From the IMG/VR virus record IMGVR_UViG_3300046167_000825, positions 186,001 through 250,000 of that record: DNA of 64,000 nucleotides, one strand, 5' to 3'. How positions within the stretch are numbered: the first letter of the stretch is position 1; each line of letters starts with the position of its first letter. Below the pieces are notes generated by a model. That model worked only from the letters and a program-made list of their open reading frames with translations. It had not been told where the DNA came from and did no database searches. Below, one piece after another: positions 1 through 64,000 of this stretch. A program made the translations under genes and the position numbers.

Positions 1-281
1 TCGATATCCCCGTCAATCACGGCATCTGGAATGAAGATCCCTAGTTTGGATTCATCTGACATAACTGCGATGCCTTTGCGTTCAGAACCATGCACATCCA
101 AAGATACAGATTCTGTGAAAATGAAGTACTGATATGTGTCTTCTAGGGCTTTTTTCATGACCTTGTACGCACCACCTAATGCTGCATGGCTGTTTTGATA
201 CTGTTCTATGACTTGGTGGACTTCACCCGTTTCACGAGTAAACAACCAAGTGGTGGTGTTTAAATTAATTCGATTATCCAT
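1..281 (-). CDS. hypothetical protein, truncated at left window edge
   Basis: ATG at 281 overlaps the thyX stop; frame open to position 1 (MDNRINLNTTTWLFTRETGEVHQ...). Confidence 0.6.
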   Translation of the reverse strand, partial: MDNRINLNTTTWLFTRETGEVHQVIEQYQNSHAALGGAYKVMKKALEDTYQYFIFTESVSLDVHGSERKGIAVMSDESKLGIFIPDAVIDGDI

Positions 282-948
282 TTGAGATTCCTAATTTGAG
301 AGAGGTAGGGAAAAGAGGGGCTACAAGTTGCCGAATGGCTACGGCATACTCTTGTATCTCCTTTTGAGCGTGAGAATCCTCACGCAAAACTAAAAAGTGC
401 ATCAAGGCTTGGAGCGAACATGTCCAATAACATTCAGTGTAAAGAGATAAGGGTAACACACAGCGTGCTTGCTCTCTGCACACCCCTTTACTCAACAAAG
501 CACGATAAGAAGAGATGGCATTTAAGCAAGCCTCCTCAAAGATAGACTGGGCTTCCAACTCTTGAGCGAGTCCCAGTTCTCCAAACGACCCTTGTTTATT
601 ATCCTTACTTTGTTTTCGGAAGAACTCTGGTTGATGATAATCCCCATCGAACTCAATATATCTTAAACTAGCCTCATTCCAAGAACACCCAATTTGATGT
701 TTCATCCATTGGCGAAGCACAAAGATCGGTGCTTTGATGTGTATCTGAACTGTAGCGTGTCGGAAAGGCGAACTGTGTTTATGTTCCCAAAGGTATTTGA
801 TGAGTTTTTCATCACGAGGTCTAAGTTCCTCTGTTCGTTTCCCGAAAGAAACCCTTGCCGAGTTCACAACAGATATGTCACTACCCATGTGGTCAACAAG
901 TGACACGAATCCTTTATCCAAAACAGTTATTTGCATGATTCTCTCCAT
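274..948 (-). CDS. thyX: FAD-dependent thymidylate synthase
   Basis: VNSARVSF, HKHSSPFRHA, APIFVLRQWMKHQIGCSWNEASLRY, REQARCVLP, LREDSHAQKEI are ThyX motifs. Confidence 0.95.
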   Translation of the reverse strand: MERIMQITVLDKGFVSLVDHMGSDISVVNSARVSFGKRTEELRPRDEKLIKYLWEHKHSSPFRHATVQIHIKAPIFVLRQWMKHQIGCSWNEASLRYIEFDGDYHQPEFFRKQSKDNKQGSFGELGLAQELEAQSIFEEACLNAISSYRALLSKGVCREQARCVLPLSLYTECYWTCSLQALMHFLVLREDSHAQKEIQEYAVAIRQLVAPLFPTSLKLGISNG

Positions 949-972
949 CTTACAGAAAGAATACCCAAAAAC

Positions 973-1281
973 TTATTTCTTTGGGAAAGTTTTCATCGGG
1001 TCAAGGCTAGGGAGTTCGGTTGCTCTGATTGTTGGGATAGTGATAAGCCCGATCTCAACTCCTTCCCACCTCTCTGGTGTGAAAACCAAGTCTTTCAAAT
1101 TATCGGGGGATAACTTCAAGATATGATGGTCACCACCCCAGTGAACATAAGACTCTTGAACTGTTGCACCACCACATGCACCACAAGAACACCAACGACA
1201 GACATCCTCTAACTTGAAGATATCAAAACATTTACGACAGAATATTAACAGCATTGCAGCCTCCAAAACAGTTGGTAGCAT
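973..1281 (-). CDS. small Cys-rich (Zn-binding) hypothetical protein
   Basis: CRKC...CRWCSCGAC. Confidence 0.6.
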   Translation of the reverse strand: MLPTVLEAAMLLIFCRKCFDIFKLEDVCRWCSCGACGGATVQESYVHWGGDHHILKLSPDNLKDLVFTPERWEGVEIGLITIPTIRATELPSLDPMKTFPKK

Positions 1282-1377
1282 ACAATCTCATAGGGATACA
1301 CTTATTGGATTCTGAAATAGAGTCCTTATTGCAATACTCAATAAATAATCTCCTTCTATATGTAGGAGGAAAACCAA

Positions 1378-1734
1378 ATGTCTGATGAATTGCCCGATGG
1401 ATTAACGAACTTAATCTCACAGAATATGGAGAGGATGTTGGAATGGGAAATCCTCCTCAGTAAAACCCTCGACAACGGCAGTGTCTTGTCTATCCGAAAA
1501 GGGGACTTCATCGAAAAAGAATGGTGGGCTGTTTTTGTGGAAGCCCATGTCGACAATGAAGACCATCTCAAAGATATCCCCCCACAAGATGAATGGGGTG
1601 AGTTTGCACTGATGTCTTTCCAAATCGGTGATCGGGGAATGGTCTTATGGGTTTTTAGTTCAATCAATGAGTTGACCCTTGAACTGACGAGACTCTTTGG
1701 GATGTTCACAGCGAAAACAACCACCGAAATCTAA
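1378..1734 (+). CDS. hypothetical protein
   Basis: AGGAGG RBS upstream of ATG; 118 aa ORF. Confidence 0.7.
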   Translation: MSDELPDGLTNLISQNMERMLEWEILLSKTLDNGSVLSIRKGDFIEKEWWAVFVEAHVDNEDHLKDIPPQDEWGEFALMSFQIGDRGMVLWVFSSINELTLELTRLFGMFTAKTTTEI

Positions 1735-1863
1735 AAAAGATTCAAAAAAGTTGGCGTGTCAAGATAAAAGAGTGTATCTTTATTTTTGAGTCATTTCGCA
1801 CGATTTTTTCAGAGACCAATCACTTTGTGGTGTGGTTTCTTATGCTGTTTTTTGGGGGTTTTT

Positions 1864-2652
1864 ATGGTCGCTGTTGCTGGTGAGGTTTTATATACAAAGC
1901 AAAAACATGGTTCTTTACCGATAAAGATATTGGATTCGGGGTTTCTCTTGGGTGAGAAAAAGTACGATACAGAGAAAAGATTATTTGAAGAACTGTACGG
2001 AAAACGAACCCGTATGACCTTCAAGAAGTATTTCCCCCAAAGAACAACAAAGCCCTCTGTTGATTTGTTCCAAGAACTGTATCAAGAGTGCAAGATCAAA
2101 AAAGGAATTGATCTCGTGAATCGCTCTCACGAAGTTCGCAAGTTATTCTATGCGGGATTCGGTGCGAGATGTATTGCTTCTGGCTACAGTCCCGAAGATG
2201 TTCTCCAAGAAATCTATAAAGGGTTGATTGCTAGGAACAAAGGCATTTGCCCATTCGACCCTCGTAAGAGTTCCTTTGGGCATTATGTTCACATGGTCTG
2301 TGGCTGCATAATGGCGAACTATCACAGAAAGATGAAAAAGAGGCGGGAACGAGAACAAGTGGGTATCTACAACTGGGACTCAGATGAATATGGACTCCAA
2401 GATGTTTCGGCATATGCTGTGGAAGTCGAGGAAACCACTCCCGAGCAAGAATACATCAACAATGAAGCACAAGATTCTTTATATGATTATATCAGAGGCT
2501 ACGACCCCAAACTGATTGTAATCCTTGAGGGATTGATTCGGAAAGACACTCGGAAAGTGATGGCAGAGGAAACTGGTTGGAGTTCCAATGCCGTCACGCA
2601 AGCCGTGAAGAAGGTTCGTGAACTAACTCTTGAGTGGTCTGAAAAATACTGA
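1864..2652 (+). CDS. divergent phage sigma-70-family factor with N-terminal extension
   Basis: region 2-like SPEDVLQEIYKGLIARNKGICPFDPRKSSFGHYVHMV; region 4 HTH TRKVMAEETGWSSNAVTQAVKKVRE; ATG 1864 preferred to TTG 1786. Confidence 0.7.
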   Translation: MVAVAGEVLYTKQKHGSLPIKILDSGFLLGEKKYDTEKRLFEELYGKRTRMTFKKYFPQRTTKPSVDLFQELYQECKIKKGIDLVNRSHEVRKLFYAGFGARCIASGYSPEDVLQEIYKGLIARNKGICPFDPRKSSFGHYVHMVCGCIMANYHRKMKKRREREQVGIYNWDSDEYGLQDVSAYAVEVEETTPEQEYINNEAQDSLYDYIRGYDPKLIVILEGLIRKDTRKVMAEETGWSSNAVTQAVKKVRELTLEWSEKY

Positions 2653-2669
2653 GAATAACATGAGTGAAT

Positions 2670-2828
2670 ATGAAGATCGATGATGTGATGAACTGGGCGA
2701 GAGGAGAGGAACACGGTCTTATGGGTTTCTTACAGCAGTTCACTGAGGCTGACCTTGAACTGTTTGTCGATGAAGACCCTAGTTGCGTTCGATGGGATAT
2801 GTGCAATATAGAAGCCCCGTTGAAATAG
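2670..2828 (+). CDS. 52-aa hypothetical protein (not in ORF track)
   Basis: MKIDDVMNWARGEEHGLMGFLQQFTEADLELFVDEDPSCVRWDMCNIEAPLK fills the gap after the sigma gene. Confidence 0.55.
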   Translation: MKIDDVMNWARGEEHGLMGFLQQFTEADLELFVDEDPSCVRWDMCNIEAPLK

Positions 2829-2838
2829 TTTATTTATA
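2826..2838 (+). promoter_or_regulatory. class B (putative late) promoter TAGTTTATTTATA
   Basis: TA[AG]T-N5-TATA motif 30 bp before the Cys-rich peptide. Confidence 0.6.
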
Positions 2839-2867
2839 TCAGACCCCTTATAGATAGGAGGTGCTGT

Positions 2868-2948
2868 ATGTGTGAAAAATGTGAGTGTAAAGACAAATCT
2901 TGTTGTGATAGTTGTGATTGTTGTTCCAAACATTGTTGTTGTGAATAG
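2868..2948 (+). CDS. 26-aa metallothionein-like Cys-rich peptide (not in ORF track)
   Basis: MCEKCECKDKSCCDSCDCCSKHCCCE*, 11 Cys; AGGAGG RBS; own promoter motif. Confidence 0.8.
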   Translation: MCEKCECKDKSCCDSCDCCSKHCCCE

Positions 2949-2958
2949 TCTTTCTATA
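2946..2958 (+). promoter_or_regulatory. class B promoter TAGTCTTTCTATA
   Basis: motif overlaps the upstream stop codon, just before thioredoxin. Confidence 0.6.
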
Positions 2959-2974
2959 TAGAGCAGAGATAAGT

Positions 2975-3289
2975 ATGGAACGAATAACCGATGCAATATT
3001 TGACGAGAAAGTCCTTGATGTGGCACACACTGTGGTCGTGAAGTTCACAGCCTCTTGGTGTGCTCCTTGTAGGGCTTTCAACCCCATTTTACTTGAAGCC
3101 GAGAAAGACCATCCCCACATCTCTTTTTACGAGGTAGATGTAGAGGAGAACGAGGGGCTTACAGAGGATTTTGAGATCCGTAGTTTACCTACCACGCTCA
3201 TTTTCCATGAGGGTCAACAAGTGGGTGAGGCGAAGGGTCTCGTCAGTAAAAATGTTCTGTATGCAGTACTCTCAAAGTTTGGAGAATGA
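2975..3289 (+). CDS. trxA: thioredoxin
   Basis: FTASWCAPC active site; IRSLPT cis-Pro loop. Confidence 0.93.
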   Translation: MERITDAIFDEKVLDVAHTVVVKFTASWCAPCRAFNPILLEAEKDHPHISFYEVDVEENEGLTEDFEIRSLPTTLIFHEGQQVGEAKGLVSKNVLYAVLSKFGE

Positions 3290-3290
3290 C

Positions 3291-3464
3291 ATGGCTTTTA
3301 TGAAAACATCTGTCGGCTTAACCCAAGCCAAAGAAATCAATGAAGAAACCTTATTGTCTGGGATGACAAACGATCAGATCAAGAATCTTCTGAAACGATA
3401 TCTCGATGGTAAGAACATCGGATTCAAACCCTCAGCAGACCTCTTGAAGAAGTATGGTTTTTAA
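3291..3464 (+). CDS. hypothetical protein
   Basis: GGAG RBS, ATG 3291 (MAFMKTSVG...). Confidence 0.6.
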   Translation: MAFMKTSVGLTQAKEINEETLLSGMTNDQIKNLLKRYLDGKNIGFKPSADLLKKYGF

Positions 3465-3692
3465 TTGCAGATGTTATCTGTGACATTGTCGTCTGACAAT
3501 GTGAAATCAACTTCCTCACAACCCCTTTGTTCGGTAGTATCCTTTTTATTGGGTTCTTGTTTTGGGTACTCTAAGGCATCCAGATATAAATGCAGTTCTT
3601 CCATAATCACCTCCACAAAAAATTGTGTGGTCTTATTTGAGAACTATTGAGTAATCCATAAATAAGTTAGTCTAAATAGTGGGGGTGTAAAT

Positions 3693-3998
3693 ATGTGGGA
3701 CTTGAGTACTATGAAAAAAAAGAATGAAGAATGGTCTGAAAGAATGAGAAGACAATGGCGAGGGGCGGTTCTGATATCAAGTTTGGAAAATATCTCACAC
3801 CTATGTCCTTTCACCTACTATGACCCAGAGGTTGAACGCAAGGTTTTTTTTGCAACCAATGTAGGGGAACTTCTGCCAGTGCCAGAACACTCAGTGTCAG
3901 AACAACTGAAAAAAGTTTTTAATTATAATGGTGCTTTCACCCTCTCTTTACACTCTGCGAGCCGATATGAGGTTCGTTTGGTTTTGTGGATCGGCTAG
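3693..3998 (+). CDS. hypothetical protein
   Basis: 101 aa ORF with GGGGG RBS-like element. Confidence 0.6.
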   Translation: MWDLSTMKKKNEEWSERMRRQWRGAVLISSLENISHLCPFTYYDPEVERKVFFATNVGELLPVPEHSVSEQLKKVFNYNGAFTLSLHSASRYEVRLVLWIG

Positions 3999-4008
3999 TT
4001 CTTTTATA
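3996..4008 (+). promoter_or_regulatory. class B promoter TAGTTCTTTTATA
   Basis: motif before the 4036 gene. Confidence 0.55.
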
Positions 4009-4035
4009 TGTGTCTCCAATTGAAAAGGAGCATAG

Positions 4036-4431
4036 ATGGGACAAAGTGTTCACATAGAGATAGAGGTTCTAGCCACCAAAGATTTAGCGAGTGTCTTCAA
4101 AAGGGTCACTCAACTAGGGTCTTGGTCTTGGGTGATGTCTTATTCCCCTACGCAAAGAGAAGCGTTGGGCTTCAATGCTATGATTGAACAAATCAGACCT
4201 CTCCCGAAAACACTATCTAAGTCCATTCAGAAGAAGATTGACAGTTGGTCACACCAACAGACCACTTGGTGGTGTGACCTAAAAGATTTTTTAGATTTAA
4301 TTGAACTACACGGTGTTCCAGTAGAGGTCAGTGAATGGTATCTCAATTGGGGTTCAGCCCATTTAGGGTTGATAGGGAAACCACACCAGTTACGCATCAT
4401 AATTTGGATAGCAGAGGGGTCTTATGATTAA
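4036..4431 (+). CDS. hypothetical protein
   Basis: AAGGAG RBS; overlaps the next gene. Confidence 0.7.
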   Translation: MGQSVHIEIEVLATKDLASVFKRVTQLGSWSWVMSYSPTQREALGFNAMIEQIRPLPKTLSKSIQKKIDSWSHQQTTWWCDLKDFLDLIELHGVPVEVSEWYLNWGSAHLGLIGKPHQLRIIIWIAEGSYD

Positions 4432-4987
4432 GAAGCACGCAGCAATTTTTGTGACAGAAAGAACCTCCTTGATAGCCCTTGAAGAAACAGAGTATTCTTG
4501 GGTGACTTTCTCGTGGTTCACAGATAGAGATTTTCTGGAGTTCATTTCAAAGGAATTAGAACGAAGACCCATGCCTAAGATTAAGATGGCTTGCGACAAT
4601 GCCCAAATCCCTAGCAAGTGGTTGAGGGGTACTCATTATTTCTTCACCTTCCACGAGTGGATTGCTCTTTGTCAAAGATTCTTGAGAAACTCCCGTAGCC
4701 CAGACGGGGAGGATTCCTTCTCGGAGTTCCGTAGAGGCTGTCTCCAACACTCAAAAGAAAGTGTCTTGGGGTGTATTGAAGACTTGAATGGTTTGTTTCG
4801 AGTCGTGGACTTTGATGTTTATGTGGTATTATCCACAGTGCTTCCCCATTGGGATACTAAAGGGGCTAGTGTGACGAGTCTTGAGAGTATGAAGCAAAAA
4901 TGGGAAGATATCTTCCTTGAAATAGAGAACACAATAAAAGATTTAACGAGAACAGACAATGCGATTGACACTGATACCTCCGAATAA
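4424..4987 (+). CDS. hypothetical protein
   Basis: 187 aa ORF, coupled to upstream gene. Confidence 0.7.
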   Translation: MIKKHAAIFVTERTSLIALEETEYSWVTFSWFTDRDFLEFISKELERRPMPKIKMACDNAQIPSKWLRGTHYFFTFHEWIALCQRFLRNSRSPDGEDSFSEFRRGCLQHSKESVLGCIEDLNGLFRVVDFDVYVVLSTVLPHWDTKGASVTSLESMKQKWEDIFLEIENTIKDLTRTDNAIDTDTSE

Positions 4988-5240
4988 ACTACAACATTTT
5001 GAGTGGATACCTTATCTCTATGGAGATGAGTTCGATATTAAAAGTGTGGAAGAGATACTACACCAGCAAATCACAGACAGAGGCTTGAACAAAACACAGT
5101 TTGTGGGTTTCCTTTTTCAGTTCTGTCTAACGATAGCCACGAAGTTCAACAAGAAACTCGGTTATGAAGAAGACACACTCCAAATAGGGGCTGTTGTTAT
5201 TCATGAAGCATTGCTATACAGAGCATTGGATAAGATGTGA
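4959..5240 (+). CDS. hypothetical protein
   Basis: ends in GTGA overlap with the sigma gene. Confidence 0.6.
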   Translation: MRLTLIPPNKLQHFEWIPYLYGDEFDIKSVEEILHQQITDRGLNKTQFVGFLFQFCLTIATKFNKKLGYEEDTLQIGAVVIHEALLYRALDKM

Positions 5241-5989
5241 TTTACAAACGAATAACCCCCGAAGAAGAAATCGAACTATCCCGAATAATTCAAGAAGGTG
5301 GTGAGGATGCACCTCTCGCAATTGAAAGATTCTTGCACGCCAATCTGAGATTAGTTCATTACCAAGTTTCGAAGATGCCTTCGGTAGACCCAGAACAGCA
5401 ACAAGATTTAATTCAAGAGGGGAACATCGGTTTAATCACTGCCATCAAAAAGTTCGACCCAAAATATGGCTGTCGGTTCTCGACTTACGCCATTTGGTGG
5501 GTTCGACAAAGTATCCAACGGTCACTAGAGAAAGATCGTACCATCAAAGTACCCTCTTACCGTCAGAGTATGAATCGAAAGATAGTCATTCTTTACGAGG
5601 AAATGGGTGAGAACCCTCAGAGTATCTCACACCTATGTGATTACTTCGGTTTAAGCAGAGAAGATATCATGTTGGCTCTTCAACCTTGCAGTTGCACCTC
5701 ATTAGAAGCCGAGATCGCTGAGGGCTTATCTATCCTAGAAACCATTGGTGTTGATGACAATCCCGAAGAACATTTTTTTGAGAAGGAGAGGGAACAAGTA
5801 TTGATGGATCTTCTAGCGAAACTCAATGAACCCGAAAAAATATTGCTTGAAATGCGATTCGGTTTGAAAGGTCAGAATCCGACATCTTATCGGGAGATTG
5901 CTGAAGTGCTCGGATTGAGCCGTCCTCAAGTATATCAGACTCTAACTAGACTTCTAGGTGAACTCCGAAAAAGTGTGTCAAAGCCCTAA
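5237..5989 (+). CDS. compact RpoD/RpoS-like sigma-70 factor
   Basis: ANLRLV, DLIQEGNIGLITAIKKFDPKYGCRFSTYAIWWVRQSI, RTIKVP, region 4 SYREIAEVLGLSRPQV. Confidence 0.92.
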   Translation: MIYKRITPEEEIELSRIIQEGGEDAPLAIERFLHANLRLVHYQVSKMPSVDPEQQQDLIQEGNIGLITAIKKFDPKYGCRFSTYAIWWVRQSIQRSLEKDRTIKVPSYRQSMNRKIVILYEEMGENPQSISHLCDYFGLSREDIMLALQPCSCTSLEAEIAEGLSILETIGVDDNPEEHFFEKEREQVLMDLLAKLNEPEKILLEMRFGLKGQNPTSYREIAEVLGLSRPQVYQTLTRLLGELRKSVSKP

Positions 5990-5996
5990 TTTTCGC

Positions 5997-6009
5997 TACT
6001 CTGCCTATA
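5997..6009 (+). promoter_or_regulatory. class B promoter variant TACTCTGCCTATA
   Basis: one mismatch to TA[AG]T-N5-TATA, before the 6051 gene. Confidence 0.45.
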
Positions 6010-6050
6010 AAAAACCTATATAGGTAGTCGTGTTATTGTGGAGGCATGTT

Positions 6051-6314
6051 ATGACGTGGGATAATGTAAAAGATGGTCTTACCATACTGGTAATTCCAAT
6101 GGTTTTATGGGGTGTTCGGTTGGAAACCACTCTTGCTGTACAAGAGGAAAAGATTGATACACTTGAAGCAAAAATTGCTATGACAGAGCAAAGTATCAAG
6201 CGGGTTGAAGATGCCGTCCAAAAGAACAGTCTGGAATTGGTGAAAGTGTCTGGGAAACTAGACTCAGCCAACGAGAAGATAGATGTCATCAAAGACATTC
6301 TCACAAGTCCCTAG
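6051..6314 (+). CDS. single-pass membrane coiled-coil protein
   Basis: GGAGG RBS; hydrophobic LTILVIPMVLWGV followed by heptad repeats. Confidence 0.65.
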   Translation: MTWDNVKDGLTILVIPMVLWGVRLETTLAVQEEKIDTLEAKIAMTEQSIKRVEDAVQKNSLELVKVSGKLDSANEKIDVIKDILTSP

Positions 6315-6540
6315 AGTTCTACTTGGCATATTATTCATTTTATTCGGTCTGATTCTATCCTTAAATGCCTCCCAAAAAGATATCGTCATAACCGAAGTTG
6401 AAGAGTATCGCCTAGAAACAAGGCTAAAAGAAGAAGCCCCTATTGTAGTAATGGAGAGTTATCCCTCCGAAGATAGGCTTTGTGATAATCTCGATGAAAT
6501 AATTGAGATTCTTGAAGAGAGTGGGATCGATAAAGAGTAG
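6283..6540 (+). CDS. small membrane-anchored or secreted acidic protein
   Basis: VLLGILFILFGLILSLNA hydrophobic segment. Confidence 0.55.
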   Translation: MSSKTFSQVPRVLLGILFILFGLILSLNASQKDIVITEVEEYRLETRLKEEAPIVVMESYPSEDRLCDNLDEIIEILEESGIDKE

Positions 6541-6552
6541 TGTTTCCGTATA
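6524..6552 (+). promoter_or_regulatory. class A promoter GGATCG-N17-CGTATA
   Basis: exact bipartite motif upstream of the ABC-GNAT gene. Confidence 0.8.
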
Positions 6553-6578
6553 TTTCCTACACAATTTAGGAGGTGTAT

Positions 6579-7682
6579 ATGTCAATATTTGACGAACTAC
6601 AAAACAAACCGAAGAAGAAAGTCTTTGTGTCTGTTGACCGTGACGAGTTCACGGAAACAATATCAAACGCTTTCGATTATGAGTTCACTGGTCGCTCCGA
6701 GTTCACAACTTGGACAATGCCCACAGTACCTAGCAATTTTGGTGTGGGTGTTATCGTGGGGGACAGTGGCACGGGTAAATCCTTACTTCTGAAAGAGTTT
6801 GGTGACCCCGAAACAGTGAAATGGCAGAAACGAAAAGCAGTGGCTTCTCATTTCAAAAACCCCGAACAAGCCCAGAAAAAACTGATGAGTGTGGGATTCA
6901 ATACCATCGAGTCTTGGCTGAAGCCCTACCATGTGCTTTCTATGGGTGAGAGATACAGAGCCGTAGTCGCTCGGACTGTGAGGTCGGGGGCAGTGTATGA
7001 TGAGTTCACGAGTGTCGTTGACAGAGACACCGCTAAAAGTTTGTCTGTGTCTTTACGGAGGCTCATAGACGATGAGGGATACACCAACATTGTGGTGGCT
7101 ACTTGTCACGATGATATTCTTCAATGGTTACAACCCGACTGGGTCTTCAATTCCAATACGGGTGAGTTGTCCGTTGGGAGGTCACTTCGGACACCGTGCG
7201 AACTTCAAATCTTCGGAACAGATTCATCTGCTTGGGGAATGTTTGCTCCGTATCACTATCTAAATCACTCTATCAATGCGGCTGCAAAATGTTTTGTTGC
7301 CACTTGGGAGGGGAAACTGGTTGGGTTCTCTGCCGTCTTGCCTTTCCCTTCTGCCATAAAACATGCTTGGCGTGGTCATCGGACAGTCATCTTCCCTAAG
7401 TTTCAAGGGATGGGTTTCGGGGTTCGACTCAGTGATGCCATTGGTGAGATTATGAAAGGAAGAGGGAAAAGGTATTTTTCGAGAACGGCTCATCCGAGAA
7501 TGGGTCAATATCGGGAAAACTCAACCCTTTGGAGAGCCACTTCAAAAAATCTTGTTTATCGCACAGACAATCGGGGAACTATTCGGGAATCCATGCGATA
7601 CAAAAAAGGTGAGGTAGTGCCGATGGATGAGAGAGATAGACGGAGAGTTTGCTATTCTCACGAATATCTAGGTCAAGTCTGA
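6579..7682 (+). CDS. ABC-type ATPase fused to GNAT acetyltransferase
   Basis: Walker A GDSGTGKS, signature LSMGE, Walker B VYDEFTSVVDR, H-loop ATCHDD; acetyl-CoA motif RTVIFPKFQGMGFG; no TM domain. Confidence 0.85.
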   Translation: MSIFDELQNKPKKKVFVSVDRDEFTETISNAFDYEFTGRSEFTTWTMPTVPSNFGVGVIVGDSGTGKSLLLKEFGDPETVKWQKRKAVASHFKNPEQAQKKLMSVGFNTIESWLKPYHVLSMGERYRAVVARTVRSGAVYDEFTSVVDRDTAKSLSVSLRRLIDDEGYTNIVVATCHDDILQWLQPDWVFNSNTGELSVGRSLRTPCELQIFGTDSSAWGMFAPYHYLNHSINAAAKCFVATWEGKLVGFSAVLPFPSAIKHAWRGHRTVIFPKFQGMGFGVRLSDAIGEIMKGRGKRYFSRTAHPRMGQYRENSTLWRATSKNLVYRTDNRGTIRESMRYKKGEVVPMDERDRRRVCYSHEYLGQV

Positions 7683-7743
7683 TGATTTGAATAATCATTT
7701 TATTCGATGTTGCATAGTGAAACCAACACTAGGAGTATTCACT

Positions 7744-9252
7744 ATGCAATTCATCGACATCTGGCAAAAACTAACAGAAGTACAAAAAGATCGAACATTG
7801 ATACGAGCGAAATATCGTGAGTGGAAACGATTAAACAAGACGATAACAAAGGCTTTCGGTTTGGATTACGCCCAAACGAAAGCCTTTGGTTTATGGGCTA
7901 TGTCTCGTGAGTGGGATGCGACTGAGGACATCTCTGAAGAAATCTCTGAAGGTTTTTCAGAAGAAGACACACTTGATATTCCAGATGAGCCGTTGCTCGT
8001 AGATTCTTGGGCACACAACCAGACTTATTGGTACGACAAAGACCGAAAGTTGTATGTCGTGCATCTGCCTTCCCAAAAGAAACCTCTTGCCATTCCAGAA
8101 AGTAAATGGAAATCCATTCGAGAAGCCTATTCCAATTGGGATGGGACACCATCAAGTGTCAATGAGATTTGTCGGAAGCAAGGTTTATCTCGTAGAACAG
8201 TTGTAGAACTATTGCGAGTGATGGGTGTGACTCATGATAGTTCACCTTACACAGACGAGGAGTTCTCAGAAAGGGGGGAAGGGGAACTTATAGAAGACCT
8301 TCTCCGTAAGAAGGAAGAAAAAGTCTTGATGAAAGCCCAACAGAAAGAGTGGAGTCGAGTCAAAAAAGATGCTGACAAATATCGTTCGGCTTCAATGATT
8401 GCCAATGATACCTTCAATCGTTTGCTTGACAGCACGAAAAAATACAATGTCCCCAAAGCCAAATGGAAGAAACCCACAAAAGAATCCTATTCGATTGTCA
8501 TATCTCCCACTGATTTCCACTGGGGTAAATATGCACCCGTTTATGGTGGTGACCCCTACAATCGAGATATCGCCAAAGAGAGATTGTGGGAAGCAACTCT
8601 AGGTATCCTTTCTCAAGTCAAAGAAAGAGGAGCACCCGATTATATTTATCTCGCTCTCGGGGGCGATGGCTTACACATTGATAACCAAAACAAAACTACA
8701 ACTCGTGGAACACTCCAAGATTGTGATGGGACACCAGAAGAACTGGCTTGGACTTGGGTTGAGATGTGTCGTGAATATGTTGATTTAGTTCGACAGTTCG
8801 CACCCGTAAAACTCTTTGTGGTTGCTGGTAATCATGATTATTATACTGCAACACTTCTCCGTGCAGCGATGAAAGGTTGGTTTCATCGAACAGAGGAAGT
8901 TGAGATTTGTGAGAGCATGTTGAATCGTCAATACGATGTTTACGGAACGAACTTGATTGCTTTCCTACACGGTGATATTGGTTCAGTGAAAGATTGGCCC
9001 GCTATCATTGCTGGGGAAGAGCGAGAGAAATGGGGTATCACCAAGAACAAGTTCATATTCACGGGACACTTCCACACAGAAAGAGAACTGCCGACCTTCG
9101 GTAATGTGACTGTGTATCGTATGCCATCCCTCGCTGGAACTGATGCTTGGCACGCAAGTAAAGGATACAAATCCCGTAAAGCATTGGTTGGGTATGTTGT
9201 ATCAAAGACACGAGGCGTTGTCGGTCAGATAATAGAACCCGTTGAGGAGTAA
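7744..9252 (+). CDS. calcineurin-like metallophosphoesterase with N-terminal HTH region
   Basis: DFHWG, GGDGLH, GNHD, HGD, GHFH; HTH-like SVNEICRKQGLSRRTV; AGGAG RBS before ATG 7744. Confidence 0.85.
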   Translation: MQFIDIWQKLTEVQKDRTLIRAKYREWKRLNKTITKAFGLDYAQTKAFGLWAMSREWDATEDISEEISEGFSEEDTLDIPDEPLLVDSWAHNQTYWYDKDRKLYVVHLPSQKKPLAIPESKWKSIREAYSNWDGTPSSVNEICRKQGLSRRTVVELLRVMGVTHDSSPYTDEEFSERGEGELIEDLLRKKEEKVLMKAQQKEWSRVKKDADKYRSASMIANDTFNRLLDSTKKYNVPKAKWKKPTKESYSIVISPTDFHWGKYAPVYGGDPYNRDIAKERLWEATLGILSQVKERGAPDYIYLALGGDGLHIDNQNKTTTRGTLQDCDGTPEELAWTWVEMCREYVDLVRQFAPVKLFVVAGNHDYYTATLLRAAMKGWFHRTEEVEICESMLNRQYDVYGTNLIAFLHGDIGSVKDWPAIIAGEEREKWGITKNKFIFTGHFHTERELPTFGNVTVYRMPSLAGTDAWHASKGYKSRKALVGYVVSKTRGVVGQIIEPVEE

Positions 9253-9254
9253 CA

Positions 9255-9689
9255 ATGAACATTCCAACTCAAGAAGAAATCTTTGCTCGCTTCCCTAAGT
9301 TGTTCTCTCAGAAAGACCTCTCCATACAAGAATCTTGTATGGCTTGGGGTCTCTCTCATGGAGAAGGTTGGAATCATATCATTGTTGAACTCTGTGAAGC
9401 CATCGAAGCCCATTATAAAGAACTAGCCGAAACTGGGAGGAAGATTATCCCCATCGGAGGAGATGTCCCAGAAGAACTAGAAGAAGACCAATACACTTAC
9501 GAAGTGGAGTTCGCACAAGTGAAATCAAAATGGTATCAGTTGAGGGTGTATTACATTGGTGGCGATAAAAAAGTTGCGGGTTTGGTGAGTGCCGCCGAAG
9601 AGAAATCTCTCGTGATTTGTGAGGGTTGTGGGAAGGATTTCCCCGATGAAAGGATGTCATGGTGTGACCCATGTCGAACTAAGAGATGA
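9255..9689 (+). CDS. conserved phage hypothetical protein with C-terminal Zn ribbon
   Basis: FAQVKSKWYQLRVYY, CEGCG...CDPC. Confidence 0.7.
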   Translation: MNIPTQEEIFARFPKLFSQKDLSIQESCMAWGLSHGEGWNHIIVELCEAIEAHYKELAETGRKIIPIGGDVPEELEEDQYTYEVEFAQVKSKWYQLRVYYIGGDKKVAGLVSAAEEKSLVICEGCGKDFPDERMSWCDPCRTKR

Positions 9690-9844
9690 TTTTGAGATAG
9701 AAATCTGAGGGTTTTTCTATTGATCTGAACATCCTAGTTCTGCGACACAAAATGAATATCAAATAAAAGGTTTTACCACTAAAAAAGTCTATTCTTATTA
9801 CATCCCAATATAGAAGAATTACATAGTAATCTTTAAGAAAAGTG

Positions 9845-9873
9845 CGGTTGCGTTTTTTTAAGAGACCCGTATA
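9845..9873 (+). promoter_or_regulatory. class A promoter CGGTTG-N17-CGTATA
   Basis: bipartite motif before the SWIM gene. Confidence 0.75.
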
Positions 9874-9909
9874 GATAGTGTCAATCAATCACTACTATCG
9901 GAGAATACT

Positions 9910-10458
9910 ATGACATTACTTGAAACTTTGAACACAATCGCCACTTCAACACTTGACAACGCTCGCATGAAAACCCACAAGCGAGTGTGGGAAGTTCTTC
10001 CTCACCTTGTCAATGTGCGTGCAGACCGTTCAGAGAACGCCCTCAAAGCAGAGTGTGTTGGTGCTGACGGCAGTACTTACGAAATCACTCTCACCCTTGA
10101 GGGCAAGGTTGCCAAGCACGAATGTACTTGTGAGGCTTCTAAGAAAGACACCAATGCCCCTTGCAAGCACGCTCTTGCCGTTGCTTGGCGATGGGAGAAC
10201 CGTCAGACTGAAGACAAGGGTCAAGACCTTGCACAATCACAAGGTCGTCCTAGCCACCACATTGTGCGTGGTACAGTTGAACGAGAAACAGCCAAAGCCG
10301 TTCTGATCAAGGACGAGAATGGTAAGAGCGAGTTCTTCCCAAAACGCTTTGTTGAGGGTAACGAGGTCGATGGCTTTGCTATCCCATATTTCCTTATGGA
10401 AGGCAAGGAAATCACTTCAGAGCCTACTTACATTGTGCCAGTACGAAAAGCCTCATAG
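9910..10458 (+). CDS. SWIM zinc-finger protein
   Basis: CTCEASKKDTNAPCKHALAV (CxC...CxH). Confidence 0.85.
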   Translation: MTLLETLNTIATSTLDNARMKTHKRVWEVLPHLVNVRADRSENALKAECVGADGSTYEITLTLEGKVAKHECTCEASKKDTNAPCKHALAVAWRWENRQTEDKGQDLAQSQGRPSHHIVRGTVERETAKAVLIKDENGKSEFFPKRFVEGNEVDGFAIPYFLMEGKEITSEPTYIVPVRKAS

Positions 10459-10474
10459 GGAGGCTTCTCGCTCA

Positions 10475-10522
10475 CGAGAAAAGCCACCCCGATATTACAT
10501 CGTGGGTGGCTCTCGTTTTTTT
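10475..10522 (+). terminator. rho-independent terminator
   Basis: CGAG-AAA-AGCCACCC...GGGTGGCT-CTCG stem followed by a T run. Confidence 0.7.
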
Positions 10523-10553
10523 GTTTGTTGGTTTCAAGAATCTGATGAACGGT

Positions 10554-10910
10554 TCAAATCTCCTCAAAGACCTCGTACAGAAAGACCTCCGTCCCTTTGT
10601 ACCAGAAAGACATCACAGACTTATCAAAGGTTTTCAGATGGACATCGTCATTTTTAACCTCTGTTATTGAGTGGTAAATGAGTTTGTTGTCCTCTACCCT
10701 CAAAGAGGTGGTGATGGGTGGGGAGTGCCGTTCAAAAGACACAGAATCCTTACGTTTAAGTCCCAAGCCATCGACATAACTTTTGATGAACCCAGACAGA
10801 GATGTGAATGGTATCATCTCCTTCTTTTGTTCAAGGGGTTCTTCCCAGTTGTGTCCGTAATTGACAAAGGCGTTTCCTTTGCTCACTTCAATGAAGACTT
10901 CAATTTCCAT
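10554..10910 (-). CDS. hypothetical protein
   Basis: GAGGAG RBS; part of a minus-strand operon. Confidence 0.7.
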   Translation of the reverse strand: MEIEVFIEVSKGNAFVNYGHNWEEPLEQKKEMIPFTSLSGFIKSYVDGLGLKRKDSVSFERHSPPITTSLRVEDNKLIYHSITEVKNDDVHLKTFDKSVMSFWYKGTEVFLYEVFEEI

Positions 10911-10912
10911 GT

Positions 10913-11275
10913 TTATTCTCCTCGTAATGATGCTTTGAGATAGCAGACGGGATTACTCCCTCGCCAGAGGTGGGTGTGTTCAGTTCGCCCACAGAGTTCG
11001 GGGTTTTCTTCAAATGTGATTTCAACACGATTGCCTTCTATGAGAGTGAAGCCCGTTATCACCCCACCAATGTATGACGGTTCGGCTTTACTCTCAACGA
11101 GAATGAGGTTTTCCCCCACCAAGTCTAAAGTCTTATCGTGGTTCATCGCCCACAAGCCCGTTTTCCAAGTAGACGGTATAGACTGTTGTAGATTTCCATC
11201 GACTACTGTCCATTCAGTGGTTTCCATACGAGTGAGTTTGTGGGCATTTCTGCACAGTAAGGCTAGGGCTATCAT
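10913..11275 (-). CDS. hypothetical protein
   Basis: AAGGAG RBS; tightly packed. Confidence 0.7.
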   Translation of the reverse strand: MIALALLCRNAHKLTRMETTEWTVVDGNLQQSIPSTWKTGLWAMNHDKTLDLVGENLILVESKAEPSYIGGVITGFTLIEGNRVEITFEENPELCGRTEHTHLWRGSNPVCYLKASLRGE

Positions 11276-11718
11276 TGGGTTGCTCCTTGTAAGAGGTTGG
11301 TTAGTTGTTGATGTTCTTTAGGGACATTCACCCAACGGGTTTTTTTCCCGAAGGATAATTCATTCACAATGGCTCTGATGCCATATCCAATACCGAACTT
11401 AATGACGAGTTTGGATGAGGTTATAGAAGTTTCCATCATACTCATCTCGTAAAAGGATTCACCTTCACTAGTGTCCCCCCAAACTCTTGAAAGACTAGAA
11501 AGGGCTTCATCTAAAACATATCCAACCAGTCGGGGCTGGCAGACTTGAATGAGGGAATAATTATCGAAAGTCACATCTTCCAAACAATGGAGATAAAGAA
11601 ATGATGTGATTTTATCCTTCGTAAGCGTTCGCCCATGATTCTTCGTGAAGAAAGTTTCTGGGGCAGTAACGAGGTATTTGTTCAGTTCTTCAATTAGAAC
11701 TCTTGTTTCTTCAGTCAT
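11272..11718 (-). CDS. hypothetical protein
   Basis: AAGGAG RBS. Confidence 0.7.
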   Translation of the reverse strand: MTEETRVLIEELNKYLVTAPETFFTKNHGRTLTKDKITSFLYLHCLEDVTFDNYSLIQVCQPRLVGYVLDEALSSLSRVWGDTSEGESFYEMSMMETSITSSKLVIKFGIGYGIRAIVNELSFGKKTRWVNVPKEHQQLTNLLQGATQ

Positions 11719-11737
11719 AATAAACTCCTTGTTCTAG

Positions 11738-12697
11738 TTACACGGTTTTCTTGTGTTGAGTCGATCCCAATTTGGTCTGTAAATCCTCTGTTTTCACTTG
11801 TATGATTGTTCGTTTGTCTTGTGTCCAAGACACTTTCTCCAAACCCAATGCTTTTAATATCCGTTTCGTGTTCTCCCATAATTGATCTTCCACGCTGAAA
11901 GACACTGCCCCTTGTTGTTTCAAATGGGTGGCGACAAGATATGCTTTGTGTATCTCACATAAAATGGGGTAGTAGTTTATATGATTCAAACCAGAGGTTT
12001 GAATGACATCGTACCAAGCCTTGTTTGCGAGGTAAGGCACACAGTGTTCCATAAACCGTTTGAGGACACCCTCTCTACCAACGGGGGCATCAATATAATG
12101 CTGTTCTGTTCTCGTGGTGTAGATATACATTTCTTGGCATAATGAGGGGTATTTGATTGTTGCTTGAGGGTCACCAAAAGTTTGGAAGAAATGGTTATGA
12201 ACATAGTCTTCCAGAACAGTCTTAGAGAACCTTTGTAGAGGTCTCTCGCTCTCAATCTCCCACACTTTGTCGGCAAAGCCTTGTACTGATGGGTGGAACT
12301 CCCCAAAAGAGCCATTGTGGTGAACTCTATTATAGGGGTTGGCTAGAAAAAGTCTTACGGGATATCGTTGAAGTTCAATTCGGTTGTTCTTTATGAGGGG
12401 ATGAACAACACCAACTTTAGGGACGTTTTTAACTGGAAAGGTCAGTTCTGTTTTAGGTTGGAACGATGTTGGGAATCGCTCTGGGTTTTCCGAGTAATCC
12501 CTTTGATCAAAGTGGTGGTGAACCCATTTCGTTGAGAAGGATTCAATGTCACCATACTTAACACGAACGCCTAGATGATTACTTTCTTGTACGATGGCGG
12601 GGAAGTTGTATTCCCCCGATTTGTAAAAAAAGCAAACCCAAAGAAGGTCGCCTTTCGCTATTTCATTGTATGACAATCGCATTGCTTGTTTTGGCAT
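11738..12697 (-). CDS. hypothetical protein
   Basis: 319 aa ORF, first gene after the class A promoter at 12738. Confidence 0.75.
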   Translation of the reverse strand: MPKQAMRLSYNEIAKGDLLWVCFFYKSGEYNFPAIVQESNHLGVRVKYGDIESFSTKWVHHHFDQRDYSENPERFPTSFQPKTELTFPVKNVPKVGVVHPLIKNNRIELQRYPVRLFLANPYNRVHHNGSFGEFHPSVQGFADKVWEIESERPLQRFSKTVLEDYVHNHFFQTFGDPQATIKYPSLCQEMYIYTTRTEQHYIDAPVGREGVLKRFMEHCVPYLANKAWYDVIQTSGLNHINYYPILCEIHKAYLVATHLKQQGAVSFSVEDQLWENTKRILKALGLEKVSWTQDKRTIIQVKTEDLQTKLGSTQHKKTV

Positions 12698-12737
12698 GGG
12701 GTATTCCTTTTTTTTGTGAGAAGTGCTAGACTTTTCT

Positions 12738-12766
12738 TATACGGAAACCCAGAGGAGAAACAACTG
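12738..12766 (-). promoter_or_regulatory. class A promoter CAGTTG-N17-CGTATA
   Basis: minus-strand bipartite motif. Confidence 0.7.
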
Positions 12767-12768
12767 CT

Positions 12769-13017
12769 ATGTCTTTAATCACACTGAAGGAACAAACAGA
12801 AGACACCTTTTACGGGTGTCTTGGGTCGCTAGAGATACTTGTCCAGTATAGGAAAGACCGATGGTCATACACTATGCTTGAAAAAGAAATCGGTGGGGGA
12901 TGGGGGCGACACGCCTCAGCATCCAATTTAAAAGAGGTGTTGCACAAACTCGCACAACACCTCCCGAACATGAGGATCTTCTTATTATTAGAAAATAGAG
13001 AACTTGATGAAGTCTGA
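12769..13017 (+). CDS. hypothetical protein
   Basis: GAGGAG RBS. Confidence 0.6.
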   Translation: MSLITLKEQTEDTFYGCLGSLEILVQYRKDRWSYTMLEKEIGGGWGRHASASNLKEVLHKLAQHLPNMRIFLLLENRELDEV

Positions 13018-14160
13018 AAGATGCTTGAAAGTTCCTTCCTTGTAGCCCTTTGAACTTGATTTCAAAGAACAAGAGATATTGACTGTGATGGTTTCCTCTT
13101 TTGGCAAACCATCCAACAAAGGACGATATCGCTCACCCAACATATAAATTAATTTATGGATTTGATCTTCAGAGGGAGTACCACCTTGCCAATCAAGAGA
13201 TTGCCACATCTTGAGACGATCTTTGTCATTAGCACTATAAAGTTGTTCAAATTGAACTCTTGCTTGGGACAAAAGCCCTTTTACTTTGTCTGCTGACTCT
13301 TTTTGCTTACGATAATCCTTGAAGACTTTCTTGGCTTCCTCAGAAGATTCTTTCCAAGATTTCTCCATTTGAACCCAAGCCTCGTTGTCTTCACCATTCA
13401 TCTTAGGAGAGATGTTTTCAAGTTCTTGTTCTATTCTCGTAGCCTTGGCTCTCAGCACTTGATGTTCTTCCTCTTTTTGTTGAACATTCAACTGAGCCTC
13501 TTGGAGTTCCGATTCTAGTTCGTTTATCTTATCTTGCAAGATATCCAAGCGTTCCAGTTCGACTTCTTCGTTCTTCATTGCACTTGCCAAAGATTGAGCA
13601 TCTCCCAACATCTCAGCCAGAAGCCTCTTTTGGTCTTTATCTGTTTTCTGACTGATTAACTCAAGAGAGTTCTTACCAGCCTTAATCTCGAAGGGGGCTT
13701 GCAAACCAACTTTCTGTAAATAGGCTATGAGGGAAGGCATGTCATTGTAGAAGCCTTGTGGTTTATTACTTTGCTTTGTTTCAGAGGTTTCATCCCAATG
13801 AATGACTGTGTGTTCCAAAGAGATCACGGCAAAAGGAACAGTCGCTGGGAAGAACTTTTGGAAGTCACGAATGAAGTTCGGGTGCGATTGTATCACAACA
13901 CCTTTTGGGGCTTTACCACTAGAGGCTTTTTCAACTGCCTTCAGAAACATTGCTGCACCACCACGATTGGTGTTCATGGCATATAGATTCTCTAAATGTC
14001 CATCATCAATTCCCACCAACACCTCGGCTGTTCGGTTCATGAGAGTGGCTTTCTTCAAGACGGCACGAATCTCTGGGTTCGTTTTTGCTTGTTTGATAAG
14101 TTCCGTGATAAACGCAAGGCTTTTTTGTGAATCCATTGTAGTTCTCCGTAAGTTTTTCAT
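12988..14160 (-). CDS. coiled-coil protein, possible internal virion protein
   Basis: long heptad region; LKKATLMNRTAEV motif; class B promoter immediately upstream. Confidence 0.7.
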   Translation of the reverse strand: MKNLRRTTMDSQKSLAFITELIKQAKTNPEIRAVLKKATLMNRTAEVLVGIDDGHLENLYAMNTNRGGAAMFLKAVEKASSGKAPKGVVIQSHPNFIRDFQKFFPATVPFAVISLEHTVIHWDETSETKQSNKPQGFYNDMPSLIAYLQKVGLQAPFEIKAGKNSLELISQKTDKDQKRLLAEMLGDAQSLASAMKNEEVELERLDILQDKINELESELQEAQLNVQQKEEEHQVLRAKATRIEQELENISPKMNGEDNEAWVQMEKSWKESSEEAKKVFKDYRKQKESADKVKGLLSQARVQFEQLYSANDKDRLKMWQSLDWQGGTPSEDQIHKLIYMLGERYRPLLDGLPKEETITVNISCSLKSSSKGYKEGTFKHLSDFIKFSIF

Positions 14161-14171
14161 TATTAAAAATA

Positions 14172-14184
14172 TATAGGAAGATTA
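14172..14184 (-). promoter_or_regulatory. class B promoter TAATCTTCCTATA
   Basis: exact motif 11 bp before the ATG, which has no obvious RBS. Confidence 0.6.
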
Positions 14185-14228
14185 TTCTGCTGGTGTGACT
14201 CTAACCGTAGTTCAAGAATCTTTGAGGG

Positions 14229-14567
14229 CTAGATGAGATAAGGCTTGGCGAAACCTTTCTCAATGAGCCATTGATTGATATTGGTATCTCCCACAAATAT
14301 CTCACAGAGCCATCGACCATATTTACCCTTCCCGTAAGACTTCAGAGTGACCTCTTGATTGAGGACTTGTTTTTTGAGTTCGTCACGGGAGTTCTGGGCA
14401 GCCAGTTTCAGTTCGGGATTCTTATCCCGTAGTTCGGGAGTGTCTATCCCGTACAGACGGATCTTGACCTTTTTCTGAATCATATAAAAACCCAAATCAA
14501 CATCGGCTGTTACGGTATCCCCGTCATAGACAGCCGTTATCAAGGCTTTATAATTATAGAGTTCCAT
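14229..14567 (-). CDS. thermonuclease (staphylococcal nuclease family)
   Basis: VYDGDTV, IRLYGIDTPE, GKYGRWL, INQWLIEKGFA. Confidence 0.92.
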   Translation of the reverse strand: MELYNYKALITAVYDGDTVTADVDLGFYMIQKKVKIRLYGIDTPELRDKNPELKLAAQNSRDELKKQVLNQEVTLKSYGKGKYGRWLCEIFVGDTNINQWLIEKGFAKPYLI

Positions 14568-15571
14568 TACTTTAACTCAACAGCACAGACCCATTCACCA
14601 TCGCCATACCATTGAACAGAGATGCCCTCGATGTATTTTTTGTAGGGCTTTAAGGCACGTTCAAACCGTGCTTCAATGGGCCAACCAGCACCGTCACCAT
14701 CGTATTCCTCATAGTGACCAGAATCTCCCGTGTAGCATCGAATCGTCTTCCCACTCACAAACACATCATTGGGATTGCCGTCATAGTATCGAATAACCGA
14801 CTTGAAAACATCCACAATTTCTTGTCTTTTGTTGACGAACTCTTGATTGGGGTTGTTCTTTATAGTTACGCCACTCATCTCACCATTCTCCAAGAGCCAC
14901 TCTCTTGCTGGTTTGAGTGTCGTAAACCGCTGTATCCATCCGTCATGCACAATGATGTGTTTATATTCGCCCGATGTCTCTAACACAATGCCGAAAGACA
15001 AGTTGTCTGTCAGAGCCAGCATCATTCTCCATTGTCCATTCGTGCGGTGTCTTTTTGAAGCATCTCGGAGAGGGGGTATATTCGAGATGTACTTTTTCAT
15101 CTCTTTGTAGAAAGGCTTGAAATTATCTACAACTGTTTTCGGAAATGCTTTTGCTTCTACCCTTATGAGGGTTTTTCGCAACTTCTCTCTATTTTTCGAT
15201 GCTTTCTCGGCTTGCTTCTCGGCTGACACCAATGCAGATTGGATTTTTTTCGCTAACGATGTATTCCCAGTCTGTTGAACTAACTCCAAAGTAGCCTTCA
15301 AGTTTTCGATCACTTTATCAGCATTATCTCTGACTTTTTTTGATTCATTGAACTTTGCTAGTATCTCTTTGAAAGTAGTCATCGCTTCAGCGGCAAGACG
15401 AAAACCAAAGAAATCCTCTACCACCTCTGTGTAGTCCTCTAATTGGTTGTTCTTGACTTCAATTTGCTTCATCTGTCTGAGTATGTTCTTGAACTCACGG
15501 TCAAGGTTTGATTGTTTCAAATAACGATGGGCTATTCTTTCTGTACTTGATTTTGACATAGTGTTCTCCAT
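14567..15571 (-). CDS. hypothetical, possible internal head protein
   Basis: N-terminal STERIAHRY motif, coiled coil; start may be the second Met (MSKSS). Confidence 0.7.
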   Translation of the reverse strand: MENTMSKSSTERIAHRYLKQSNLDREFKNILRQMKQIEVKNNQLEDYTEVVEDFFGFRLAAEAMTTFKEILAKFNESKKVRDNADKVIENLKATLELVQQTGNTSLAKKIQSALVSAEKQAEKASKNREKLRKTLIRVEAKAFPKTVVDNFKPFYKEMKKYISNIPPLRDASKRHRTNGQWRMMLALTDNLSFGIVLETSGEYKHIIVHDGWIQRFTTLKPAREWLLENGEMSGVTIKNNPNQEFVNKRQEIVDVFKSVIRYYDGNPNDVFVSGKTIRCYTGDSGHYEEYDGDGAGWPIEARFERALKPYKKYIEGISVQWYGDGEWVCAVELK

Positions 15572-15579
15572 AAGGATAA

Positions 15580-15756
15580 TCAGTTCATCTCACGAACTAT
15601 GAGATAAGAGAGAGGTAGGTAGAACCCAAAGAAAATTGCAAAGACAACCCATGCACTTTCAAAGAGGTACAAAAACAAGCCCACTGCTAGTGCCAACAAG
15701 AAAGAAAGCACCGTGAGAAAGAAAGAAACTAGGAATGTTTTCAATAGACGGTTCAT
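15580..15756 (-). CDS. 58-aa two-TM membrane protein (not in ORF track)
   Basis: MNRLLKTFLVSFFLTVLSFLLALAVGLFLYLFESAWVVFAIFFGFYLPLSYLIVREMN. Confidence 0.65.
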   Translation of the reverse strand: MNRLLKTFLVSFFLTVLSFLLALAVGLFLYLFESAWVVFAIFFGFYLPLSYLIVREMN

Positions 15757-15769
15757 ACCGAACTAGAAA

Positions 15770-15782
15770 TATAAAAGGGCTA
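15770..15782 (-). promoter_or_regulatory. class B promoter variant TAGCCCTTTTATA
   Basis: 13 bp upstream of the 58-aa ORF. Confidence 0.45.
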
Positions 15783-15829
15783 TTGCAATAATGCTCTGAT
15801 AAATAATGGTAAGAAAATACGAGGCGACT

Positions 15830-16453
15830 ATGGACATCAACGACATCACCTACGGGCATCCCATTAAGAAGGCATTGAAAGACCTAGATAAAATTAGAGA
15901 ACTAGGTGTGACGGAACAACTATTTTTATTGCTCGTGGAAGCCATCAAACCACCTCGCAATGACAGTGCAGAAACCCTAGAGGAGTTGGAGTATCTTTAT
16001 GAACTCCAAGAGGAAGAAAGACCTTACATGGAACGAATCATTAAACGAGCCGATGACTCTGTGTCGGGCGTGTTTTTTGATATGTGTGGTGAATGGCAGA
16101 TTGACACATATGAAGAAGAAGCAATCGAACTCATGAAAAAATGGGGGTCATTGGCTGGAGTGATGAAGTTGTATTTCAATAGGGCTAGACCATATCAGTT
16201 AGCCCCACATCATGGTATTCCTCTATTTCCTATGCCCTCTATTTCAGCGTGGTCTGGAGCATTTCCCAGTGGACACACCATCCAAGCAGAAGCCCTCTCA
16301 AGATTCTATGGGGAAAAATACCCAGAGATTGCAGAGGCGTTTGAAGATTTAGCGAAAGCCATCTCTCACACGAGATTGGTGGGTGGTTTTCATTTCCCCT
16401 CAGATATTTTGGCATCTGAAATGTTGATGGATATCTTATGGGGGCGTTTATAA
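15830..16453 (+). CDS. PAP2-family (acid phosphatase / haloperoxidase-like) protein
   Basis: KLYFNRARP, FPSGH, SHTRLVGGFHFPSD. Confidence 0.88.
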   Translation: MDINDITYGHPIKKALKDLDKIRELGVTEQLFLLLVEAIKPPRNDSAETLEELEYLYELQEEERPYMERIIKRADDSVSGVFFDMCGEWQIDTYEEEAIELMKKWGSLAGVMKLYFNRARPYQLAPHHGIPLFPMPSISAWSGAFPSGHTIQAEALSRFYGEKYPEIAEAFEDLAKAISHTRLVGGFHFPSDILASEMLMDILWGRL

Positions 16454-16825
16454 GAAGGACTGCTGTATGTGAGGGATTTCATCCTCAAAGACAAGCCAGA
16501 ACTTGAACCCCGAGTTAGCCACTGCCCCTATCTTGCGAATGAACTCGGGATCTGTCACATCTGAGCCGTAAGGCAAAGACACTGTAAACTCATTGTGGAG
16601 AAAATGAAAGAACATGATAGTTTGGTTCAACTCTTGTATCTCTAGGGTGTTTTCCCCGTCATTGATTAAGGTATATTCTGAATATATTTCTGACAGAAAA
16701 CATTCCAAATGCCACTGGAACTCCTCTAGCATTTTGTCATCAATATTAAGTGTCACCCCTTCAGTCAAGAACTTTAAGAGTTTCTGCTTATGTCGGTACA
16801 ACACAAGATCGATAACCTCAGCCAT
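16448..16825 (-). CDS. hypothetical protein
   Basis: likely start MAEVIDL after GGGGGTGG. Confidence 0.6.
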   Translation of the reverse strand: MAEVIDLVLYRHKQKLLKFLTEGVTLNIDDKMLEEFQWHLECFLSEIYSEYTLINDGENTLEIQELNQTIMFFHFLHNEFTVSLPYGSDVTDPEFIRKIGAVANSGFKFWLVFEDEIPHIQQSFL

Positions 16826-16884
16826 AAACCACCCCCAGCAATCTCTTAATTGGGGCTTGGTATTAAATAAAAAACGGAGAGAAC

Positions 16885-17073
16885 GTGAAAAATAAGGTTT
16901 TCGTAGTGACAAGGACACTTGCTTCTTTCCTCGAAGAGGGCACGATAGTTCGGGTGGTAGAGATTCTTGAAGACAGTGTTGTCATCGAAAAAGCCGATAC
17001 TGAAGGGCTGCTAACAACCATTCAAATATCGGCTTTAATGACGAGGCATCTTTACGAGGTCTACGAAGAATAA
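16885..17073 (+). CDS. small hypothetical protein (SH3-like beta pattern)
   Basis: GGAG RBS, GTG start. Confidence 0.55.
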   Translation: MKNKVFVVTRTLASFLEEGTIVRVVEILEDSVVIEKADTEGLLTTIQISALMTRHLYEVYEE

Positions 17074-17933
17074 ACCTCATTGATTTTTTCTAGGGCTTCC
17101 AAACCACCAAGAGGGATACAGTAATCACCCCCGTGCGACTCTCGTGGGTTGATACGAACTAAAGTCGCACCTTGTCTTTGAAACTGTTCTGAGGTTCTTC
17201 TCACAGATGGGATGGATGTCCCCGCCCCAACTTCAATGACAACAGTCTTTCGGAGGTTGACATTTCTGAGCCACTTATCCATTTTTTTGTATTGCTTGTC
17301 AGTTCGAGAACTATCCCAACCCCAGTCACCAAACATAAGGATATTGGGTCGGAGAAGATTGCCTTCACTGTCACGAGGGAGAGGGTTTTGGGCTTGGAGA
17401 TTTTCATTGACGATGACCTCGTAAGGGTCAGCCGAAACTATTGATCCCTTTCTAGTCCCATAACGGGAGTCTATTGGCTGTAAGTGGTGGATTGACCCGT
17501 GACATTCATTGATCTTGTCAGAATTGAAGCCAGCCTTCTGAAAAGCACCATCCACATTGGAGGTGTAGATGAAGTAGTCCCCTTGTTTTTCTTTTGCCCA
17601 TTGGCGAAGGATGTTGAAACCCTTGTGGGGTGTGGTATCACGGTAGAGATTCAAACGGTGTCCATAGAAACCCCAACCGACTTTAGGGTTGGTTTGGAAG
17701 TGTGTGGGGTTCGCCATGTGAGCGAATCCTCCTTGTGATTTCAACATTGGGTAGGCTTTCCAGAAGCCATTGTTCCCACGAAAGTCGGGGAGTCCAGAGT
17801 CGACACCCATACCAGCCCCAGCCGTGAAAATAAGGTGGTTTGCCTCGTAAATTGCTTGTGCTATTTCTGCGAAGTCTGATGTTGTTGTGTGTGTCTTTAA
17901 TGTGTTGTGTGTATATCGCATTTTCAGTTCCAT
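17061..17933 (-). CDS. Sir2-family NAD-dependent deacylase
   Basis: FTAGAGMGVDSGLPDFRG, YTSNVDG, ECHGSI, LRPNILMFGD, EVGAG, RINP. Confidence 0.93.
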   Translation of the reverse strand: MELKMRYTHNTLKTHTTTSDFAEIAQAIYEANHLIFTAGAGMGVDSGLPDFRGNNGFWKAYPMLKSQGGFAHMANPTHFQTNPKVGWGFYGHRLNLYRDTTPHKGFNILRQWAKEKQGDYFIYTSNVDGAFQKAGFNSDKINECHGSIHHLQPIDSRYGTRKGSIVSADPYEVIVNENLQAQNPLPRDSEGNLLRPNILMFGDWGWDSSRTDKQYKKMDKWLRNVNLRKTVVIEVGAGTSIPSVRRTSEQFQRQGATLVRINPRESHGGDYCIPLGGLEALEKINEVYSS

Positions 17934-17936
17934 TTG

Positions 17937-18623
17937 TTATTTGAGATGACGAGCAAGTACGGGATGAAAGTTTATCGGGGTGGGATGTGTGTTCATATAA
18001 GACTTAGTTCCTAGAAGGATTTCAGAACATATCCCTTGTAAGAGAGTCAGAGTGGCATTCTCTGCCTTTTTGAGTTGAGGATGGCATTGTTGCCGAAGAG
18101 TATATTGATTTAAGAGGAAGAGTAACACTCCTTGAAAGGAAGATTTAGATGCTTTTATGTGGTCATAGTAAAGTTTTTTGAAAGAGTCCTCTACTTGTAC
18201 TTGAGCCGCATAGGGGGGTCTAGGCTGTAAAAGAGAAGAAGTATTGATGTCTTTCTGAGGGATATCCCAATGGGATAACTTGCTCATGAGCAATTCATAC
18301 TGATATCGATCTAGATGGGCCTTGATCTCTCTAACGTACGAGGGGTTCATTTGAAACACAAGTGTGTGTGTCTTACCGACAATTTCATCCAACTGTACGG
18401 CATACCACAGACAATCGGTAAATGAGGCAATCACAATTTTCTTGACACCCCTCTGGAGGGCTGCCTTTGTAAGGGTCATTTTCAGTGTGAACTGAGTGGG
18501 TAGATCCCCCAATAAGGTTTCAGACCTTCGTTGTGGGTGAAGATGGCAACAACGATTTGCGTTGATGTTATAGGTTGCATCGCAGAGCATTTGGATGAAA
18601 TTGGGTTGTGGAGGTAGTGTCAT
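17937..18623 (-). CDS. hypothetical protein
   Basis: 228 aa ORF in the operon ending with Sir2. Confidence 0.65.
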   Translation of the reverse strand: MTLPPQPNFIQMLCDATYNINANRCCHLHPQRRSETLLGDLPTQFTLKMTLTKAALQRGVKKIVIASFTDCLWYAVQLDEIVGKTHTLVFQMNPSYVREIKAHLDRYQYELLMSKLSHWDIPQKDINTSSLLQPRPPYAAQVQVEDSFKKLYYDHIKASKSSFQGVLLFLLNQYTLRQQCHPQLKKAENATLTLLQGICSEILLGTKSYMNTHPTPINFHPVLARHLK

Positions 18624-18633
18624 GAGGTTTGTC

Positions 18634-19236
18634 CTATGTGTGTGTTTTGATAAAATTAGTGAAAAAGTTGAACTGTCCAGTAGGAGGGCTGTCGTTGATG
18701 TAATCCATTAAGTGAAGATATGTTCCGTAATTGACTTGGGCTTCAATCTCTCTCAAGAACTTTGGGGTGTCGGATCTCAGTGCAGTGTTACTTTGTTGAA
18801 GAAGCCATTGAAGTGCTTCCGAAGTTGAAGAACACTTGCGTAGTTGAATGGCATAACAGTTCTTGCAGTAGTTCCGATAATAGTCGTTGGAAGTCTTATC
18901 CATTTTCTTTTCTGTGAAATAACGGTCGATACTCCGAAGGGATTGTTTATTGAAAGACATCTTGGCTACGACTTTTTTGATGAAAAGTTGATAGTTATAA
19001 TAAGCCTTGTTTGCCTCGACACAGTTGATGAGTTCGGGGCTTGCCACAAAAGAACAAACAGTATTCTCACCCACTTCAGTCTGTTGGAATAGCCCGTAGT
19101 CCTCGAAAGTAGGGGTTGAAAATGATTGTGTGGGAACTACGACCTCAAACTGTCGGGGGATGCCCCCCACAAGTTCAAAAGAACATGTGAAAGTTGCAGA
19201 CTGGCATTTGTTTGGTGATTTCTGTTTGGAGTTCAT
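18634..19236 (-). CDS. hypothetical protein
   Basis: 200 aa ORF. Confidence 0.65.
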   Translation of the reverse strand: MNSKQKSPNKCQSATFTCSFELVGGIPRQFEVVVPTQSFSTPTFEDYGLFQQTEVGENTVCSFVASPELINCVEANKAYYNYQLFIKKVVAKMSFNKQSLRSIDRYFTEKKMDKTSNDYYRNYCKNCYAIQLRKCSSTSEALQWLLQQSNTALRSDTPKFLREIEAQVNYGTYLHLMDYINDSPPTGQFNFFTNFIKTHT

Positions 19237-19276
19237 GGGTTATATATTTATTTGGGGGCATTTTCGTTCCTATTTG

Positions 19277-19756
19277 TCAAAGTTGATAGTTTGTGGGTTC
19301 GGTTTGGTCAATGAAGAAAGCAATTGCAAGTTTACGGATGAGTTCCTCGTTCGGGAAAACTTTCGCATAAGTGTCGGGTAAGACATGTGGTAGCCATTCG
19401 TAGGCAGCATCGCATATCTCTGGGGTGTTATAGTCCTCGTCAATATTGAACTCGTCAATGAGAGTGGTTTCCCAAAGAGCATCCATTTCGTCTAGCACCC
19501 AATCGACCCAATCTTCACGATGTATATATGCCACCATTTCAAGGAAAATCGGTGAGGTGATATCGTGATAGATAGGGAGTCCTTTTGCACCGATTTCAAA
19601 CAGACCTTGCCCATCTGAAAATAGAAGCCAATCCTCCCTCCCATCTATTTCCCAACAGAAAATCCCTTCGACTGTATAAGCATTCTGAAAGCGATTTGAA
19701 AAGGTTTTGACACCACCAAATTGCCACCAAGCACATTGCATTAAATCCATTTTCAT
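19277..19756 (-). CDS. hypothetical acidic protein
   Basis: AAGGAG RBS, first gene after the class A promoter. Confidence 0.75.
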   Translation of the reverse strand: MKMDLMQCAWWQFGGVKTFSNRFQNAYTVEGIFCWEIDGREDWLLFSDGQGLFEIGAKGLPIYHDITSPIFLEMVAYIHREDWVDWVLDEMDALWETTLIDEFNIDEDYNTPEICDAAYEWLPHVLPDTYAKVFPNEELIRKLAIAFFIDQTEPTNYQL

Positions 19757-19772
19757 TCTCCTTGTTGGTTCT

Positions 19773-19801
19773 TATACGGAAAGAGGGCTTAGAAGCGATC
19801 C
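19773..19801 (-). promoter_or_regulatory. class A promoter GGATCG-N17-CGTATA
   Basis: exact motif on the minus strand. Confidence 0.8.
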
Positions 19802-19824
19802 TACTCCCAAGCCCTCTATAAAGG

Positions 19825-20010
19825 TCAGCCCCATTTGCCCCGACAAGCACCTTTGTCTTTCTTCTTTTTCTTGTCTGGGATGACGGTGTGTGTTCCTCTC
19901 CAAGAAGCCATGTCACCACCATTTTCAAAGTGGCTTCTTCGCATTTCACCACGAACTCCAGAGAGTTGCTTGAGTTGTTGTTTGAGAGATTTTTTTTCTT
20001 TCCTAGTCAT
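19825..20010 (-). CDS. small very basic protein
   Basis: AGGAGG RBS; ...TVIPDKKKKKDKGACRGKWG. Confidence 0.7.
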   Translation of the reverse strand: MTRKEKKSLKQQLKQLSGVRGEMRRSHFENGGDMASWRGTHTVIPDKKKKKDKGACRGKWG

Positions 20011-20043
20011 AACGACCTCCTATCTTTTGATTGCTTCCTCATA

Positions 20044-20072
20044 TATACGGAAAACTTAAAAAGATGCAACCG
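20044..20072 (-). promoter_or_regulatory. class A promoter CGGTTG-N17-CGTATA
   Basis: bipartite motif on the minus strand. Confidence 0.75.
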
Positions 20073-20122
20073 CACGATTCTATCAATAATCGAGTTAGGG
20101 TAAAGCATAGGGAGGCAAGCCA

Positions 20123-20593
20123 ATGATTTTAGAACCAGATGATTATTTATATCTTCAAGATGGAACATACTTACACACAAAGGAAAGAAGTTCTTCGGCT
20201 TGGCTTTCTGTTTACAATGAATTGCAGAAGGCACTCAAAGCAAGAATCTTCGACAAAGTCGTTCTCGTTACGGGATTACCAGCATCGGGCAAAACGACAT
20301 GGGTCAAGATGCACAACAAAGAGTGGGTCATTTACATTGTGGATGCTGACCTTGTTGGGAAGGAATTGCGAAAAGAAGTTATCCACCAAATCCGAGAACA
20401 CGACAGTAACATCCCTATTGGGATTGTCTTCTTGGATACAAATAGAGATGTGTGTCTGGAAAGAAATGCTAAAAGATCGGCTGACAGACTTATCCCTTTG
20501 TCGGCTTACGCTGACATGACATCTGTGTTTTGCTACCCCTCGACACTTGAAGGTTTTGACCACATACATTTTAAGTGGAACTTTTCTGTATAA
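20123..20593 (+). CDS. P-loop kinase (polynucleotide kinase / AAA_33-like)
   Basis: VTGLPASGKTTW, LDTNRDVCLERNAKR. Confidence 0.8.
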   Translation: MILEPDDYLYLQDGTYLHTKERSSSAWLSVYNELQKALKARIFDKVVLVTGLPASGKTTWVKMHNKEWVIYIVDADLVGKELRKEVIHQIREHDSNIPIGIVFLDTNRDVCLERNAKRSADRLIPLSAYADMTSVFCYPSTLEGFDHIHFKWNFSV

Positions 20594-20634
20594 TTTTTCT
20601 ATTCTCTCTCCCTATATTAGAAAGAGGGGGAATC

Positions 20635-20784
20635 GTGTGGGAAATGTTCATCAAACTTCAAACTGAAATCCGAAAAGCAGAACGAAGGGTAAAAGAACTA
20701 GAGAACGAACTAGAGAAGACAACCAGAGAACTAGATAGGGTTAGAGAAGAAAACAAAGCCCTCCGAAAAGACAACGGAGATTAA
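20635..20784 (+). CDS. small coiled-coil protein
   Basis: GAGGGGG RBS, GTG start at 20635. Confidence 0.6.
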   Translation: MWEMFIKLQTEIRKAERRVKELENELEKTTRELDRVREENKALRKDNGD

Positions 20785-20785
20785 A

Positions 20786-21760
20786 ATGTATAATCCTTTA
20801 GGAAATCTCAGAAGAAGGATCTCGGAAAGTGGTGGGTTCTTCAATGCTCACGCACACCTAGATAGAGCCTTCACGGTGACTGAGATGGATATGATTCTCA
20901 CCAAGCAACCCCTCATGAAAAAATGGGAACTGGTTGATGAGGTGAAGAAGAACAGCAGTGAAGAAGATTACTATCAAAGGATTTGCTACGCCCTCCGAAC
21001 ACAACAAGAAAAAGGGGTTAGTTCGGTGACGACCTTTGTGGATATCGACCCCATCGTGGAGTTGCGAGCCATCCGAGGAGCAGTCCGAGCAAAGAAGTTC
21101 GCAAAAGAAATCGGAGTGGAACTCTCTATCGCTTCCCAAACATTGAAAGGGATTGTCCCAAACTACCCTAGAAGATTATTGGAAAAATGCCTCACAGAAG
21201 GTTGGTTGGATGTCATTGGGTCACTCCCAAAAGCAGATAAAGATACAGATAGACACCTTGACACCGTCTGTTCAATGGCTCGTGCCGCTCATTTACCTCT
21301 CCATGTTCATGTCGACCAAAACAATAGTCCGACCGAAAAGGAAACCGAGCAGTTGGCTCGGAAGACAATCCAGTTCGGTATGGAAGGTTGGGTCACGGCT
21401 GTCCACTGTATTTCCCTCGCAACACACCCAAAAGCATACCGACAAAGGGTTTATAACCTAGCGAAGGATTCGGGCTTGATGTTCGTGGCTTGTCCTACGG
21501 CTTGGCTTGATCACCCTCGCAATGAAACCCTAATGCCGTTCCATAATGCTCTCACCCCAGTCGATGAACTCATTGCCAATGGTTTGGTGGTAGGGATAGG
21601 TTCAGATAACATACACGACATCTACAAGCCTTTCTGTGATGGGGATATGCTCACAGAGTTGAGGGTGTTGTTGGAGGGTTGTAAAATCTATGATTCAGAG
21701 GAGTTGTTTTATATCGCCACTGTGAATGGTAGGAAAACCATAAAAAAAGCCCTTCGGTAA
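20786..21760 (+). CDS. amidohydrolase-superfamily deaminase (cytosine deaminase CodA-like)
   Basis: NAHAHLD, LHVHVDQ, TAVHC, GIGSDNIHD. Confidence 0.85.
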   Translation: MYNPLGNLRRRISESGGFFNAHAHLDRAFTVTEMDMILTKQPLMKKWELVDEVKKNSSEEDYYQRICYALRTQQEKGVSSVTTFVDIDPIVELRAIRGAVRAKKFAKEIGVELSIASQTLKGIVPNYPRRLLEKCLTEGWLDVIGSLPKADKDTDRHLDTVCSMARAAHLPLHVHVDQNNSPTEKETEQLARKTIQFGMEGWVTAVHCISLATHPKAYRQRVYNLAKDSGLMFVACPTAWLDHPRNETLMPFHNALTPVDELIANGLVVGIGSDNIHDIYKPFCDGDMLTELRVLLEGCKIYDSEELFYIATVNGRKTIKKALR

Positions 21761-21771
21761 AGAAGGGCTTT
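21746..21771. terminator. hairpin between convergent genes, likely bidirectional terminator
   Basis: AAAGCCCTTC-GGTAAA-GAAGGGCTTT. Confidence 0.65.
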
Positions 21772-21791
21772 CGCTGTGTGAAAGTTACAGA

Positions 21792-21935
21792 TTACTCTGC
21801 TGTGTCAGAACCAGTGTCTTCACCTTCTGCACCCGAATCAGATTCTTCGGCAGTGTCGGTGGTTTCAGTTTCTTCAGCAGCAGTGTCTTCTAATTCTTTC
21901 TCGCCACAAGCAAGAGTGAGTAAAAATAGCAACAT
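21792..21935 (-). CDS. 47-aa acidic lipoprotein (not in ORF track)
   Basis: GGAGG RBS; MLLFLLTLA|CGEKELEDTAAEETETTDTAEESDSGAEGEDTGSDTAE with lipobox LAC. Confidence 0.75.
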   Translation of the reverse strand: MLLFLLTLACGEKELEDTAAEETETTDTAEESDSGAEGEDTGSDTAE

Positions 21936-22045
21936 AAGTCACCTCCATGAAAGTTATTACTTTGGCAAGTATAACACATTTATCCCTTTGTGGTTTTTTT
22001 CATTGAGAGACTGTCTAGGAGGTGATCTGAGAAAAAGTCAAATGG

Positions 22046-22058
22046 TTGTTTGCCTATA
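22046..22058 (+). promoter_or_regulatory. class B promoter variant TTGTTTGCCTATA
   Basis: before phoH; followed by CAGACCCTT as at the 2826 site. Confidence 0.45.
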
Positions 22059-22098
22059 CAGACCCTTAATTGTTGTAACCCCCAAAACGGAGAATCTT

Positions 22099-23421
22099 TT
22101 GAAAAAATTGTATGTTATTGACACATCGGTGTTAATCCACGACCCCGATTGTATTTACAAGTTCATCGGAAACGATATCGCCATACCTATCTTTGTCATT
22201 GTCGAACTAGATGATTTGAAAGAGAAGAAGAACAAGCCCAATGTGGCTTATGCTTCGAGATGTGCCTCACGAACTATCCAGAATATTCATGCACTAGGAA
22301 ACATTCGTGAAGGAGTTCATCTGGAAACTCAAGACATCAATGTCAAGGTGATTGGAACTACTGGTGGGGAAGGTGGAATAAAAGCCCTCCAAGAATCTAA
22401 CAATCCCCGAAAAATGGATCTGTGGATACTTCAAAGTGCCTTGAATGAACAAGTGAACTACGAGGAAGTTATTCTCGTATCGAAAGACTTGAACTTACGC
22501 TTGCTTGCAGAGGGAGAAGGTTTAATCGCAGAAGATTACGAAACCAATAAAGTCTTGGTCAGTGAAGTCTATAAAGGCTTCCGTGATTTGGGTGAGATAG
22601 AATACTCTGCCGAACTGTACATCCCAGAACTGGAAGTTGAAGCAGATGAGTGGGTTGATGACCCCTTAGAAAATGAGTTTTACATTTCACATGCTGAGGG
22701 CAAGACATTTTTATCAAGAAACCTTGAGGGAGTTCTCGTGCCAGTGGCTAAAGAGTTCAGTACAACAATCCAGCCTAGAAACATCGAACAGAGAATGGCT
22801 CTTGATATTCTGCTTGACCCCGACATCAAACTTATTTGCCTTGTAGGGAAAGCGGGGACGGGGAAAACCATCTTGGCTCTCGCTGGGGCTTTAGCCCAAC
22901 TGCATAACCCCTACGATAAAATCATGTTGTCGAAACCCATCATAGATATGGGGAACTCCATCGGCTTCCTCCCTGGCGAACTAGACGATAAACTAGCCCC
23001 GTGGATGGAATCCTATTTTGACAACTTGTCTCAGTTAATCCCTAGCAAGACAAAACTGCAAGGGAAGTATGCCTCTAAAGAAGTACCTCACTGGAGATAT
23101 CTCCTAGATACGGGAAGCATCGTCATGCAACCCATAAACTCTATCAGAGGGCGTAGTATCTCAGATGCTTATATGATTATAGATGAGGCTCAGAACTTGA
23201 CTCCTCACGAAGTCAAAACACTCATCACTCGTGCTGCTGAAGGAACGAAAGTCATTCTGATGGGTGACCCATTCCAAGTGGATAGTCCTTTCCTTGATCA
23301 GAACTCAAATGGTTTGACTTATGTGTGTGATAAAATGAAAGGCTCAAAAATCTTTGGGGCTGTTTTCTTCTCACAAGGTGTTCGATCTCAATTGGCAGAG
23401 GAAGCCGCTACGAGATTGTAG
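22099..23421 (+). CDS. phoH: PIN-PhoH ATPase (PhoH2-like)
   Basis: PIN YVIDTSVLIHDP; Walker A GKAGTGKT; RGRSI, IIDEAQN, GDPFQ; GGAG RBS before TTG 22099. Confidence 0.92.
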   Translation: MKKLYVIDTSVLIHDPDCIYKFIGNDIAIPIFVIVELDDLKEKKNKPNVAYASRCASRTIQNIHALGNIREGVHLETQDINVKVIGTTGGEGGIKALQESNNPRKMDLWILQSALNEQVNYEEVILVSKDLNLRLLAEGEGLIAEDYETNKVLVSEVYKGFRDLGEIEYSAELYIPELEVEADEWVDDPLENEFYISHAEGKTFLSRNLEGVLVPVAKEFSTTIQPRNIEQRMALDILLDPDIKLICLVGKAGTGKTILALAGALAQLHNPYDKIMLSKPIIDMGNSIGFLPGELDDKLAPWMESYFDNLSQLIPSKTKLQGKYASKEVPHWRYLLDTGSIVMQPINSIRGRSISDAYMIIDEAQNLTPHEVKTLITRAAEGTKVILMGDPFQVDSPFLDQNSNGLTYVCDKMKGSKIFGAVFFSQGVRSQLAEEAATRL

Positions 23422-23531
23422 GGCGAACTAGAGATACTCACGTTGCGAAAAAACGTGATTACCCCTAAGAGTGAAGTCGGATTTTTTTTACGAAAAAGAT
23501 ATTTTTTAATGGGATATTCAAGGTTGAACCT

Positions 23532-23891
23532 ATGATTGCGTGGTATATATTTTTGTTGATGTTGTTGGAAATAACGATATTTGTTCGAGGGAACGCCAAG
23601 TTTGTTTGGGGTTTGGAACTCCATCCTTTAGAGTGGTGGTTATATGTAGGCTGGTTTAGTTCGCTCGTAGGTTTAACCTCTTGGTGGGGTTTGGTTAACA
23701 TGTTGGGAGTCTGGAAAGCGACTGTCCTTGTGATGGCGTTATCTATGTCGATGAGTTTCTGTTTGAAATGGTACTTTTTTTATCCACCTTCCATCAGAAA
23801 CTTTCTCGCACTAGGTTTGTGTTGGGTGGCGGTATTCGTTGCTGAGGGTGAAGTGACCCCTCCAACGGAACAAACCATTGAGGAGAAGTGA
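23532..23891 (+). CDS. small multi-pass membrane protein
   Basis: about four hydrophobic segments. Confidence 0.65.
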   Translation: MIAWYIFLLMLLEITIFVRGNAKFVWGLELHPLEWWLYVGWFSSLVGLTSWWGLVNMLGVWKATVLVMALSMSMSFCLKWYFFYPPSIRNFLALGLCWVAVFVAEGEVTPPTEQTIEEK

Positions 23892-24205
23892 TGCTGTGGG
23901 CAGTAATAAAGACATTTGGTTGGAAGTTCGGACTTGAGAACTGGGGGCTAGGTCTTTTTTGGAGATGGCATCACCGAAACCAAAAAGATATTTATCGGAG
24001 CAACTGTCGTCAAGATATCCGAGATATGGTTCAGAGGTGGTATCTCTTTGAAAAAGAAGAACCTCGTGATCACGAAATGATTGTGGTTGGTGTCTTATCC
24101 TCGTGGATTGTTTTGAGGGCATACGAGGAAGACCAAATGGCACTGGTGTCTTTAATGAAAGATGAACTATCAAAAAGAGTGATGTGGCTTGAAGGTGGCT
24201 TGTAG
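23888..24205 (+). CDS. hypothetical protein
   Basis: GTGA overlap with the previous gene. Confidence 0.6.
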   Translation: MMLWAVIKTFGWKFGLENWGLGLFWRWHHRNQKDIYRSNCRQDIRDMVQRWYLFEKEEPRDHEMIVVGVLSSWIVLRAYEEDQMALVSLMKDELSKRVMWLEGGL

Positions 24206-24232
24206 GGTATAGTGAGCCTCAAGGGAGGGCTT

Positions 24233-24490
24233 ATGATAGCAAGAGAAGATTACGGCACGGTGTTAATCACGCAAGGGGAACACGCTGGCACAATTGGCTA
24301 TTATGATGATGACATAGATGAGTTGGAGGCAGTGGTCTATATTGGGAAGGCTCTCTTCCAAGAGGGATTAACGATTCTGAGGGAACACCTAGAACCGACA
24401 GATGAAAAGATCATCTTGTTATCCCTCCATAGGCTCTTGAATAAGCATCCAGAGGTGAAGGATTACTTTGGTCTTGTCCTAAGAGGATAA
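24233..24490 (+). CDS. hypothetical protein (KOW-like N-terminus)
   Basis: GGGAGG RBS; VLITQGEHAGTIG. Confidence 0.6.
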   Translation: MIAREDYGTVLITQGEHAGTIGYYDDDIDELEAVVYIGKALFQEGLTILREHLEPTDEKIILLSLHRLLNKHPEVKDYFGLVLRG

Positions 24491-24492
24491 AA

Positions 24493-25341
24493 CTACTTGA
24501 TCAAGCCTTTCCCAACAAGTTGAAAGAAGATACCGAATCGTAGTTTCTTGCTCAAACGGATTTTGTTGTCGTTGGAATCCATTACGGGGTGCTTGACCAT
24601 TCTCATTCGCCCAAAGGCTTTCAAAGAATCTTTATTGGCTTTGAGTCGTGCTGCTTGTGCTTCTTTGAGAGCCGACAACAGAACTGCCTCTTGCTCTTGT
24701 CGGGATAAGCCCATTTCAGCGAACTGTCCTCGCATGATATTGACACCGTAATCTGACATCTCGGTGAGAAGTCTTTTCTTTTCAGAACCAGAAGCGAACT
24801 CCAACTGGTCAAATAGAGAAGGAGATGCCTTCTTTTCGGAAGCAGATTTCATCCCACCGAGATGGTCGAACTTGCCTTTATTGATACGACTGTCGAGCCA
24901 ACTCTGGAAGCCCCTCCAAGAGGGATGAGTGCCAAAAGACTCAACGACCTCCCGTCTGTCGATATCTATCAAATACATGTCATAAGTATCTCGCCAAGAT
25001 TCTTCCCACTGCTCATTTCGGAGAGCAAGGAAACCATACCCGTCAGCGACCTCTTTGAGGAATATCGACTGGGTTCTATCACCCTTGTCACCCATAATGA
25101 TGACTTTGGCTGGAACTCGGTCACCCTTTTTCATTTGAGGGAAAGAGGGCTTACTAGAAGCAGTTCTACGGCTATTTTGCCATTCGTTATTGATTGCTTT
25201 CAGAACCTTGTGCCGTTTGATAAGATCGACAGAATCCTCCAAACCTTCTCGGTTGAGGACTTTCATTAGTTGACTCATCAGTTCGATAGGGTTCTCTTTG
25301 TTAAATGCTTCTTTTTTCATAGGGGTCTCCTTCAAAGTCAC
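24493..25341 (-). CDS. hypothetical, possible internal head protein
   Basis: RRTASS, MKSASEKKASP motifs; class B promoter upstream. Confidence 0.7.
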   Translation of the reverse strand: MTLKETPMKKEAFNKENPIELMSQLMKVLNREGLEDSVDLIKRHKVLKAINNEWQNSRRTASSKPSFPQMKKGDRVPAKVIIMGDKGDRTQSIFLKEVADGYGFLALRNEQWEESWRDTYDMYLIDIDRREVVESFGTHPSWRGFQSWLDSRINKGKFDHLGGMKSASEKKASPSLFDQLEFASGSEKKRLLTEMSDYGVNIMRGQFAEMGLSRQEQEAVLLSALKEAQAARLKANKDSLKAFGRMRMVKHPVMDSNDNKIRLSKKLRFGIFFQLVGKGLIK

Positions 25342-25352
25342 TATCTCTTGAG

Positions 25353-25365
25353 TATAGAGAGATTA
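25353..25365 (-). promoter_or_regulatory. class B promoter TAATCTCTCTATA
   Basis: exact motif overlapping the upstream stop codon. Confidence 0.6.
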
Positions 25366-25686
25366 TTTCTTCATGATATCTTTGGTGTCTGAACCCTCTG
25401 GGAGTTTTTCAACAGCCAAATCAATCAGAGAGGTATTAGCGAGAACAGACTTCAGTTCGTGGAAAGACCTTTTCCAATCTTGTTCGAGGAGTACCTCTGT
25501 TTTCCCTTCGTGACCATGAATGGTACGAACATCCCCAATGCTATCATAAACACCCGTAGAAGGAGTGTCACTCAACCAAGTGAGGGCTACCTTCCCGTTA
25601 TCGAATATGACTCCTTGTGCTATTCTCCCAGTGCCACTGACCCCACTGTCATCTTCGACACGGTGTAAATAAAATAACTTTGCCAT
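25363..25686 (-). CDS. conserved phage hypothetical protein
   Basis: LHRVEDDSGVSGTGRIAQG...HGHEGKT; GGAG RBS before ATG 25686. Confidence 0.8.
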   Translation of the reverse strand: MAKLFYLHRVEDDSGVSGTGRIAQGVIFDNGKVALTWLSDTPSTGVYDSIGDVRTIHGHEGKTEVLLEQDWKRSFHELKSVLANTSLIDLAVEKLPEGSDTKDIMKK

Positions 25687-25697
25687 AAAAAATCTCC

Positions 25698-26060
25698 TTA
25701 GCCATTCAACCAGTCTTGGAAAGCGGCTTCCCATTCGGGTTTCATTTGAAAATGATGATATCCACATTGAGGTTCGTATTGAACAATTAGTTGTCGTACT
25801 CTTTGGAAATCGGGGGGATTGGTTGTTGTCCTTTCAAGAAGCCCATAAGGTCTCCCCGTCAGAAAAGCATAAGCAAGATGATGATATCTTGCATTTTCGC
25901 TAACAAACATATGTTCCTTCTGGAAGAAGGCTTTGTTGCTTGCTATCTTTTTTGCTTTTCTATTCAAGCGAGCCGAATAAGAAAGAACCTTGACACTCAA
26001 CCTCAACCTTTCAAGAGCAAATCGACTAACAGAATCCTTGCTCAACTTATTGACCGTCAT
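25698..26060 (-). CDS. conserved phage hypothetical protein
   Basis: ARYHHLAYAFLTGRPY; start overlaps the HU stop. Confidence 0.7.
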   Translation of the reverse strand: MTVNKLSKDSVSRFALERLRLSVKVLSYSARLNRKAKKIASNKAFFQKEHMFVSENARYHHLAYAFLTGRPYGLLERTTTNPPDFQRVRQLIVQYEPQCGYHHFQMKPEWEAAFQDWLNG

Positions 26061-26328
26061 TGAGATCCTCTTTGAAAGCCCTAGAACATCTAAAAGAAGC
26101 AATCTTTCTATTTGGGATCTCTAAGGGTTCTCTTGTTCTAGGGTCAACCCCTTTGAATCCTTTTCTTTCAGAGGGTGTGAATGAACCAAATCCCGACAAG
26201 GTCACTCTATCCCCATCCTTAATAGATTCTTTGATAGCCCCAATGAACCCATCAATCAGAATAAGGACTTCCTTCTTTGATTTTCCGTGTTCTTTCGCCA
26301 ACCTTCTAATTATTTCTGTTTTGTTCAT
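26047..26328 (-). CDS. hup: HU/IHF-like DNA-binding protein
   Basis: MNKTEII, VTLSGFGSF, GVDPRTREPLEIP, FRCS; AGGAG RBS. Confidence 0.93.
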   Translation of the reverse strand: MNKTEIIRRLAKEHGKSKKEVLILIDGFIGAIKESIKDGDRVTLSGFGSFTPSERKGFKGVDPRTREPLEIPNRKIASFRCSRAFKEDLNDGQ

Positions 26329-26399
26329 ATATACTCCTATTCTCACAAGAGTCATCTCATTGAAAGATTAACGAACCTTTCAGATATAATCTTTGATTT

Positions 26400-27100
26400 T
26401 AGGTAATAGAATCCCCATACCCATTTAAGGGTTGGTGTTATTTTCGGTTATTCCTTCCCAAAGGAATTGAGTCATGGGCAAGTAGTTTTTTATTTCCGTA
26501 GAAGTCTTTGTGTTTGTCTATGTAGAACTTGTATTCTTATTCGTATTCTCATTGTTATTTGGTTTCTTATTTTTCTTGGGTTTCTTGGGCTTGGTTGTAA
26601 TTTGATACAAACCAATTCTATATACTAATTCTAATTCTAATTACTATATACAATTAAGAACTTATAGAAGATCCCTCTATTATCTTCTTTCCGTTCTCTT
26701 TCTGACTGGTGAGGCTTCTATTCTTTCTTTTCATCTCTCAAAGAAATAGAACTCGGATTTCTTGGTCATCAGAAAGGTCACTCTTGAGATTGGGACGGAT
26801 TTGTTTTCCATACCGAACCCTTATCAAGAAGTGGCTTCCCTTTCGGGAAGGTATCGTGGTTATTTTTAATGTTGGAAAAGAACATATCTAAATCGGGTGG
26901 AACTTTTAACCACCTCACCCTATTAAGGGATTATAGTTCTATCAGAAACAAAAGAGACACCATAGAGATATGGGATCAATCAATCTATCTGGGAAGAAAC
27001 TATCAGAAGACTCAGACGGTTTTGAGAATACTCTATTTTGTTAGGGATTGCAAAACTTTTCTATCTCGGTATCTTTGATAGGAAGAAAAACAACGGAGGA
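26400..27100. other. AT-rich, largely non-coding strand-switch region, candidate replication origin
   Basis: TATATAC-(TAATTC)2-TAATTA-C-TATATAC core at 26619-26651; several ATCAGAA-like repeats; gene direction diverges here. Confidence 0.4.
26638..26650 (+). promoter_or_regulatory. class B motif TAATTACTATATA
   Basis: exact motif, but inside an AT-rich core so it may be chance. Confidence 0.3.
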
Positions 27101-27105
27101 AAGGG

Positions 27106-27426
27106 ATGCAGAACCAATTATTTTTTTCAAGAGAGAACGCACATCTGTTAGCAGAAGAAGTCTTTAAGATTATATCTGGGAAATCGAACCCAGTGTTCCC
27201 TCATTCATCGAAGGGGATGCCCTCCCTTTATGTTTTGATGGGAAATACCAAAATAGACACCGATCAATATCATCGGTGTGTCCTACCCGTAATAGAGAAG
27301 GAGGATTTGCAAATCCTCCGAACCCCTAGATCAAGGGAGTTCCTAAAGGATCGAACACGAACTCAGATATTCATTGATCGGATAGGAGGCTATCTGACAG
27401 ATTCTTTTATTGCAGAAGGCTTCTAG
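27106..27426 (+). CDS. hypothetical protein
   Basis: GGAGG RBS. Confidence 0.65.
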   Translation: MQNQLFFSRENAHLLAEEVFKIISGKSNPVFPHSSKGMPSLYVLMGNTKIDTDQYHRCVLPVIEKEDLQILRTPRSREFLKDRTRTQIFIDRIGGYLTDSFIAEGF

Positions 27427-27454
27427 GGTTGATTGGGCTGTGGGTTTCCGTATA
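27426..27454 (+). promoter_or_regulatory. class A promoter GGGTTG-N17-CGTATA
   Basis: motif before the clamp-loader operon. Confidence 0.75.
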
Positions 27455-27484
27455 TGTGCTACATAATCAAAAAAGGAGATACAA

Positions 27485-27646
27485 ATGAGTAAGAAAGGCG
27501 ATACGGCTTGGGTCTCATGTCGGGCAAGAGAAAAATGTGAGGGTAATCAATCAGTAATTGTTTCTCACAAGAAACGAGAAGGTGGTGGGCATAAGACCGT
27601 TTATCGTTGTAAATCATGCAATCATCTTTTTGTTTTGTGGGTGTGA
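27485..27646 (+). CDS. 53-aa zinc-ribbon protein (not in ORF track)
   Basis: AAGGAG RBS; MSKKGDTAWVSCRAREKCEGNQSVIVSHKKREGGGHKTVYRCKSCNHLFVLWV. Confidence 0.75.
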   Translation: MSKKGDTAWVSCRAREKCEGNQSVIVSHKKREGGGHKTVYRCKSCNHLFVLWV

Positions 27647-27647
27647 T

Positions 27648-28235
27648 ATGACAGCGATGTTGGTACATGGGGAAGGGGCATTGGAATATGCCCTTAAAGA
27701 AGCCCTCAAGTTTTCCACCCATTACGAGTTTGGTGGTGATGCCCTCACAACAGAGGAAGCCAAGAGTGCCATAGAGAAGATGTCTTTCCCTTTGGTGGGA
27801 GTGGATTCCTTTGCTGTGGTTGTTGGTGCAGTGGATAGTGCTAGGGGTCGAGCCACAGATGCTCTCTTGAAAGGTATTGAGGAGCATGAACCCTTTGTGA
27901 CTCCCATCCTTTGGGCGACCTCTCTGAATGAAGTACCGAAAACCATTCGTTCCCGTTGTAGGGTTGTTTGGTCGTATGCTTCCTCACCAGAACCCAAAGA
28001 GGAGTATCTACGCCTTGCTAGAAATTGTGTGGGGGGTAATCACGCCAATGTAATTATTCAACTTAACGAACTGAAAGCAAAGCCCCTTGAGGTTTTATTT
28101 GAACTGGGGAATGCCTTGTCCCAGTTGGACTTCACGAAAGAGAGGGTGGTCACCCTTTGGGTCGAAATCCGTTTGGCTCTCCGACAAGTCCACCCAATAT
28201 CCAAGAATGAACTGTTGGGGGTGCTATGCTTCTAG
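27648..28235 (+). CDS. holB: DNA polymerase III delta-prime-like clamp-loader subunit (degenerate)
   Basis: ATDALLKGIEE, EVPKTIRSRC (SRC motif); no P-loop. Confidence 0.7.
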   Translation: MTAMLVHGEGALEYALKEALKFSTHYEFGGDALTTEEAKSAIEKMSFPLVGVDSFAVVVGAVDSARGRATDALLKGIEEHEPFVTPILWATSLNEVPKTIRSRCRVVWSYASSPEPKEEYLRLARNCVGGNHANVIIQLNELKAKPLEVLFELGNALSQLDFTKERVVTLWVEIRLALRQVHPISKNELLGVLCF

Positions 28236-29149
28236 TTCATGGCTCAGACGATTTCCTATGTCGTAAACAAATTAAGACCGTTATTTCAAAATGGTTGTCC
28301 GAGGAATACAGTGTTTATACCGTAGTGGGAACACCCGAAAGCATAGAACCCCATATATCACCTCTGTTGGGTTTCTTTGGTGGGAGTGGTGGTAAGCCAG
28401 CCTTTTACATTGAGGATGCCTTGTCGTGCGATATCGCTTATCTCAGTGACCTTCCTTACCCCATTCTGTTGTACATTGATGGGTCACTCCCCCGAAGCAA
28501 GAAACACCCCATCCACAAGATAGCCAAGAGGAACATTAAAAAGTTCAATAAGGTTTCGGTTTTTCAAGCAGAGGAGAAAGCGATAGAGTTTGCCATCTCT
28601 TCGTGTGACGAGTTGGGTTTACATCTCAGTGTTGGTTTGGCGAAGAACTTCGTTAAGATTGTCGGTGTAGATTATGGTGTCATCACCCACGAGTTGTTTA
28701 AGGTTCAGATGTTGCTTGGGTCTGAGAAGGAAATCAAACCCACCCACTTCCGTGCCATTGCTCAAGTGACCGAAATGTCTGCACAAGATATCATCACTTC
28801 TGTTCAAGATAGAAACATCAGAGGTCTTTTGAAATCTTTAGTGACGGTCAAATCCACACACAACAACGATCCGACTCTTATGGTTTGTGGTTGGCTCGGA
28901 TCAGAGGCGAGAAAATGGTTATTGTGTTCGTCTCTGTCGAAACAAGGTCGCCCAATAGATCAAAAGACAACGGGCATCCATCCGTATGTTCTGAAAAAAA
29001 AGTTGATCCCAAATATAAAAAAATGGGATGTTTCACGATGTTTGAGATTGGTACATTTGATCTCACAAACTGAACGGTATGTTAAGACTGGTGGGAAGAA
29101 CGCTTGGACAAGATTTGAGAGTGACCTTGTGATCTTGATTCAAATGTGA
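28226..29149 (+). CDS. holA: DNA polymerase III delta-like clamp-loader subunit
   Basis: LLVHGSDDFL N-terminus; VGVDYGVITHELFKVQML; C-terminal collar. Confidence 0.7.
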   Translation: MLLVHGSDDFLCRKQIKTVISKWLSEEYSVYTVVGTPESIEPHISPLLGFFGGSGGKPAFYIEDALSCDIAYLSDLPYPILLYIDGSLPRSKKHPIHKIAKRNIKKFNKVSVFQAEEKAIEFAISSCDELGLHLSVGLAKNFVKIVGVDYGVITHELFKVQMLLGSEKEIKPTHFRAIAQVTEMSAQDIITSVQDRNIRGLLKSLVTVKSTHNNDPTLMVCGWLGSEARKWLLCSSLSKQGRPIDQKTTGIHPYVLKKKLIPNIKKWDVSRCLRLVHLISQTERYVKTGGKNAWTRFESDLVILIQM

Positions 29150-29245
29150 ATCCCTTTGGAAGTTCAATAGATTTTTGATAAAGACTGTAATAGTACCTCC
29201 TACCTTGAGAGGGTCTTTACACACTAATAAGAATAAGGAAAACGT

Positions 29246-31201
29246 ATGAGTACAATAGCAAAAACGGTTGAAGAACCTAAACTTATGCAAACATTCCCGA
29301 ATATGCTTTCGGAGTTTGTTTATAAAAGAACCTATGCCAAATGGAATGGCGAAAGACGAGAGAACTGGACTGAAACAGTCGACCGTTACATAGAGTTCTT
29401 GAAAGAGGAATGTCCTCAAACTCCTAATGAGATTTTCTCTCAGATTCGAGAGCAGATGATTGGCATGCAGATTATGGGATCAATGAGAGCCTTGTGGTCG
29501 GCTGGATATCCAGCAAGACGGGATAACACATGTATCTACAACTGTTCCTTCATCCCTCTTGATAATCTCAGAGCCTTCTCTGAAGGTTTATATATCCTTA
29601 TGCAAGGGACGGGCGTGGGTTTCTCTGTTGAATCCCAGTTCGTGAATAACTTGCCAAATGTAGCAAGTTTTGGGGATGTTATCATCAATCATGAAATTGT
29701 CGACTCGGCTGAGGGTTGGGCAGATGCTTTATATCTGGCTTTGGTTGAAGGCTACAAAGGACACAAGGTTCAGTTCGATTATTCTCTAGTTCGTGCTGCT
29801 GGTGCAGTTCTGAAAACTAAGGGTGGTCGTGCAAGTGGGCCAGAACCTCTCAAGAATCTTCTTGATTACGTTCAAGAATTGATGCTTGGGGCACAAGGTC
29901 GCAAACTGAAATCTCTTGAGTGCCATGACATCATGTGTAAAGTGGGTGAGATTGTCGTGAGTGGTGGTGTTCGTAGATCAGCCCTCATCTCTTTTTCTGA
30001 TCCAGAAGATGAAGAAATGCGGCACGCAAAGAACTGGAAGCGAGGCGAGTTCCCACAGCATCGCTATATGGCTAACAACTCGGCATACTATCAAGAGAAA
30101 CCCTCCCCAGAAGTTTTTTGGGCAGATTGGGATGCTTTGGTTGAGAGTATGAGTGGGGAGCGTGGTTTTTCGATTGGTAACTGGCACGAACGAGCAGACA
30201 GACCAACTAAAGATGTCCGTTCAAACCCTTGTCACGAGATTGGTCTGAGATTCTTGAGAGCGACTGACCCCATTACTGGTGAAAATGGTGGTGGTCAATT
30301 CTGTAATCTCAGTGCAGCCGTCATGCGTTCTGAGGATACCATAGAAACCTTTGCTGAAAAGGTACGCTTGGCGACTTGGATTGGTGCTATGCAAGCCACA
30401 TTCACACACTTCCCTTATCTCAGAAAGGGTTGGGTTCAGACTTGTGATGAAGACCGTCTGTTGGGTGTCGATATCACGGGTCAGTGTGATAATCCCGAAT
30501 TGTCTCAAAATGACGATGCAATGAATTACTTCAATCAAGTGGCTGTCGAAACAGCAAGGCTTGCTTCTCAGACTTTGGGTATCAATATGCCAGCGGCTGT
30601 CACTTGTGGGAAGCCTAGTGGTAATACCTCTCAGTTCGTTGATTGTGCTAGTGGTTTTCACCCTCGATACAGTAAGTTCTATTTCCGTCATGTCAGAATT
30701 GCCTCCCATGACCCTCTCTGTAAAATGGTTCGTGATTCGGGTTTGCCTATGTTCAAGGAAACGGGTGAAGAAGACAAAGCAGATGCAGATGTCACAACTT
30801 GGGTTGCACGATTCCCCGTGAAGTCCCCAGAGGGTGCAATGCTCCGTGAGGATGAAACGGCACTTGAACAGTGTGAACGATATCTTCAAGTTATGAACAC
30901 TTGGTGTTCCGAGAAGGGTCATAACCAATCTTGCACGATTTATCCCAAAGATCATGAGTGGCAAGAAGTGGGTGAGTGGGTCTATGAGAACTTCAATAAG
31001 ATCACGGGCGTTTCTTTTTTACCGTACGATGGTGGGAAATACCGTCTTGCCCCTTACGAAGAAATTGATGAAGCAACATACTTGGAAGCCGAGTCAAAAA
31101 TGCCTCAGATTGATTTCGGTATGCTTTCTGTGTATGAAAAAGAAGATCGAGGGGAAGGTGCGAGAGAACTGGCTTGTGTTGGTGGTTCTTGCGAACTCTA
31201 A
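29246..31201 (+). CDS. nrdJ: class II (adenosylcobalamin-dependent) ribonucleotide reductase
   Basis: YNCSF, GGVRRSALI, NPCHEI, FCNL, KPSGNTS, C-terminal CVGGSCEL; no small subunit adjacent. Confidence 0.92.
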   Translation: MSTIAKTVEEPKLMQTFPNMLSEFVYKRTYAKWNGERRENWTETVDRYIEFLKEECPQTPNEIFSQIREQMIGMQIMGSMRALWSAGYPARRDNTCIYNCSFIPLDNLRAFSEGLYILMQGTGVGFSVESQFVNNLPNVASFGDVIINHEIVDSAEGWADALYLALVEGYKGHKVQFDYSLVRAAGAVLKTKGGRASGPEPLKNLLDYVQELMLGAQGRKLKSLECHDIMCKVGEIVVSGGVRRSALISFSDPEDEEMRHAKNWKRGEFPQHRYMANNSAYYQEKPSPEVFWADWDALVESMSGERGFSIGNWHERADRPTKDVRSNPCHEIGLRFLRATDPITGENGGGQFCNLSAAVMRSEDTIETFAEKVRLATWIGAMQATFTHFPYLRKGWVQTCDEDRLLGVDITGQCDNPELSQNDDAMNYFNQVAVETARLASQTLGINMPAAVTCGKPSGNTSQFVDCASGFHPRYSKFYFRHVRIASHDPLCKMVRDSGLPMFKETGEEDKADADVTTWVARFPVKSPEGAMLREDETALEQCERYLQVMNTWCSEKGHNQSCTIYPKDHEWQEVGEWVYENFNKITGVSFLPYDGGKYRLAPYEEIDEATYLEAESKMPQIDFGMLSVYEKEDRGEGARELACVGGSCEL

Positions 31202-31225
31202 AATCTTTCGCTAGTTCGATTATAG

Positions 31226-31254
31226 TCCCTCGTAATATTACGGGGGATTTTTTT
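31226..31254 (+). terminator. rho-independent terminator
   Basis: TCCCTCGTAA-TA-TTACGGGGGA plus T7. Confidence 0.7.
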
Positions 31255-31566
31255 ATGCAATACATCGACTGGGAACTGATGCAGTTCATTGAACGACCCG
31301 ATATCTCTAAGATTCTTGACCATTGGGTTTCTATCTGGGAGTCAACTCTCGATTCTAAGTTTATGTTGGGGGCATATGGCTCGAAAATAAAGCATCAGAT
31401 AAGGATATTGGGTTCACAGATTGTGGTCTTGACGACAAGTTCGACCGTGAAAGACCCTATTGAGATGCGACTCTGTTTGATAGAACGCAATTTTGACAAC
31501 CCTCAGTTCAAACCTATTCCACCAGAAGATTGGTATCATCCTAGAGAGGATGATGAATTAAACTAG
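31255..31566 (+). CDS. hypothetical protein
   Basis: likely start MQYIDWE. Confidence 0.55.
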   Translation: MQYIDWELMQFIERPDISKILDHWVSIWESTLDSKFMLGAYGSKIKHQIRILGSQIVVLTTSSTVKDPIEMRLCLIERNFDNPQFKPIPPEDWYHPREDDELN

Positions 31567-31573
31567 CCTTTTA

Positions 31574-31602
31574 GGATCGGTTCAGACCTCTTATTTCGTA
31601 TA
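31574..31602 (+). promoter_or_regulatory. class A promoter GGATCG-N17-CGTATA
   Basis: exact motif before recD2. Confidence 0.8.
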
Positions 31603-31622
31603 GAAATGACAAGGAGGTCTGT

Positions 31623-33983
31623 ATGGCTGTTTATAGTGGAAATGTGGAAACTATCATCTTCTCTAACGCAGAAGATAATTATTATATTTTAAGGATGAAA
31701 CTGGATAAGTCACCGATAGGTATTCCAAACTCCCTCGTGGTTCGTGGGAAGGTATCGGGTTTGTCTATCAAAAAAGGGTCTTGGTTTTCGTTTGATGGTG
31801 TTTTGGATAGTCACCCAAAACATGGCAAGCAAATGAAGATACGGAAAGCACCCGTACAGAAGAAGAACTTATCGGGTTCTGAAACAAGAGCCATCTTACG
31901 GTCACATGGTGTTTCTGAATTGATTGCTGATCAGTTGTTTCTCAAGTTCGGGGATTTGACCTATTCAAAATTGAACTCACCCGATGCTCTCAAGCATTTG
32001 AGTTCCTTGAAGAATGTCACTCAGATCACAGCAGAGTTCATTCTTCAAAGGTGGCGGTCTTACATCGCTTTCTTTGAAGCCGTAGAGTTCTTTGAGGAAG
32101 TGGGGATACATCAAAAGAAGTATGACTTGGTATGGAAAACCTTTGGGGATAGAGCCAAAGAAATCCTTTCGACCAATCCTTGGCGATTGACGAGAATTGA
32201 GGGGATTACCTTTGAACATGCCGATGCCGTTGCTAAGAAACTCCATCTCCCTTTGAGGGGCGTTGAGAGGGTACAAGGGGCTATTTTATCGGCTTTGAAC
32301 TCTTGGAGAGGTGGTATGGGTCATCTGTACCACACCGTCAAGGAAATCCAAGATAGCATAGAGAAGATGATGGGTGTTTCGATTCGTAGGGATACCGTCA
32401 TTGACTGTTTGAAAAAACTAGACGAGGATGGTGATTTGGTTTTTGAATCTTATCTCACTTGTGGGGGTGAACTACACGAATGTGTTTACACGAAGTGGAA
32501 TCATCGAATGGAGCATAAAGGGTCTGAGATGCTTTATCAAAGACACAAGTCAGCCCAAGTGAGCAAAAGCCTTTCGGAATTGGAGCGGTACAAGTACTCT
32601 CTTATCCGTTGCGAACACCCCGATATTGAGGCTCATAATCTCAAGGTCAGTTCGTTGGAAGATTGTGTTCGTGTGGCTTTGGACTTTGAGTGTGAGGTCA
32701 ATTCTATCTCGTTATCGAAAGCCCAGTACCAAGCCGCAATTAATGCTCTTATCTACCCCGTGTCGATTATTACGGGGTTGCCAGGGACGGGTAAGACGAC
32801 CACTTTGCGTATCGTTGTGAAGGTTTTTCAACGGGCTGGTGTGACTTTCAAGTTGGTTTCGCCAACGGGTATCGCTTCCAAACGCCTTCATCAAGTCACT
32901 GGTGTCGAAGCCTCAACCATTCATAGAGCCTTTGGTTCAAAGGGTGGTAAAGGGGATGATGAAGAAAGAGAACAGACTTATTATGGTGTGGTCGGTGAGT
33001 CTGTTGCTAGTGTGAAGGCTGGTGAGAATGAGAAATGGACTAATGTTCTCCCCGATCAAGTTCTCATTTGTGATGAGGCATCTATGGTCGATCAACACTT
33101 GCTTTATCGTATGCTAACGGGAACGAATGGGGACTGTCGTCTAGTGCTTGTAGGTGACTCGGCACAGTTGCCGAGTGTGGGTGCTGGGAATGTCCTCCGA
33201 GAAATGATTCAAGCGAACTTATTTCCAACCAGTTCTCTCACAGAGATTTTCCGTCAGAGTGATACAAGTGACATTGTTTATGCTGCTCACGATATCTATA
33301 AAGGGAATGTCCCCGAACTGAAAGCATCCACTGATCTAGACTTCGTGTTCCTCCCTATCTCTAGTGAAAGCCAAATACTTGATGCGATCAAAAAACTTTC
33401 TCTCCGTATCTTCAAGGCGAGGGAGAGGTTTCAAGTGATGTCTCCACGACACAGTGGCACATTGGGTGTAACCAACCTCAACACACACCTCCGAGAAATC
33501 TTGAACCCAGAGAAGCACAATCAGAATTACATCCGTGTGGGTGACCAAATACTCCGTGAAGATGACCGTGTCATGATAATCCGTAACGATTACGGGAAAG
33601 GGGTCTTCAATGGCGATACGGGCAAGGTGTATCGTATCCAACCCGATAAGAAGGTCATTGTGAAGATACACGGAGAGAACCCCTTCTATGTAGATTTCAC
33701 GCCCAAAGAGGTCTATCAGTATCTCCGTTTGGCTTATGCCACCACTGTCCATAAAATGCAAGGACAAGAAACAGATATGATAATCCTTCCAATGGTACAA
33801 GGGTTTCGCTCCCAACTCCAACGCAACCTATTCTATACGGCTATCACACGAGCCAAGAAGCGTGTCATTCTGTTGGGTCATGCTTCAGCCATTGAGAGGG
33901 CTGTGATGAACTCTCGTGAAGATGTTCGCAACACTCTTTTGAAAGAACGCTTATTTTCCCAAGCCGAAAGGGATCGAGATTGA
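31623..33983 (+). CDS. recD2: RecD2-like SF1B DNA helicase
   Basis: N-terminal OB/HhH region (STNPWRL, FEHADAVA); ITGLPGTGKTT, CDEASMVD, VGDSAQLPSVGAG, EIFRQ, LAYATTVHKMQG, YTAITRAK. Confidence 0.93.
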   Translation: MAVYSGNVETIIFSNAEDNYYILRMKLDKSPIGIPNSLVVRGKVSGLSIKKGSWFSFDGVLDSHPKHGKQMKIRKAPVQKKNLSGSETRAILRSHGVSELIADQLFLKFGDLTYSKLNSPDALKHLSSLKNVTQITAEFILQRWRSYIAFFEAVEFFEEVGIHQKKYDLVWKTFGDRAKEILSTNPWRLTRIEGITFEHADAVAKKLHLPLRGVERVQGAILSALNSWRGGMGHLYHTVKEIQDSIEKMMGVSIRRDTVIDCLKKLDEDGDLVFESYLTCGGELHECVYTKWNHRMEHKGSEMLYQRHKSAQVSKSLSELERYKYSLIRCEHPDIEAHNLKVSSLEDCVRVALDFECEVNSISLSKAQYQAAINALIYPVSIITGLPGTGKTTTLRIVVKVFQRAGVTFKLVSPTGIASKRLHQVTGVEASTIHRAFGSKGGKGDDEEREQTYYGVVGESVASVKAGENEKWTNVLPDQVLICDEASMVDQHLLYRMLTGTNGDCRLVLVGDSAQLPSVGAGNVLREMIQANLFPTSSLTEIFRQSDTSDIVYAAHDIYKGNVPELKASTDLDFVFLPISSESQILDAIKKLSLRIFKARERFQVMSPRHSGTLGVTNLNTHLREILNPEKHNQNYIRVGDQILREDDRVMIIRNDYGKGVFNGDTGKVYRIQPDKKVIVKIHGENPFYVDFTPKEVYQYLRLAYATTVHKMQGQETDMIILPMVQGFRSQLQRNLFYTAITRAKKRVILLGHASAIERAVMNSREDVRNTLLKERLFSQAERDRD

Positions 33984-33999
33984 ACTCCAACTCCGTATA
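33971..33999 (+). promoter_or_regulatory. class A promoter GGATCG-N17-CGTATA
   Basis: exact motif. Confidence 0.8.
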
Positions 34000-34016
34000 A
34001 AACACAAGGAGGTTTT

Positions 34017-34367
34017 ATGAAAAGTATTTCACAGATTCGCTCGGCTATGCGTATTACAAAAATCGTGGCGACTCGATCAATCAAAACTAAAACGGGGGAC
34101 ACCTACACGGGCTTCACAGCCAGTTGGGATAGTGTCCAAGACGATGACCCTAGTGGGGAAGCCCCTTCTATGCCTTTGACCTTGAATGAGGGTCGTATTG
34201 CTCACCTACTGCTCGCTATGGAAACAGATGTCGCTTCCTATACCTCAGCCATCGCAAATGGCTCTGTGGGCTTAGAGGAGGGTCAGAGAATCATAAAAGG
34301 TATTCAACAACGATACCAACATATCATACAACAAAACTACAAGGAGAACTCCAATGACAACACCTAA
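34017..34367 (+). CDS. hypothetical protein
   Basis: AAGGAGG RBS. Confidence 0.75.
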   Translation: MKSISQIRSAMRITKIVATRSIKTKTGDTYTGFTASWDSVQDDDPSGEAPSMPLTLNEGRIAHLLLAMETDVASYTSAIANGSVGLEEGQRIIKGIQQRYQHIIQQNYKENSNDNT

Positions 34368-35052
34368 ACAAAAACCCGACTTGAAAATCCAAGAACCCGT
34401 ATTGCCAGAACTTCCCTCCATTGACCAAGAGTATATCGACAAGGTCTTTGAAGAAATATCTGCAATGCAGATTGGGTTGGATTCAGACCCTCTTCGTTTT
34501 GGCCCCTCAAGGCTTAATCAGAAGGTTGCTGTGACTCGGAATCTATTGACTCGTTGTGAGCAGTTGTTCAATGCCATTACACACTCGTTACAGATGTATT
34601 CTTCTCGCAACCGATTGTTGGATCTAGAGTTTGAACTTTTGGAGAAGGATCTACTTGCCAATGACCCAGAGGTTCGTGCTGGTCGGAACTTGAAATCACA
34701 AGAAGCCGTAGCCCATTTGAAACTACGGAAACACTTGCTCGAACTGAACTCTTTGAAAACCACCATAGCGAACTTGGAAACTTTGGTTTCTGTGGTGAAA
34801 ACCAAGAGAAGCGACCTCCGTGATATTCAGAACCGTTTGAAAGACCAAATGAAACTGTGCCAAGAGGATTTATCTATTGGTAGACGATGGGGTAATGAGG
34901 CAGCAAAGGCAGTACAAAGAAGTGCTCCAGCCAAGTCACTCGTCAGTCCTTTCGACACGGATGCACTGGATCAACATAAAGTTTCTGAAAAAGATTTAGA
35001 TGATGATCTTCCCGATCTAGACGCAATCTTACGGGATCTTGACAATGATTGA
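34354..35052 (+). CDS. coiled-coil hypothetical protein
   Basis: AAGGAG RBS; acidic C-terminus. Confidence 0.75.
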   Translation: MTTPKQKPDLKIQEPVLPELPSIDQEYIDKVFEEISAMQIGLDSDPLRFGPSRLNQKVAVTRNLLTRCEQLFNAITHSLQMYSSRNRLLDLEFELLEKDLLANDPEVRAGRNLKSQEAVAHLKLRKHLLELNSLKTTIANLETLVSVVKTKRSDLRDIQNRLKDQMKLCQEDLSIGRRWGNEAAKAVQRSAPAKSLVSPFDTDALDQHKVSEKDLDDDLPDLDAILRDLDND

Positions 35053-35082
35053 AAACTTATTTCAACTTTTCTTTCCGAATAG

Positions 35083-35111
35083 GGATCGCTTTGCAATCTT
35101 CTATTCGTATA
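35083..35111 (+). promoter_or_regulatory. class A promoter GGATCG-N17-CGTATA
   Basis: exact motif. Confidence 0.8.
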
Positions 35112-35177
35112 GTAGGTGGCACTCAAACAAATCAATAACTTGTGCCTATACAATAACCCCAACCCTAGAGGTGAACC

Positions 35178-35912
35178 ATGAGTGGATTTAGTGAATTTAC
35201 TCTTAACGACACTAGCAGTGTCATTCGTGAAAAATCAAACCGTTTCAAAGTGGAGGATGGTAAGTCTTATCGTCTGTCACTTGTCTGGTGGGATGACTCA
35301 GCAAACTTTGCAGAGGATGCCCCCAGATTTATAAAAGCGGCTCGATACTACAAGGAAGGCGTTGGATATGTAATCCATGACAACGACAAAGACCAAGAGT
35401 ATCGTGACTTGATGAAAGACCGTCCTCGTGATGTATTTGCTACTATCGTATGTGTGTGGGAAACAGATGATGGTATTCTTGACAATAAGGCTTTTGTCAA
35501 AGGAAAAGGCTACAAGGTAATGCCTTGGATCATGTCGCAAGATAAACTATCTACCTTGCTCCGTGCTCACAAGTCTTTCGGGCTTGGTGATGTTGATATC
35601 TCTATCACTTGCCCTAAAGGTGGTGGTCAGTATCAGAAGATGGAAATCATGCCTATTGCAAAGAGTTTCAAAGGTGTTGGACACGGTAACTTGTTCCGTT
35701 ATGCCCTTGAACAAAGCAAAGACGAAACTGTTTCTGAAATGGCAAAGAAGATTCAGAAAGTTGTTTCGGGTGAAGAAGCAAACATTCGTGACTCACTTGG
35801 TCGTCAGTTCACAATCGCTGAACTGAAAGAAAAGTTGGGCATTGTAATGGCTTCTGACACCACTGGTAATGTCGCTGACGAAGGGGACTTGGATAGTATC
35901 ATCCCTTACTAA
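35178..35912 (+). CDS. putative single-stranded DNA-binding protein
   Basis: aromatic/basic body, acidic tail DEGDLDSIIPY; lies between helicase and ruvC/recA. Confidence 0.55.
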   Translation: MSGFSEFTLNDTSSVIREKSNRFKVEDGKSYRLSLVWWDDSANFAEDAPRFIKAARYYKEGVGYVIHDNDKDQEYRDLMKDRPRDVFATIVCVWETDDGILDNKAFVKGKGYKVMPWIMSQDKLSTLLRAHKSFGLGDVDISITCPKGGGQYQKMEIMPIAKSFKGVGHGNLFRYALEQSKDETVSEMAKKIQKVVSGEEANIRDSLGRQFTIAELKEKLGIVMASDTTGNVADEGDLDSIIPY

Positions 35913-35934
35913 TCCTTAATCCTTTTCCTTTCCC

Positions 35935-35973
35935 ATAGCCCCTCTGACCTCTTTGTTGGGGGGGCTATTTTTT
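35935..35973 (+). terminator. rho-independent terminator
   Basis: ATAGCCCC...GGGGCTAT plus T run. Confidence 0.65.
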
Positions 35974-36657
35974 ATGAGGCTAACTATGACAACACTTGGG
36001 CTAGACCCCTCTCTCACGAACTTTGGCTGGTGCTTAATCGCTGACGATGGTTTTACTGTTATCGAGCGAGGTCGCTTTCAGACAAATGCAAAACAGATTT
36101 TCATTGAGAGGTATGTTTATCTTCGTGAGGAGTTGAGAAACCTCGTTAAAACACATAAGCCAGATTACATTGGTATCGAAAGCCCTATCTTCAATGACTT
36201 GTACTCAGAGGGGATGTATGGGCTTTTCTTATTTTGTAATGATGTGTTTCTTGTGGAAAAGCAAGATGCCGTTTTCTTCACGCCCCCACAAGTCAAGAGT
36301 CACGCTTTCGACTGTTTGGGTCGACCGAAAGGTTGGAAGATGAAGAAAGCCGATATGGTGGAAGCAAGCAAGAAGAAATCAAACACAAATGTCCGTTGGA
36401 ATCACAATGAAGCCGATGCCTACTGGGTGGGTGTTATAGCCCATCGCTTCTGGCAGTTCTACAAAAAAGAAATCACTCTCGATGACCTTTCAGTCAAAGA
36501 GAAACATCAGTTCGCAAGAAAGCATACTTACACACGAGGAAAGAAGGCTGGTAAAACCGAAGCCACTGGACTCATTTATCGTCAAAATGACCGATTTTTC
36601 ACATGGTCACAACAAGGAGCAAACACCCATGCCAAGAAAAGCAACAAAAAAACCTAA
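35974..36657 (+). CDS. ruvC: RuvC-like Holliday junction resolvase
   Basis: LGLDPSLTNFGW, IGIESP, FTPPQVK, HNEADA. Confidence 0.85.
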   Translation: MRLTMTTLGLDPSLTNFGWCLIADDGFTVIERGRFQTNAKQIFIERYVYLREELRNLVKTHKPDYIGIESPIFNDLYSEGMYGLFLFCNDVFLVEKQDAVFFTPPQVKSHAFDCLGRPKGWKMKKADMVEASKKKSNTNVRWNHNEADAYWVGVIAHRFWQFYKKEITLDDLSVKEKHQFARKHTYTRGKKAGKTEATGLIYRQNDRFFTWSQQGANTHAKKSNKKT

Positions 36658-37849
36658 CGCAAAGAAAATCACACCAGCAAGTGCCTTGTCCAAAGCAATG
36701 GGCAATATCACAAAGCACGGTCTTGATAGCAATGTTCAAGTCAAACTAGATTCCAAACGATTGAAAACCTCATTGGAACACATCCCAACGGGTGCTTTGG
36801 CAATCGACTATCTCATTGGAGGTCGTCCAAATCAATTCGGTGTTTCCCCATGCCCTGGCATCCCCAAAGGGCGTATCATGAACCTTTATGGACACGAGGG
36901 TAGTGGTAAGACAACCCTTGCTCTGACAACCGTAGCCCAAGTCTGTGCCACTGGTGGGACAGTTTGCTATATCGACTTTGAGAACGCCATCGTTCCCGAT
37001 TATGCTCAAGCATTGGGTGTTCCCATTGAGGATGAAAGCAAGTTCGTCCTTGTAGCCCCCGAAACCCTAGAAGATGGTCTGAAGATTATGTTCTTGATGA
37101 TCACAGAAGGTGTTGATCTCATTGTTATCGACTCTGTTGGTGCTGGAGTTCCGAAGATTGAGTTCAATAAGACGGGTAAAGACATTGAGAAACACGCAAA
37201 GGTCGGTGAGATCGCTCGTTTGTGGTCGGGTCACTTACCCAAGATTAAGCAGTTGGCTGCAAAGAATGACGTGACCATCATTGGGATATCCCAAATCCGA
37301 GATAAGATTGGTGGTATGGGCTACGGTGCAGATGCGACTACCACTGTTCAAGGTGGGAAGGCTTGGCGTTTCTATTCGGCACTGCGTATGCGTTTGAAAC
37401 GAGTTCAGACAGTGAAGGGAAAGGTTTACAATGCCATTGCGGGTAAGTACGAAGATCAAGCCATTGGTAGCAAGACCCGAGCGAAATTGGATAAATGCAA
37501 GGTTTCTAGTTCGCAAGGACAAGAGATTGACTTTCATCTTCGTCAAGGTGAGGGCATCGACAATGAATCTACAATGATTGACATTGCTATTGCCAATGGC
37601 ATTATCAAGAAATCGGGTTCTTGGATCACTTGGGTTCGTGCCGATGACTCAATCATTAAGGTACAAGGAGTTGAACGTATCCGAGAGCAGTTGAAGAACG
37701 ATGATGCTCTTTGTAACGAACTTTGGGAAATCTGTATCCCTATCCTCAGTGGCTCTATGGTTGATAGCACCGAAACTGAAGAAGAGGATAGCATTGACAA
37801 CTCTAACGAAGTCGATGTAGCCAAAGCCCTTGCAGATTTAGATAAGTAA
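36629..37849 (+). CDS. recA: RecA recombinase
   Basis: IPTG, YGHEGSGKTTL, YIDFENA, IVIDSV, SQIRDKIG, GGKAWRFYSALRM; AAGGAG RBS before ATG 36629. Confidence 0.95.
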   Translation: MPRKATKKPNAKKITPASALSKAMGNITKHGLDSNVQVKLDSKRLKTSLEHIPTGALAIDYLIGGRPNQFGVSPCPGIPKGRIMNLYGHEGSGKTTLALTTVAQVCATGGTVCYIDFENAIVPDYAQALGVPIEDESKFVLVAPETLEDGLKIMFLMITEGVDLIVIDSVGAGVPKIEFNKTGKDIEKHAKVGEIARLWSGHLPKIKQLAAKNDVTIIGISQIRDKIGGMGYGADATTTVQGGKAWRFYSALRMRLKRVQTVKGKVYNAIAGKYEDQAIGSKTRAKLDKCKVSSSQGQEIDFHLRQGEGIDNESTMIDIAIANGIIKKSGSWITWVRADDSIIKVQGVERIREQLKNDDALCNELWEICIPILSGSMVDSTETEEEDSIDNSNEVDVAKALADLDK

Positions 37850-37852
37850 CTG

Positions 37853-37881
37853 GGATCGTTTTGAGGGGCTTTTTCGGTATA
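37853..37881 (+). promoter_or_regulatory. class A promoter GGATCG-N17-GGTATA
   Basis: one mismatch in the -10 box. Confidence 0.7.
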
Positions 37882-37898
37882 ATGTCTAGGAGAATATT

Positions 37899-39098
37899 AT
37901 GACAACCAAAGTAAAAATAAAAGACTTCCAAAGTATCGAAAAAGCCGATCTCGAAATCAGTGGTTTCACTGTTATCACTGGAAAGAACAATAGTGGCAAA
38001 AGTGCCGTCCAACGGGCGATACGGGGCGTGTTCCAAAATACAAGGGGACACGCCTTTGTTCGTCACGGAAAACCTCACAGTGAGGTTTCTGTTTCATTTG
38101 AGGATGGGAATGAGGTCACTTGGTTGAAAGGAAAGAAAGAAAACAAATATATCATCAATGGCAAAGAGTTCGATAAAGTGGGTTCTGGCACACCCGAAGA
38201 ACTAGATGACTTTATGGTGCAGCCCATAACGGCTGGTGGTCGGGAGATATGGTCGCAGTTCGCACCACAGTTCACGGGTCAAGTGTTCCTATTGAGTGAA
38301 ACTGGCTCAGTCCTAGCCGAAGCCATCTCCGATGTTGAGCGAGTTCAGACCCTCAATAATGCTATGAAGCAAAGCGAACGAGATAAACGATCAGCCAACA
38401 GTACTCTGAAGGTGCGTAAAAAAGACGAGAAAGCCCTCCAACAAGACCTAGAGCATTATGTCGGGCTAGAGGCTTTAGGATTGCTCCTAGATACCATAGA
38501 GAGGCTAGAGGAGAAAGTAGCAACCCTCACTAATCAAATTGCTACTCTTATTTCTTATCAGAATAAACGAGGTTCTTTGTTATCGGAGATATCTCTTTTG
38601 GATGGTGTCACCTCAATAACAATCCCTAACACGGATAAAGTGTCCTCTTTATCAGAGGGTCTTTCCTCGCTACTTGAACTAAGGGGCGAATATGCTGAGG
38701 CTTCTCAGACAGTGTCTTTTTTACAAGGCATCTCATCCGTGTATGTTCCAGATGAAGGTGATTTGCTCACACTGACAGCAACTTTGAAAACATTGTCGGA
38801 TTTACAGACAGATAGATTACGGGCTATGACTGGCACTAGAGTTATGTCTCAGATGTGTACCACCCTATCCAATGACCTTGTACCTCTCCATAAAGTGGAG
38901 TTCCTTTCAAAGACAGAGAACACACTAGAAACCCTAACCTCTTTGCATACCGAGAGGTCTATCAGTATCGAACTGCTAGAGGACTTGGAGAAGGATATCC
39001 AACAGAATAAACGGGATCAAGTGGCATTACAAAGACATTTGAAAGACCACATTCATGCTCAAGGCTCATGTCCTTTATGTGGTAGCACTGTATGTTAG
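37899..39098 (+). CDS. SbcC/Rad50-like ATPase, N-terminal half
   Basis: IKDFQS, ITGKNNSGKS Walker A, Q-loop, coiled coil ending in zinc hook CPLCG; no Walker B. Confidence 0.85.
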   Translation: MTTKVKIKDFQSIEKADLEISGFTVITGKNNSGKSAVQRAIRGVFQNTRGHAFVRHGKPHSEVSVSFEDGNEVTWLKGKKENKYIINGKEFDKVGSGTPEELDDFMVQPITAGGREIWSQFAPQFTGQVFLLSETGSVLAEAISDVERVQTLNNAMKQSERDKRSANSTLKVRKKDEKALQQDLEHYVGLEALGLLLDTIERLEEKVATLTNQIATLISYQNKRGSLLSEISLLDGVTSITIPNTDKVSSLSEGLSSLLELRGEYAEASQTVSFLQGISSVYVPDEGDLLTLTATLKTLSDLQTDRLRAMTGTRVMSQMCTTLSNDLVPLHKVEFLSKTENTLETLTSLHTERSISIELLEDLEKDIQQNKRDQVALQRHLKDHIHAQGSCPLCGSTVC

Positions 39099-39225
39099 TC
39101 CTCAAGTTTTTTGCTCTAGTTTTTCTGCTGTTTTTTTCGGGTTCTTTGCTTGGGTATCTCTATGCCGATTATCGTTGGAAATCGGGGACTTGCTCCTTAT
39201 GCAAAGAGAAAGGGAATGATTGTCA

Positions 39226-40137
39226 ATGTTTGTGATAACAAATGCAAGGGTGTATAAACCCGTCAATCTCCGAAATGTCTTATCGCTATTCGATGGGATT
39301 TCTTGTGGTCAATTGGCTCTCAATCGCTTGGGGCTTTCTTACGGAACTTATTACGCTTCTGAAATAGATAAGACAGCCATATCCATCACTCAGTCGAACT
39401 TCCCAGAAACAGTTCAGTTGGGAGATGTTCAGAAAGTGGATTCCAAGAATCTTACAGACATCGATCTGATATTTGCTGGGTCACCATGTCAAGGCTTTTC
39501 AAAAGCGGGATACCGTCAGAACTTTGGTGACGAGAGATCAAAGTTGTTTTGGGAGTTCATTCGTTTGAAAGAAGAACTTAACCCCCGTTTTTTCTTGCTT
39601 GAAAATGTTGAGATGGATTCCTTTAGTGAGGGGGTCATCACAAAGACATTGGGAGTCACCCCCATCCGTATTGATTCCGTAGCCTTTTCAGCCCAACAAC
39701 GAAAACGGATCTATTGGACGAACCTCCCCGTTCGATTGTTGCCCGTAATTCCTTGCTCTGACACTTTGGGAGATGTCCTTGATATGAGTGCCTCACGAAA
39801 GTGGGTGAAGGTGTCCTCCATCAAAGGTTGGAGGTATGGTCGGAATTATCTTCAATATGATTTGACGGGAAAGGGTCATAACTCACAAGATCAGAGAGCC
39901 ACCTATCTCATTAAGAAATCCCCTACTGTTCTTCATAGCAATGGACACAGCAAAATTAAGTTCCTCAGAGAAGATGGTGAGATAGGGTTATTGACAGTGG
40001 AGGAGTTCGAGAAACTTCAAACACTTCCCCTACAGTATACAAATATACAAGGGGCTTCTGATGCCAAGAGGATTTCAGCCATTGGTAACGGTTGGACAGT
40101 GTCTGTGATTGCTCATTTGCTCTCGGGGATAAAATGA
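39226..40137 (+). CDS. dcm: C5 cytosine DNA methyltransferase
   Basis: VLSLFDGISCG (I), GSPCQGFS (IV), LLENV (VI), QQRKRIYW (VIII), ERLQT-like EKLQT (IX), IGNGW (X). Confidence 0.93.
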   Translation: MFVITNARVYKPVNLRNVLSLFDGISCGQLALNRLGLSYGTYYASEIDKTAISITQSNFPETVQLGDVQKVDSKNLTDIDLIFAGSPCQGFSKAGYRQNFGDERSKLFWEFIRLKEELNPRFFLLENVEMDSFSEGVITKTLGVTPIRIDSVAFSAQQRKRIYWTNLPVRLLPVIPCSDTLGDVLDMSASRKWVKVSSIKGWRYGRNYLQYDLTGKGHNSQDQRATYLIKKSPTVLHSNGHSKIKFLREDGEIGLLTVEEFEKLQTLPLQYTNIQGASDAKRISAIGNGWTVSVIAHLLSGIK

Positions 40138-41081
40138 ATATCCCCTATGCGATTATCAACACCGACCTAGATGGTTTTCTCTCTGGGTTGCTTCTCCACC
40201 ATTTTCTCGGGACAGAGATTGTGGGTTTCACTGACAGTGGTAAGACCGTTTGGAAAAGGGAGGGAGTCGCTTGGGAAGATTGTACTTTCATAGATATGTA
40301 TGTCGTACCCCCCAAGATAAAAACACTTTGCAACCACATGGTTGCTGTGGATGAAGACCACGCCAAAGAGTTGTTTTGGAACACCAACAAGAGAAATCCC
40401 AACCTAGAAATTGCCACGAGGTCATTCCTAGATTCTTATACCACCAAGTTCTCCCTTGCGACTGTCCATTACATCATTGCACTTCTTGAGCAGCATGATT
40501 ACCCAGTTCTAAAAGACCTCAATCTCCGAAATACCTCTATGGGTTATCGGTGTATTGATATCATTCTCCGTGCAGATGATGTGATGAATAACTCCGTTCA
40601 TGCCTATCGTGAGAACTGTCTTTTTTGGTGGGATAAAATGTACGAGATAGCCTCCGTGAATCTGCAAGGTTTGGTCACCAAATCTTTCATGAATTACACA
40701 GATGCTATTCATCGTGGAGATATTCGATTGGATGTTGAGAGATTCAAGAGGCTTTTTGCGAACTTCGTGAAGAATCGTTTTGGTTGTGATTCCCCAGATG
40801 GGGGATACAAGAATCTTGGCTTTGGTGACACAGCCATCGGGGATAATGCGGTGCGGTTTATCAGTTGGTTGTCAGAACTAACGGGCTTGAAAGGCTTTCC
40901 TCTCCACGAGAGTCTAGTTCGCTATGAGGGGGAAGCCCACCGAACTAATGTTTCCATTGAGGAACTTCAAGAAATCAAGGGTGGGACATACCGAGGACAG
41001 AAGTTATTCTCGTATGCGTTTGTGTGTCGTCCATCAAGCGAAAATCATTTCAGTTACACCATCAATTTGGAGAGAAAATGA
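40134..41081 (+). CDS. DHH-like phosphoesterase of unknown function
   Basis: NTDLDG, FID, NH at the DHH position, RADD; ATGA overlaps at both ends. Confidence 0.55.
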   Translation: MNIPYAIINTDLDGFLSGLLLHHFLGTEIVGFTDSGKTVWKREGVAWEDCTFIDMYVVPPKIKTLCNHMVAVDEDHAKELFWNTNKRNPNLEIATRSFLDSYTTKFSLATVHYIIALLEQHDYPVLKDLNLRNTSMGYRCIDIILRADDVMNNSVHAYRENCLFWWDKMYEIASVNLQGLVTKSFMNYTDAIHRGDIRLDVERFKRLFANFVKNRFGCDSPDGGYKNLGFGDTAIGDNAVRFISWLSELTGLKGFPLHESLVRYEGEAHRTNVSIEELQEIKGGTYRGQKLFSYAFVCRPSSENHFSYTINLERK

Positions 41082-41203
41082 TTATTACACGAGGCAAGGT
41101 TCGGAAGCCAATGCGTATTCTCATCGCTTGTGAATACGCTAGAAGTGAAACCTTTGACGGCATCGCCCAAGCGATGGCAGACCAATGGGGTTGGATTCCG
41201 TGA
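41078..41203 (+). pseudogene. internally deleted remnant of a phage methyltransferase-like gene
   Basis: 41 aa: MRILIACEY joined directly to ARSETFDGIAQAMADQWG, matching the remembered N- and C-termini of a common phage MTase-like family. Confidence 0.6.
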
Positions 41204-42148
41204 TTACTGTTTCCGTCAATAGAAAGGTTGAGCCGATACGGAATGTTCTCTCTTTGTTTGATGGGATTTCATGTGGGCAACTCGCACTCCAAAGAGCCAA
41301 AGTTCCCTATGAGAACTACTACGCTTCTGAGATAGAAGATGCCTCCATCAAGGTCACCCAAGAGAACTTCCCTAAGACAAGACAACTCGGTGATGTGACC
41401 AAGATAACGGATTTCCCAAAGGTGGATTTACTCATCGCTGGGTCACCGTGTCAAGGCTTTTCAAAATCTGGGAGCAAACTGAACTTCGATGACTCTCGAT
41501 CAGTTCTGTTTTTTGAGTTCTTACGGGTTCTGAAACTCACGAAACCGAAGTATTTCTTGCTTGAAAATGTCATTATGGATCAATGGGCTACCAATGTGAT
41601 TTCATATTTTTTGCGAACCAGCCCCTACGAACTGAACTCCTCTTTGGTTTCAGCCCAGAACCGTCCTCGATACTACTGGACAAATCTCCCACGCCCCTCC
41701 ATAACCGAAAAGAGTTTGTGCCTAGATGACATCGCTGGTCAAAGTTCCAAGAATCTCCTCTCGGATTCTTCTCTGGACTTCATTCCGTGTCCGTCTTCCA
41801 ACACAGATACGGGGTTGATTTTTGTAGGGGGGTTCAAGACACGGAATCAGACCATGTGGATAGAGAATGGCAAACTGTTATCACGGAACTTTCGACAAGG
41901 CTATCGTGTGTATTCGAGTAAAGGTAAGTCTAGCACTCTCACAGCCAGTGGTGGGGGTCTAGGGGGGTGCAGTGGCTTTGTACCAGTTCGGAGATGCGAT
42001 ACGCCCTTTGACACGATTGGAATGTGAAAGATTGCAGACCGTTCCCGACAACTACACCAAATCTATTTCTGAGGGTCAAGCCAAGAAAGCATTGGGGAAT
42101 GGCTTCACGGTAGATATGATTGCTGAGATTTTTAAGGGGTTGGTTTGA
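41200..42148 (+). pseudogene. dcm: second C5 cytosine methyltransferase with a +1 frameshift near 41977
   Basis: motifs I-VIII in frame; removing one T from GGCTTTGTAC restores GLYQFGDAIRPLTRLECERLQTVPDNYT...ALGNGFTVDMIAEIFKGLV* (motifs IX-X). Confidence 0.85.
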
Positions 42149-42165
42149 CCCCCACTTTCCGTATA
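42137..42165 (+). promoter_or_regulatory. class A promoter GGGTTG-N17-CGTATA
   Basis: motif before sbcD. Confidence 0.75.
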
Positions 42166-42181
42166 CGCATTGGAGGAAGAT

Positions 42182-43138
42182 ATGATTAAACTACTATGGC
42201 GAACTGATATACACATGAGTGACAAGACCCCCGTATCTCGAACAGATGATTGGAGGGCGACACTCACAAAAAAATTGAAGAAGGTGGGGGAACTAGCAAA
42301 GGACTTCGATGCCGTTCTCGATGGAGGTGATTTCTTTGATATCAAGTCCCCTACAAGGAACTCCCACTCTTTGGTGAGGGAGATGATTGATATTCATAAT
42401 GACTATCCCGTTCCCGTGTATGCCAATGTGGGCAACCACGATTGTGTCTATGGGGATTACACCTTTCTACACCAACAACCTCTTGGGGTTCTTTTTTCAA
42501 GTGGGTGCTTCAAGAGATTGTATGATGAACACGAGGTCATCTTCGAGAAGGATGGCTTGAAGGTTCGTGTGGTTGGTATCCCTTATCATGGTGTTCATTA
42601 TGATATGGAACGGTTCAAGAGTATCACCAAAGGGGATGAGGACTATCTTGTGTGTGTCGCCCATGTGCTTGCTTCTGAAAAGGGTGGCTCAATGTTTGAG
42701 GGGGAGGATATCGTCAAGTATTCTGACTTGGAGAACCTCGCCCCCGATGTGTGGTGCTTTGGACACTGGCACAAGGATCAAGGCATCACAGAGATTGCCC
42801 CAAACAAATGGGTTGTGAATATTGGTTCTATGACGAGAGGTTCGCTCACACAAGACAACATCGAACGGATACCTTATCTTGGTTCATTGTGTTTTGACGA
42901 GAATGGCATCCACTTGAAGAAAATCCCACTTGAAGTTCAGCCCTCAGAGGAAGTCTTTGACCTTGCGAAGAGAGAGAAAGAAGAAATCCGAGAGGACACA
43001 ATGACGACTTTCGTGGGTTCATTAAAGGAAAGCCTAGCCACTTGTAGCGAAACGGATTTGCGTGAGTCTGTGATGGCTTTGGAAATACCAAACTCCATCA
43101 AAGAGAGAGCCTTGTTGTATTTGGAGCAAGTGCAATAA
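42182..43138 (+). CDS. sbcD: SbcD/Mre11-like nuclease
   Basis: TDIH, GGDFFD, VGNHD, AH, GHWH, NIGS. Confidence 0.88.
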   Translation: MIKLLWRTDIHMSDKTPVSRTDDWRATLTKKLKKVGELAKDFDAVLDGGDFFDIKSPTRNSHSLVREMIDIHNDYPVPVYANVGNHDCVYGDYTFLHQQPLGVLFSSGCFKRLYDEHEVIFEKDGLKVRVVGIPYHGVHYDMERFKSITKGDEDYLVCVAHVLASEKGGSMFEGEDIVKYSDLENLAPDVWCFGHWHKDQGITEIAPNKWVVNIGSMTRGSLTQDNIERIPYLGSLCFDENGIHLKKIPLEVQPSEEVFDLAKREKEEIREDTMTTFVGSLKESLATCSETDLRESVMALEIPNSIKERALLYLEQVQ

Positions 43139-43208
43139 ACCCCACTCCCTAGATAAAACCTTAACTTTTTCTTTCATGGGTATTGTGTTGTAAAAACGGA
43201 GCAACACG

Positions 43209-44138
43209 ATGGGAAGAAAAGTTAAGGTTCTCTATTGGTCAACAATGGAGAGATATGAGAAATGCCCCCAGATGTTTTTGTGGGGTCGTGGTTGGGAAGG
43301 CATCGACTTGGGTTACGGTGTGGGTGAGCCTATCCCCCCACCTAAGCCGTCTTCTATGCACCATGCCGTGATGGGCATTGTGATTGCGAAGGCAATGGAG
43401 GATCTCTATAACGATGAGTTGTGGCGAGACCCCACCAATCTCAAAGAAAATCTTGAGAAGAGCATTAGGAAAGAGTTCAAGTTTCTGACACACACGAAAT
43501 ACATTGATTGGGAAAAAGCCCCTAGCGAAGAAGAAATGCTCACGGTTTGCTTGGAAGGTATTCGTGGGTTTCTTCCCACGATGAAACACCACAAACTGTT
43601 GGGGCAGTATTCACGGAGTGAAGTGAATATGATAGCCGAACTAGACGGTGGAGTGAAGGTGGGTGGTAGAGCAGACCTCGTGATTATCCGAAATCAAGAA
43701 GTAGGCATCTACGATGGGAAGAACTCTTTGAGCAAAGGTAAATACACCTCTCCAGACCAGTTGAGATGGTATGCTATGTTATATCGGGCAACCACTGGTG
43801 ACACTCCTCACAAACTGGGCTTCATCTATTATAGATATCCTTACGGTATGGACAATGAGGGTGAGATGGAACAAGGGGTTGATTTCGTGGAGTTCACCCC
43901 CCACCATTTAGATTCTTTAGAGGAGCGAGCCAAAGAAACAATGATGGGTATGCACTCAAAATCTTTTGACCCCACTCCAAAAGCAAAACATTGTCAGTTC
44001 TGTGATTATGAATCCATCTGTGATGCTCGTAAAGAGCAGAAGGCAGTAAACTCGGAGAAAAGAAAGAAGAACTTCGATAAGAAATTGGGCATTGAAGGGT
44101 CGACCGAAAAGTTTGTTCAATTTAAATTGCCGAAGTAG
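43209..44138 (+). CDS. PD-(D/E)XK exonuclease (RecB/Cas4-like)
   Basis: GRADLV, IYDGK, QLRWYA, CQFCDYESIC. Confidence 0.85.
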   Translation: MGRKVKVLYWSTMERYEKCPQMFLWGRGWEGIDLGYGVGEPIPPPKPSSMHHAVMGIVIAKAMEDLYNDELWRDPTNLKENLEKSIRKEFKFLTHTKYIDWEKAPSEEEMLTVCLEGIRGFLPTMKHHKLLGQYSRSEVNMIAELDGGVKVGGRADLVIIRNQEVGIYDGKNSLSKGKYTSPDQLRWYAMLYRATTGDTPHKLGFIYYRYPYGMDNEGEMEQGVDFVEFTPHHLDSLEERAKETMMGMHSKSFDPTPKAKHCQFCDYESICDARKEQKAVNSEKRKKNFDKKLGIEGSTEKFVQFKLPK

Positions 44139-44166
44139 GATCGTTCTTGGGAAGTCTTTTCGTATA
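44138..44166 (+). promoter_or_regulatory. class A promoter GGATCG-N17-CGTATA
   Basis: exact motif. Confidence 0.8.
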
Positions 44167-44183
44167 GTAAAAAGGAGGTGTAT

Positions 44184-44435
44184 ATGACACTTGATGAAGC
44201 ATTGAAAAGAAAACAAAAACTTGAGAAAACACTCCAGCGATTGCAAGGTCGTTTGGATGTCGCTAAATCAGATAAGCAAAAACTTGATACGGAGATCCGA
44301 GATAAGGGTTATGACCCAGAAGACCTTGAAAATGTTATTGAGAGGTTATCTTCTCAGAAAACAAAATTACTAGAACAACTCGAAATCCATCTGCACGAAG
44401 CAGAAACTAACTTACTCACCTATATGGAGAAATAA
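44184..44435 (+). CDS. small coiled-coil protein
   Basis: AAGGAGG RBS; heptad repeats. Confidence 0.75.
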   Translation: MTLDEALKRKQKLEKTLQRLQGRLDVAKSDKQKLDTEIRDKGYDPEDLENVIERLSSQKTKLLEQLEIHLHEAETNLLTYMEK

Positions 44436-44437
44436 CT

Positions 44438-45583
44438 ATGAAAATGACTATTGCAAAAACAGACCTTGAAAAAGCCATCGGTATCACGGCTTATTCACTA
44501 GGCTCAGACGGCACAGCCGATTGGACGAAAAATTACTTCCTTCGTCAAACAGAGACTGGCATGGATGTTCACACCACCAACCATCGTTACTGCTCAAGTA
44601 CAAGTATAAACACTTGCACAGTCAATGGTGATATTGTGAATAGTTTCAATCTTCCAGCCTCCCGTTTCAAAGATATGTTCAACTACATGGAAAACAATGT
44701 GGTCACCTTGACTGTCAAAGACAGTATTGTGACTGTCCACAACAGTCGTGGGAATGTTCGTTTCCCGTGTAACAAGCAAGACTTCCCTTACTGGGATAAA
44801 TCGGTTTCGTCTGCAAAATCTATGTTGACCATCAAGGCAGAGGCATTGTACGAACTAATCAATCATCACAAAAAGTTTGTGGCAAAGCCAGATGCTAAAT
44901 CGGTTGTCTATCGCTATATCTCTTTTCAGAATGGTGGTGTCCTCAGTGGTGACGGTCTTAATATGTGTTTGACTGTTTCGGATGATTTGAATGATGCCGA
45001 CTTTTACTTGACCAAACTAGATGTCAATCCTTTGCTTGGCTTTTTGAAATCTTGTGACGGGGATATTGCTATCACCCATTGTGATAAAATGGTTTATTTC
45101 AAGTCGAACTCCGATGCCGTGTTCGGTATGGTGAAGCCCCCTAAACGAGTGTGTGCTGGTTTAACGGGTATTGATGTTGGGATGATGAAAAACAGCCTTA
45201 CAGATGTGTTAGCCGAGTGGTCTACCTCTAAAGCGAACTTGATTAACTCCTTTGGTATGCTTGGTTTCACTATGTCAGAGGACGACAAAGTGGTCAAGTT
45301 TGAGTTCAAGGACGGGTCACTGTTCTTTAATGGTCGTTCTATGGCTGGTGGTGTTGATACTCTTGAGGTAGGTTTGACAACCTTCAAAGATGACACAAAG
45401 GTGCTTGAAAATGCTTCCTACTTCAATCGAGAGGTCTTCACAAAGGTTCTGAAACTCATTGATGGGGATGATATCACTATCAAAACACTGAAGTCCTTGA
45501 ATAACTCACCCGTAGTAGATCACACTGTTTCGGGGTATTCCACCTATTCTTTGGTCGTTCCTATCCAATCTGCGAACTTTTAA
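44438..45583 (+). CDS. dnaN: DNA polymerase III beta-like sliding clamp
   Basis: 381 aa, three-domain pattern; MKMTIAKTDLEKAI, TTNHRY, QDFPYW, SLVVPI. Confidence 0.75.
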   Translation: MKMTIAKTDLEKAIGITAYSLGSDGTADWTKNYFLRQTETGMDVHTTNHRYCSSTSINTCTVNGDIVNSFNLPASRFKDMFNYMENNVVTLTVKDSIVTVHNSRGNVRFPCNKQDFPYWDKSVSSAKSMLTIKAEALYELINHHKKFVAKPDAKSVVYRYISFQNGGVLSGDGLNMCLTVSDDLNDADFYLTKLDVNPLLGFLKSCDGDIAITHCDKMVYFKSNSDAVFGMVKPPKRVCAGLTGIDVGMMKNSLTDVLAEWSTSKANLINSFGMLGFTMSEDDKVVKFEFKDGSLFFNGRSMAGGVDTLEVGLTTFKDDTKVLENASYFNREVFTKVLKLIDGDDITIKTLKSLNNSPVVDHTVSGYSTYSLVVPIQSANF

Positions 45584-46212
45584 TGTCTCAAGACCTCCGA
45601 AATAAATACCAAAAACTGGTAGGGAAACGAGATAGTCTACAAGATAGGCTATCTCAAATCCTTTCTCAAATCTCAAGTTTAGAGAACGAGATAGACACCC
45701 TAGATTATGTTTCTAGTGTGTTTCGCCAGTTATTGGATAGAGAGGTGGTCAGCAGTGTTCAAAGTGTTGAGAGGTTGCTCACAGAAGCCTTACAAGCCGT
45801 ATTCACAGACCAAGACTTAAAGGTTGAATCAGAGGTGGGTGAAAGTCGAGGGAAGGTTTCGGTTAATCTCACCACCGTGCAAGATCATGGTGGTGGGGTT
45901 ATTGTGGGGGGTGATACCACAGAAGGGTTTGGTGGTGCAGTTTGTACTGTTCAAAGTGCTATTCTCCGTATCTTTGTGACTCTCAACAGAGGTCTTCGTC
46001 CATTGTTATTGATGGATGAAAGTCTGCCCGCTTTCGATAACAACTATGTTCAGAATATGGGCAAGTTTTTATCTTTGTTATGTGAACGACTTGACCTAGA
46101 TATTTTATTGGTCACTCACAACCAATCTCTGGTGGACTCGGCAGACAGAGCCTATCGCATAGACAAGAAGAACGGTAAAGCCATTTTCACGGAGATAACT
46201 CATGCCAATTAG
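45583..46212 (+). CDS. SbcC/Rad50-like ATPase, C-terminal half
   Basis: short coiled coil, signature-like EGFGG, Walker B LLMDES, H-loop VTHN. Confidence 0.82.
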   Translation: MSQDLRNKYQKLVGKRDSLQDRLSQILSQISSLENEIDTLDYVSSVFRQLLDREVVSSVQSVERLLTEALQAVFTDQDLKVESEVGESRGKVSVNLTTVQDHGGGVIVGGDTTEGFGGAVCTVQSAILRIFVTLNRGLRPLLLMDESLPAFDNNYVQNMGKFLSLLCERLDLDILLVTHNQSLVDSADRAYRIDKKNGKAIFTEITHAN

Positions 46213-46432
46213 ACGAAAACCCAAGAAGCAAGCCATGAGAAAAGTTGAGGTTGAAGTTGGGGGTAAGACCTACACTCTCAAGTTCTCCTCAGATATCGAT
46301 CAGATTCTCAGTGGTCTTGGTATAGCCTTGTTAAGTTTGAATGATCCAAAAGTGAACCTCATATTAAAGCAGTTCGGCTTACAGTTTTATGATGTTGAGG
46401 GTAACAAGATAGAGGCGAGCGATGAAAACTAA
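46202..46432 (+). CDS. hypothetical protein
   Basis: GGAG RBS; overlapping neighbours. Confidence 0.65.
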   Translation: MPIRRKPKKQAMRKVEVEVGGKTYTLKFSSDIDQILSGLGIALLSLNDPKVNLILKQFGLQFYDVEGNKIEASDEN

Positions 46433-46814
46433 GGGACAATTAATTCAGAAGATAAAACAAGTTCGATTTCGTTATTTGAAAAAGTTCATAGATAAATGTC
46501 TAGCGAAATCTTCTAGCAACTGCGTTTACAATCGCCCCTCTTCTTTTGAAATGTCGGGTGTTCCTAGCGTGGGTCTGTGTGGACACAATATGGAAACACG
46601 GGACTGGGTTGCTATGCCGTGTGATAAACGAATCAACCCCTTGAAGGCAGATGATTGCCCCCATTTCGTGCCTTTGAATACGAAGGAAGAACTGAAAGAG
46701 GAGTTCAACTCTTCTATTGATGCTCTTCCCATTTCTACCATTGCTTCAAAGTTCCCCGATATGGCAGCCTTGCTTTGGGTTTTATCCGAAGATTTGGAGG
46801 ATGATAATGGCTGA
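46422..46814 (+). CDS. Cys-containing hypothetical protein
   Basis: C...CVYN...LCG...PC...CPHF. Confidence 0.65.
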   Translation: MKTKGQLIQKIKQVRFRYLKKFIDKCLAKSSSNCVYNRPSSFEMSGVPSVGLCGHNMETRDWVAMPCDKRINPLKADDCPHFVPLNTKEELKEEFNSSIDALPISTIASKFPDMAALLWVLSEDLEDDNG

Positions 46815-47323
46815 TTTATTGAAGGTTTTGAAGTTTCAGAGTCTTAAAAAAAACCCTTTGCTTTTTGAGTTCAAGGTGAATGGAGAACTAGCCCCCTTTC
46901 TTGTCACGAACTCTAAGTCTATCTTGTGGGTCGATGCCCAAAATGATGTAGTTCGTGCTGGCGTTCGATTAAATACTCATGTGAAAGATTTCTTTATGGA
47001 GATTCTTGATGAGGTGGACAACTGTTGGTTCAGAAGCGGGTTGGGGGAATGTCCATGAGTTTTCAAAAGAGGGTGTCATGTCAGCCATCTCTTATGTTGA
47101 GGGTTACGATGTCGGTGATTTAGAGATTCTCGTTCACCCAAAATCTGCTGACAAACTAGATGTCAAATTGAAAGTTGTCAATACACATTGGCTTCCAGAG
47201 AACTGTGCTGTGGTTGTTCCTCAGAACAGAGATTTTATAGGTTTCATTGGGATGATAGGGAAGAACTTCGTGGGTGTCATTCACAATCCCTCAAGGGGTC
47301 TTTCGATTGCGAGGTCAATGTGA
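46807..47323 (+). CDS. hypothetical protein, apparently split by a +1 frameshift near 47020
   Basis: ORFs 46807-47058 and 47006-47323 overlap by 53 nt, the second has no RBS, and the join reads ILDEVDTVGSEAGWGNVHEF. Confidence 0.5.
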
Positions 47324-48033
47324 ATTGGCTTGAGGAATCCATCTCTTTCAATCTCCCTCCTCAAGGGGAAGATTATCTTTTATCTAGGGGTGTTTCTCGA
47401 ACCTTGATAAATGAACTTCGTTTTGGTTGGTGGGATCAAATTACAGAGCCGACAGACAAGTTGGTTCTAGGACGATACCAATCAATGCTGCGTAAGTTTG
47501 ATGGTCGTATAATCGTGCCTATCTTTTCCCCACAAGGTCGTATCGTTGGGGTGGAATCCCGTTGCCTAGAAGGGAAACACCCAAAATCTTTAAGGTTGCT
47601 CACGACCCAAGCCCAGTGGAATCCCTTGTTTGTGGGGCTATCCCCTTACGCTATGGAGCGAATCTGGAATGGGGCAAATGTTTGGATAGTGGAGGGCATC
47701 TTTGATGTCACAACACTCCAAAGGCTCTTGGGTAATGGCTCTGTGGTTCTAGGGACAATGCGAGCCTCCGTCACTAGAAAGCACCTAGACTTTTTGAAGA
47801 GAACCGTGAAGGGTTCGGTCTTTGTGGCATACGACAATGATAAGACGGGTCAAGACTCCATGAAGGGGTTCATTGATGATCAAGGTCGGAGTCGTAAAGG
47901 TGTTGTCGATAAGATATCGGGCTTGGGCTTGTCGTGTTCCCCCGTTTATTATCGTGGTGGGAAAGACCCCAATGAGATTTGGGAGAAGGGTGGCGACCAA
48001 GCCTTGAAAAAAGCCTTCTCTCTTTATGTGTGA
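47320..48033 (+). CDS. dnaG: DnaG-like primase (TOPRIM core, no zinc-binding domain)
   Basis: YLLSRG, RIIVPI, WIVEGIFD, AYDNDKTG, KDPNE; GTGA overlap. Confidence 0.85.
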   Translation: MNWLEESISFNLPPQGEDYLLSRGVSRTLINELRFGWWDQITEPTDKLVLGRYQSMLRKFDGRIIVPIFSPQGRIVGVESRCLEGKHPKSLRLLTTQAQWNPLFVGLSPYAMERIWNGANVWIVEGIFDVTTLQRLLGNGSVVLGTMRASVTRKHLDFLKRTVKGSVFVAYDNDKTGQDSMKGFIDDQGRSRKGVVDKISGLGLSCSPVYYRGGKDPNEIWEKGGDQALKKAFSLYV

Positions 48034-48036
48034 GTG

Positions 48037-48065
48037 CGGTTGTGTCTTTCGATTAGATCCGTATA
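48037..48065 (+). promoter_or_regulatory. class A promoter CGGTTG-N17-CGTATA
   Basis: bipartite motif. Confidence 0.75.
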
Positions 48066-48098
48066 CCTAGCAACAATCACACCCTTCGGAGAATAACA

Positions 48099-48290
48099 AT
48101 GAACTACAAAGTAATCACACAAAATGTTTCGACAGACCGACCCTATGACAAGGGAGAGTTTGAGAAGAAAGTCCTAGAACACTTACGAGAGGGGTACACT
48201 CTTGTTGGTGGTGTCACTGTCACAGTTGTGGCATTTAGCACAAATCAACCCAAAACATTACAATACACACAAGCCGTTATCAAACAATAG
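48099..48290 (+). CDS. DUF1737-like small protein
   Basis: KVLEHLREGYTLVGGV. Confidence 0.55.
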   Translation: MNYKVITQNVSTDRPYDKGEFEKKVLEHLREGYTLVGGVTVTVVAFSTNQPKTLQYTQAVIKQ

Positions 48291-48299
48291 GAGGATACA

Positions 48300-48788
48300 A
48301 TGGCAGATATCTACAAAGCAAACGAGGACATCGTACTGCGAGTGAAAAACATCATCAAGGACAACCACCCAGAGTTGTTCTTGATCCAAGATGAAATAGC
48401 AATTCTCATCCGAGAAAAGGCTGGTAAGCGTGGTGGTCGTATCACTTACGCAAAGACAATGAAAGCCCCCAAGATTCTTGAAATCTTAGGGGACACAGAC
48501 TACAAGTTTATCCTTGAGATCGCTGGTGATGAATGGCAAAACTTGTCATCCCCACAACAGACAGCATTATTGGATCATCATCTGTGTGCTATGCGAGCCG
48601 AAGAAGAAGAAGAAACGGGCGAAGTGAAATACTTTGTTGCTCCACCAGATATTGGGTACTACTATGACGAACTAGACCGTCATGGGAACTGGCGACCCGA
48701 ACTGGATGGGGAAGACCCAGATGAACTAGAGGGGATACCTTCTATTGATATGGCATCTATCGTCACGGGTGCTACCACAGAAGCCTAA
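48300..48788 (+). CDS. putative phage metallopeptidase-like protein
   Basis: YKFILEI...WQNL...ALLDHHLC...PPDI; HExxH degenerate. Confidence 0.65.
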   Translation: MADIYKANEDIVLRVKNIIKDNHPELFLIQDEIAILIREKAGKRGGRITYAKTMKAPKILEILGDTDYKFILEIAGDEWQNLSSPQQTALLDHHLCAMRAEEEEETGEVKYFVAPPDIGYYYDELDRHGNWRPELDGEDPDELEGIPSIDMASIVTGATTEA

Positions 48789-48810
48789 TTTTCATATAGG
48801 GTTTCTTGGC

Positions 48811-48847
48811 AAGGCTTCGTCAGATTTTTGTCGAAGCCTTTTTTTTT
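48811..48847 (+). terminator. rho-independent terminator
   Basis: AAGGCTTCG...CGAAGCCTT plus T run. Confidence 0.8.
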
Positions 48848-48852
48848 GTTTG

Positions 48853-48881
48853 CAGTTGAAATCCTTTTCATTTTTCGTATA
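48853..48881 (+). promoter_or_regulatory. class A promoter CAGTTG-N17-CGTATA
   Basis: motif before dnaX. Confidence 0.75.
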
Positions 48882-48898
48882 AGGGTTAGGAGGATATT

Positions 48899-50182
48899 AT
48901 GTCACTAGATACAAAATACAGACCAATGGTATATGCCGATGTGATCGGTCAGCAAAGTAATGTTGAGGTTCTCACCAACATTGTGAAGAAGGAAGCGGGG
49001 TTTCATCAATCCTATGTCTTCTGTGGCCCACACGGTACGGGGAAAACAACACTGGGGCGAATACTCGCTAGGGCTTTATTGTGTGATTCCCCCGTGAATG
49101 GCGAACCATGTGATGAATGTTCCTCGTGCAAGACTATCCTTGAACACGGTAATAGCGAATGTTTCATTGAGATCGATGCTGCCACGAACAGTGGGAAAAG
49201 TGACATCAAGGATATCGTGGACTCCCTTGAGTATGTGGCTGTGAGTGGTCGTAAGAAGATTTACCTTTTTGATGAGGCACATGAACTTTCTCGTCAAGCC
49301 CTTGATGGTCTCTTAAAACCAATGGAAGACACCGTCTATGGAACACAAGAGAAGAAACTCATTTGTATCTTCTGTACCACAGAGCCAGAGAAAATGAGGA
49401 AAACGATCTTCTCACGATGTGCTCCAGCATTTGTTGTGCGTTCTCCGACACCTCAAGTGATCGCAGATCGCCTTCAGTATATCTGTGAGCAAGAGAAGAT
49501 TGAGTTTGATTATCCAGCCCTCACAGCCATAGCAGAATATGGTGAGTGTCATGTCCGTGATGCCATCAAAGCAGTGGAAGGGGTTTCAATGGTTGGGAGG
49601 GTGTCCTCTGAATCCGTGAACCACTATTTAAGGCTAGATACAACCTTCAAAGCCCTAGACATCCTTGAGAACCTACACGGAGATTTCAGCAAGGTTTTGG
49701 AAACCCTAGACACTTTATCCACGATGGCTTCAGCCAGTGCAATGTACGAGATGTTGGCAAAACTTTCAATGACGGCTTTTCGTTATTCAATGGGTTTCCA
49801 AAAGTTACCCTCTTATTTGAACGAAGAAAGAGTGTCGAAAATTGCAGAGAAGAAAGGGGTTTTACTGCAATTAGTGAAAAGTTTATTGTCACCTCCCTTC
49901 AATCCGACATATAATATGTTGATTTGCGACTTGGCAAACTATTATCATAACCAACACACTATCAGCACTCCACAAAAAAACGAAGCATTCCCGAACCAAG
50001 TCCAGTCTTCAACGGTATCATACACCGAAGATACGACAAAGGTACTAAATGGGGTCTATCGAGAGCCAAAGGCTGTCAATAATGCCCCAAAAAAAGACAT
50101 TCCTTCAATGGGGTTGTCTTTGGATCAATTCCGTTCCTTTGTCCTCACAAGATTAAAGGAACTGGAAACCAATGGCAGATGA
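48899..50182 (+). CDS. dnaX: DNA polymerase III gamma/tau clamp-loader ATPase
   Basis: KYRP, GPHGTGKTT, PCDECSSC, EIDAA, LFDEAH, TIFSRC, VRDAI. Confidence 0.93.
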   Translation: MSLDTKYRPMVYADVIGQQSNVEVLTNIVKKEAGFHQSYVFCGPHGTGKTTLGRILARALLCDSPVNGEPCDECSSCKTILEHGNSECFIEIDAATNSGKSDIKDIVDSLEYVAVSGRKKIYLFDEAHELSRQALDGLLKPMEDTVYGTQEKKLICIFCTTEPEKMRKTIFSRCAPAFVVRSPTPQVIADRLQYICEQEKIEFDYPALTAIAEYGECHVRDAIKAVEGVSMVGRVSSESVNHYLRLDTTFKALDILENLHGDFSKVLETLDTLSTMASASAMYEMLAKLSMTAFRYSMGFQKLPSYLNEERVSKIAEKKGVLLQLVKSLLSPPFNPTYNMLICDLANYYHNQHTISTPQKNEAFPNQVQSSTVSYTEDTTKVLNGVYREPKAVNNAPKKDIPSMGLSLDQFRSFVLTRLKELETNGR

Positions 50183-50705
50183 TAGAGACCAAAAAACTTG
50201 GGTTGTCCTAGAACTCACTTCAAAAGGTGAATACCTTGTTCGTGAGGGAACACTAGAGAAATATCTCAGAAGACATCTAGGTATAGATGAAGATCACTCC
50301 ATCTATATTCCTCTCCATACTTATAAAAAGGGTGGGAGAGAAATCCAACTAGAAGGGATACAAGGATACGCCTTTATAGCCAGTGGTTTGATGGATTATG
50401 ATTATTTCGCTCTTGAACAACATGACTACACTCGCAGTGTTCTTTCGATAGATAGAGGTAAATACAGAACAATCACAACACTACCAGATAGTTCCATTCA
50501 ACATATCCGAGATAAGATTCGAGAAGAAATCTCGACAGACCTTGATGAGGGTATGTTTATTCGTGTCATTCTAGGGAACTACATCTCCTTAGAAGGTGAA
50601 ATTATTGGGTTCGATGGTGATAAAGCATTGGTGGAAGTCGGTCTGAGATCGATTCACGCTATTGTTCCAATCCCAAGAATCTGTTGTGACCCTATTAAGG
50701 AGTGA
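50172..50705 (+). CDS. NusG-like transcription elongation factor (NGN + KOW)
   Basis: WVVLEL...IYIP...QGYAFI; KOW GMFIRVILGNYISLEGEI...VEVGL. Confidence 0.75.
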   Translation: MADDRDQKTWVVLELTSKGEYLVREGTLEKYLRRHLGIDEDHSIYIPLHTYKKGGREIQLEGIQGYAFIASGLMDYDYFALEQHDYTRSVLSIDRGKYRTITTLPDSSIQHIRDKIREEISTDLDEGMFIRVILGNYISLEGEIIGFDGDKALVEVGLRSIHAIVPIPRICCDPIKE

Positions 50706-51310
50706 ATATGTGGTGGAGTGGACATAAAATACTAGAGCCTCACGAGTTGGAGAATCGCTTTTCTACTGAGGATTGTATCTTCAATAATGGGATTACCTTC
50801 ACAGAGGTGATGTCTGAGGAGATGAAAGCACAAGTTGATAAGATTAAATCGTTTTTGGATATGATTCCTAGACGGGAAGCCGATTTTGTTGAGTTGTACT
50901 ACTTCCAACACATGAAGCAAACGGATATCGCAAACTTGTTTTGTGTGACCCAACCGACTGTCTGTTATCGTCTTCAAAGGGCTTCTGCTCGGATTAAGTT
51001 CCTTGTAGAACTCCCCGATTTAACCATAGCACAGATTCAGAATGACCTTGAAGAAGTCTTGGTTGACCCTCTCGATGTGAAGATCATGGTGCAAATGTAT
51101 CAAACGACATGTCAATCAGAAGTGGCGAAGAATCTCAATGTTTCTCAAGGGCTAGTTCGACATAGATTTATTAGGTCTATCAAACGATTGGGTTGTGACG
51201 GCTACGATGAACTGGTTGCCGTTTATAAAAAAATCTCCGAAAACTTGAACATCCTCAGAGAAGTGCAACGACCCTCTCTTTCCGAAACTTCTTTCATTGT
51301 CTTACACTAA
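50702..51310 (+). CDS. tandem sigma-region-4-like HTH protein
   Basis: LYYFQHMKQTDIANLFCVTQPTVCYRLQRA and TCQSEVAKNLNVSQGLVRHR. Confidence 0.7.
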   Translation: MNMWWSGHKILEPHELENRFSTEDCIFNNGITFTEVMSEEMKAQVDKIKSFLDMIPRREADFVELYYFQHMKQTDIANLFCVTQPTVCYRLQRASARIKFLVELPDLTIAQIQNDLEEVLVDPLDVKIMVQMYQTTCQSEVAKNLNVSQGLVRHRFIRSIKRLGCDGYDELVAVYKKISENLNILREVQRPSLSETSFIVLH

Positions 51311-51320
51311 TCCGTTTATA
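51308..51320 (+). promoter_or_regulatory. class B promoter TAATCCGTTTATA
   Basis: at the start of the structural block. Confidence 0.6.
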
Positions 51321-51347
51321 GACGGACACATTTATTGAGGGACACAA

Positions 51348-51659
51348 ATGTCAGACAAGAAAGAACATCGTATTTTAATGACCAAGCGACTGGCTAGGCG
51401 GTGGGTGTTATCCCATATTCGTCCAGAGAGCCGTATTACGGTTTATTATGGTGCAACGGATGTTAGCCGTATCCCTTCTCTTTTGCGTAGTTTCCGAGAT
51501 GGGAAAGTGAAATTGACGGGTGTTGATATCAAGATTCCCGATTTGGGTGTTCAAGAACGCTTTGATGCCTTTGAGGTTTGGTCTTCCGATAAAGAGTCTA
51601 TGATTGTTCTTAATAAATGGCTTGAAGATCGTGGATTTCAGACATCGGGAGTTTGGTAA
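51348..51659 (+). CDS. hypothetical protein
   Basis: GAGGG RBS. Confidence 0.7.
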   Translation: MSDKKEHRILMTKRLARRWVLSHIRPESRITVYYGATDVSRIPSLLRSFRDGKVKLTGVDIKIPDLGVQERFDAFEVWSSDKESMIVLNKWLEDRGFQTSGVW

Positions 51660-52090
51660 TGTCATCACAAAGAATTGAGAGTGCCTTCAAATATAAGTAT
51701 GTGACGGTAACGGCAGACACTTATTATTACGAAATTGTGGCAGACACCCAACTTAATATCTCAGTTCGAGATATCGTAGCCCCCAACGGTCAGTTGATAG
51801 ACTCCATGACACTTCTCCCAGCAGAAGTTGTTTCTGATATAGCCGCAAGTATTCTTGTGGTGAAAGATTTATTAGGTCTTGCTACTCGTCTTACGGGTGA
51901 GGCAGATTTCGTTTCGGCTACCTCCGTTACGGTGGAGTTCGCAGAAGCCCAGAACTCCACAGATTATTCTGTTCTTCTTGACCCTTCTGTTTTCTTAGAT
52001 TTTCGTGTCACAGCGAAAACTACGGTGAGTTTCACTATTGAATCCTCGACAACATATACGGGTTCAGTTCGCTGGTCTTTATTTGTGTAG
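51659..52090 (+). CDS. putative virion structural protein
   Basis: beta-rich, Thr/Ser/Val-rich. Confidence 0.6.
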   Translation: MSSQRIESAFKYKYVTVTADTYYYEIVADTQLNISVRDIVAPNGQLIDSMTLLPAEVVSDIAASILVVKDLLGLATRLTGEADFVSATSVTVEFAEAQNSTDYSVLLDPSVFLDFRVTAKTTVSFTIESSTTYTGSVRWSLFV

Positions 52091-52099
52091 GGAGTTGAT

Positions 52100-53296
52100 A
52101 TGGGTCAAAGTAAGTTTTCAAAATTAGATGGGGTGTCGTTCGACCCAGAGAACTACGCCAATACTCAGATAACCATCAATCATGTTGATGGGACATTGGT
52201 GTTTCAAGACGAAGAAATAACCGCTTTGAAACTATCTCAATTGGTGGGCTTCGAGAATATTGATAATGTTTTTCTCGTGGGCAAAACGGGTAGTGGTGCT
52301 AGATATAAGACCATCCAAGATGCTGTTGATGCAGTTTCCGTGACGAGTTCTTATTTAGAACCGTCTGTTATAATCGTTACGGCTGGTGTTTATCAAGAAT
52401 CTTTGACTATCCAGAAGGATGGGCTTCACATTATTGGAATGGGGCGAGTCGCTCTCAAAGGTGACGATGGTTCTCCCTCTGTTTTGATTGATGACTTGGG
52501 TGTTGTTATCCCTCAAGTTCTCCACATAGAAAATCTTATCATTGAGAAAGACCAAGACGGTGAATCTTGTGTCGAAGTATCTGGTTCGTTGGATTCAACT
52601 CTCCTTCAAAAAGGGTTGACTCTTAAAAATTGTTCTTTAGAGGCTACTGGGATTGGGTCATACCCAATCAAAGCCGATAAAGTCAATTCTATCACTGTGC
52701 TTGACGGTACTTGGGGGGCTAGTCGCCTAGACTCCATTTGCTTTATTTCACAAGTGGCATATTTCCATTGTGTTGGTTTGCAACAAGGTACGGCTTTTCA
52801 GATGTCTTATGATGACTCTGCTGATGCTCCCCTCACAAAAACCTCCGAGTATATTATTTCTAGTATGCTTGGGAGTGGTAACTTCTTGATTTCTTTGTTG
52901 GGGACGGGTTCTTTGACTGTCAACCGTAGCACCATTGGTGATTTATCCATTACGGGAGATAGACTACTGTCAGTGTCGGACAGTAAGACAATGAACCTTA
53001 CGGTACAAGGGACGACAGCGTGTTCTGTGGATGCGACAAAGCATGGGACAATCGGTGGAGATATCACTGCCACTCTTTCCCTCAGTGAACTTAGGGATTC
53101 TGTGGATTTAATAGGAGTGGTCAGCGTTAGCGTGCCGTTGCCTTTGCCTTACCCCAACTCTTTTTATATGGTCAATCTCGATGGCTATGATGGGTCAGCC
53201 CCTTATGTCACCAATAAGACTACCACGACTTTTGATGTGGTCTTTCCCGATGGGTTGGTTCACACCACAACAGTGCAGTATCAAGTTATTCTTTGA
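52100..53296 (+). CDS. putative fibre/spike protein with parallel beta-helix region
   Basis: YKTIQDAVDA...IIVTAGVYQE pectin-lyase-fold entry motif. Confidence 0.6.
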   Translation: MGQSKFSKLDGVSFDPENYANTQITINHVDGTLVFQDEEITALKLSQLVGFENIDNVFLVGKTGSGARYKTIQDAVDAVSVTSSYLEPSVIIVTAGVYQESLTIQKDGLHIIGMGRVALKGDDGSPSVLIDDLGVVIPQVLHIENLIIEKDQDGESCVEVSGSLDSTLLQKGLTLKNCSLEATGIGSYPIKADKVNSITVLDGTWGASRLDSICFISQVAYFHCVGLQQGTAFQMSYDDSADAPLTKTSEYIISSMLGSGNFLISLLGTGSLTVNRSTIGDLSITGDRLLSVSDSKTMNLTVQGTTACSVDATKHGTIGGDITATLSLSELRDSVDLIGVVSVSVPLPLPYPNSFYMVNLDGYDGSAPYVTNKTTTTFDVVFPDGLVHTTTVQYQVIL

Positions 53297-53302
53297 TCGT
53301 GG

Positions 53303-53315
53303 TAATATGCCTATA
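53303..53315 (+). promoter_or_regulatory. class B promoter TAATATGCCTATA
   Basis: before the head-protein/terminase operon. Confidence 0.6.
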
Positions 53316-53343
53316 TTTTCAACAAAGATAATAGAGGTGTCTT

Positions 53344-53928
53344 ATGAGTACGGATAAATATGACTTTTGGAACGGCTTGATGTCGGGTGCATACATGAAT
53401 GTGAAAGGTGCATCTGACGGGGTCGATATGTTTTTAGAGGAAAGCCTTGATAAAGAAGCAACCGATAGAACCTTATCAGATTTGACTGATAAAGGTAGAG
53501 CCAACAATGCTTTGAGTTTGCCCGTTTCCGATGGAACACGGGTGGCTTTCGTAGCGAACTTGGGTTCGATTCTGTCTTTAGATGACGCTCCCGAAAACAA
53601 TGCCAAAGGGACAGTTGTTACTGTTAAGTCTGCTGGAGGGGCTATCACTTCCCACGATGGTCGTGTTTTTGTGAAATGGGATGATGGTCAGTTTCGTGCA
53701 GTCCACCAAAATCATCTTCGTTTGGCGAGTGGACACTCCAAGACACAAAAAGCCGCTGGTAACACAATGCGAGTTGCTTCTCTTGGTGACTTGACAGACT
53801 TCTTGAGAATTAGTTCGGATACTCTTATCCATAAAGCCACAGAAGATATCTGGTCATTCAAAAAAGATGCTGACGGTTTCGTCATAGAGCGTTTGCTCGG
53901 TGAAGACGGTAAGCCTTTGAAATTATAG
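53344..53928 (+). CDS. putative head-associated protein
   Basis: KEAT, RLAS, KAAG, RVAS motifs. Confidence 0.65.
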   Translation: MSTDKYDFWNGLMSGAYMNVKGASDGVDMFLEESLDKEATDRTLSDLTDKGRANNALSLPVSDGTRVAFVANLGSILSLDDAPENNAKGTVVTVKSAGGAITSHDGRVFVKWDDGQFRAVHQNHLRLASGHSKTQKAAGNTMRVASLGDLTDFLRISSDTLIHKATEDIWSFKKDADGFVIERLLGEDGKPLKL

Positions 53929-53937
53929 GATTGTATA

Positions 53938-54576
53938 ATGAAGAAAATATCATTTAAGAAGAAGCAACGGTCTTTTCTGGAAGAAAAGTGGGGGGCATCC
54001 TTAGAACCGAAAAGTCAAATGACTAGAACGGCTGGTGAAGTTCGTTTCGTTAAGGATAACTCGAATGATGCTAGTTCGTGGGCTTGGAAACAAGGCCCCT
54101 CCGAACGCTCAATGCAACCCGATTACAACTTTAAGCCAAAGCGAAAGAAAGCATTAGCCAAAGTTCTCAGAAGCACAACTGCTTCTATGGGACACGCTAT
54201 GAGTGCCTACAACTCTTTCACGAAAATCAAGAGTGCTGATGTATCCCCCGATGGGGCATTGGGTGGGAAAGGGTACATACAAAAGATTATGGATATGCGA
54301 AAGCAGTACATGAATGTCGTTGAGGCGTTATCTGCTTTGAGTGACACCATTTATGACGAGATTCAAGCCCCACATTGGGCTGCGATTTCCCGTCAAGAAA
54401 CGCCCGAAGACAAAGCAGAGGTCACCCAAATCATACAAGATGCCGAGAGCATTAAAGAAGACCCAGAGAGTTGGGCAGAAGAACAAGAGGAAACAATGGA
54501 TGAAGATCACACCCCAATGGGCAAGACTGCTTCTTCAAAATCTATTCCTAAAAAGTATTTAAGAGGTGACAAATGA
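53938..54576 (+). CDS. putative head-associated protein
   Basis: RTAG, KTAS motifs. Confidence 0.65.
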   Translation: MKKISFKKKQRSFLEEKWGASLEPKSQMTRTAGEVRFVKDNSNDASSWAWKQGPSERSMQPDYNFKPKRKKALAKVLRSTTASMGHAMSAYNSFTKIKSADVSPDGALGGKGYIQKIMDMRKQYMNVVEALSALSDTIYDEIQAPHWAAISRQETPEDKAEVTQIIQDAESIKEDPESWAEEQEETMDEDHTPMGKTASSKSIPKKYLRGDK

Positions 54577-56645
54577 GTTCAAAAATACCATCAGACCATC
54601 TAGTTCCTAGAGGTCTAAACGGCTTGATCGATACCTACCCCGATATGAACTACGGCTTGGGGACATTGGAGAAGACTTTCATGACAGATGGCACAGCCGA
54701 CTTCACTTCGGGACTCCCCGATGGGATAGTTCGTGGTGAGGATGAAGGTCTTGGTGATCTTGGTGATTTTATGAAAGAAGGGAACATTGCTGATATGTCT
54801 TTCATTGATATTGAAGGCGATGCTCACATCCAAAGTCTGCCCGAATATGGTGAAGCAGACAGTTCGCTCGAATCTGCTTGGGGAGAACTACAAACTCCAG
54901 CCATATATGCTGAACACCAAAAAGATTTGACAGCCATTCCCCGTGCCATAACTCAGACTGAAGTAGAAGAAGATGTCCTAGAAGAAGTCGCCATGAAATG
55001 TGCGAGGTTGTTGCATAATGGTGCGAGCATGAAGAATCTCCAGCGAATCGCTTTCGACCGATTGGGTTCTGATGTTACGGAACTTCGTGAGGATTTTGAA
55101 TACCTCACGGAAGAAAGAGGCTTGATGGGAAATGTTTATGTCCTTGCGAGTGCTTACCCACAAATCGAAACGGGGCATTGGAATAAAGCCATTAAGAAGG
55201 CTTCCCCACACGCTCAGTACTTGTTGATTGATGACGGTCACGCTCTATCAAGCCAAGAGACATTCAATGGAATGAAAGTGGTTTTGGATGTTCCTTACAA
55301 GCAAGCCTTTGAGGTCTATAAGCCTTTACTTGAAGCCTCTGGTCGTAAACTAGCCTCTGGTGATTCAAGGGCTGTCCTCAAACAAGCCTTCCTAACTACG
55401 CCTCAGAAGAAAATCCAAGAGGTATTCCATGAGAAGGCATACAGAGTCGTTGACACTGTTTCCATGAAGGAAGCCCAACAACAGTTCGGGGAATACACCC
55501 CAGAAGAACAAAGAGTTTATCAAGATAGTGAACGCCAAGATAGAATCGCACTCAAAAAAGCCCACAAGAAACTAGCCAGTGCTTACCGTGCTGGGATGAT
55601 GAGCCGAGATGAATTGAAGAAATTGGCGGGTCTGCGTAGTCACACTCAAATCGAACTAGAACTACATAGGCTGAAACTCAAGAGTCACGCTGCCTCTGAA
55701 TCTTATTCTGGTGCAAAAAACTCTATCGCCAATCAAGAATCTTTGAAGCATGAACAAGGAGATATCACTGGGCGAGTTAAGAAAGCGAAAGAAGAAAAAC
55801 GAGTTGCTTCCGTGAGGGCAAAAGTTGCTGTTATTAAACAAGCAATCGACAGAGGTGTTCGTGGGAATGAACTAGCCCGTATCATTAAGCAGAAACTCAA
55901 CAAAGCAGACCTCCGTATTGCTTCTCCGATATTAAATCCCATCTTGAAAGAAACCAATGCACTCGCTCTCCCTTCTGCTCAGACGGAAGAATATAGTGGT
56001 GCTTCTTTCACAGCCCACCAAGAACATCGAAGAACCGCCCATGTCGAGAAGTTATCTCAAACTGAGATAGCCATCGGTAAAATGGCTCGTTGGACTAGAC
56101 AACAGATGACAGAAGGGACAATCGGAAAAACTCTCACGGCTATGCTAAAGACCAAGTTCGCTTCCCCCTTCTTGAAGAAAGCCTCAACCACAATCCAAGA
56201 AATCCGAACATCCCATGAAGGCTTGTCTGGGCATCTTTATGTGGATGCTGAGGCGTATGCCTCTCCCGTTGGGACAAAAGGTTGTGATGAAGGTGGCTTG
56301 AAGCACCGAGCCAATCAGTTGCCTTTCGTTATGGGGATGGACAGATGTGGTTCTTGTTCTTTTGCCAGTCGTAAAGCCGATGGTACTTCTGTTTGTCAGA
56401 AATACAACAAGCCGATTATCACCGAACTCCCTTCTGAGTCTAAAGACTACCAAGCAGAGAATATCCGAATGGCAGATGCCAGTGATGCTGAAATAACGGC
56501 TTCTATTTTTGCTTCTCGATACGAACCCTCAGAGTTCAATCTAGCGAACTCCGAACTAGATAACTTTTCCTTTGAAGAAATGGCGACAGCAGAAACTCTC
56601 TCAAATGTCTTTTTCGGTGGGATGGAGATACACGATGACGAATAA
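54573..56645 (+). CDS. large putative head-associated protein with Cys cluster
   Basis: multiple [KR]xA[S] motifs; C...CGSC...C near the C-terminus. Confidence 0.7.
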   Translation: MSSKIPSDHLVPRGLNGLIDTYPDMNYGLGTLEKTFMTDGTADFTSGLPDGIVRGEDEGLGDLGDFMKEGNIADMSFIDIEGDAHIQSLPEYGEADSSLESAWGELQTPAIYAEHQKDLTAIPRAITQTEVEEDVLEEVAMKCARLLHNGASMKNLQRIAFDRLGSDVTELREDFEYLTEERGLMGNVYVLASAYPQIETGHWNKAIKKASPHAQYLLIDDGHALSSQETFNGMKVVLDVPYKQAFEVYKPLLEASGRKLASGDSRAVLKQAFLTTPQKKIQEVFHEKAYRVVDTVSMKEAQQQFGEYTPEEQRVYQDSERQDRIALKKAHKKLASAYRAGMMSRDELKKLAGLRSHTQIELELHRLKLKSHAASESYSGAKNSIANQESLKHEQGDITGRVKKAKEEKRVASVRAKVAVIKQAIDRGVRGNELARIIKQKLNKADLRIASPILNPILKETNALALPSAQTEEYSGASFTAHQEHRRTAHVEKLSQTEIAIGKMARWTRQQMTEGTIGKTLTAMLKTKFASPFLKKASTTIQEIRTSHEGLSGHLYVDAEAYASPVGTKGCDEGGLKHRANQLPFVMGMDRCGSCSFASRKADGTSVCQKYNKPIITELPSESKDYQAENIRMADASDAEITASIFASRYEPSEFNLANSELDNFSFEEMATAETLSNVFFGGMEIHDDE

Positions 56646-57411
56646 AGAAGCGGGTATGCCTCAGAACCCAGAAATACTAGGTCAAGTTTTGCATGATGTC
56701 CTTTGTACTTTGCGAACTATGTATGTTCATTATCAGAACTTACATTGGGAGAGTAAAGGCGATTCCTTTTACAGCGACCATCTTTTGTTCCAACGCTTGT
56801 ATGAAGGCGTGGCAGAAGAAACAGATGCACTCGCTGAGAAGATTCTTGGCTTGACGGGACAGACCAAATGGGTTTCTGACCTCCATACTTTCCAACACGG
56901 TCATGATACTTTACAGATATGGTACGAGTTCACTAAAGGTGACGATTCAACTAGCCGTGCTTTCTTCTCTGAGATGTACTTCCAAGAACAACTCGATTAT
57001 GCTCGTGCTGTCCTAGAAGAAAGCAACAATATGACTTACGGTTTGGATGACTTTCTAGGAGGTCTGGCTTCAAAACACGAGGAACATGTTTATCTTCTCC
57101 GTCAAAGATGGGGCAAAGTAGAACATGAATCACGAGTGGCAAGTGGTGCTGGACATCATTTCCATGACAACCCCGAAAAGAGAGAGGTTCGTCAACTTCA
57201 GCAGAGCAAAGCGAAAGGCAATGCCATCACAGACAAACCCTCCGATGCACCACCGACTCCCTCTGATATCTTGGAAGATAAGGGTAAAGAGTTCTCTACT
57301 CTATCTCGTTATGTTATTAACACGGCTCAACCGACCAAGAAGCCGATGCCCTCATCTCGTGCCGAACTCCCAAAACAAGCCAAGCGAGTTCGCCTAACAA
57401 GGAGTAAGTAA
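56635..57411 (+). CDS. Dps/ferritin-like protein with C-terminal extension
   Basis: HYQNLHWESKGDSFYSDHLLFQRLYE...DALAEK...KHEEHVYLL; GGAG RBS before ATG 56635. Confidence 0.8.
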   Translation: MTNKEAGMPQNPEILGQVLHDVLCTLRTMYVHYQNLHWESKGDSFYSDHLLFQRLYEGVAEETDALAEKILGLTGQTKWVSDLHTFQHGHDTLQIWYEFTKGDDSTSRAFFSEMYFQEQLDYARAVLEESNNMTYGLDDFLGGLASKHEEHVYLLRQRWGKVEHESRVASGAGHHFHDNPEKREVRQLQQSKAKGNAITDKPSDAPPTPSDILEDKGKEFSTLSRYVINTAQPTKKPMPSSRAELPKQAKRVRLTRSK

Positions 57412-58013
57412 TGAAAATCATTAAACCACCCTTCACACAAGTAGTTGCTGGTGTTGTTAAATCGGGTGACCCTTCTGTTGGTGTGAATCCAACTGTTCAA
57501 GGTCAACTGCGAACTACCCAATGGATTATGGATGGGGCGAATAAGAACCCTAAGTCTTTCCCTCCAAATGCCAGTCATTTTACGGGTTTCAATACCAATG
57601 GGCATGTCGTAGGAGGATTCAATCCTTCTGTTGCTACATTGACATTTGACCTTGTGACTTACAATAAACTGTTTGAACTACACATCGGAAGTCATGTTTT
57701 GAAAGCGGGCAACTCCCTCACTTACACATCTTCTGCTGTCATCGTGGGTGACTTCTTGAACAATGTGGGGATACTCATAGCAGATATGTTAGATAATCTT
57801 GTGGATGCCATCAATCGTATCCCAGAGTTCTCAGCCACCAATGACGGTGCTGCTATCATCACTATTGAACATAAAGCCCAAGTGGGAATCAATTCAGATT
57901 CTCTTGCCATCTCGTATCGAAATATCGACCCGACTGTCACAACCTCACCTTTCGTAGAAATAATAGGGTTTGATGGTGGCTCTCCTACTGTTGGTTCGGT
58001 ACTAATTAACTAG
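57411..58013 (+). CDS. putative structural protein
   Basis: AAGGAG RBS; beta-rich. Confidence 0.65.
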   Translation: MKIIKPPFTQVVAGVVKSGDPSVGVNPTVQGQLRTTQWIMDGANKNPKSFPPNASHFTGFNTNGHVVGGFNPSVATLTFDLVTYNKLFELHIGSHVLKAGNSLTYTSSAVIVGDFLNNVGILIADMLDNLVDAINRIPEFSATNDGAAIITIEHKAQVGINSDSLAISYRNIDPTVTTSPFVEIIGFDGGSPTVGSVLIN

Positions 58014-58023
58014 GGGGTGATAA

Positions 58024-58764
58024 ATGAGTTCTGGAATACCTAAACCAAATGTCAACAAACAAGAGATTCTTGAAGCCTTACCTTTGGAGATCAGCCGAAT
58101 TGCGGTGACGACCAAAGAAGGGGAAGTCAAGTATCGGAAAGTCGAAGAAGTCGAACTAGAAGACATCTTGATGTTCAACAAGAGCAATCAACCCGTTGTG
58201 ATGAGAGGCAAGGCTGGGAGACCCTCCGATCTCCCCACATTGGATTTGCCCTCTCTCCAAGACACAAGCAACTTTGTCCCTCTGCCAAATCGTCTGCAAA
58301 AACGAAAAGACTTGGCTGTTGCACAAACACCTCAGCCAACGGCTCTGAACTATCAAAATGATAGGGTTCTCGCACAAGTGAGTCAAGACCCCGAATCCTT
58401 AGATGTCCTCCATTCCGTGATGATGGGCTTGGCAGAAGAAGCAGCCGCTATGGCTCAAGCGAGAGTTTCACTTGAAGCACAAGGGAAGAACACCTCCAAT
58501 GTGTCATCAAAGCGTGTATCGGCATTGCGAGCCATTGGTGATACATGGATGAAGCGAAAGGAACAGTTGGGGGGTAAGGGAATCGACTTGGAGGGTTTGG
58601 CTTTCAAGAGAGTTTTCGGATTCACAATGGAAACTTTTCGTAAAGCACTCACTCAATCCAACATTCGTCCAGAACAGATTGAGGTTATCTTCGCAAAACT
58701 AGCGAACTTGATGGGTGATGATTGGGTAACTGAAGCGAAGAAAAGAGCAGATGGGGATGACTAA
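58024..58764 (+). CDS. putative terminase small subunit
   Basis: directly upstream of and overlapping terL; helical. Confidence 0.5.
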   Translation: MSSGIPKPNVNKQEILEALPLEISRIAVTTKEGEVKYRKVEEVELEDILMFNKSNQPVVMRGKAGRPSDLPTLDLPSLQDTSNFVPLPNRLQKRKDLAVAQTPQPTALNYQNDRVLAQVSQDPESLDVLHSVMMGLAEEAAAMAQARVSLEAQGKNTSNVSSKRVSALRAIGDTWMKRKEQLGGKGIDLEGLAFKRVFGFTMETFRKALTQSNIRPEQIEVIFAKLANLMGDDWVTEAKKRADGDD

Positions 58765-60602
58765 TGTCTGGATTTCTTTCCGACATCGTGATGGGTGCTG
58801 GTCGTGTAAAAGGGACTGAAAGTCGCTCCGTTGTTGACATCATCACTTTCATCGAAAGTGCATGGGGTTTGCAAATGCGATTATTCCCCGTTCAGAAAAT
58901 CATACTGAAAGCACATTACGGTATCCCCCTAGATGACACAGAAAAGACAGTCCCTTATTCCGATTGGAGAAGGGAGAATGTCCAGATGCTGACAGAAGCC
59001 GAATACCTCCGATTATTGCATAAAGAGGGTCGGTGTAATATCTCTGAGGTGACGGAAGGACACGAAAGACGAGAGATGATTTTATCTGTGGGGAGACGGA
59101 GTGGGAAGACAACAATATCTGCTTGTATCGCTGCCTATGAAACATACAAGTTGATTTCCAAAGGTGACCCACAAGGGTTCTATGGTTTGCCTAGTTCCAA
59201 CGTTATTCAGTTAATAAGTGTTGCGACAGACAAAGACCAAGCGGGATTACTCTACAACGAGGTGAGTGGTCACTTTCGCAATTGCTCTTTCTTCACTCCC
59301 TACTCTGCTAACAACACCATGTCCTATGCGAGATTTCAAACCCCTATGGACATTGAAAGATATGGCTCTTATTCAGAGGACAACAGTGCCAACGCCAATA
59401 TCAAAGTGACCTTCCGTTCTTGTGTTGCGAAGGGGCTTCGTGGGGCTGGTAATATCTGTGTTATCCTTGATGAGGTCGCTCACTTTACAGACAAGGGACA
59501 AAGTGGTGCAGAAGCCGTATATAACGCTGTGACACCTTCTACCTCAGCCTATTCACAGAAAGACCCCAACAATAAATCAAAGCCCATAGGTGAGGTTGAG
59601 GGGCGTATTATATCCATCTCCTCTCCATTGGGGAAACAAGGGTTGTTCTACAAATTGTTTAATACAGCATTTCGTGGTGGAGCAGCCAGTGCTAATATGT
59701 TGGCTGTTCAAGCACCCACTTGGGAAGTGAATCCCACTGTTCCAGCCACCGAGTTCGCTAAACATTATGTTAAAGACCCTCGTGTGTTTTTCACGGAATA
59801 TGGGGCTGTGTTCTCTGACCGAACAAGAGGTTGGATAGAGGATTCCAAAGACCTCTTGGCGTGCGTGGATGACTCCCGAAAAGAAGTTAAAAAAGGCAAA
59901 ACACGAGTTCCCTATTTCATGGGAATCGACTTGGCTCTTGTTGGTGATGGCACGGCTGTGGCTATTGGGCATCTCGAAGAGATTGATGGGGAGAATAAGA
60001 TAATCCTCGATCTCATAGCCCATATTAAGGCTGGAGAAGGGGATTATGCTGATAGGGAACGCTTGGAGTTCGATGATGTGGCTGATTGGATACTCGGTTG
60101 GACAAAGAAGTTCTATGTGAAAGAAGGTATCTTCGATCAATGGGCTGGGATTCCTTTTGAGCAAGCCCTCGCCAAAAGAGGTTTGAAGAATATCAAGTCT
60201 ACACACTTCACCAAGAATCTCACATCACAGATATTTCAGAACTTCAAAGATTTGATGTTCGACAAGAAAATGATTCTCTATAATGACCCAGTACCCAAAG
60301 ACGGTGAACTGTGTCCCTACTTAGAGGAAATTATGGAACTCCAAGCCGAGATCCATAGCAAGCACATCATCACGGTGGCTGCCCCTCAAGTCGAAGGAAA
60401 GCATGACGATATGTCGGATGCTTTAGTTCGGATGGTTTGGTCGGCTTCCCAGAATATCACAAAGCAACTGCGTGTTTCTATGGCGAATGGTCGTAATGCC
60501 TTCGGTCATCAAACCACCACAAGTGACCTAGTTCGTAGGCGAACTAGAGCCTTACAAAAGGGGTCACACCCATCCCGTCAATCACGCAAATGGCGAAAAT
60601 AG
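58764..60602 (+). CDS. terL: terminase large subunit
   Basis: LFPVQK Q-motif, GRRSGKT Walker A, VILDEVAHF Walker B, ISSP, nuclease MGIDLA...HDDMSDAL. Confidence 0.92.
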   Translation: MSGFLSDIVMGAGRVKGTESRSVVDIITFIESAWGLQMRLFPVQKIILKAHYGIPLDDTEKTVPYSDWRRENVQMLTEAEYLRLLHKEGRCNISEVTEGHERREMILSVGRRSGKTTISACIAAYETYKLISKGDPQGFYGLPSSNVIQLISVATDKDQAGLLYNEVSGHFRNCSFFTPYSANNTMSYARFQTPMDIERYGSYSEDNSANANIKVTFRSCVAKGLRGAGNICVILDEVAHFTDKGQSGAEAVYNAVTPSTSAYSQKDPNNKSKPIGEVEGRIISISSPLGKQGLFYKLFNTAFRGGAASANMLAVQAPTWEVNPTVPATEFAKHYVKDPRVFFTEYGAVFSDRTRGWIEDSKDLLACVDDSRKEVKKGKTRVPYFMGIDLALVGDGTAVAIGHLEEIDGENKIILDLIAHIKAGEGDYADRERLEFDDVADWILGWTKKFYVKEGIFDQWAGIPFEQALAKRGLKNIKSTHFTKNLTSQIFQNFKDLMFDKKMILYNDPVPKDGELCPYLEEIMELQAEIHSKHIITVAAPQVEGKHDDMSDALVRMVWSASQNITKQLRVSMANGRNAFGHQTTTSDLVRRRTRALQKGSHPSRQSRKWRK

Positions 60603-60611
60603 GAGTTTTTT

Positions 60612-60875
60612 ATGTCATCCCCACACAGAGCAGACTATCGTTTAATTCATCGTTTTATGTTGCAATACTCAAAGAGTAAAGCCTCAAAAAATAACCTCGT
60701 GTCACCCACTGATGCTGACATTGAGAAAGTTCTCCGTGCTTTCCATCATTTTGGGGGTTCTTGGGAGAGATTGTTCAAGGGAAGCATTAAAGATATGGTT
60801 GTCTTGAAGAAGATTGTCAAAGTTGGGGTCAAAAAGAAACTCTTCAACCTTGCTCCATCTTGGGATAGGGTATAG
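60612..60875 (+). CDS. hypothetical protein
   Basis: AGGAG RBS. Confidence 0.7.
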   Translation: MSSPHRADYRLIHRFMLQYSKSKASKNNLVSPTDADIEKVLRAFHHFGGSWERLFKGSIKDMVVLKKIVKVGVKKKLFNLAPSWDRV

Positions 60876-60884
60876 TGATTCACT

Positions 60885-61184
60885 ATGGGAAGATACAGAG
60901 CAAGAAACACAGACCCCGTTGAAAGGGATGTTCATAAGAACATAGCCGAAGCCGAGCGTTATCTGAAAAGAGCGTTGTCGGTTCTTTCTTCTGTTCGTGG
61001 GAATCCCTCTATACGGAAAGCACGGTATAATCAACTAGAGCAAATGCTCCAAGAATCCGTGAAGGTTTTATCTTCTCCTCCTCGATTGACACATGCTCAT
61101 GATAAAAACGACCCCGACTTGAATCCAAAGGTCGCAGAGGAACAACGGAAAAAACGAATGGAACGGAAAAGAGGTGATAAATGA
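60885..61184 (+). CDS. hypothetical basic protein
   Basis: ATGA overlap with the portal gene. Confidence 0.65.
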   Translation: MGRYRARNTDPVERDVHKNIAEAERYLKRALSVLSSVRGNPSIRKARYNQLEQMLQESVKVLSSPPRLTHAHDKNDPDLNPKVAEEQRKKRMERKRGDK

Positions 61185-62863
61185 CAAAAAAATCTGGTGT
61201 GGCAGTCGGTAAAGTTCCTTCTCGTGCGAAAGTACACACGGGAAAACCTCGTAAAGTTGTGGCTAGTTCAATGAAAGTTGGTGGGTTACAGACCTATTCT
61301 GGTGGCGAAGGGTCTGGTGGGAACTTCTATTCTCCCGAACTGAGTACCGATTTCCTTGAACTCCCACAGAGTATGCACGAGAGATGGAATTACTTCCGTT
61401 TCTTCTATCGTTCAGAACCTTTCGTGGGTCAAGCGATTGATCTTCACACCGAACTTCCCCTTTCAAAAATCCGTCTGGGTTTCCCGAACTACATCAAAGA
61501 CAGAGAGATGGCGAAGGAGGCATTGGACTTCTGTCAGAAGTGGTCTAGGAAAATCGGATTACTTCACCGTTTGATTGAGATCGTCCATGAATACAATCTC
61601 ATTGGTGAAGTGTTTATCTTCATGGAAGATGTGACTTCAGACCCACCCGATGATCTTAAATATGAAGTCAGACGAGAACTGCTTGATGATGGGACAGTCC
61701 AAGAGGAACTTGTAGAACGAGAGGATGCCAAAGAACTGCAAGTGAAATGGTTGAAAAAGAACTACAAGGGTTGGACAGCCCTCCGAGTTCTCCCCCCAGA
61801 GCAAACCCATGTTCAATCGTTTCCATTCACGGATGAGAAGATTATTGAACTTATCCCCGATTCTAAAACAAAGGACATTATCTCACAAGCAGATAGTGGT
61901 GACCCAACAGCAAAGCGTATTGTGGACTCCATGCCTAGAGGTGTGGTGGAAGCCGTCCTTGAAGGGAAGAATATCCCCTTGAACACCGATCCAGATGCGG
62001 GTTCTTTCGTCTGCTATCTCGCTCGTAAGAAATCACAGTATGAGGACAGAGGGCATTCCATCCTTGAGAGATGTATCCGAACTCTCGTGTTCCGAGATAA
62101 ACTTCGTCAAGCCAACACTTCTATCGCTTCAAGGCACATGACCCCCATCCGTTTGGTCTATGGTGAAGATATGGATCAAGCCGATGTGGAAGCATTGAGA
62201 GAGCAAGTGGATTTGGCTCTTGCTGATCCCGACTTCTCTATCATAGCGAACTTTGAAATCCGATGGGAGGAAATGGGTTCTGACCAACGCCTCCTTGATC
62301 TTGGTTCTGAATATGACCTCACTGATCGTCAGTTGTATGCTGGTCTTGGTGTGACAGAAGGCTTACTCTCTGGTGAGAGTTCTTATAGTGGTGACCGTAT
62401 CAACTTGGAAGTCATCAACACGAGGTACATGCTTCTCCGAGAAATCCTACAAGACTTGGTTGAGGAGAAAATGCTCAAACCAATGTGTGCTAGGATGGGT
62501 TTCATTGAGGAAGATGAATACGGAAATGAACATGTGGTTTATCCCACACTTTCTTTCACAAGACTTGCACTCAGAGATAACAATGACACTTTCGATGCCT
62601 TGTTCAATCTCTATCAGAAGGGTTCATTGGATGTGGATATCATCTTGGAACTCTTGAACATTGACCCAGTAGCAACCAAAGAGAAACTAGAACGAGATAT
62701 GTTCACACTCAACGATAGTCAGTTCAATGAGGTTCTACGAGGTATCTATGGTGAGGCTGGTCGTGCATTAGCCGAGAACTCAGATGCCCTTGAAAAGATA
62801 GCCGAGAATCTAGGTCTGACCTACGAGAAGCCCGAAGAAGAAGGTGGCGGTGGTAGATTCTGA
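61181..62863 (+). CDS. portal protein
   Basis: 560 aa after terL; RFFYRSEPFVGQAIDLH, EYNLIGEVF, RGHSILERC. Confidence 0.75.
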   Translation: MTKKSGVAVGKVPSRAKVHTGKPRKVVASSMKVGGLQTYSGGEGSGGNFYSPELSTDFLELPQSMHERWNYFRFFYRSEPFVGQAIDLHTELPLSKIRLGFPNYIKDREMAKEALDFCQKWSRKIGLLHRLIEIVHEYNLIGEVFIFMEDVTSDPPDDLKYEVRRELLDDGTVQEELVEREDAKELQVKWLKKNYKGWTALRVLPPEQTHVQSFPFTDEKIIELIPDSKTKDIISQADSGDPTAKRIVDSMPRGVVEAVLEGKNIPLNTDPDAGSFVCYLARKKSQYEDRGHSILERCIRTLVFRDKLRQANTSIASRHMTPIRLVYGEDMDQADVEALREQVDLALADPDFSIIANFEIRWEEMGSDQRLLDLGSEYDLTDRQLYAGLGVTEGLLSGESSYSGDRINLEVINTRYMLLREILQDLVEEKMLKPMCARMGFIEEDEYGNEHVVYPTLSFTRLALRDNNDTFDALFNLYQKGSLDVDIILELLNIDPVATKEKLERDMFTLNDSQFNEVLRGIYGEAGRALAENSDALEKIAENLGLTYEKPEEEGGGGRF

Positions 62864-62876
62864 TAATCTATCTATA
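62864..62876 (+). promoter_or_regulatory. class B motif TAATCTATCTATA with no downstream sense gene
   Basis: exact motif right after the portal stop. Confidence 0.45.
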
Positions 62877-62921
62877 TCGTCTTATAGATGAATAAGAGAG
62901 AAGTCGTCAAAAACTTCAACT

Positions 62922-62955
62922 AAAAAAGAAAGGGGAGTCCCTCAACTCCCCTTTC
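62922..62955 (-). terminator. rho-independent terminator for the minus-strand genes
   Basis: GAAAGGGGAGT-CCCTCA-ACTCCCCTTTC with an A run on the left. Confidence 0.75.
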
Positions 62956-62978
62956 AACCACAAACTTGGCTTAATGTA

Positions 62979-63233
62979 CTACTTGGGTTTCCCTCCCCGA
63001 CAAGGAGTACACCAACTTTGTGGAATCGTTTTACCCTTGATAACTCGCAAACCAAAAGACTCTACAACTTTCCCTATCTTTTTACATTTGGGGCATGCCT
63101 TGTATTCTAGTTCATATTGGTCAATGGCTTCAATGAGCGTGTTTTTCGATATTTTCCCGTTGCCAATTCGGTGATCAAGTACAAGCACCATACCATTGGG
63201 TGTGTTTATCCTTTTACATATTTCGTCACTCAT
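62979..63233 (-). CDS. small zinc-finger protein
   Basis: CPKC...FGLR...PQSWCTPCR. Confidence 0.7.
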   Translation of the reverse strand: MSDEICKRINTPNGMVLVLDHRIGNGKISKNTLIEAIDQYELEYKACPKCKKIGKVVESFGLRVIKGKTIPQSWCTPCRGGKPK

Positions 63234-63241
63234 GTCTTCTC

Positions 63242-63625
63242 CTATGCAGATTTGCGTTGTTGTGAAATGATTTGATGAGTACCAACTAGGGAGTTGTTGA
63301 GGGCATGCTCTATGGCTCTTTGGTCTATATCAAGACGGTCATCAAGCCATCGACCTAAAGCGATGGTGTGCTTACATAAGCGACCGAAACCACCAGCCTC
63401 ACAAGTGCAACGAACACTCTTTGTTTTGAGATTCACTCTCGTGGTATAAACTTCCGAGCCAGATATGGGTGTGTGGGTCATCCCCGTAATCAATCCCGCA
63501 TCGACATCGAATGACGGTGACATCACAGCCACCTTTGATGCTTTTATTCGGGTGTCCTTTGACACTTTGCTCTCAAGCCGTTGGATGGTTTCTCGTAATA
63601 TCGTAGTTTGGTTCAGTATATTCAT
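63242..63625 (-). CDS. SWIM zinc-finger protein
   Basis: CTCEAGGFGRLCKHTIAL; AAGGAG RBS. Confidence 0.85.
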   Translation of the reverse strand: MNILNQTTILRETIQRLESKVSKDTRIKASKVAVMSPSFDVDAGLITGMTHTPISGSEVYTTRVNLKTKSVRCTCEAGGFGRLCKHTIALGRWLDDRLDIDQRAIEHALNNSLVGTHQIISQQRKSA

Positions 63626-63645
63626 AGCAATCTCCTTGTGCTTTA

Positions 63646-63674
63646 TATACGGAGAAACCTTTTCGATGCGATCC
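63646..63674 (-). promoter_or_regulatory. class A promoter GGATCG-N17-CGTATA
   Basis: exact motif on the minus strand. Confidence 0.8.
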
Positions 63675-63696
63675 CTTTACGGCATTATTTTATAAA

Positions 63697-64000
63697 TTAG
63701 TTCTCTCGGTTTTCTAGTTCCATCTCAAAGAGTTCAACGGCTTCTGTCAAGCCATGCTTTTTCAATAGTTCGATGGCGTACTCATCACACATATCTTCAT
63801 TGAGAGAACGGAAGTGTATATGCCCTAGTTCGTGTGCTAAGATAATAAAGAGGTGGTCAGCCGAGAACCAGTCACTGCTAAATAATCTCCTATCAAGTAA
63901 TATCAGAGGCTGAGGTACATCTTCCCAAGCAGCAAAAGCGTGAGAGGTTTCAAACATCGACATTTCAAAGTGCCACTTGGAATCTTCGGGGAGGACGAAG
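63697..64000 (-). CDS. HExxH zinc metallopeptidase-like protein, 5' end beyond the window
   Basis: ILAHELGHIHF...DMCDEYA; frame stays open to position 64000. Confidence 0.7.
   Translation of the reverse strand, partial: FVLPEDSKWHFEMSMFETSHAFAAWEDVPQPLILLDRRLFSSDWFSADHLFIILAHELGHIHFRSLNEDMCDEYAIELLKKHGLTEAVELFEMELENREN

Follow-up and report, generated by a model that had tools for sequence, protein, structure and literature searches.

Metallothioneins are small cysteine-rich proteins, and several described systems resemble the locus examined here in part. In cyanobacteria, the SmtA/BmtA metallothioneins (family 14) are cytosolic metal buffers that are genetically linked to the ArsR/SmtB-family zinc sensor SmtB and to zinc homeostasis genes (PMC3323870). 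SmtA is about 56 aa long, with 9 Cys plus 2 His in a zinc-finger-like fold. The alpha-domain of vertebrate metallothionein, part of a 61-aa animal protein, has eleven cysteines in about 30 residues, with CC, CxC and CxxC spacing and no aromatic residues, and holds four divalent ions in an M4Cys11 cluster. Among the fungal copper metallothioneins, the 26-aa Cu-MT of Neurospora crassa has 7 Cys and shows that a free-standing peptide of about this size can be a complete metallothionein. In the Yarrowia lipolytica protein, all Cys of a CCC motif take part in a Cu4Cys8-9 cluster (PMC13107397). Viral metallothionein genes have been listed as auxiliary metabolic genes in surveys of fumarole and metal-polluted soil viromes (PMC13317609, PMC12917443), where they were found by annotation and are therefore members of catalogued families. 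Here, we analyzed a 26-codon gene that is 42% cysteine, located in front of the thioredoxin gene of a huge marine phage, and compare it with these systems.

A cysteine-rich micro-ORF in front of a phage thioredoxin gene

The window analyzed is a 64,000-nt stretch (64 kb) of IMGVR_UViG_3300046167_000825, a 289-kb contig. It carries replication and nucleotide-metabolism genes, including ThyX, PIN-PhoH, a class II ribonucleotide reductase, a RecD2-like helicase, RecA and a clamp loader. Searches for a likely host pointed to none: the only nucleotide match to a GenBank phage is 61 nt within thyX, the nearest protein matches are to an uncultured 485-kb phage (LR745208.1), and the sigma-factor look-alikes are viral. 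The locus is organized as follows.

2664-2828, + strand: 54-aa ORF, the 3' remnant of a deleted PAPS-reductase-like (PP-loop) gene; context for the micro-gene, not part of it
2824-2839, + strand: promoter-like motif AATAGTTTATTTATAT (copy 1), 29 nt upstream of the micro-gene ATG
2856-2863, + strand: Shine-Dalgarno sequence AGGAGGTG, with a 6-nt spacer to the ATG
2868-2948, + strand: micro-gene of 26 codons plus TAG, encoding a proposed metallothionein-like peptide
2944-2959, + strand: promoter-like motif AATAGTCTTTCTATAT (copy 2), overlapping the micro-gene stop codon and 16 nt upstream of the thioredoxin ATG
2975-3289, + strand: thioredoxin (WCAPC), a neighbor with no demonstrated partnership

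The ORF runs from the ATG at 2868 to the TAG at 2946-2948 and encodes MCEKCECKDKSCCDSCDCCSKHCCCE, which contains 11 Cys (all TGT), one His, and no aromatic or large hydrophobic residue. AGGAGG lies at 2856-2861, 6 nt before the ATG, and the same strong Shine-Dalgarno motif precedes several other genes of the window. A 16-nt motif, AATAGT-N5-TATAT, lies at 2824-2839 (the initial annotation gave 2826) and recurs at 2944-2959, where it contains the TAG stop. Allowing up to two mismatches, this motif occurs five times in the window against 0.25 expected, with 0 of 100 shuffles reaching five. Each of these copies, plus a sixth at 25353-25366, lies 10-30 nt upstream of a start codon on its own strand, mostly before genes with no Shine-Dalgarno site. 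It thus behaves like a phage promoter, whilst a simple sigma-70 promoter scan found nothing relevant at the locus. The downstream gene is a thioredoxin by Pfam search (PF00085, E 9.4e-23). The micro-ORF is the only stretch in any of the six frames of the window with 9 Cys in 20 residues, the next best having 6. All that the initial annotation had described in the sequence was therefore confirmed.

Conservation of the micro-gene in related phages

To establish whether the ORF is a gene, we retrieved syntenic contigs from marine and other metagenomes via thioredoxin homologs of 66-93% identity. The shared gene order is ThyX, a small gene, a 112-aa gene, a 263-aa sigma-like gene, the PAPS-reductase-like gene (in some relatives), the micro-ORF (in some relatives), thioredoxin, a 57-aa gene, a 101-aa gene and on to a sigma-70-family gene. 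The gap in front of the thioredoxin holds a Cys-rich micro-ORF in seven distinct versions of 23-26 aa with 10-11 Cys, for example MCDDCNCGKDCSCKSCECCSEKCCCK and MCDCNCKDKSCCDSCECCSESCCCK. In all relatives that carry the ORF, a Shine-Dalgarno sequence of the form (A/G/C)GGAGGTG or GGGGGTG precedes the ATG, and the promoter-like motif is conserved at the same position. Conservation of the reading frame and of the Cys positions in relatives had been set beforehand as a test of the gene, and both were found. The Cys columns are invariant across 14 aligned sequences, while TGT and TGC interchange. All length differences are multiples of three, including a 6-nt indel between two contigs whose thioredoxins encode identical proteins. 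The summed Nei-Gojobori pN/pS is 0.35 in this frame, against 1.20 and 0.94 in the other two. Across six lineages, the Cys columns have pS 0.64 and pN 0, the non-Cys columns give a ratio of 0.62, and thioredoxin gives 0.23. This indicates coding constraint focused on the cysteines, and illustrates that synonymous changes at conserved Cys codons can validate a gene of 26 codons.

These data also bear on the readings in which this ORF is not the product, which we consider very unlikely and reject. TGTGA occurs five times in 81 nt, as might be seen in a non-coding repeat or protein-binding site, and the overlapping +1 frame (2872-2961, a Val-rich hydrophobic 29-mer) is open and was called by a gene caller in one related contig (L013, 2904-3032). 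However, the +1 and +2 frames evolve neutrally, TGT to TGC changes would be Val to Ala in the +1 frame, and the strong ribosome-binding site is spaced for the ATG at 2868. A RiPP precursor (SCIFF/ranthipeptide or sactipeptide type) is likewise not supported, since no radical SAM enzyme, lanthipeptide synthetase or other maturase lies next to any member in the phage or cyanobacterial loci, and there is no NCBIfam hit to SCIFF-type precursors. A cysteine-codon leader peptide, in which stalling at 11 Cys codons would control the flanking sulfur and redox genes by attenuation, might be suggested by such a short ORF rich in one codon next to a sulfate-assimilation-type gene and thioredoxin. This reading is also very unlikely and largely refuted. 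The RNA from 2845 to 2990 folds no better than shuffles (z -0.54) and has no terminator or antiterminator, only 26 nt separate the stop from the thioredoxin ATG and they hold a separate promoter-like motif, and the ORF lies downstream, not upstream, of the PAPS-reductase-like gene. Moreover, the exact Cys spacing and C-terminal motif are conserved, and the cyanobacterial and T4-like members described below are the last gene of their unit and are followed by hairpins.

Three related lineages (contigs L007, L011/L012 and L015/L016) have the 263-aa gene followed by a single promoter motif and then the thioredoxin, without the peptide. The difference is exactly one unit of promoter, ribosome-binding site and ORF, bounded by two copies of the motif. 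On a thioredoxin tree, the two most divergent peptide-less lineages are the outgroup, and the three peptide-bearing clades sit with L007 in an unresolved node. One gain, with perhaps one loss, is enough to explain this, and the gene has then been kept across saturating synonymous divergence. By analogy, this unit resembles the mobile promoter-flanked small-gene cassettes of T4-type phages, which reportedly undergo PeSL-mediated modular shuffling, although the motif sequence and the phage lineage are different and no stem-loop is evident here. Some relatives also carry a PAPS-reductase-like PP-loop gene of 308-320 aa directly upstream, with conserved C-terminal Cys pairs. The 54-aa ORF of the window is 87% identical to residues 257-308, the last 52 residues, of the 308-aa PF01507 protein of a related contig (L020), and the closest relative (L150) has the full 320-aa gene at this position. 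This phage has therefore deleted about 270 codons of the gene and kept the micro-gene.

The initial annotation proposed that the peptide is kept reduced by the adjacent thioredoxin. In this clade the peptide gene always lies directly upstream of the thioredoxin, and in contigs L020-L022 the second promoter motif is missing, so the two genes would be co-transcribed there. However, thioredoxin occurs without the peptide in the three lineages above, and the peptide occurs without thioredoxin in every other context found: T4-like phages, one other phage contig (L159) and cyanobacteria. The thioredoxin already has likely clients in the class II ribonucleotide reductase of the window and in the PAPS-reductase-like gene of relatives, and adjacency can be explained by a single insertion between two copies of the promoter repeat. 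The functional pairing is thus not supported, and a thiol redox buffer, oxidant scavenger or thioredoxin substrate is possible but unlikely. A published thioredoxin-metallothionein ‘chimera’ (PMC13578184) joins a thioredoxin 96% identical to Citrobacter/Klebsiella TrxA to a metallothionein domain 98% identical to that of S. elongatus through a 56-residue linker. To us this resembles an expression-tag construct, and we do not use it as a precedent.

Similar peptides in T4-like phages and cyanobacteria

We next searched for the C-terminal motif elsewhere. The exact DNA pattern for CECCxExCCCK-stop has about 0.001 chance matches expected in 596 Gb, by our arithmetic assuming uniform base composition. 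It gave five hits in metagenomes, of which two are further phage relatives and three are longer peptides in bacterial contexts, and three hits in reference genomes, all cyanobacterial MAGs. All hits are short ORFs with a ribosome-binding site. The cyanobacterial peptides are 31-38 aa, for example MENTTCNCDCGNAECCKEKTCECCKETCCCK, again with 11 Cys, and their Cys pattern differs from that of the phage version in L020 only by a two-residue indel. Bacterial relatives of this size run counter to the statement in the initial annotation that bacterial metallothioneins are about 50-60 aa. In every case where the upstream region is available, the peptide gene starts about 10 nt after a 101-123-aa regulator, which passes the NCBIfam cut-off for ArsR/SmtB metalloregulators (NF033788, 60.8 bits against 55). 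The closest solved relatives of this regulator are the CadC proteins of Listeria and S. aureus, followed by CzrA, NmtR and SmtB, and its CLCE aligns with the CadC CVCD metal site. Beside the operon lie a ZnuA with a long His/Asp-rich loop, an ABC ATPase and a permease-sized gene (ZnuB/C). A perfect 16-bp palindrome, ATATTTGCGCAAATAT, sits 15 nt upstream of the regulator ATG. This is independent contextual support for a metal role, which applies to the cyanobacterial members only, since in the phages the gene follows a phage promoter-like motif.

A slightly looser pattern found 30-31-aa members in other viral contigs, and the C-terminal motif CECCxExCCC[KE]-stop marks these and the cyanobacterial peptides alike. 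Five are T4-like marine myovirus contigs, in which the peptide gene carries one Tyr codon, lies just downstream of an IscU/NifU_N scaffold gene in all four informative contigs (E 2.6e-52) and is followed by a hairpin. The other is a 59-kb contig, where the gene lies beside a tail-fiber-like gene. A still looser pattern (C[DE]CC-x3-CCC in any context) on viral contigs returned out-of-frame, low-complexity sequences. The IscU neighbor, together with the PAPS-reductase-like gene and thioredoxin of the window's clade, fits an Fe-S, sulfur or thiol role as well as it fits a Zn/Cu role. An Fe-S or sulfur-relay peptide, carrying an iron-sulfur cluster or persulfide (sulfane) sulfur, is therefore the strongest rival, although we regard it as unlikely. 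In cyanobacteria the partner is a CadC/ArsR-type thiolate sensor beside a Zn-type ZnuABC, not suf or isc genes. The PAPS-reductase-like gene is absent in some relatives and reduced to a stub in this window, yet the peptide is kept. Very dense CC and CCC runs are typical of metallothioneins rather than of Fe-S ligand spacing.

To assess how firm the homology is, we compared alignment scores with composition-matched shuffles. Whole-peptide similarity between phage and cyanobacterial members exceeds the shuffles (for example 103 against 60 +/- 7.7), but the C-terminal 11 residues were the search pattern. For the N-terminal halves alone, the T4-like and L159 peptides resemble the cyanobacterial ones (p about 0.001), whereas the window's clade does so only marginally (best p 0.02, most comparisons not significant). 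We therefore treat common descent as probable but not proven, since the shared total of 11 Cys and the shared C-terminal motif could in principle be convergent.

The peptides are absent from annotated collections. No gene is called at the micro-ORF in any related contig, and exact look-up of ten family peptides in 15 billion proteins found none. A profile HMM of the 14 peptides gave no hits among 1.84 billion representative proteins, although the profile is too short and such ORFs are rarely called. No Pfam model, metallothionein families included, nor NCBIfam model matched at E up to 10, and a PDB profile search gave no hits. A tblastn search of two peptides against GenBank phages gave no match, but the low-complexity filter may hide such sequences, so this is not evidence of absence. 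In the ESM Atlas, the only named families among the protein language model look-alikes are metallothioneins, with weak scores, which we take as a lead only. AlphaFold2 run on the alignment without metals gave no confident fold (pLDDT 59, pTM 0.24), as expected for an apo-metallothionein, but this proves nothing. We found no description of this family in the literature, although the collection searched is incomplete.

A proposed micro-metallothionein family

Taken together, the ORF is a genuine protein-coding micro-gene, with high confidence, and belongs to a previously unannotated family of 23-38-residue peptides with 10-11 Cys. The consensus is C-x(1,2)-C-x-C-x(3,4)-C/CC-x(2-4)-C-x-CC-x3-CCC-[KE]-stop, and the family occurs in several unrelated marine phage lineages and in cyanobacteria. 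The most likely function is metallothionein-like, a reading that we hold with moderate confidence. In this view, the thiolates would wrap a small metal-thiolate cluster and so buffer or sequester a soft metal in the infected cell, with Zn(II)/Cd(II) or Cu(I) as candidates. The peptide has the small size, high Cys content, lack of aromatic residues and CxC, CC and CxxC arrangement expected of metallothioneins, with invariant Cys and loosely constrained spacers, and its Cys count equals the ligand set of an M4Cys11 cluster. In cyanobacteria the gene occupies the position of effector gene in a thiolate-type metal-sensor operon inside a zinc-uptake locus. Phages appear to have captured it and placed it behind their own promoter-like motif and a strong ribosome-binding site, so that it would be made regardless of host metal status. 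Our analysis demonstrates that the gene is real, conserved and under purifying selection, and establishes the distribution of the family and its gene neighborhoods, whilst metal binding, expression as a peptide, the identity of the metal and the benefit to the phage are inferred from sequence and context. The interpretation in the initial annotation is thus partly supported: a hidden micro-gene with the conservation pattern of a metallothionein holds, the thioredoxin partnership does not gain support, and the ideas of countering host Cu/Zn toxicity or supplying zinc for zinc-finger proteins remain conjecture.

The peptides differ from SmtA/BmtA in length and ligand set, being 23-38 aa with 10-11 Cys and usually no His, and they do not belong to that family by profile match. 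The linked cyanobacterial regulator is of the CadC-like alpha3 Cys type and is co-operonic rather than divergent. There is no detectable sequence relationship to the vertebrate alpha-domain, in which a CCC run is not a feature. The fungal copper metallothioneins are eukaryotic and unrelated in sequence, and a Cu(I) role here would rest on analogy alone. Unlike the viral metallothionein genes reported from surveys, this family is invisible to annotation pipelines.

A broader reading, for which we consider the odds about even, is that this is an unrecognized, ribosomally made micro-metallothionein family of 23-38 aa with 11 Cys, the smallest and most Cys-dense known in prokaryotes. In marine cyanobacteria it would be the effector of a CadC/ArsR-type metal-sensor operon beside znuABC. 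At least three unrelated marine phage lineages (a huge-phage clade, T4-like myoviruses and one other) would have captured it independently, as an auxiliary gene to take over the zinc, copper or thiol economy of the host during infection. If the peptide binds metal, it would add a new family to the short list of prokaryotic metallothioneins, unseen in genomes and viromes because its size (26 aa) falls below gene-caller limits, and would provide a minimal, chemically synthesizable model of an 11-thiolate metal cluster. It would show that marine phages carry metal-handling genes that annotation cannot see. It would also give marine cyanobacteria a second zinc- or soft-metal-buffering system alongside BmtA, in organisms where trace-metal handling matters for carbon fixation and phosphorus acquisition.

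Promoter-like motifs and the sigma-70-family genes around the locus

Inspection of the remainder of the window revealed further copies of the promoter-like motif AATAGT-N5-TATAT at four positions:
14171-14186, minus strand
15769-15784, minus strand
25353-25366, minus strand
62862-62877, plus strand

Each copy lies 10-13 nt upstream of a start codon that lacks a Shine-Dalgarno site, which suggests very short-leader mRNAs. One of these copies precedes a 58-aa membrane ORF (15580-15756, minus strand), which is too short for the ORF call used here. A motif copy is also followed by an 11-codon ORF (62888-62923, plus strand; MNKREVVKNFN) and then by a strong GC-rich hairpin (about 62929-62955) between convergent genes. 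This arrangement may represent a tiny gene or a small RNA.

A second recurring upstream motif, (T)TCCGTATAA / TCGGTATAAT, appears 15-25 nt before many starts that do have a Shine-Dalgarno site, and was seen upstream of the genes at 19756 (minus strand), 34017, 37899, 42170, 44178 and 48899. It may mark a second promoter class. Two sigma-70-family genes (1786-2652 and 5237-5989, both plus strand) flank the locus. One is a divergent ECF-like gene (34 bits, below the cut-off), and the other is a 250-aa gene whose best NCBIfam match is the cyanobacterial RpoD-type model (137 bits, also below the cut-off).

Short ORFs adjoining the micro-ORF and the thioredoxin

The 54-aa ORF at 2664-2828 (plus strand) is the 3' stub of a PAPS-reductase-like PP-loop gene, which is intact (308-320 aa) in close relatives. 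This phage has deleted about 270 codons of the gene. In the gap after the thioredoxin operon lies a 51-aa ORF on the minus strand (3461-3616), which corresponds to a 47-54-aa gene called at the same place in relatives. In the related contig L013, a gene caller called the Val-rich +1 frame (2904-3032, plus strand; 42 aa), which overlaps the micro-ORF and the thioredoxin start. That frame evolves neutrally, and so this is a mis-call.

Gene context of the Cys-rich peptides in other contigs

In the cyanobacterial contig L149, a perfect 16-bp palindrome, ATATTTGCGCAAATAT, is found at 8697-8712, 15 nt upstream of the ArsR-like gene. It is a candidate operator for autoregulation of the regulator-peptide operon. 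T4-like marine phage contigs (L158 at 5344-5715, minus strand, and also L155, L140 and L065) carry an IscU/NifU_N Fe-S scaffold gene, which is directly followed by a 30-aa member of the Cys-rich peptide family and then by gp4. Finally, in the L020-L022 lineage of related contigs, the second promoter motif is missing between the micro-ORF and the thioredoxin (TAAATAGGCGACTAGTATCT-ATG). The micro-ORF and the thioredoxin would therefore be co-transcribed in this lineage.

What the first reader, a model, noticed from the sequence alone, without database searches (positions are those of the whole stretch)
6524..63674. Fifteen copies of a phage-specific bipartite promoter with an invariant 17-bp spacer
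Seen: [GC][GA][AG]T[CT]G-N17-CGTATA at 6524, 9845, 12738(-), 19773(-), 20044(-), 27426, 31574, 33971, 35083, 37853 (GGTATA), 42137, 44138, 48037, 48853 and 63646(-). Every copy has exactly 17 nt of spacer, points toward the next gene, and ends within ~70 bp of a start codon. The -35 box has two forms: GGATCG (8 copies) and [GC][GA]GTTG (7 copies). It heads nearly every replication/recombination operon. Inference: the recognition sequence of a phage-encoded sigma factor (a middle promoter), distinct from host TTGACA/TATAAT.
Basis: partly seen in the sequence, partly recalled or inferred. Interest (0 to 1): 0.7.

Follow-up and report, generated by a model that had tools for sequence, protein, structure and literature searches.

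The report
Phage-specific bipartite promoter, non-late genes
An uncultured marine giant phage puts one strictly spaced two-box promoter (GGRTYG, 17 bases, CGTATA) in front of its replication, recombination and small accessory genes; the signal is real and conserved in relatives, probably needs one of the phage's own sigma factors, and is a new example of a familiar strategy.

Summary
SRRTYG-N17-CGTATA occurs 14 times in the window (0 expected), the GGTATA variant at 37853 is real, and two weaker variants exist (11767-, 27045+).

The whole 289-kb phage record has 49 strict copies plus about 12 variants. All 49 have a 17-nt spacer, with none at N13-16 or N18-21. All 49 face a Shine-Dalgarno, start codon and ORF within 90 nt, against 16% of random positions.

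Related marine phage contigs keep the boxes and the spacing at orthologous genes while spacers diverge (-10 100%, -35 81%, spacer 44%). It is a promoter.

It drives replication, recombination and nucleotide genes and many small genes. Tail and other large genes use a second, single-block element (rATAATCTnTCTATAT). Sigma-70-consensus promoters are depleted and no phage RNA polymerase was found.

The phage has two full sigma-70-family genes (window 5237-5989, and one outside the window). A phage sigma is the best reading (about 0.6), but which sigma is unresolved and "middle" timing is unproven. The two -35 forms interchange at one orthologous promoter, so they are one degenerate box. CGGTTG copies form an extended subclass. 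No usable transcript data exist.

The parts
6524..6552 (+). Promoter, GGATCG-N17-CGTATA. It heads ORF 6579-7682 (367 aa, ABC-ATPase/GNAT family).
   Evidence: Orthologous promoter kept in L115 (GGATCG), L114 (GGGTTG) and L117 (GGGTCG) with diverged spacers.
9845..9873 (+). Promoter, extended subclass B: TG-CGGTTG-CgTTTTTTTAAGAGACC-CGTATA plus leader TGTCAATCAATCA. It heads ORF 9910-10458 (182 aa).
   Evidence: Kept as CGGTTG-N17-CGTATA in L115, L114 and L117.
11739..11767 (-). Variant promoter GGATCG-N17-CGTGTA. It heads ORF 11272-11718 (148 aa).
   Evidence: PWM scan score 15.6; sequence read. The orthologous site in L115 and L114 is a strict CGTATA copy.
12738..12766 (-). Promoter CAGTTG-N17-CGTATA. 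It heads ORF 11738-12697 (319 aa). A terminator-like hairpin lies upstream at 12800-12822(-).
19773..19801 (-). Promoter GGATCG-N17-CGTATA. It heads ORF 19277-19756 (159 aa).
20044..20072 (-). Promoter, subclass B (GTG-CGGTTG-CA...). It heads ORF 19825-20010 (61 aa).
27045..27073 (+). Weak candidate variant GGATTG-N17-GGTATC before ORF 27106-27426 (106 aa). Tentative.
   Evidence: PWM score 12.4, inside the range of control hits; sequence read.
27426..27454 (+). Promoter GGGTTG-N17-CGTATA. It heads 27485-27646, the clamp-loader-like 27648-28235 and 28226-29149, upstream of ribonucleotide reductase 29246-31201.
31574..31602 (+). Promoter GGATCG-N17-CGTATA. It heads the 786-aa RecD/Dda-like helicase 31623-33983.
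33971..33999 (+). Promoter GGATCG-N17-CGTATA, overlapping the last codons of the helicase gene. It heads 34017-34367 and 34354-35052.
35083..35111 (+). Promoter GGATCG-N17-CGTATA with a 67-nt leader. It heads 35178-35912, the RuvC-like resolvase 35986-36657 and the UvsX-like recombinase 36482-37849.
37853..37881 (+). Variant promoter GGATCG-N17-GGTATA. It heads the SbcC-like 37899-39098 and the DNA methyltransferase 39220-40137.
42137..42165 (+). Promoter GGGTTG-N17-CGTATA. It heads the SbcD-like nuclease 42185-43138 and the exonuclease 43209-44138.
44138..44166 (+). Promoter GGATCG-N17-CGTATA. It heads an 83-aa ORF, the sliding clamp 44438-45583 and the ATPase 45583-46212.
48037..48065 (+). 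Promoter, subclass B (GTG-CGGTTG). It heads 48099-48290 and 48300-48788.
48853..48881 (+). Promoter CAGTTG-N17-CGTATA, just after an intrinsic-terminator hairpin (48811-48847). It heads the clamp loader 48899-50182, 50172-50705 and the sigma region-4-only protein 50708-51310.
63646..63674 (-). Promoter GGATCG-N17-CGTATA. It heads ORF 63242-63625 (127 aa).
5237..5989 (+). Sigma-A: a full sigma-70-family gene (250 aa; regions 1.2, 2, 3 and 4). It is one candidate reader of the promoter. Its own operon (starting about 3693) is headed by the other promoter type, not by a CGTATA promoter.
   Evidence: Pfam and NCBIfam. PDB alignments show the region 2.3/2.4 signature FSTYAIWWVRQSIQR. Orthologues at 61-90% identity lie in contigs that carry the motif. 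Upstream elements are conserved.
50708..51310 (+). Sigma region-4-only protein (200 aa; HTH at residues about 45-97 plus about 100 aa of unknown tail). It is not a complete sigma. It is encoded in the clamp-loader operon behind the 48853 promoter.
   Evidence: Pfam PF04545/PF08281 only; no region 2. PHROG sigma-factor hit limited to region 4. It has a 28%-identical homologue in distant relative G001.

Best explanation
What it is. These sites are the promoters of the non-late genes of an uncultured marine jumbo phage. Those genes cover replication, recombination, nucleotide metabolism and many small genes. The record is 289 kb, about two thirds of the genome.

How it most likely works. The host core RNA polymerase carries a phage-encoded sigma-70-family factor. 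That factor binds a degenerate -35 box (tTG-sGrTyG) and an extended -10 box (tyC-CGTATA) held exactly 17 bp apart. Transcription starts a few bases downstream, giving short leaders of 10-60 nt that contain little besides the ribosome site.

Subclass B. A subclass (TG-CGGTTG-CA, a T-tract, AAGAG, and a conserved TGTCAATCAATCA leader) heads small genes that are clustered on both strands. It probably marks the strongest or earliest units.

Proposed cascade. Products made from these promoters include the sliding clamp, the clamp loader, a region-4-only sigma-like protein and the second sigma. These would then switch on the second promoter class (rATAATCTnTCTATAT) in front of tail and other large genes.

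Shown: the motif, its fixed geometry, its placement, its conservation in relatives, the gene classes behind each promoter type, and the presence of two sigma genes.

Inferred: that a phage sigma rather than a host sigma reads it, which sigma that is, the position of the start site, and the timing.
For: Motif statistics and geometry:
- Searches give 49 strict copies, all at N17, and all in front of SD + start + ORF.
- The motif extends beyond the two hexamers.

Phylogenetic footprint:
- Contigs carrying sigma-A orthologues at 61-90% identity (L114, L115, L117) have the same two boxes at orthologous genes. Conservation is -10 100%, -35 81%, spacer 44% and flanks 41-47%.
- Contigs carrying sigma-B orthologues at 51-53% identity (L119, L120, L121) have 17, 11 and 5-9 copies. 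CGTATA and N17 are invariant, while the -35 drifts to CGGTTG-AG, CCGTTG-AGAA and CGGTTC.

The boxes are not sigma-70 consensus:
- There is no T at -7.
- Sigma-70-consensus sites are depleted: 25 against 33.5 expected in 20 kb, and 53 against 86 genome-wide, with only 3 of them intergenic.

Polymerase and sigma content:
- No phage RNA polymerase domain was found.
- There are two full sigma genes. Both fall in virus-only sigma clusters.

Distant relatives:
- LR745208.1, G001 and G002 have no sigma-A or sigma-B orthologue and none has the motif.

Gene content behind the promoters:
- Window operons behind this promoter.
- The second promoter class drives the tail sheath and other large genes.
Against: - No transcription start or expression data exist. 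The only RNA run holding the phage gave two tiny contigs.
- No host-type promoter was found that could make the first sigma. Sigma-B sits behind a CGTATA promoter in all four lineages seen. Sigma-A sits behind elements of the other class. How transcription begins is therefore unexplained in the 66% of the genome that is held.
- G001 is complete and has no detectable sigma-70-family gene. It still carries about 40 copies of an analogous bipartite promoter, GTTGCAAAG-N13-AAGTGTTATA plus a TGTCGATAA leader. Such promoters therefore do not require a recognisable phage sigma.
- The region 4.2 helix of sigma-B is invariant while the -35 box drifts.
- The host is unknown, so a host sigma with this specificity cannot be excluded.
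Confidence: 0.6

Rival explanations
1. The promoter is read by a sigma factor of the unknown marine host, either housekeeping or alternative. The phage sigmas would serve other promoters, for example the rATAATCTnTCTATAT class.
For: - No canonical sigma-70 promoters are present to start the programme.
- This class heads what look like the earliest genes and also the sigma-B operon.
- G001 has an analogous promoter without any detectable sigma gene.
- Sigma-A keeps the group 1/2 region 2.3/2.4 signature. That would fit a TATAAT-like box such as rATAAT or TCTATAT better than CGTATA.
Against: - The -35 box differs between close relatives of similar G+C content: CGGTTG, CCGTTG, CGGTTC, and TAACGT in L143. 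That pattern looks like evolution with the phage lineage.
- The boxes carry very high information and an invariant spacer, unlike the degenerate promoters of housekeeping sigmas.
- The motif is absent from relatives that lack the two sigmas.
- A -10 without T at -7 is not known for primary sigmas (own knowledge).
Confidence: 0.2
2. Two different phage sigmas share the -10 box and split the promoters by -35 form (GGATCG against xGGTTG). This is what the reader's two forms imply.
For: - There are two full sigma genes.
- The CGGTTG copies form a coherent subclass with extra conserved spacer and leader sequence and longer leaders.
- That subclass is maintained at orthologous sites for two genes.
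Against: - GGATCG, GGGTTG and GGGTCG replace each other at the orthologous promoter of the 367-aa gene. CAGTTG, GGATCG and CGGTTG do so at the 319-aa gene.
- The two sigmas differ strongly in the -10-reading region: FSTYAIWWVRQSIQR against FDTYARQWIFAYMQQ. An identical CGTATA box for both is therefore unlikely.
Confidence: 0.1
3. The motif is a repeated element of another kind, such as a regulator-binding site, a terminator or a mobile repeat, and not a promoter.
For: No start-site data exist.
Against: - Its orientation and its distance to SD + ATG are fixed in 49 of 49 copies.
- The two boxes are conserved and the 17-bp spacer is free to vary.
- The boxes are not complementary to each other, so they form no hairpin.
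- Some copies sit directly after terminator hairpins.
- There is no paralogy between the genes behind them.
- No Rfam family matches in the window.
Confidence: 0.05

Closest known systems
Bacillus phage SPO1 middle and late promoters, read by phage sigmas gp28 and gp33/gp34 on host core polymerase
   Same: Bipartite, phage-specific boxes about 17-18 bp apart and unlike the host consensus. They are used for replication-type genes. A cascade of phage sigma-70-family proteins works on the host core enzyme (own knowledge; the SPO1 switch is summarised in PMC13401047).
   Different: The box sequences are different. SPO1 starts from clear host sigma-A early promoters, and none are visible here. The sigmas are not orthologous. 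Timing here is unknown.
phiEco32 gp36-dependent and phage 7-11 phage-specific promoters (TAATGTATA; TGTGATGTTATA)
   Same: Phage-encoded sigma. The -10-like core contains GTATA or GTTATA (PMC4331800, read). The sigma gene itself lies behind such a promoter. G001's box AAGTGTTATA resembles the 7-11 motif.
   Different: Those are single-block elements without a -35 box, present in only 6-10 copies. Those phages also have host-type early promoters and an anti-sigma. Here there is a strict -35 box at 17 bp and about 60 copies.
Bacillus subtilis ECF sigma-W promoters (TGAAAC-N16-CGTATA)
   Same: The -10 box has the same letters (CGTA confers sigma-W selectivity) and the spacing is rigid. A T-tract just downstream of the -35 box modulates selectivity (PMC5758882). 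Subclass B also has such a T-tract.
   Different: The -35 box lacks the AAC motif. Neither phage sigma is an ECF sigma: both align with group 1-3 sigmas. Sigma-B's Atlas model matches full-length group 1-3 sigmas and the SigK family. The resemblance is in letters only.
T4-type late transcription (gp55 + gp33 + sliding clamp; TATAAATA)
   Same: This is context for the second promoter class. That class is a single block without a -35 box in front of structural genes. The clamp, clamp loader and a region-4-like small protein are all made from the earlier class.
   Different: No gp55 or gp33 orthologue was identified. The element (rATAATCTnTCTATAT) is longer and different. This analogy was not tested.

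Membership tests
Sigma-70-family-dependent bipartite promoter | Two conserved boxes separated by a fixed spacer of about 16-18 bp whose sequence is free to vary | tested here: met
   49 of 49 copies at N17 and none at other lengths. Spacer identity between orthologous sites is 44%, against 81% for the -35 box and 100% for the -10 box.
Sigma-70-family-dependent bipartite promoter | Lies upstream of genes, on the same strand, at operon starts | tested here: met
   49 of 49 copies are followed by SD + start + ORF within 90 nt, against 15.8% of random positions. Terminator hairpins lie just upstream of two window copies.
Sigma-70-family-dependent bipartite promoter | Transcripts start 5-10 nt downstream of the -10 box | not testable with these tools
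   Only one RNA run holds the phage, and at trace level.
Sigma-70-family-dependent bipartite promoter | A cognate sigma is available and shown to direct initiation | tested here: inconclusive
   Two full sigma genes are present and co-occur with the motif in relatives. No binding or transcription test was possible; complex prediction was not folded. G001 has an analogous promoter without a detectable sigma.
Host housekeeping sigma-70 promoter (TTGACA-N17-TATAAT) | -35 box close to TTGACA, and -10 box with A at -11 and T at -7 | tested here: not met
   The -35 box is sGrTyG. After CGTATA the next two positions are unconserved and T is depleted. Consensus sigma-70 sites are under-represented.
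ECF (group 4) sigma promoter | AAC-containing -35 box, CGT-type -10 box, and a cognate two-domain ECF sigma, usually autoregulated | tested here: not met
   CGT-type -10 box: yes. AAC -35 box: no. Both sigmas have group 1-3 type region 2 (QEGNIGL...TYA). Sigma-B's Atlas model matches full-length group 1-3 sigmas and the SigK family. Sigma-B lies behind its own promoter class, which is compatible with autoregulation but not specific to it.
Phage 'middle' promoter (temporal class) | Active after host-dependent early promoters and dependent on an early phage product | not testable with these tools
   There are no time-course data. No early host-type class was found in the 289 kb held. The record is only about 66% complete.
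Phage RNA polymerase promoter (T7-like or phiKZ/AR9-like) | The phage encodes its own RNA polymerase | tested here: not met
   PF00940, PF00562 and PF00623 gave no hit in the record. The PF00940 control rang nowhere, so only the multisubunit searches are informative. Very divergent enzymes could also be missed, and a third of the genome is not held.

The most novel reading that the evidence does not exclude
The phage runs its whole programme without any host-sigma promoter. One phage sigma is made late: sigma-A's operon sits behind the late-type element in all five lineages seen. That sigma would be carried in the virion and injected. It would redirect host core polymerase to the CGTATA promoters from the first minute. 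The second sigma, the region-4-only protein and the clamp, all made from CGTATA promoters, would then turn on the late class. An injected sigma factor would be a new way of starting a phage infection.
Probability: 0.1. Interest if true: 0.8.

Novelty: new member of a known kind. Interest (0 to 1): 0.45.

Why it matters
The motif gives a ready operon map for an abundant, uncultured clade of marine jumbo phages: about 60 strong promoter calls in 289 kb. It separates non-late from late genes by sequence alone.

It also provides clean parts for testing sigma-promoter specificity: a fixed 17-bp spacer, an invariant -10 box, and a -35 box that drifts between relatives.

The apparent lack of any host-type promoter, with two phage sigmas each encoded behind a phage-type promoter, poses a concrete and testable question: how does transcription of such a genome begin?

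Tried and rejected
- RNA evidence. The one metatranscriptome holding the phage (X22) gave two short contigs on 31500-36000 and nothing on a six-promoter stretch. There is no start-site information.
- Complex prediction of both sigmas with a promoter duplex was not folded. It is not evidence either way.
- The strict subclass-B pattern searched across IMG/VR found only fragments of this same phage plus chance hits.
- Cultured relatives. Megablast against phage records found nothing. The nearest records by terminase are an uncultured 485-kb phage at 64% identity and Tunturiibacter phage Tunturi_5 at 29%. Neither sigma has a close cultured relative.
- Host identification failed. No terminase relative exists in species genomes, and the metagenome records behind my loci cannot be searched.
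- Search for a third, host-type promoter class. A sigma-70 scan, a relaxed scan and EM on the remaining upstream regions found none.
- AGATTCTT as a promoter-associated element was rejected. The 8-mer is 13-fold over-represented everywhere in the genome, including inside genes on both strands.
- Subclass B as a by-product of gene duplication was rejected. There is no BLASTP similarity among the genes behind those promoters.
- ECF membership of the sigmas was rejected.
- G002 (66% G+C) showed no enriched upstream motif and was uninformative.
- Deciding between sigma-A and sigma-B failed. Co-variation of region 4.2 with the -35 box was uninformative. The absence of a sigma-A orthologue from the long sigma-B contigs could not be trusted, because the homologue search also missed a known orthologue, the L143 sigma.
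- Gene calls outside the tool ORF list come from my own heuristic caller. A few were wrong. The SD + start test does not depend on them.

Full report
**1. What the window is**

The window is bases 186,001-250,000 of a 289,014-bp IMG/VR virus record. CheckV rates the record about 66% complete. G+C is 42-46%.

DNA runs that hold it are seawater and marine metagenomes from many studies. Megablast found no similar phage record. By large terminase, the nearest records are an uncultured 485-kb phage (LR745208.1, 64% identity) and, far behind, Tunturiibacter phage Tunturi_5. It is an uncultured marine jumbo phage.

**2. The observation**

It matched 0 times in each of 100 shuffles. The GGTATA variant at 37853 is real.

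The whole record has 49 strict copies, and none in a reversed-sequence control. A two-block weight-matrix scan adds about 12 variants that each differ by one or two letters. Two of these are in the window: 11739-11767(-) and, weaker, 27045-27073(+).

The spacer is invariant. There are 49 copies at 17 nt and none at 13-16 or 18-21.

All 49 copies are followed on the same strand by a Shine-Dalgarno sequence, a start codon and an ORF of at least 30 codons within 90 nt. Only 15.8% of random positions meet this test. Only 6 of the 35 CGTATA hexamers without the -35 box do.

**3. Conservation in relatives**

Sigma-A (window 5237-5989) has orthologues at 61-90% identity in marine metagenome contigs. 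Three of these loci are syntenic with window 1-16,000. They carry the same two boxes at the same 17-nt distance in front of the orthologous genes, while the spacers have diverged.

For seven comparisons with the two distant loci, identity is:
- -10 box: 100%
- -35 box: 81%
- spacer: 44%
- flanks: 41-47%

Contigs carrying orthologues of the second sigma (51-53% identity) are also full of the motif, with 17 strict copies in 20 kb in L119. In L120 the -35 box has become CCGTTG-AGAA in 11 of 13 CGTATA sites. In L121 it is CGGTTC, GGGTCG or GGATCG.

A more distant contig, L143, has a sigma-A-like gene at the syntenic place. It keeps CGTAT(A/G) but has TAACGTAAAATTTT where the -35 box would be.

The -10 box and the geometry are therefore clade-wide. 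The -35 box evolves with the lineage.

**4. One box or two?**

At the promoter of the 367-aa gene the -35 box is GGATCG in this phage and L115, GGGTTG in L114, and GGGTCG in L117.

The CGGTTG copies are nevertheless a distinct extended subclass:
- they have a preceding TG;
- CA and a T-tract follow the box;
- AAGAG and ayC precede CGTATA;
- they have a conserved TGTCAATCAATCA leader;
- their leaders are longer (median 38.5 nt against 26.5).

They cluster at 143-165 kb of the record in front of small genes on both strands. The genes behind them are not paralogues. The subclass is kept at orthologous sites.

**5. What the promoters drive**

In the window they head operons for:
- an ABC-ATPase/GNAT protein;
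- clamp-loader subunits and ribonucleotide reductase;
- a RecD/Dda-like helicase;
- a RuvC-like resolvase and a UvsX-like recombinase;
- SbcC- and SbcD-like nucleases and a DNA methyltransferase;
- a Cas4-like exonuclease;
- the sliding clamp;
- the large clamp loader together with a sigma region-4-only protein.

Long stretches of the record with large genes have none (13-68 kb, 109-143 kb, 250-289 kb). Those genes carry a second element instead: a single block, rATAATCTnTCTATAT, 15-45 nt before the start codon. It has about 40 good copies, against 17 hits in the control at the same threshold. It precedes the tail sheath, a tail-needle-like protein, a methyltransferase, many large unknown proteins and a tRNA-Ala gene. 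It is conserved in relatives too.

So there are two promoter classes, non-late and late-like.

**6. Who reads it?**

Sigma-70-consensus sites are depleted. There are 25 against 33.5 expected in the first 20 kb. Genome-wide there are 53 against 86 expected, with only 3 of them intergenic. No third motif emerged from the remaining upstream regions. No phage RNA polymerase domain was found, although the T7-type search had no positive control.

The record has two full sigma-70-family genes:
- Sigma-A (250 aa) has regions 1.2, 2, 3 and 4. It is closest to RpoS and RpoD and keeps FSTYAIWWVRQSIQR in region 2.3/2.4.
- Sigma-B (207 aa, record 155283-155906) reads FDTYARQWIFAYMQQ at the same place.

Both belong to virus-only clusters. 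Sigma-B's Atlas model matches full-length group 1-3 sigmas and the SigK family. Neither is an ECF sigma.

Distant relatives without sigma-A or sigma-B orthologues lack the motif: LR745208.1, G001 and G002. This fits a phage sigma, but it is confounded by phylogenetic distance and by host.

It is also weakened by G001. That phage is complete, has 31% G+C and has no detectable sigma. It still has about 40 copies of its own long bipartite promoter, GTTGCAAAG-N13-AAGTGTTATA followed by TATGTCGATAATGAC, which resembles subclass B in layout.

**7. Wiring**

Sigma-B lies in an operon headed by a CGTATA promoter in all four lineages seen: this phage, L119, L120 and L121. Sigma-A's operon is headed by late-type elements in five lineages. 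The clamp, the clamp loader and the region-4-only protein are behind CGTATA promoters.

Either sigma could read CGTATA, and I could not decide between them. Co-variation of region 4.2 with the -35 box was uninformative for both. How transcription starts is unexplained in the part of the genome that is held.

**8. Comparison with known systems**

The arrangement works like the SPO1 middle promoters, which are phage-sigma-dependent and bipartite. It also resembles the phiEco32 and 7-11 phage-specific promoters, whose cores TAATGTATA and TGTGATGTTATA share GTATA or GTTATA. Those are single-block and few in number.

The -10 letters equal the sigma-W box of B. subtilis, and the T-tract of subclass B recalls the spacer T-tract effect described for ECF sigmas. 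The ECF membership tests fail.

**9. Verdict**

- A real, conserved, phage-clade-specific promoter class: about 0.95.
- Read by a phage-encoded sigma on host core polymerase: about 0.6.
- 'Middle' timing and the identity of the sigma: open.

It is a new member of a known kind and of moderate interest.

Noticed in passing
window 1344-1359, 2944-2959, 7690-7705, 14171-14186(-), 15769-15784(-), 25352-25367(-), 51306-51321, 53301-53316, 62862-62877; about 40 copies in the whole record: A second promoter-like element, rATAATCTnTCTATAT. It is a single block with no -35 box, 15-45 nt before start codons. It precedes the tail sheath, other large genes, a tRNA-Ala gene and the sigma-A operon. It is conserved in relatives and is probably the late class.
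   Followed up: partly
window, 36 copies (e.g. 6506, 27399, 48472, 14214-); whole record, 167 copies: The 8-mer AGATTCTT (mostly AGATTCTTG) is 13-fold over-represented. It occurs on both strands, in sense, antisense and intergenic positions, about once per 1.7 kb. The same excess is seen in the six relatives that share the CGTATA promoter, but not in more distant ones. It contains GANTC. Its function is unknown. A second 8-mer, CTAGTTCG, is 12-fold over-represented (103 copies).
   Followed up: partly
window 50708-51310 (+): A protein with only sigma region 4 plus an unknown 100-aa tail. It is encoded directly after the clamp-loader genes and has a homologue in distant relative G001. It may be a late-transcription co-factor in the manner of T4 gp33.
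   Followed up: partly
G001 (IMGVR_UViG_3300046779_001841, loci L034-L049): A 316-kb relative with 31% G+C and no detectable sigma-70-family gene. It has about 40 copies of a very long conserved bipartite promoter: GTTGCAAAG-N13-AAGTGTTATA-nnTATGTCGATAATGAC.
   Followed up: partly
L120 (Logan ERR15116881 contig) and L143 (JGI 3300046171 contig): Relatives keep CGTATA and the 17-nt distance but have changed the -35 box, to CCGTTG-AGAA in L120 and to TAACGTAAAATTTT in L143. These are natural specificity variants that could be paired with their sigma sequences.
   Followed up: partly
window 9874-9909, 20009-20043(-), 48066-48098, and record 143-165 kb: The leaders behind subclass-B promoters share an A/C-rich sequence, TGT(C/A)AATCAATCA. 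It is also present in relatives and, as TGTCGATAATGAC, in G001. It could be an initial-transcribed-region signal or a translation signal.
   Followed up: no
window 6579-7682 (+): The 367-aa ABC-ATPase/GNAT fusion protein belongs to a very large family. It has 3,796 homologues at E<=1e-20, mostly on large phage-like metagenome contigs.
   Followed up: no
record 51021-61151 (-), outside the window: A 3,376-codon ORF, one of several very large genes of unknown function in the late-type regions.
   Followed up: no

What the first reader, a model, noticed from the sequence alone, without database searches (positions are those of the whole stretch)
12988..57411. Recurrent [KR]-x-A-[SG] motif in putative head proteins, a candidate prohead-protease cleavage or packaging signal
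Seen: 12988 gene (KKAT, NRTAE); 14567 gene (ERIAHRY, RLAA); 24493 gene (RRTASS, MKSASEKKAS); 53344 (KEAT, RLASG, KAAG, RVASL); 53938 (RTAG, KTASS); 54573 (RKLASG, KKLASA, KRVASV, LRIASP, RRTAH, KKAST); Dps-like 56635 (RVASG, KQAK). The motif often sits at domain boundaries. All seven genes are downstream of a class B motif, even though three lie 30-40 kb from the head cluster. Established: T4 gp21 and phiKZ gp175 cleave many internal head proteins at short recurring motifs. Inference: this motif marks proteins that are cleaved and packaged into the capsid, identifying the scattered 12988, 14567 and 24493 proteins as ejected cargo.
Basis: inference. Interest (0 to 1): 0.68.

Follow-up and report, generated by a model that had tools for sequence, protein, structure and literature searches.

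The report
Likely capsid-protease cut-site motif
A short amino-acid motif (Lys/Arg, any residue, Ala, then Ser or Gly) piles up in the scaffold, the capsid protease and a few neighbouring proteins of an uncultured huge phage and its relatives. It is most likely where the capsid-maturation protease cuts, which gives a sequence-only way to predict which proteins are processed inside these capsids.

Summary
The motif is real and non-random, but only for five of the seven listed genes. The genome as a whole shows no excess (102 observed, 91 expected).

**Where it concentrates**
- Window genes 53344, 53938, 54573, 56635 and 24493 together: 20 observed, 2.9 expected.
- Genes 12988 and 14567: 1 observed, 0.9 expected.
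- Twelve replication and packaging enzymes: 7 observed, 5.9 expected.

**Evidence just outside the window**
- The head module there holds a prohead protease with the herpesvirus assemblin/T4 gp21 fold.
- An acidic scaffold-like gene follows it and is the most motif-rich protein in the genome.
- In 47 distinct relatives this scaffold carries 279 sites against 46–50 expected. The reversed motif is not enriched.
- Every scaffold has a site just before a conserved C-terminal tail.
- The protease family has sites at three fixed positions flanking its catalytic domain.
- In the 24493 family, domain insertions and deletions join exactly at the sites.
- In a 485 kb relative, the top four proteins genome-wide are the scaffold, the 690-aa homologue, an acidic protein and the protease.

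**Verdict:** this is probably the cleavage motif of this clade's prohead protease, likely cut between Ala and Ser/Gly. That differs from the Glu-ending motifs of T4 and phiKZ. Cleavage, virion location and ejection are untested.

The parts
53344..53928 (+). 194-aa protein with 5 strict sites: KGAS 53404-53415, KSAG 53626-53637, RLAS 53719-53730, KAAG 53749-53760, RVAS 53770-53781
   Evidence: 5 observed against 0.4 expected, p = 5e-5. Only the V-[KR]-S-A-[SG]-G-E site is conserved in orthologues L007, L008 and L010. The LR745208.1 orthologue has none, so the enrichment is lineage-specific.
53938..54576 (+). 212-aa protein with two sites. RTAG (54025-54036) sits at the end of a variable N-terminal leader. 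KTAS (54523-54534) follows an acidic stretch near the C-terminus.
   Evidence: In four orthologues the leader varies from 6 to 27 residues (29 in the window protein). [KR]-T-A-G is kept directly before the conserved core that starts EVRF-[VI]-KD. A C-terminal [KR]-x-A-S is also kept.
54573..56645 (+). 690-aa protein with 8 strict sites: 55194, 55347, 55569, 55620, 55800, 55914, 56154 and 56175 (each 12 nt long)
   Evidence: 8 observed against 1.3 expected, p = 5e-5. The Ala-Ser dipeptide occurs 17 times against 5.4 expected. Fifteen homologues down to 33% identity carry 1-8 sites (three or more in 14 of them) against about 1.2 expected. The sites at residues 259 and 448 are conserved and the others turn over. 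The LR745208.1 homologue has 7 against 1.1.
56635..57411 (+). Dps/ferritin-like protein (258 aa). RVAS (57133-57144) lies about 10 residues after the ferritin domain. KEAG lies at residues 4-7 (56644-56655).
   Evidence: Ferritin and DUF5856 matches below Pfam's cut-offs, and PHROG 3636. [KR]-x-A-S at the same place in orthologues L007, L008 and L010. In LR745208.1 the ferritin domain and the C-terminal module are parts of two different proteins, split at this point.
24493..25341 (-). Modular protein whose likely true start is the ATG at 25320. Sites: RTAS 25156-25167, KSAS 24838-24849, KKAS 24823-24834.
   Evidence: 3 observed against 0.46 expected (p = 0.012). In alignment A3 the invariant N-terminal module ends at RR-x-A-S. 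Deletions of the middle domain, an inserted domain and a swap to a Peptidase_C39_2-type domain all join at the motif sites. The genome holds no paralogue of the module.
12988..14160 (-). It has no strict site.
   Evidence: 0 observed against about 0.5 expected. No homologue in five related genomes. It does carry the promoter-like motif at 14171-14185.
14567..15571 (-). It has one strict site (RDAS), which is the chance level.
   Evidence: 1 observed against 0.36 expected. No homologue in five related genomes. No copy of the promoter-like motif upstream.
58764..60602 (+). Terminase large subunit. It anchors the head and packaging module next to the motif-rich genes.
   Evidence: PHROG 2 and 9 (E = 4e-21, 8e-20) and a TerL_ATPase match. 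1 site against 0.92 expected.
61181..62863 (+). Portal protein
   Evidence: PHROG 16240, E = 4e-32. 0 sites against 0.49 expected.
53303..53315 (+). Promoter-like motif TAATATGCCTATA, 41 nt upstream of gene 53344.
   Evidence: The genome has eight strict copies. Seven lie up to 127 nt upstream of a called gene on the same strand, and the eighth sits just after the portal gene. Loose matches in the window: 9 against 2.8 expected from shuffles.

Best explanation
[KR]-x-A-[S/G] (mostly [KR]-x-A-S, often K-K-A-S) is the recognition motif of this phage clade's prohead (capsid-maturation) protease.

The window belongs to a 289 kb contig of an uncultured huge phage. Its head module runs from the motif-rich genes through the terminase and portal inside the window. 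It continues just outside with an acidic protein, the protease, an acidic scaffold-like protein and the major capsid protein.

Proposed course of events:
1. The protease, scaffold, acidic protein and several internal proteins assemble into the prohead.
2. The protease trims itself. It cuts at a conserved site about 25 residues from its N-terminus, at a Lys-x-Ala just after its catalytic domain, and in many relatives at a site just before its C-terminal helical domain.
3. It chops the scaffold at its many sites. This includes one to three sites 20-45 residues from the C-terminus, which would detach the conserved tail. That tail presumably holds the shell, as at the herpesvirus maturation site.
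4. It removes leader or targeting segments from internal proteins (24493, 53938, the Dps-like protein, the 690-aa protein).

The cut is most likely between Ala and Ser/Gly.

**Shown here:** the enrichment, its restriction to head-module proteins, its conservation across relatives, its placement at module boundaries, and the presence and fold of the protease.

**Inferred:** that cleavage happens, which bond is cut, that the proteins are inside the capsid, and that any of them is ejected.
For: **1. The protease exists**
- Genome 254451-255863 matches PHROG 18299 'head maturation protease' (E = 1.7e-13).
- Residues 44-264 of its AlphaFold model match herpesvirus proteases and T4 gp21. VIA-align gives Z = 9.4 to 1vzv, 8.9 to 4v08 and 8.2 to 5jbl. 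The best Foldseek hit is 5jbl.
- It sits between an acidic protein and the scaffold plus capsid gene (PHROG 2522, E = 1e-55).

**2. The scaffold is the most motif-rich protein**
- In this genome it has 6 sites against 0.5 expected.
- The same gene position in 47 distinct relatives gives 279 sites. Composition predicts 46 and shuffles within 20-residue blocks give 49.5 +/- 6.5. 41 of the 47 have four or more sites.
- [KR]-x-A-S is 9.7-fold enriched. The reversed motif is 0.96-fold. T4-type [LI]-x-E is 1.2-fold and phiKZ-type [SAG]-x-E is 0.97-fold.
- All 47 have a site in the last 62 residues, before the conserved tail LS-x-LW-x-SAPDVS.

**3. The protease family shows fixed sites**
- 120 members carry 292 sites against 96 expected, piled at residues 20-39 (84 of 120 strict), 280-299 (Lys291 and Ala293 invariant) and 380-399.
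- These positions border segments the model predicts as disordered.

**4. Module junctions coincide with sites**
- This holds in the 24493 family, the 53938 family and the Dps-like family.

**5. Independent whole-genome replicate**
- In LR745208.1 (485 kb, 598 ORFs, protease 47% identical) the four most enriched proteins are the scaffold (9 against 1.25), the 690-aa homologue (7 against 1.12), the acidic protein (4 against 0.49) and the protease (4 against 0.81).
- The cultured Tunturiibacter phage Tunturi_5 shows the same pattern: gp332 has 6 against 1.1, gp328 has 8 against 1.5, and the protease has a C-terminal KVAS.

**6. Calibration on T4, where cleavage is established**
- [LI]-x-E is enriched in scaffold gp22 (16 against 5.7) and in gp21 (7 against 2.6), but not in gp24.

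**7. Precedent for the layout**
- Herpesvirus assemblin cuts after Ala at a release site behind the protease and at a maturation site near the scaffold C-terminus, which frees the scaffold from the capsid protein (PMC4498786).
Against: - There are no proteomic or biochemical data for this phage or any close relative. The Tunturi paper has none.
- The catalytic Ser and His could not be mapped. Pfam S77 and S78 do not match the genome, the profile comparison with T4 gp21 is insignificant, and there is no sequence match to any solved structure.
- In the low-confidence model of the 690-aa protein (pLDDT 58.6) most sites lie in predicted helices, not linkers.
- Several sites in that protein change Ser to Pro, Lys or Gln at the fourth position in relatives.
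- This phage's own protease has Arg, not Ser/Gly, after the invariant Lys-x-Ala. It lacks the third site seen in many relatives.
- The enrichment in gene 53344 is not conserved.
- Counts summed over relatives are inflated by shared ancestry at the conserved sites.
- A more distant protease relative, an Erwinia Alexandravirus, shows no enrichment, so the specificity would be confined to this clade.
Confidence: 0.7

Rival explanations
1. The motif is a binding or structural signature that is never cut. It could be a docking motif for incorporation into the prohead, or a recurring helix-end feature of Lys/Ala-rich scaffold-type proteins.
For: - The scaffold C-terminal sites lie in a conserved block that could be a binding surface in its own right.
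- Many sites in the 690-aa protein fall in predicted helices.
- Lys/Ala-rich patterns such as [KR]-x-A-[KR] and [KR]-x-A-A are also about 3-4-fold enriched in scaffolds.
Against: - The ordered motif is 6-10-fold enriched, while its reverse and its permutations are 0.3-1.6-fold.
- Sites sit at the ends of variable leaders and at insertion and deletion junctions.
- Sites flank the protease domain in disordered segments, as autoprocessing sites do.
- Scaffolds carry repeated copies between acidic blocks, which suits fragmentation better than docking.
Confidence: 0.12
2. The sites are cut, but by another enzyme. Candidates are the putative phage metallopeptidase at window 48300-48788, or a host protease.
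For: - A PhageMetallopep gene (PF18894, E = 2.6e-19) is conserved in the window and in four relatives, within 10 kb upstream of the 690-aa gene.
- Nothing here ties the prohead protease to the motif biochemically.
Against: - That gene lies among replication genes (primase-like and clamp loader).
- The motif is most concentrated in the protein next to the prohead protease and in the prohead protease itself, at positions typical of autoprocessing.
- The pattern matches the known T4 and herpesvirus arrangements.
Confidence: 0.08
3. The motif is a phosphorylation site for a basophilic Ser/Thr kinase, with Lys/Arg three residues before the Ser.
For: [KR]-x-x-S is a common kinase consensus, and Ser dominates the fourth position: 218 of 256 distinct scaffold sites.
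Against: - Ala directly before the Ser is required by the pattern and is what carries the enrichment: Ser or Gly in its place is not enriched (1.05- and 1.39-fold).
- Gly, which cannot be phosphorylated, fills the fourth position at 38 of 256 sites and at conserved sites such as RTAG.
- Thr is much less enriched than Ser, 2.6-fold against 9.7-fold.
- The family scans matched no kinase, but only part of the genome's proteins were scanned.
Confidence: 0.04
4. Chance or amino-acid composition.
For: - The genome-wide count is near expectation (102 against 91).
- Two of the seven listed genes are at chance level.
Against: - Three proteins pass genome-wide multiple-test correction.
- Local-shuffle and reversed-motif controls hold.
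- The same orthologous families top an unbiased ranking in an independent 485 kb genome.
Confidence: 0.02

Closest known systems
T4 gp21 processing of scaffold gp22, the internal proteins and their capsid targeting sequences (motif L/I-x-E, cut after Glu)
   Same: - A protease of the same fold sits next to the scaffold and capsid genes.
- A short recurring motif is enriched in the scaffold and in the protease itself (T4 checked here).
- N-terminal targeting or leader peptides end at a site, as proposed for 24493 and 53938.
   Different: - The motif is unrelated: a basic residue, then Ala, then Ser/Gly, in place of a hydrophobic residue and Glu. [LI]-x-E is not enriched here.
- No detectable sequence similarity to gp21.
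- The capsid protein shows no N-terminal propeptide or site.
- The leader of the 24493 family is a 58-residue folded-looking module, not a 10-residue peptide.
phiKZ gp175 and SPN3US gp245 processing of inner-body and ejection proteins (S/A/G-x-E and A-x-E; PMC10052503)
   Same: A giant-phage head in which many internal proteins, the portal-side proteins and the protease itself are trimmed at one short motif, and where several motif copies sit inside propeptides.
   Different: - [SAG]-x-E is at chance in these scaffolds (0.97-fold).
- The cultured relatives found for this protease are Tunturi_5, cluster C mycobacteriophages, Erwinia Alexandravirus, a Xanthomonas phage and a Bacillus phage. No phiKZ-like phage appeared among those listed.
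- No virion proteomics exists for this clade.
Herpesvirus assemblin with its release and maturation sites (cut after Ala, usually Ala-Ser; PMC4498786)
   Same: - These are the best structural matches of the protease model (Z up to 9.4).
- Ala followed by Ser sits at the presumed cut.
- There is a site directly behind the protease domain.
- There are sites 20-45 residues from the scaffold C-terminus, in front of a conserved tail, as at the maturation site that frees the scaffold from the capsid protein.
   Different: - The third residue before the cut is basic here, not Val/Leu/Ile.
- Protease and scaffold are separate genes in this phage, though they are fused in the mycobacteriophage relatives.
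- The scaffold carries many sites rather than one.
- The catalytic triad has not been mapped.

Membership tests
Prohead/capsid-maturation serine protease of the assemblin/gp21 fold | Assemblin-type fold of the catalytic domain | tested here: met
   The AlphaFold model is well predicted over most of residues 45-260. VIA-align gives Z = 9.4 (1vzv), 8.9 (4v08) and 8.2 (T4 gp21, 5jbl), and 28 of the top 30 rows are herpesvirus proteases or gp21. The best Foldseek hit is 5jbl, E = 9e-3.
Prohead/capsid-maturation serine protease of the assemblin/gp21 fold | Match to a curated prohead-protease sequence family | tested here: inconclusive
   PHROG 18299 'head maturation protease' matches at E = 1.7e-13. 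Pfam Peptidase_S77 and S78 find nothing in the genome at E <= 1. Pfam finds nothing for the protein. No sequence match to any solved structure.
Prohead/capsid-maturation serine protease of the assemblin/gp21 fold | Conserved catalytic Ser and His | tested here: inconclusive
   His55, His127, Ser134, Ser178 and His229 are invariant in 33 sequences, and His122 and His162 nearly so. His122 or His127 with Ser178 has the spacing of T4 His85 and Ser140 (T4 residue numbers from memory). The profile alignment to gp21 is not significant (probability 0.2), and no residue-level superposition was available.
Prohead/capsid-maturation serine protease of the assemblin/gp21 fold | Gene placed with the portal, scaffold and major capsid genes | tested here: met
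   The order is portal, several intervening genes (among them a 981-aa and an acidic protein), protease, acidic scaffold-like protein, a protein of about 216 aa, then the capsid protein. The order downstream of the protease recurs in most of the 57 related loci examined.
Prohead/capsid-maturation serine protease of the assemblin/gp21 fold | Proteolytic activity on head proteins | not testable with these tools
   This needs enzyme assays or virion proteomics.
Protease-processed scaffold and internal head proteins (T4, phiKZ and SPN3US type) | One short motif recurring in the scaffold, the protease and a limited set of head proteins | tested here: met
   The same signature was reproduced in T4.
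Protease-processed scaffold and internal head proteins (T4, phiKZ and SPN3US type) | Motif of the form x-x-Glu with the cut after Glu | tested here: not met
   [LI]-x-E is 1.2-fold and [SAG]-x-E is 0.97-fold in the 47 scaffolds. [KR]-x-A-[SG] is 5.6-fold.
Protease-processed scaffold and internal head proteins (T4, phiKZ and SPN3US type) | Substrates present in proheads or virions with new N-termini at the sites | not testable with these tools
   No proteomics exists for this clade.
Herpesvirus assemblin substrate sites (release and maturation sites) | Ala before and Ser after the cut | tested here: inconclusive
   The motif has Ala-Ser at 218 of 256 distinct scaffold sites and Ala-Gly at the rest. 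That the cut falls between them is inferred, not shown.
Herpesvirus assemblin substrate sites (release and maturation sites) | Hydrophobic residue (Val/Leu/Ile) three positions before the cut | tested here: not met
   That position is Lys or Arg by definition of the motif. [VLI]-x-A-S is only 2-fold enriched.
Herpesvirus assemblin substrate sites (release and maturation sites) | A site near the scaffold C-terminus, ahead of the capsid-binding tail | tested here: met
   All 47 scaffolds have at least one site in the last 62 residues and 40 of the 47 have at least two, before the conserved tail. That the tail binds the capsid protein is an assumption.

The most novel reading that the evidence does not exclude
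This widespread clade of huge phages has a prohead protease with herpesvirus-like Ala/Ser cleavage specificity. It also has a modular loading system. In that system a conserved N-terminal module ending in RR-x-A-S serves as a removable capsid-targeting tag, behind which different cargo domains have been swapped in. One variant in the 24493 family carries a C39-type peptidase-like domain. The cargo would be packaged and delivered into the host with the DNA. The motif would then allow the packaged proteome of uncultured huge phages to be read from sequence alone.
Probability: 0.3. Interest if true: 0.72.

Novelty: new variant of a known kind. Interest (0 to 1): 0.58.

Why it matters
Prohead proteases and their recurring cut-site motifs are well known in T4, phiKZ and SPN3US, where the cut follows Glu. 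What appears new here is the motif itself.

- **A different specificity.** The motif has a basic residue, any residue, Ala, then Ser or Gly. I found no report of it in two full-text literature searches. It belongs to a very large, mostly uncultured clade: more than 1,700 protease homologues in the protein database, with contigs of 140-540 kb.
- **A practical use.** If confirmed, the motif gives a sequence-only rule for listing the proteins processed inside these capsids. That includes scattered accessory genes such as 24493, which no annotation method can currently place.
- **An evolutionary link.** It would add a second parallel between tailed-phage and herpesvirus capsid maturation, in specificity and in site layout, beyond the shared protease fold.
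- **A ready test system.** The cultured phage Tunturi_5 shows the same signature, so the prediction can be tested directly.

Tried and rejected
- **Nucleotide search.** Megablast of the head region against GenBank phages found nothing.
- **Family scans of the seven proteins.** PHROGs and Pfam gave only the Dps/ferritin hit and weak noise.
- **Close-relative scan.** A scan of viral contigs with the 690-aa protein returned only identical copies.
- **ESM Atlas look-ups.** The 690-aa and 212-aa proteins gave no usable lead.
- **Solved structures.** A profile of the protease against PDB sequences gave only acidic low-complexity noise.
- **T4 gp21.** Profile comparison with gp21 was not significant, so the catalytic residues stay unmapped.
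- **Tunturi_5 gp328.** BLASTP of the 690-aa and 981-aa proteins against this 'DNA ejection protein' showed no homology.
- **Paralogues of the 24493 N-terminal module.** A profile search found none in this genome or in LR745208.1.
- **Genes 12988 and 14567.** No homologues in five related genomes, so conservation could not be tested. An empty result says little, because those records are fragments.
- **Complex prediction.** The protease domain with the scaffold C-terminal 60 residues gave no verdict (score 0.01). This counts neither for nor against.
- **The 690-aa model.** Its structure was too uncertain (pLDDT 58.6) to settle whether the sites are exposed.
- **Genes downstream of the promoter-like motif.** Almost all have no family matches, so I could not show it is a late or structural promoter.
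- **DNA-level cause.** Rejected, because codons differ between sites.

Full report
**Setting**

The window is bases 186001-250000 of a single 289,014-base viral contig. The contig is 44.7% G+C and CheckV estimates it as 66% complete. It has no near relative among GenBank phages at the nucleotide level. Its nearest relatives are contigs from metagenome assemblies, some of them from Tara Oceans samples. More distantly it resembles the 485 kb uncultured phage LR745208.1.

I called about 310 genes on the contig with a simple codon-usage caller and used them for all genome-wide counts.

**The observation**

Strict [KR]-x-A-[SG] matches are:

| Gene | Strict sites |
|---|---|
| 12988 | 0 |
| 14567 | 1 |
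| 24493 | 3 |
| 53344 | 5 |
| 53938 | 2 |
| 54573 | 8 |
| 56635 (Dps-like) | 2 |

Across the whole contig the motif is not over-represented: 102 observed against 91 expected from each protein's composition. It is, however, concentrated in a few proteins.
- The six most enriched are a 342-aa acidic protein outside the window (6 against 0.5), gene 53344 (5 against 0.4), gene 54573 (8 against 1.3), a 211-aa protein at genome 180034 (4 against 0.6), a 241-aa acidic protein at genome 253128 (3 against 0.4) and gene 24493 (3 against 0.46).
- The first three pass Bonferroni correction.
- Shuffling within 20-residue blocks, which preserves local composition, gives the same picture.

| Set | Observed | Expected |
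|---|---|---|
| Twelve replication and packaging enzymes of the window (RecA, RecD2-like helicase, ribonucleotide reductase, PhoH, clamp loader, primase-like, terminase, portal and others) | 7 | 5.85 |
| Five supported genes | 20 | 2.87 (p = 4e-11) |
| Genes 12988 and 14567 | 1 | 0.87 |
| Rest of the genome | 67 | 81 |

Codons differ from site to site, so the signal is in the protein and not the DNA. Within the 690-aa protein the Ala-Ser dipeptide alone occurs 17 times against 5.4 expected.

**What surrounds it**

Inside the window:
- The terminase large subunit is at 58764-60602 and the portal at 61181-62863.

Immediately beyond the window end, in genome coordinates:
- a 981-aa protein (250119-253064);
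- the 241-aa acidic protein (253128-253853);
- a 212-aa protein;
- a 470-aa protein matching PHROG 18299 'head maturation protease' (254451-255863, E = 1.7e-13);
- the 342-aa acidic protein (255897-256925);
- a 216-aa protein;
- the major capsid protein (257761-258672, PHROG 2522, E = 1e-55).

That is the position and composition of a scaffolding protein.

**The protease**
- An AlphaFold model built on 33 homologues has a well-predicted domain at about residues 45-260. It also has disordered stretches at 1-31, 291-317 and 342-379, and a confident helical C-terminal domain at 380-470.
- The best Foldseek hit is T4 gp21 (5jbl). VIA-align gives Z = 9.4 to varicella-zoster protease, 8.9 to pseudorabies protease and 8.2 to gp21, and 28 of the first thirty rows are herpesvirus proteases or gp21.
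- Pfam S77 and S78 do not match.
- Sequence and profile comparisons to solved structures and to gp21 are not significant.
- The fold assignment is therefore sound, but the catalytic Ser and His are only guessed from invariant residues.

**Comparative evidence: scaffold**

The protease family is very large: more than 1,700 database hits, about 50% identical over the full length. A scan of viral contigs returned 80 loci with flanks.
- In 47 distinct relatives the acidic gene directly downstream carries 279 sites. Composition predicts 46, and local shuffles give 49.5 +/- 6.5.
- 41 of the 47 have four or more sites. The capsid gene and the small gene before it have almost none.
- [KR]-x-A-S is 9.7-fold enriched, [KR]-x-A-G is 2-fold, the reversed motif is 0.96-fold and other permutations are 0.3-1.6-fold.
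- The T4-type and phiKZ-type motifs are at chance.
- Sites lie near the N-terminus (31 of 47) and between acidic blocks in repeated modules.
- Every scaffold has a site in a conserved C-terminal block, K-x-A..RPQP-x-K-A-S-x-G...LG..V..K-x-A-S. That block precedes the conserved tail LS-x-LW-x-SAPDVS..F.

**Comparative evidence: protease**

Among 120 family members there are 292 sites against 96 expected. They pile up at three positions:
- residues 20-39, as W-G-K-V-R-T-A-S followed by a linker of variable length (84 of 120 strict, 111 of 120 if Ala is allowed at the fourth position);
- residues 280-299, where Lys291 and Ala293 are invariant, right after the catalytic domain and at the start of a disordered stretch;
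- residues 380-399, just before the C-terminal helical domain.

This is the layout expected of self-processing sites.

**Comparative evidence: window genes**
- **690-aa protein (54573).** Fifteen homologues down to 33% identity carry 1-8 sites, three or more in 14 of them, against about 1.2 expected. The sites at residues 259 and 448 are conserved throughout and the others come and go.
- **212-aa protein (53938).** In four orthologues the leader varies from 6 to 27 residues (29 in the window protein) and always ends in [KR]-T-A-G directly before the conserved core. A second site follows the acidic stretch near the C-terminus.
- **Dps-like protein (56635).** Orthologues keep [KR]-x-A-S about ten residues after the ferritin domain. 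In LR745208.1 the ferritin domain and the C-terminal module belong to two different proteins, split at that point.
- **Gene 24493.** This is the clearest case. An invariant 58-residue N-terminal module ends at RR-x-A-S. Behind it, relatives carry the middle domain, lack it, hold an extra inserted domain, or carry a C39-type peptidase-like domain instead. The joins fall at the motif sites.
- **Gene 53344.** Only one site is conserved, and the LR745208.1 orthologue has none, so its richness is lineage-specific.
- **Genes 12988 and 14567.** No excess, and no homologues in five related genomes.

**Replication and calibration**
- I assembled the full LR745208.1 record (485,034 bases, 55% G+C, 598 called genes) and ranked every protein. 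The top four are the scaffold (9 against 1.25), the 690-aa homologue (7 against 1.12), the acidic protein upstream of the protease (4 against 0.49) and the protease (4 against 0.81).
- The cultured Tunturiibacter phage Tunturi_5 (308 kb, protease domain 44% identical) shows the same pattern. gp332 after the protease has 6 against 1.1, the annotated 'DNA ejection protein' gp328 has 8 against 1.5, and the protease has a C-terminal K-V-A-S.
- More distant protease relatives do not show it: cluster C mycobacteriophage Cali, where the protease is fused to a long C-terminal region, and an Erwinia Alexandravirus. The specificity would therefore be confined to this clade.
- As a calibration, the same count in T4, where cleavage is established, shows [LI]-x-E enriched in scaffold gp22 (16 against 5.7) and in gp21 (7 against 2.6), but not in gp24.

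**Interpretation**

The best explanation is that this motif is the recognition site of the clade's prohead protease.

Reasons to place the cut between Ala and Ser/Gly:
- It would leave Ser or Gly as the new N-terminus, which is stabilising in bacteria. A cut right after the basic residue would often expose Lys, Leu or Phe. This argument rests on general knowledge and is an inference.
- Herpesvirus assemblin, the best structural match, cuts after Ala. It has a release site behind the protease and a maturation site near the scaffold C-terminus that frees the scaffold from the capsid protein (PMC4498786). The layout here mirrors that.

The known giant-phage motifs end in Glu (PMC10052503), so this would be a different specificity on the same fold.

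Nothing here shows that cleavage occurs, that the window proteins are in the capsid, or that any is ejected. The complex prediction returned no verdict.

**Rivals**
- A motif that is never cut, serving for binding or as a helix end. This is hard to square with the strict residue order, the leader and junction positions, and the self-processing layout.
- A different enzyme, such as the conserved putative metallopeptidase at 48300-48788. This cannot be excluded without biochemistry.
- A kinase site. This is unlikely given the required Ala and the Gly alternatives.
- Chance. This is excluded by the replicate genome.

**Novelty and verdict**

Two full-text literature searches found cleavage motifs only for T4, phiKZ-like phages and SPN3US, and nothing for this clade. 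I rate the finding a new variant of a known kind: ordinary in mechanism, new in specificity, and useful as a predictor.

It holds for genes 53344-57411 and 24493, and fails for 12988 and 14567.

**Constraints**

Noticed in passing
window 14171-14185 (-), 25352-25366 (-), 53303-53315 (+), 62863-62877 (+), 2945-2959 (+); also genome 76769, 113850, 167825 and 271084: A promoter-like motif, ATAATCTnTCTATAT. The genome has eight strict copies of its core. Seven lie up to 127 nt upstream of a called gene on the same strand, and the eighth sits just after the portal gene. A phage sigma-factor gene lies at window 50702-51310.
   Followed up: partly
genome 250119-253064 (just past the window end; L001:119-3064): A 981-aa protein lies inside the head module, between the portal and the protease. 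At the same place relatives carry a protein with Pfam Topoisom_I (type IB topoisomerase) hits. In L009 it is a 2,084-aa fusion that also has a PolyA_pol domain. It might be a packaged enzyme. It has a single motif site.
   Followed up: no
L093:6121-9981 (Mycobacterium phage Cali gp93) and other cluster C mycobacteriophages: The gene annotated 'tape measure' (or hypothetical) starts with a domain homologous to this prohead protease (about 31% identity over 240 residues) and lies two genes before the major head protein. It looks like a protease fused to a long scaffold-like region, so the annotation seems wrong.
   Followed up: partly
genome 254451-255863 (protease), residues 181-229: Cys181, Cys188, Cys191, Cys202, Cys227 and His229 are invariant in 33 homologues. 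This suggests a metal-binding insertion inside the protease domain, which T4 gp21 and the herpesvirus proteases are not known to have.
   Followed up: no
window 14229-14567 (-): A 112-aa endonuclease (PHROG 452, E = 9e-29) is wedged between genes 14567 and 12988. It is likely a homing-type endonuclease insertion.
   Followed up: no
window 48300-48788 (+): A putative phage metallopeptidase (PF18894, E = 2.6e-19) is conserved next to the primase-like and clamp-loader genes in four relatives. Its role is unknown, and it is the only other peptidase candidate seen near the head genes.
   Followed up: partly
loci L031, L032, L065, L082 (downstream of the protease match): These relatives show no long open frame where the scaffold gene should be when read with table 11. 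This could reflect frameshifts, assembly errors or a different genetic code.
   Followed up: no
genome 257139-257789 (L001:7139-7789): A 216-aa Ala/Gly/Thr/Ser-rich protein with very few charged residues is conserved between the scaffold and capsid genes in nearly all relatives. The gene at the same position is annotated 'tail fiber protein' in Tunturi_5 and 'virion structural protein' in an Erwinia phage. It may be a capsid accessory or decoration protein. It has no motif sites.
   Followed up: no
genome 180034-180669 and 177908-180034 (L003:14034-14669, 11908-14034): Two adjacent proteins of unknown function lie outside the window. The 211-aa one has 4 motif sites against 0.6 expected, and the 708-aa one has 3 against 1.0. 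The first has a homologue in LR745208.1 with 3 sites.
   Followed up: partly
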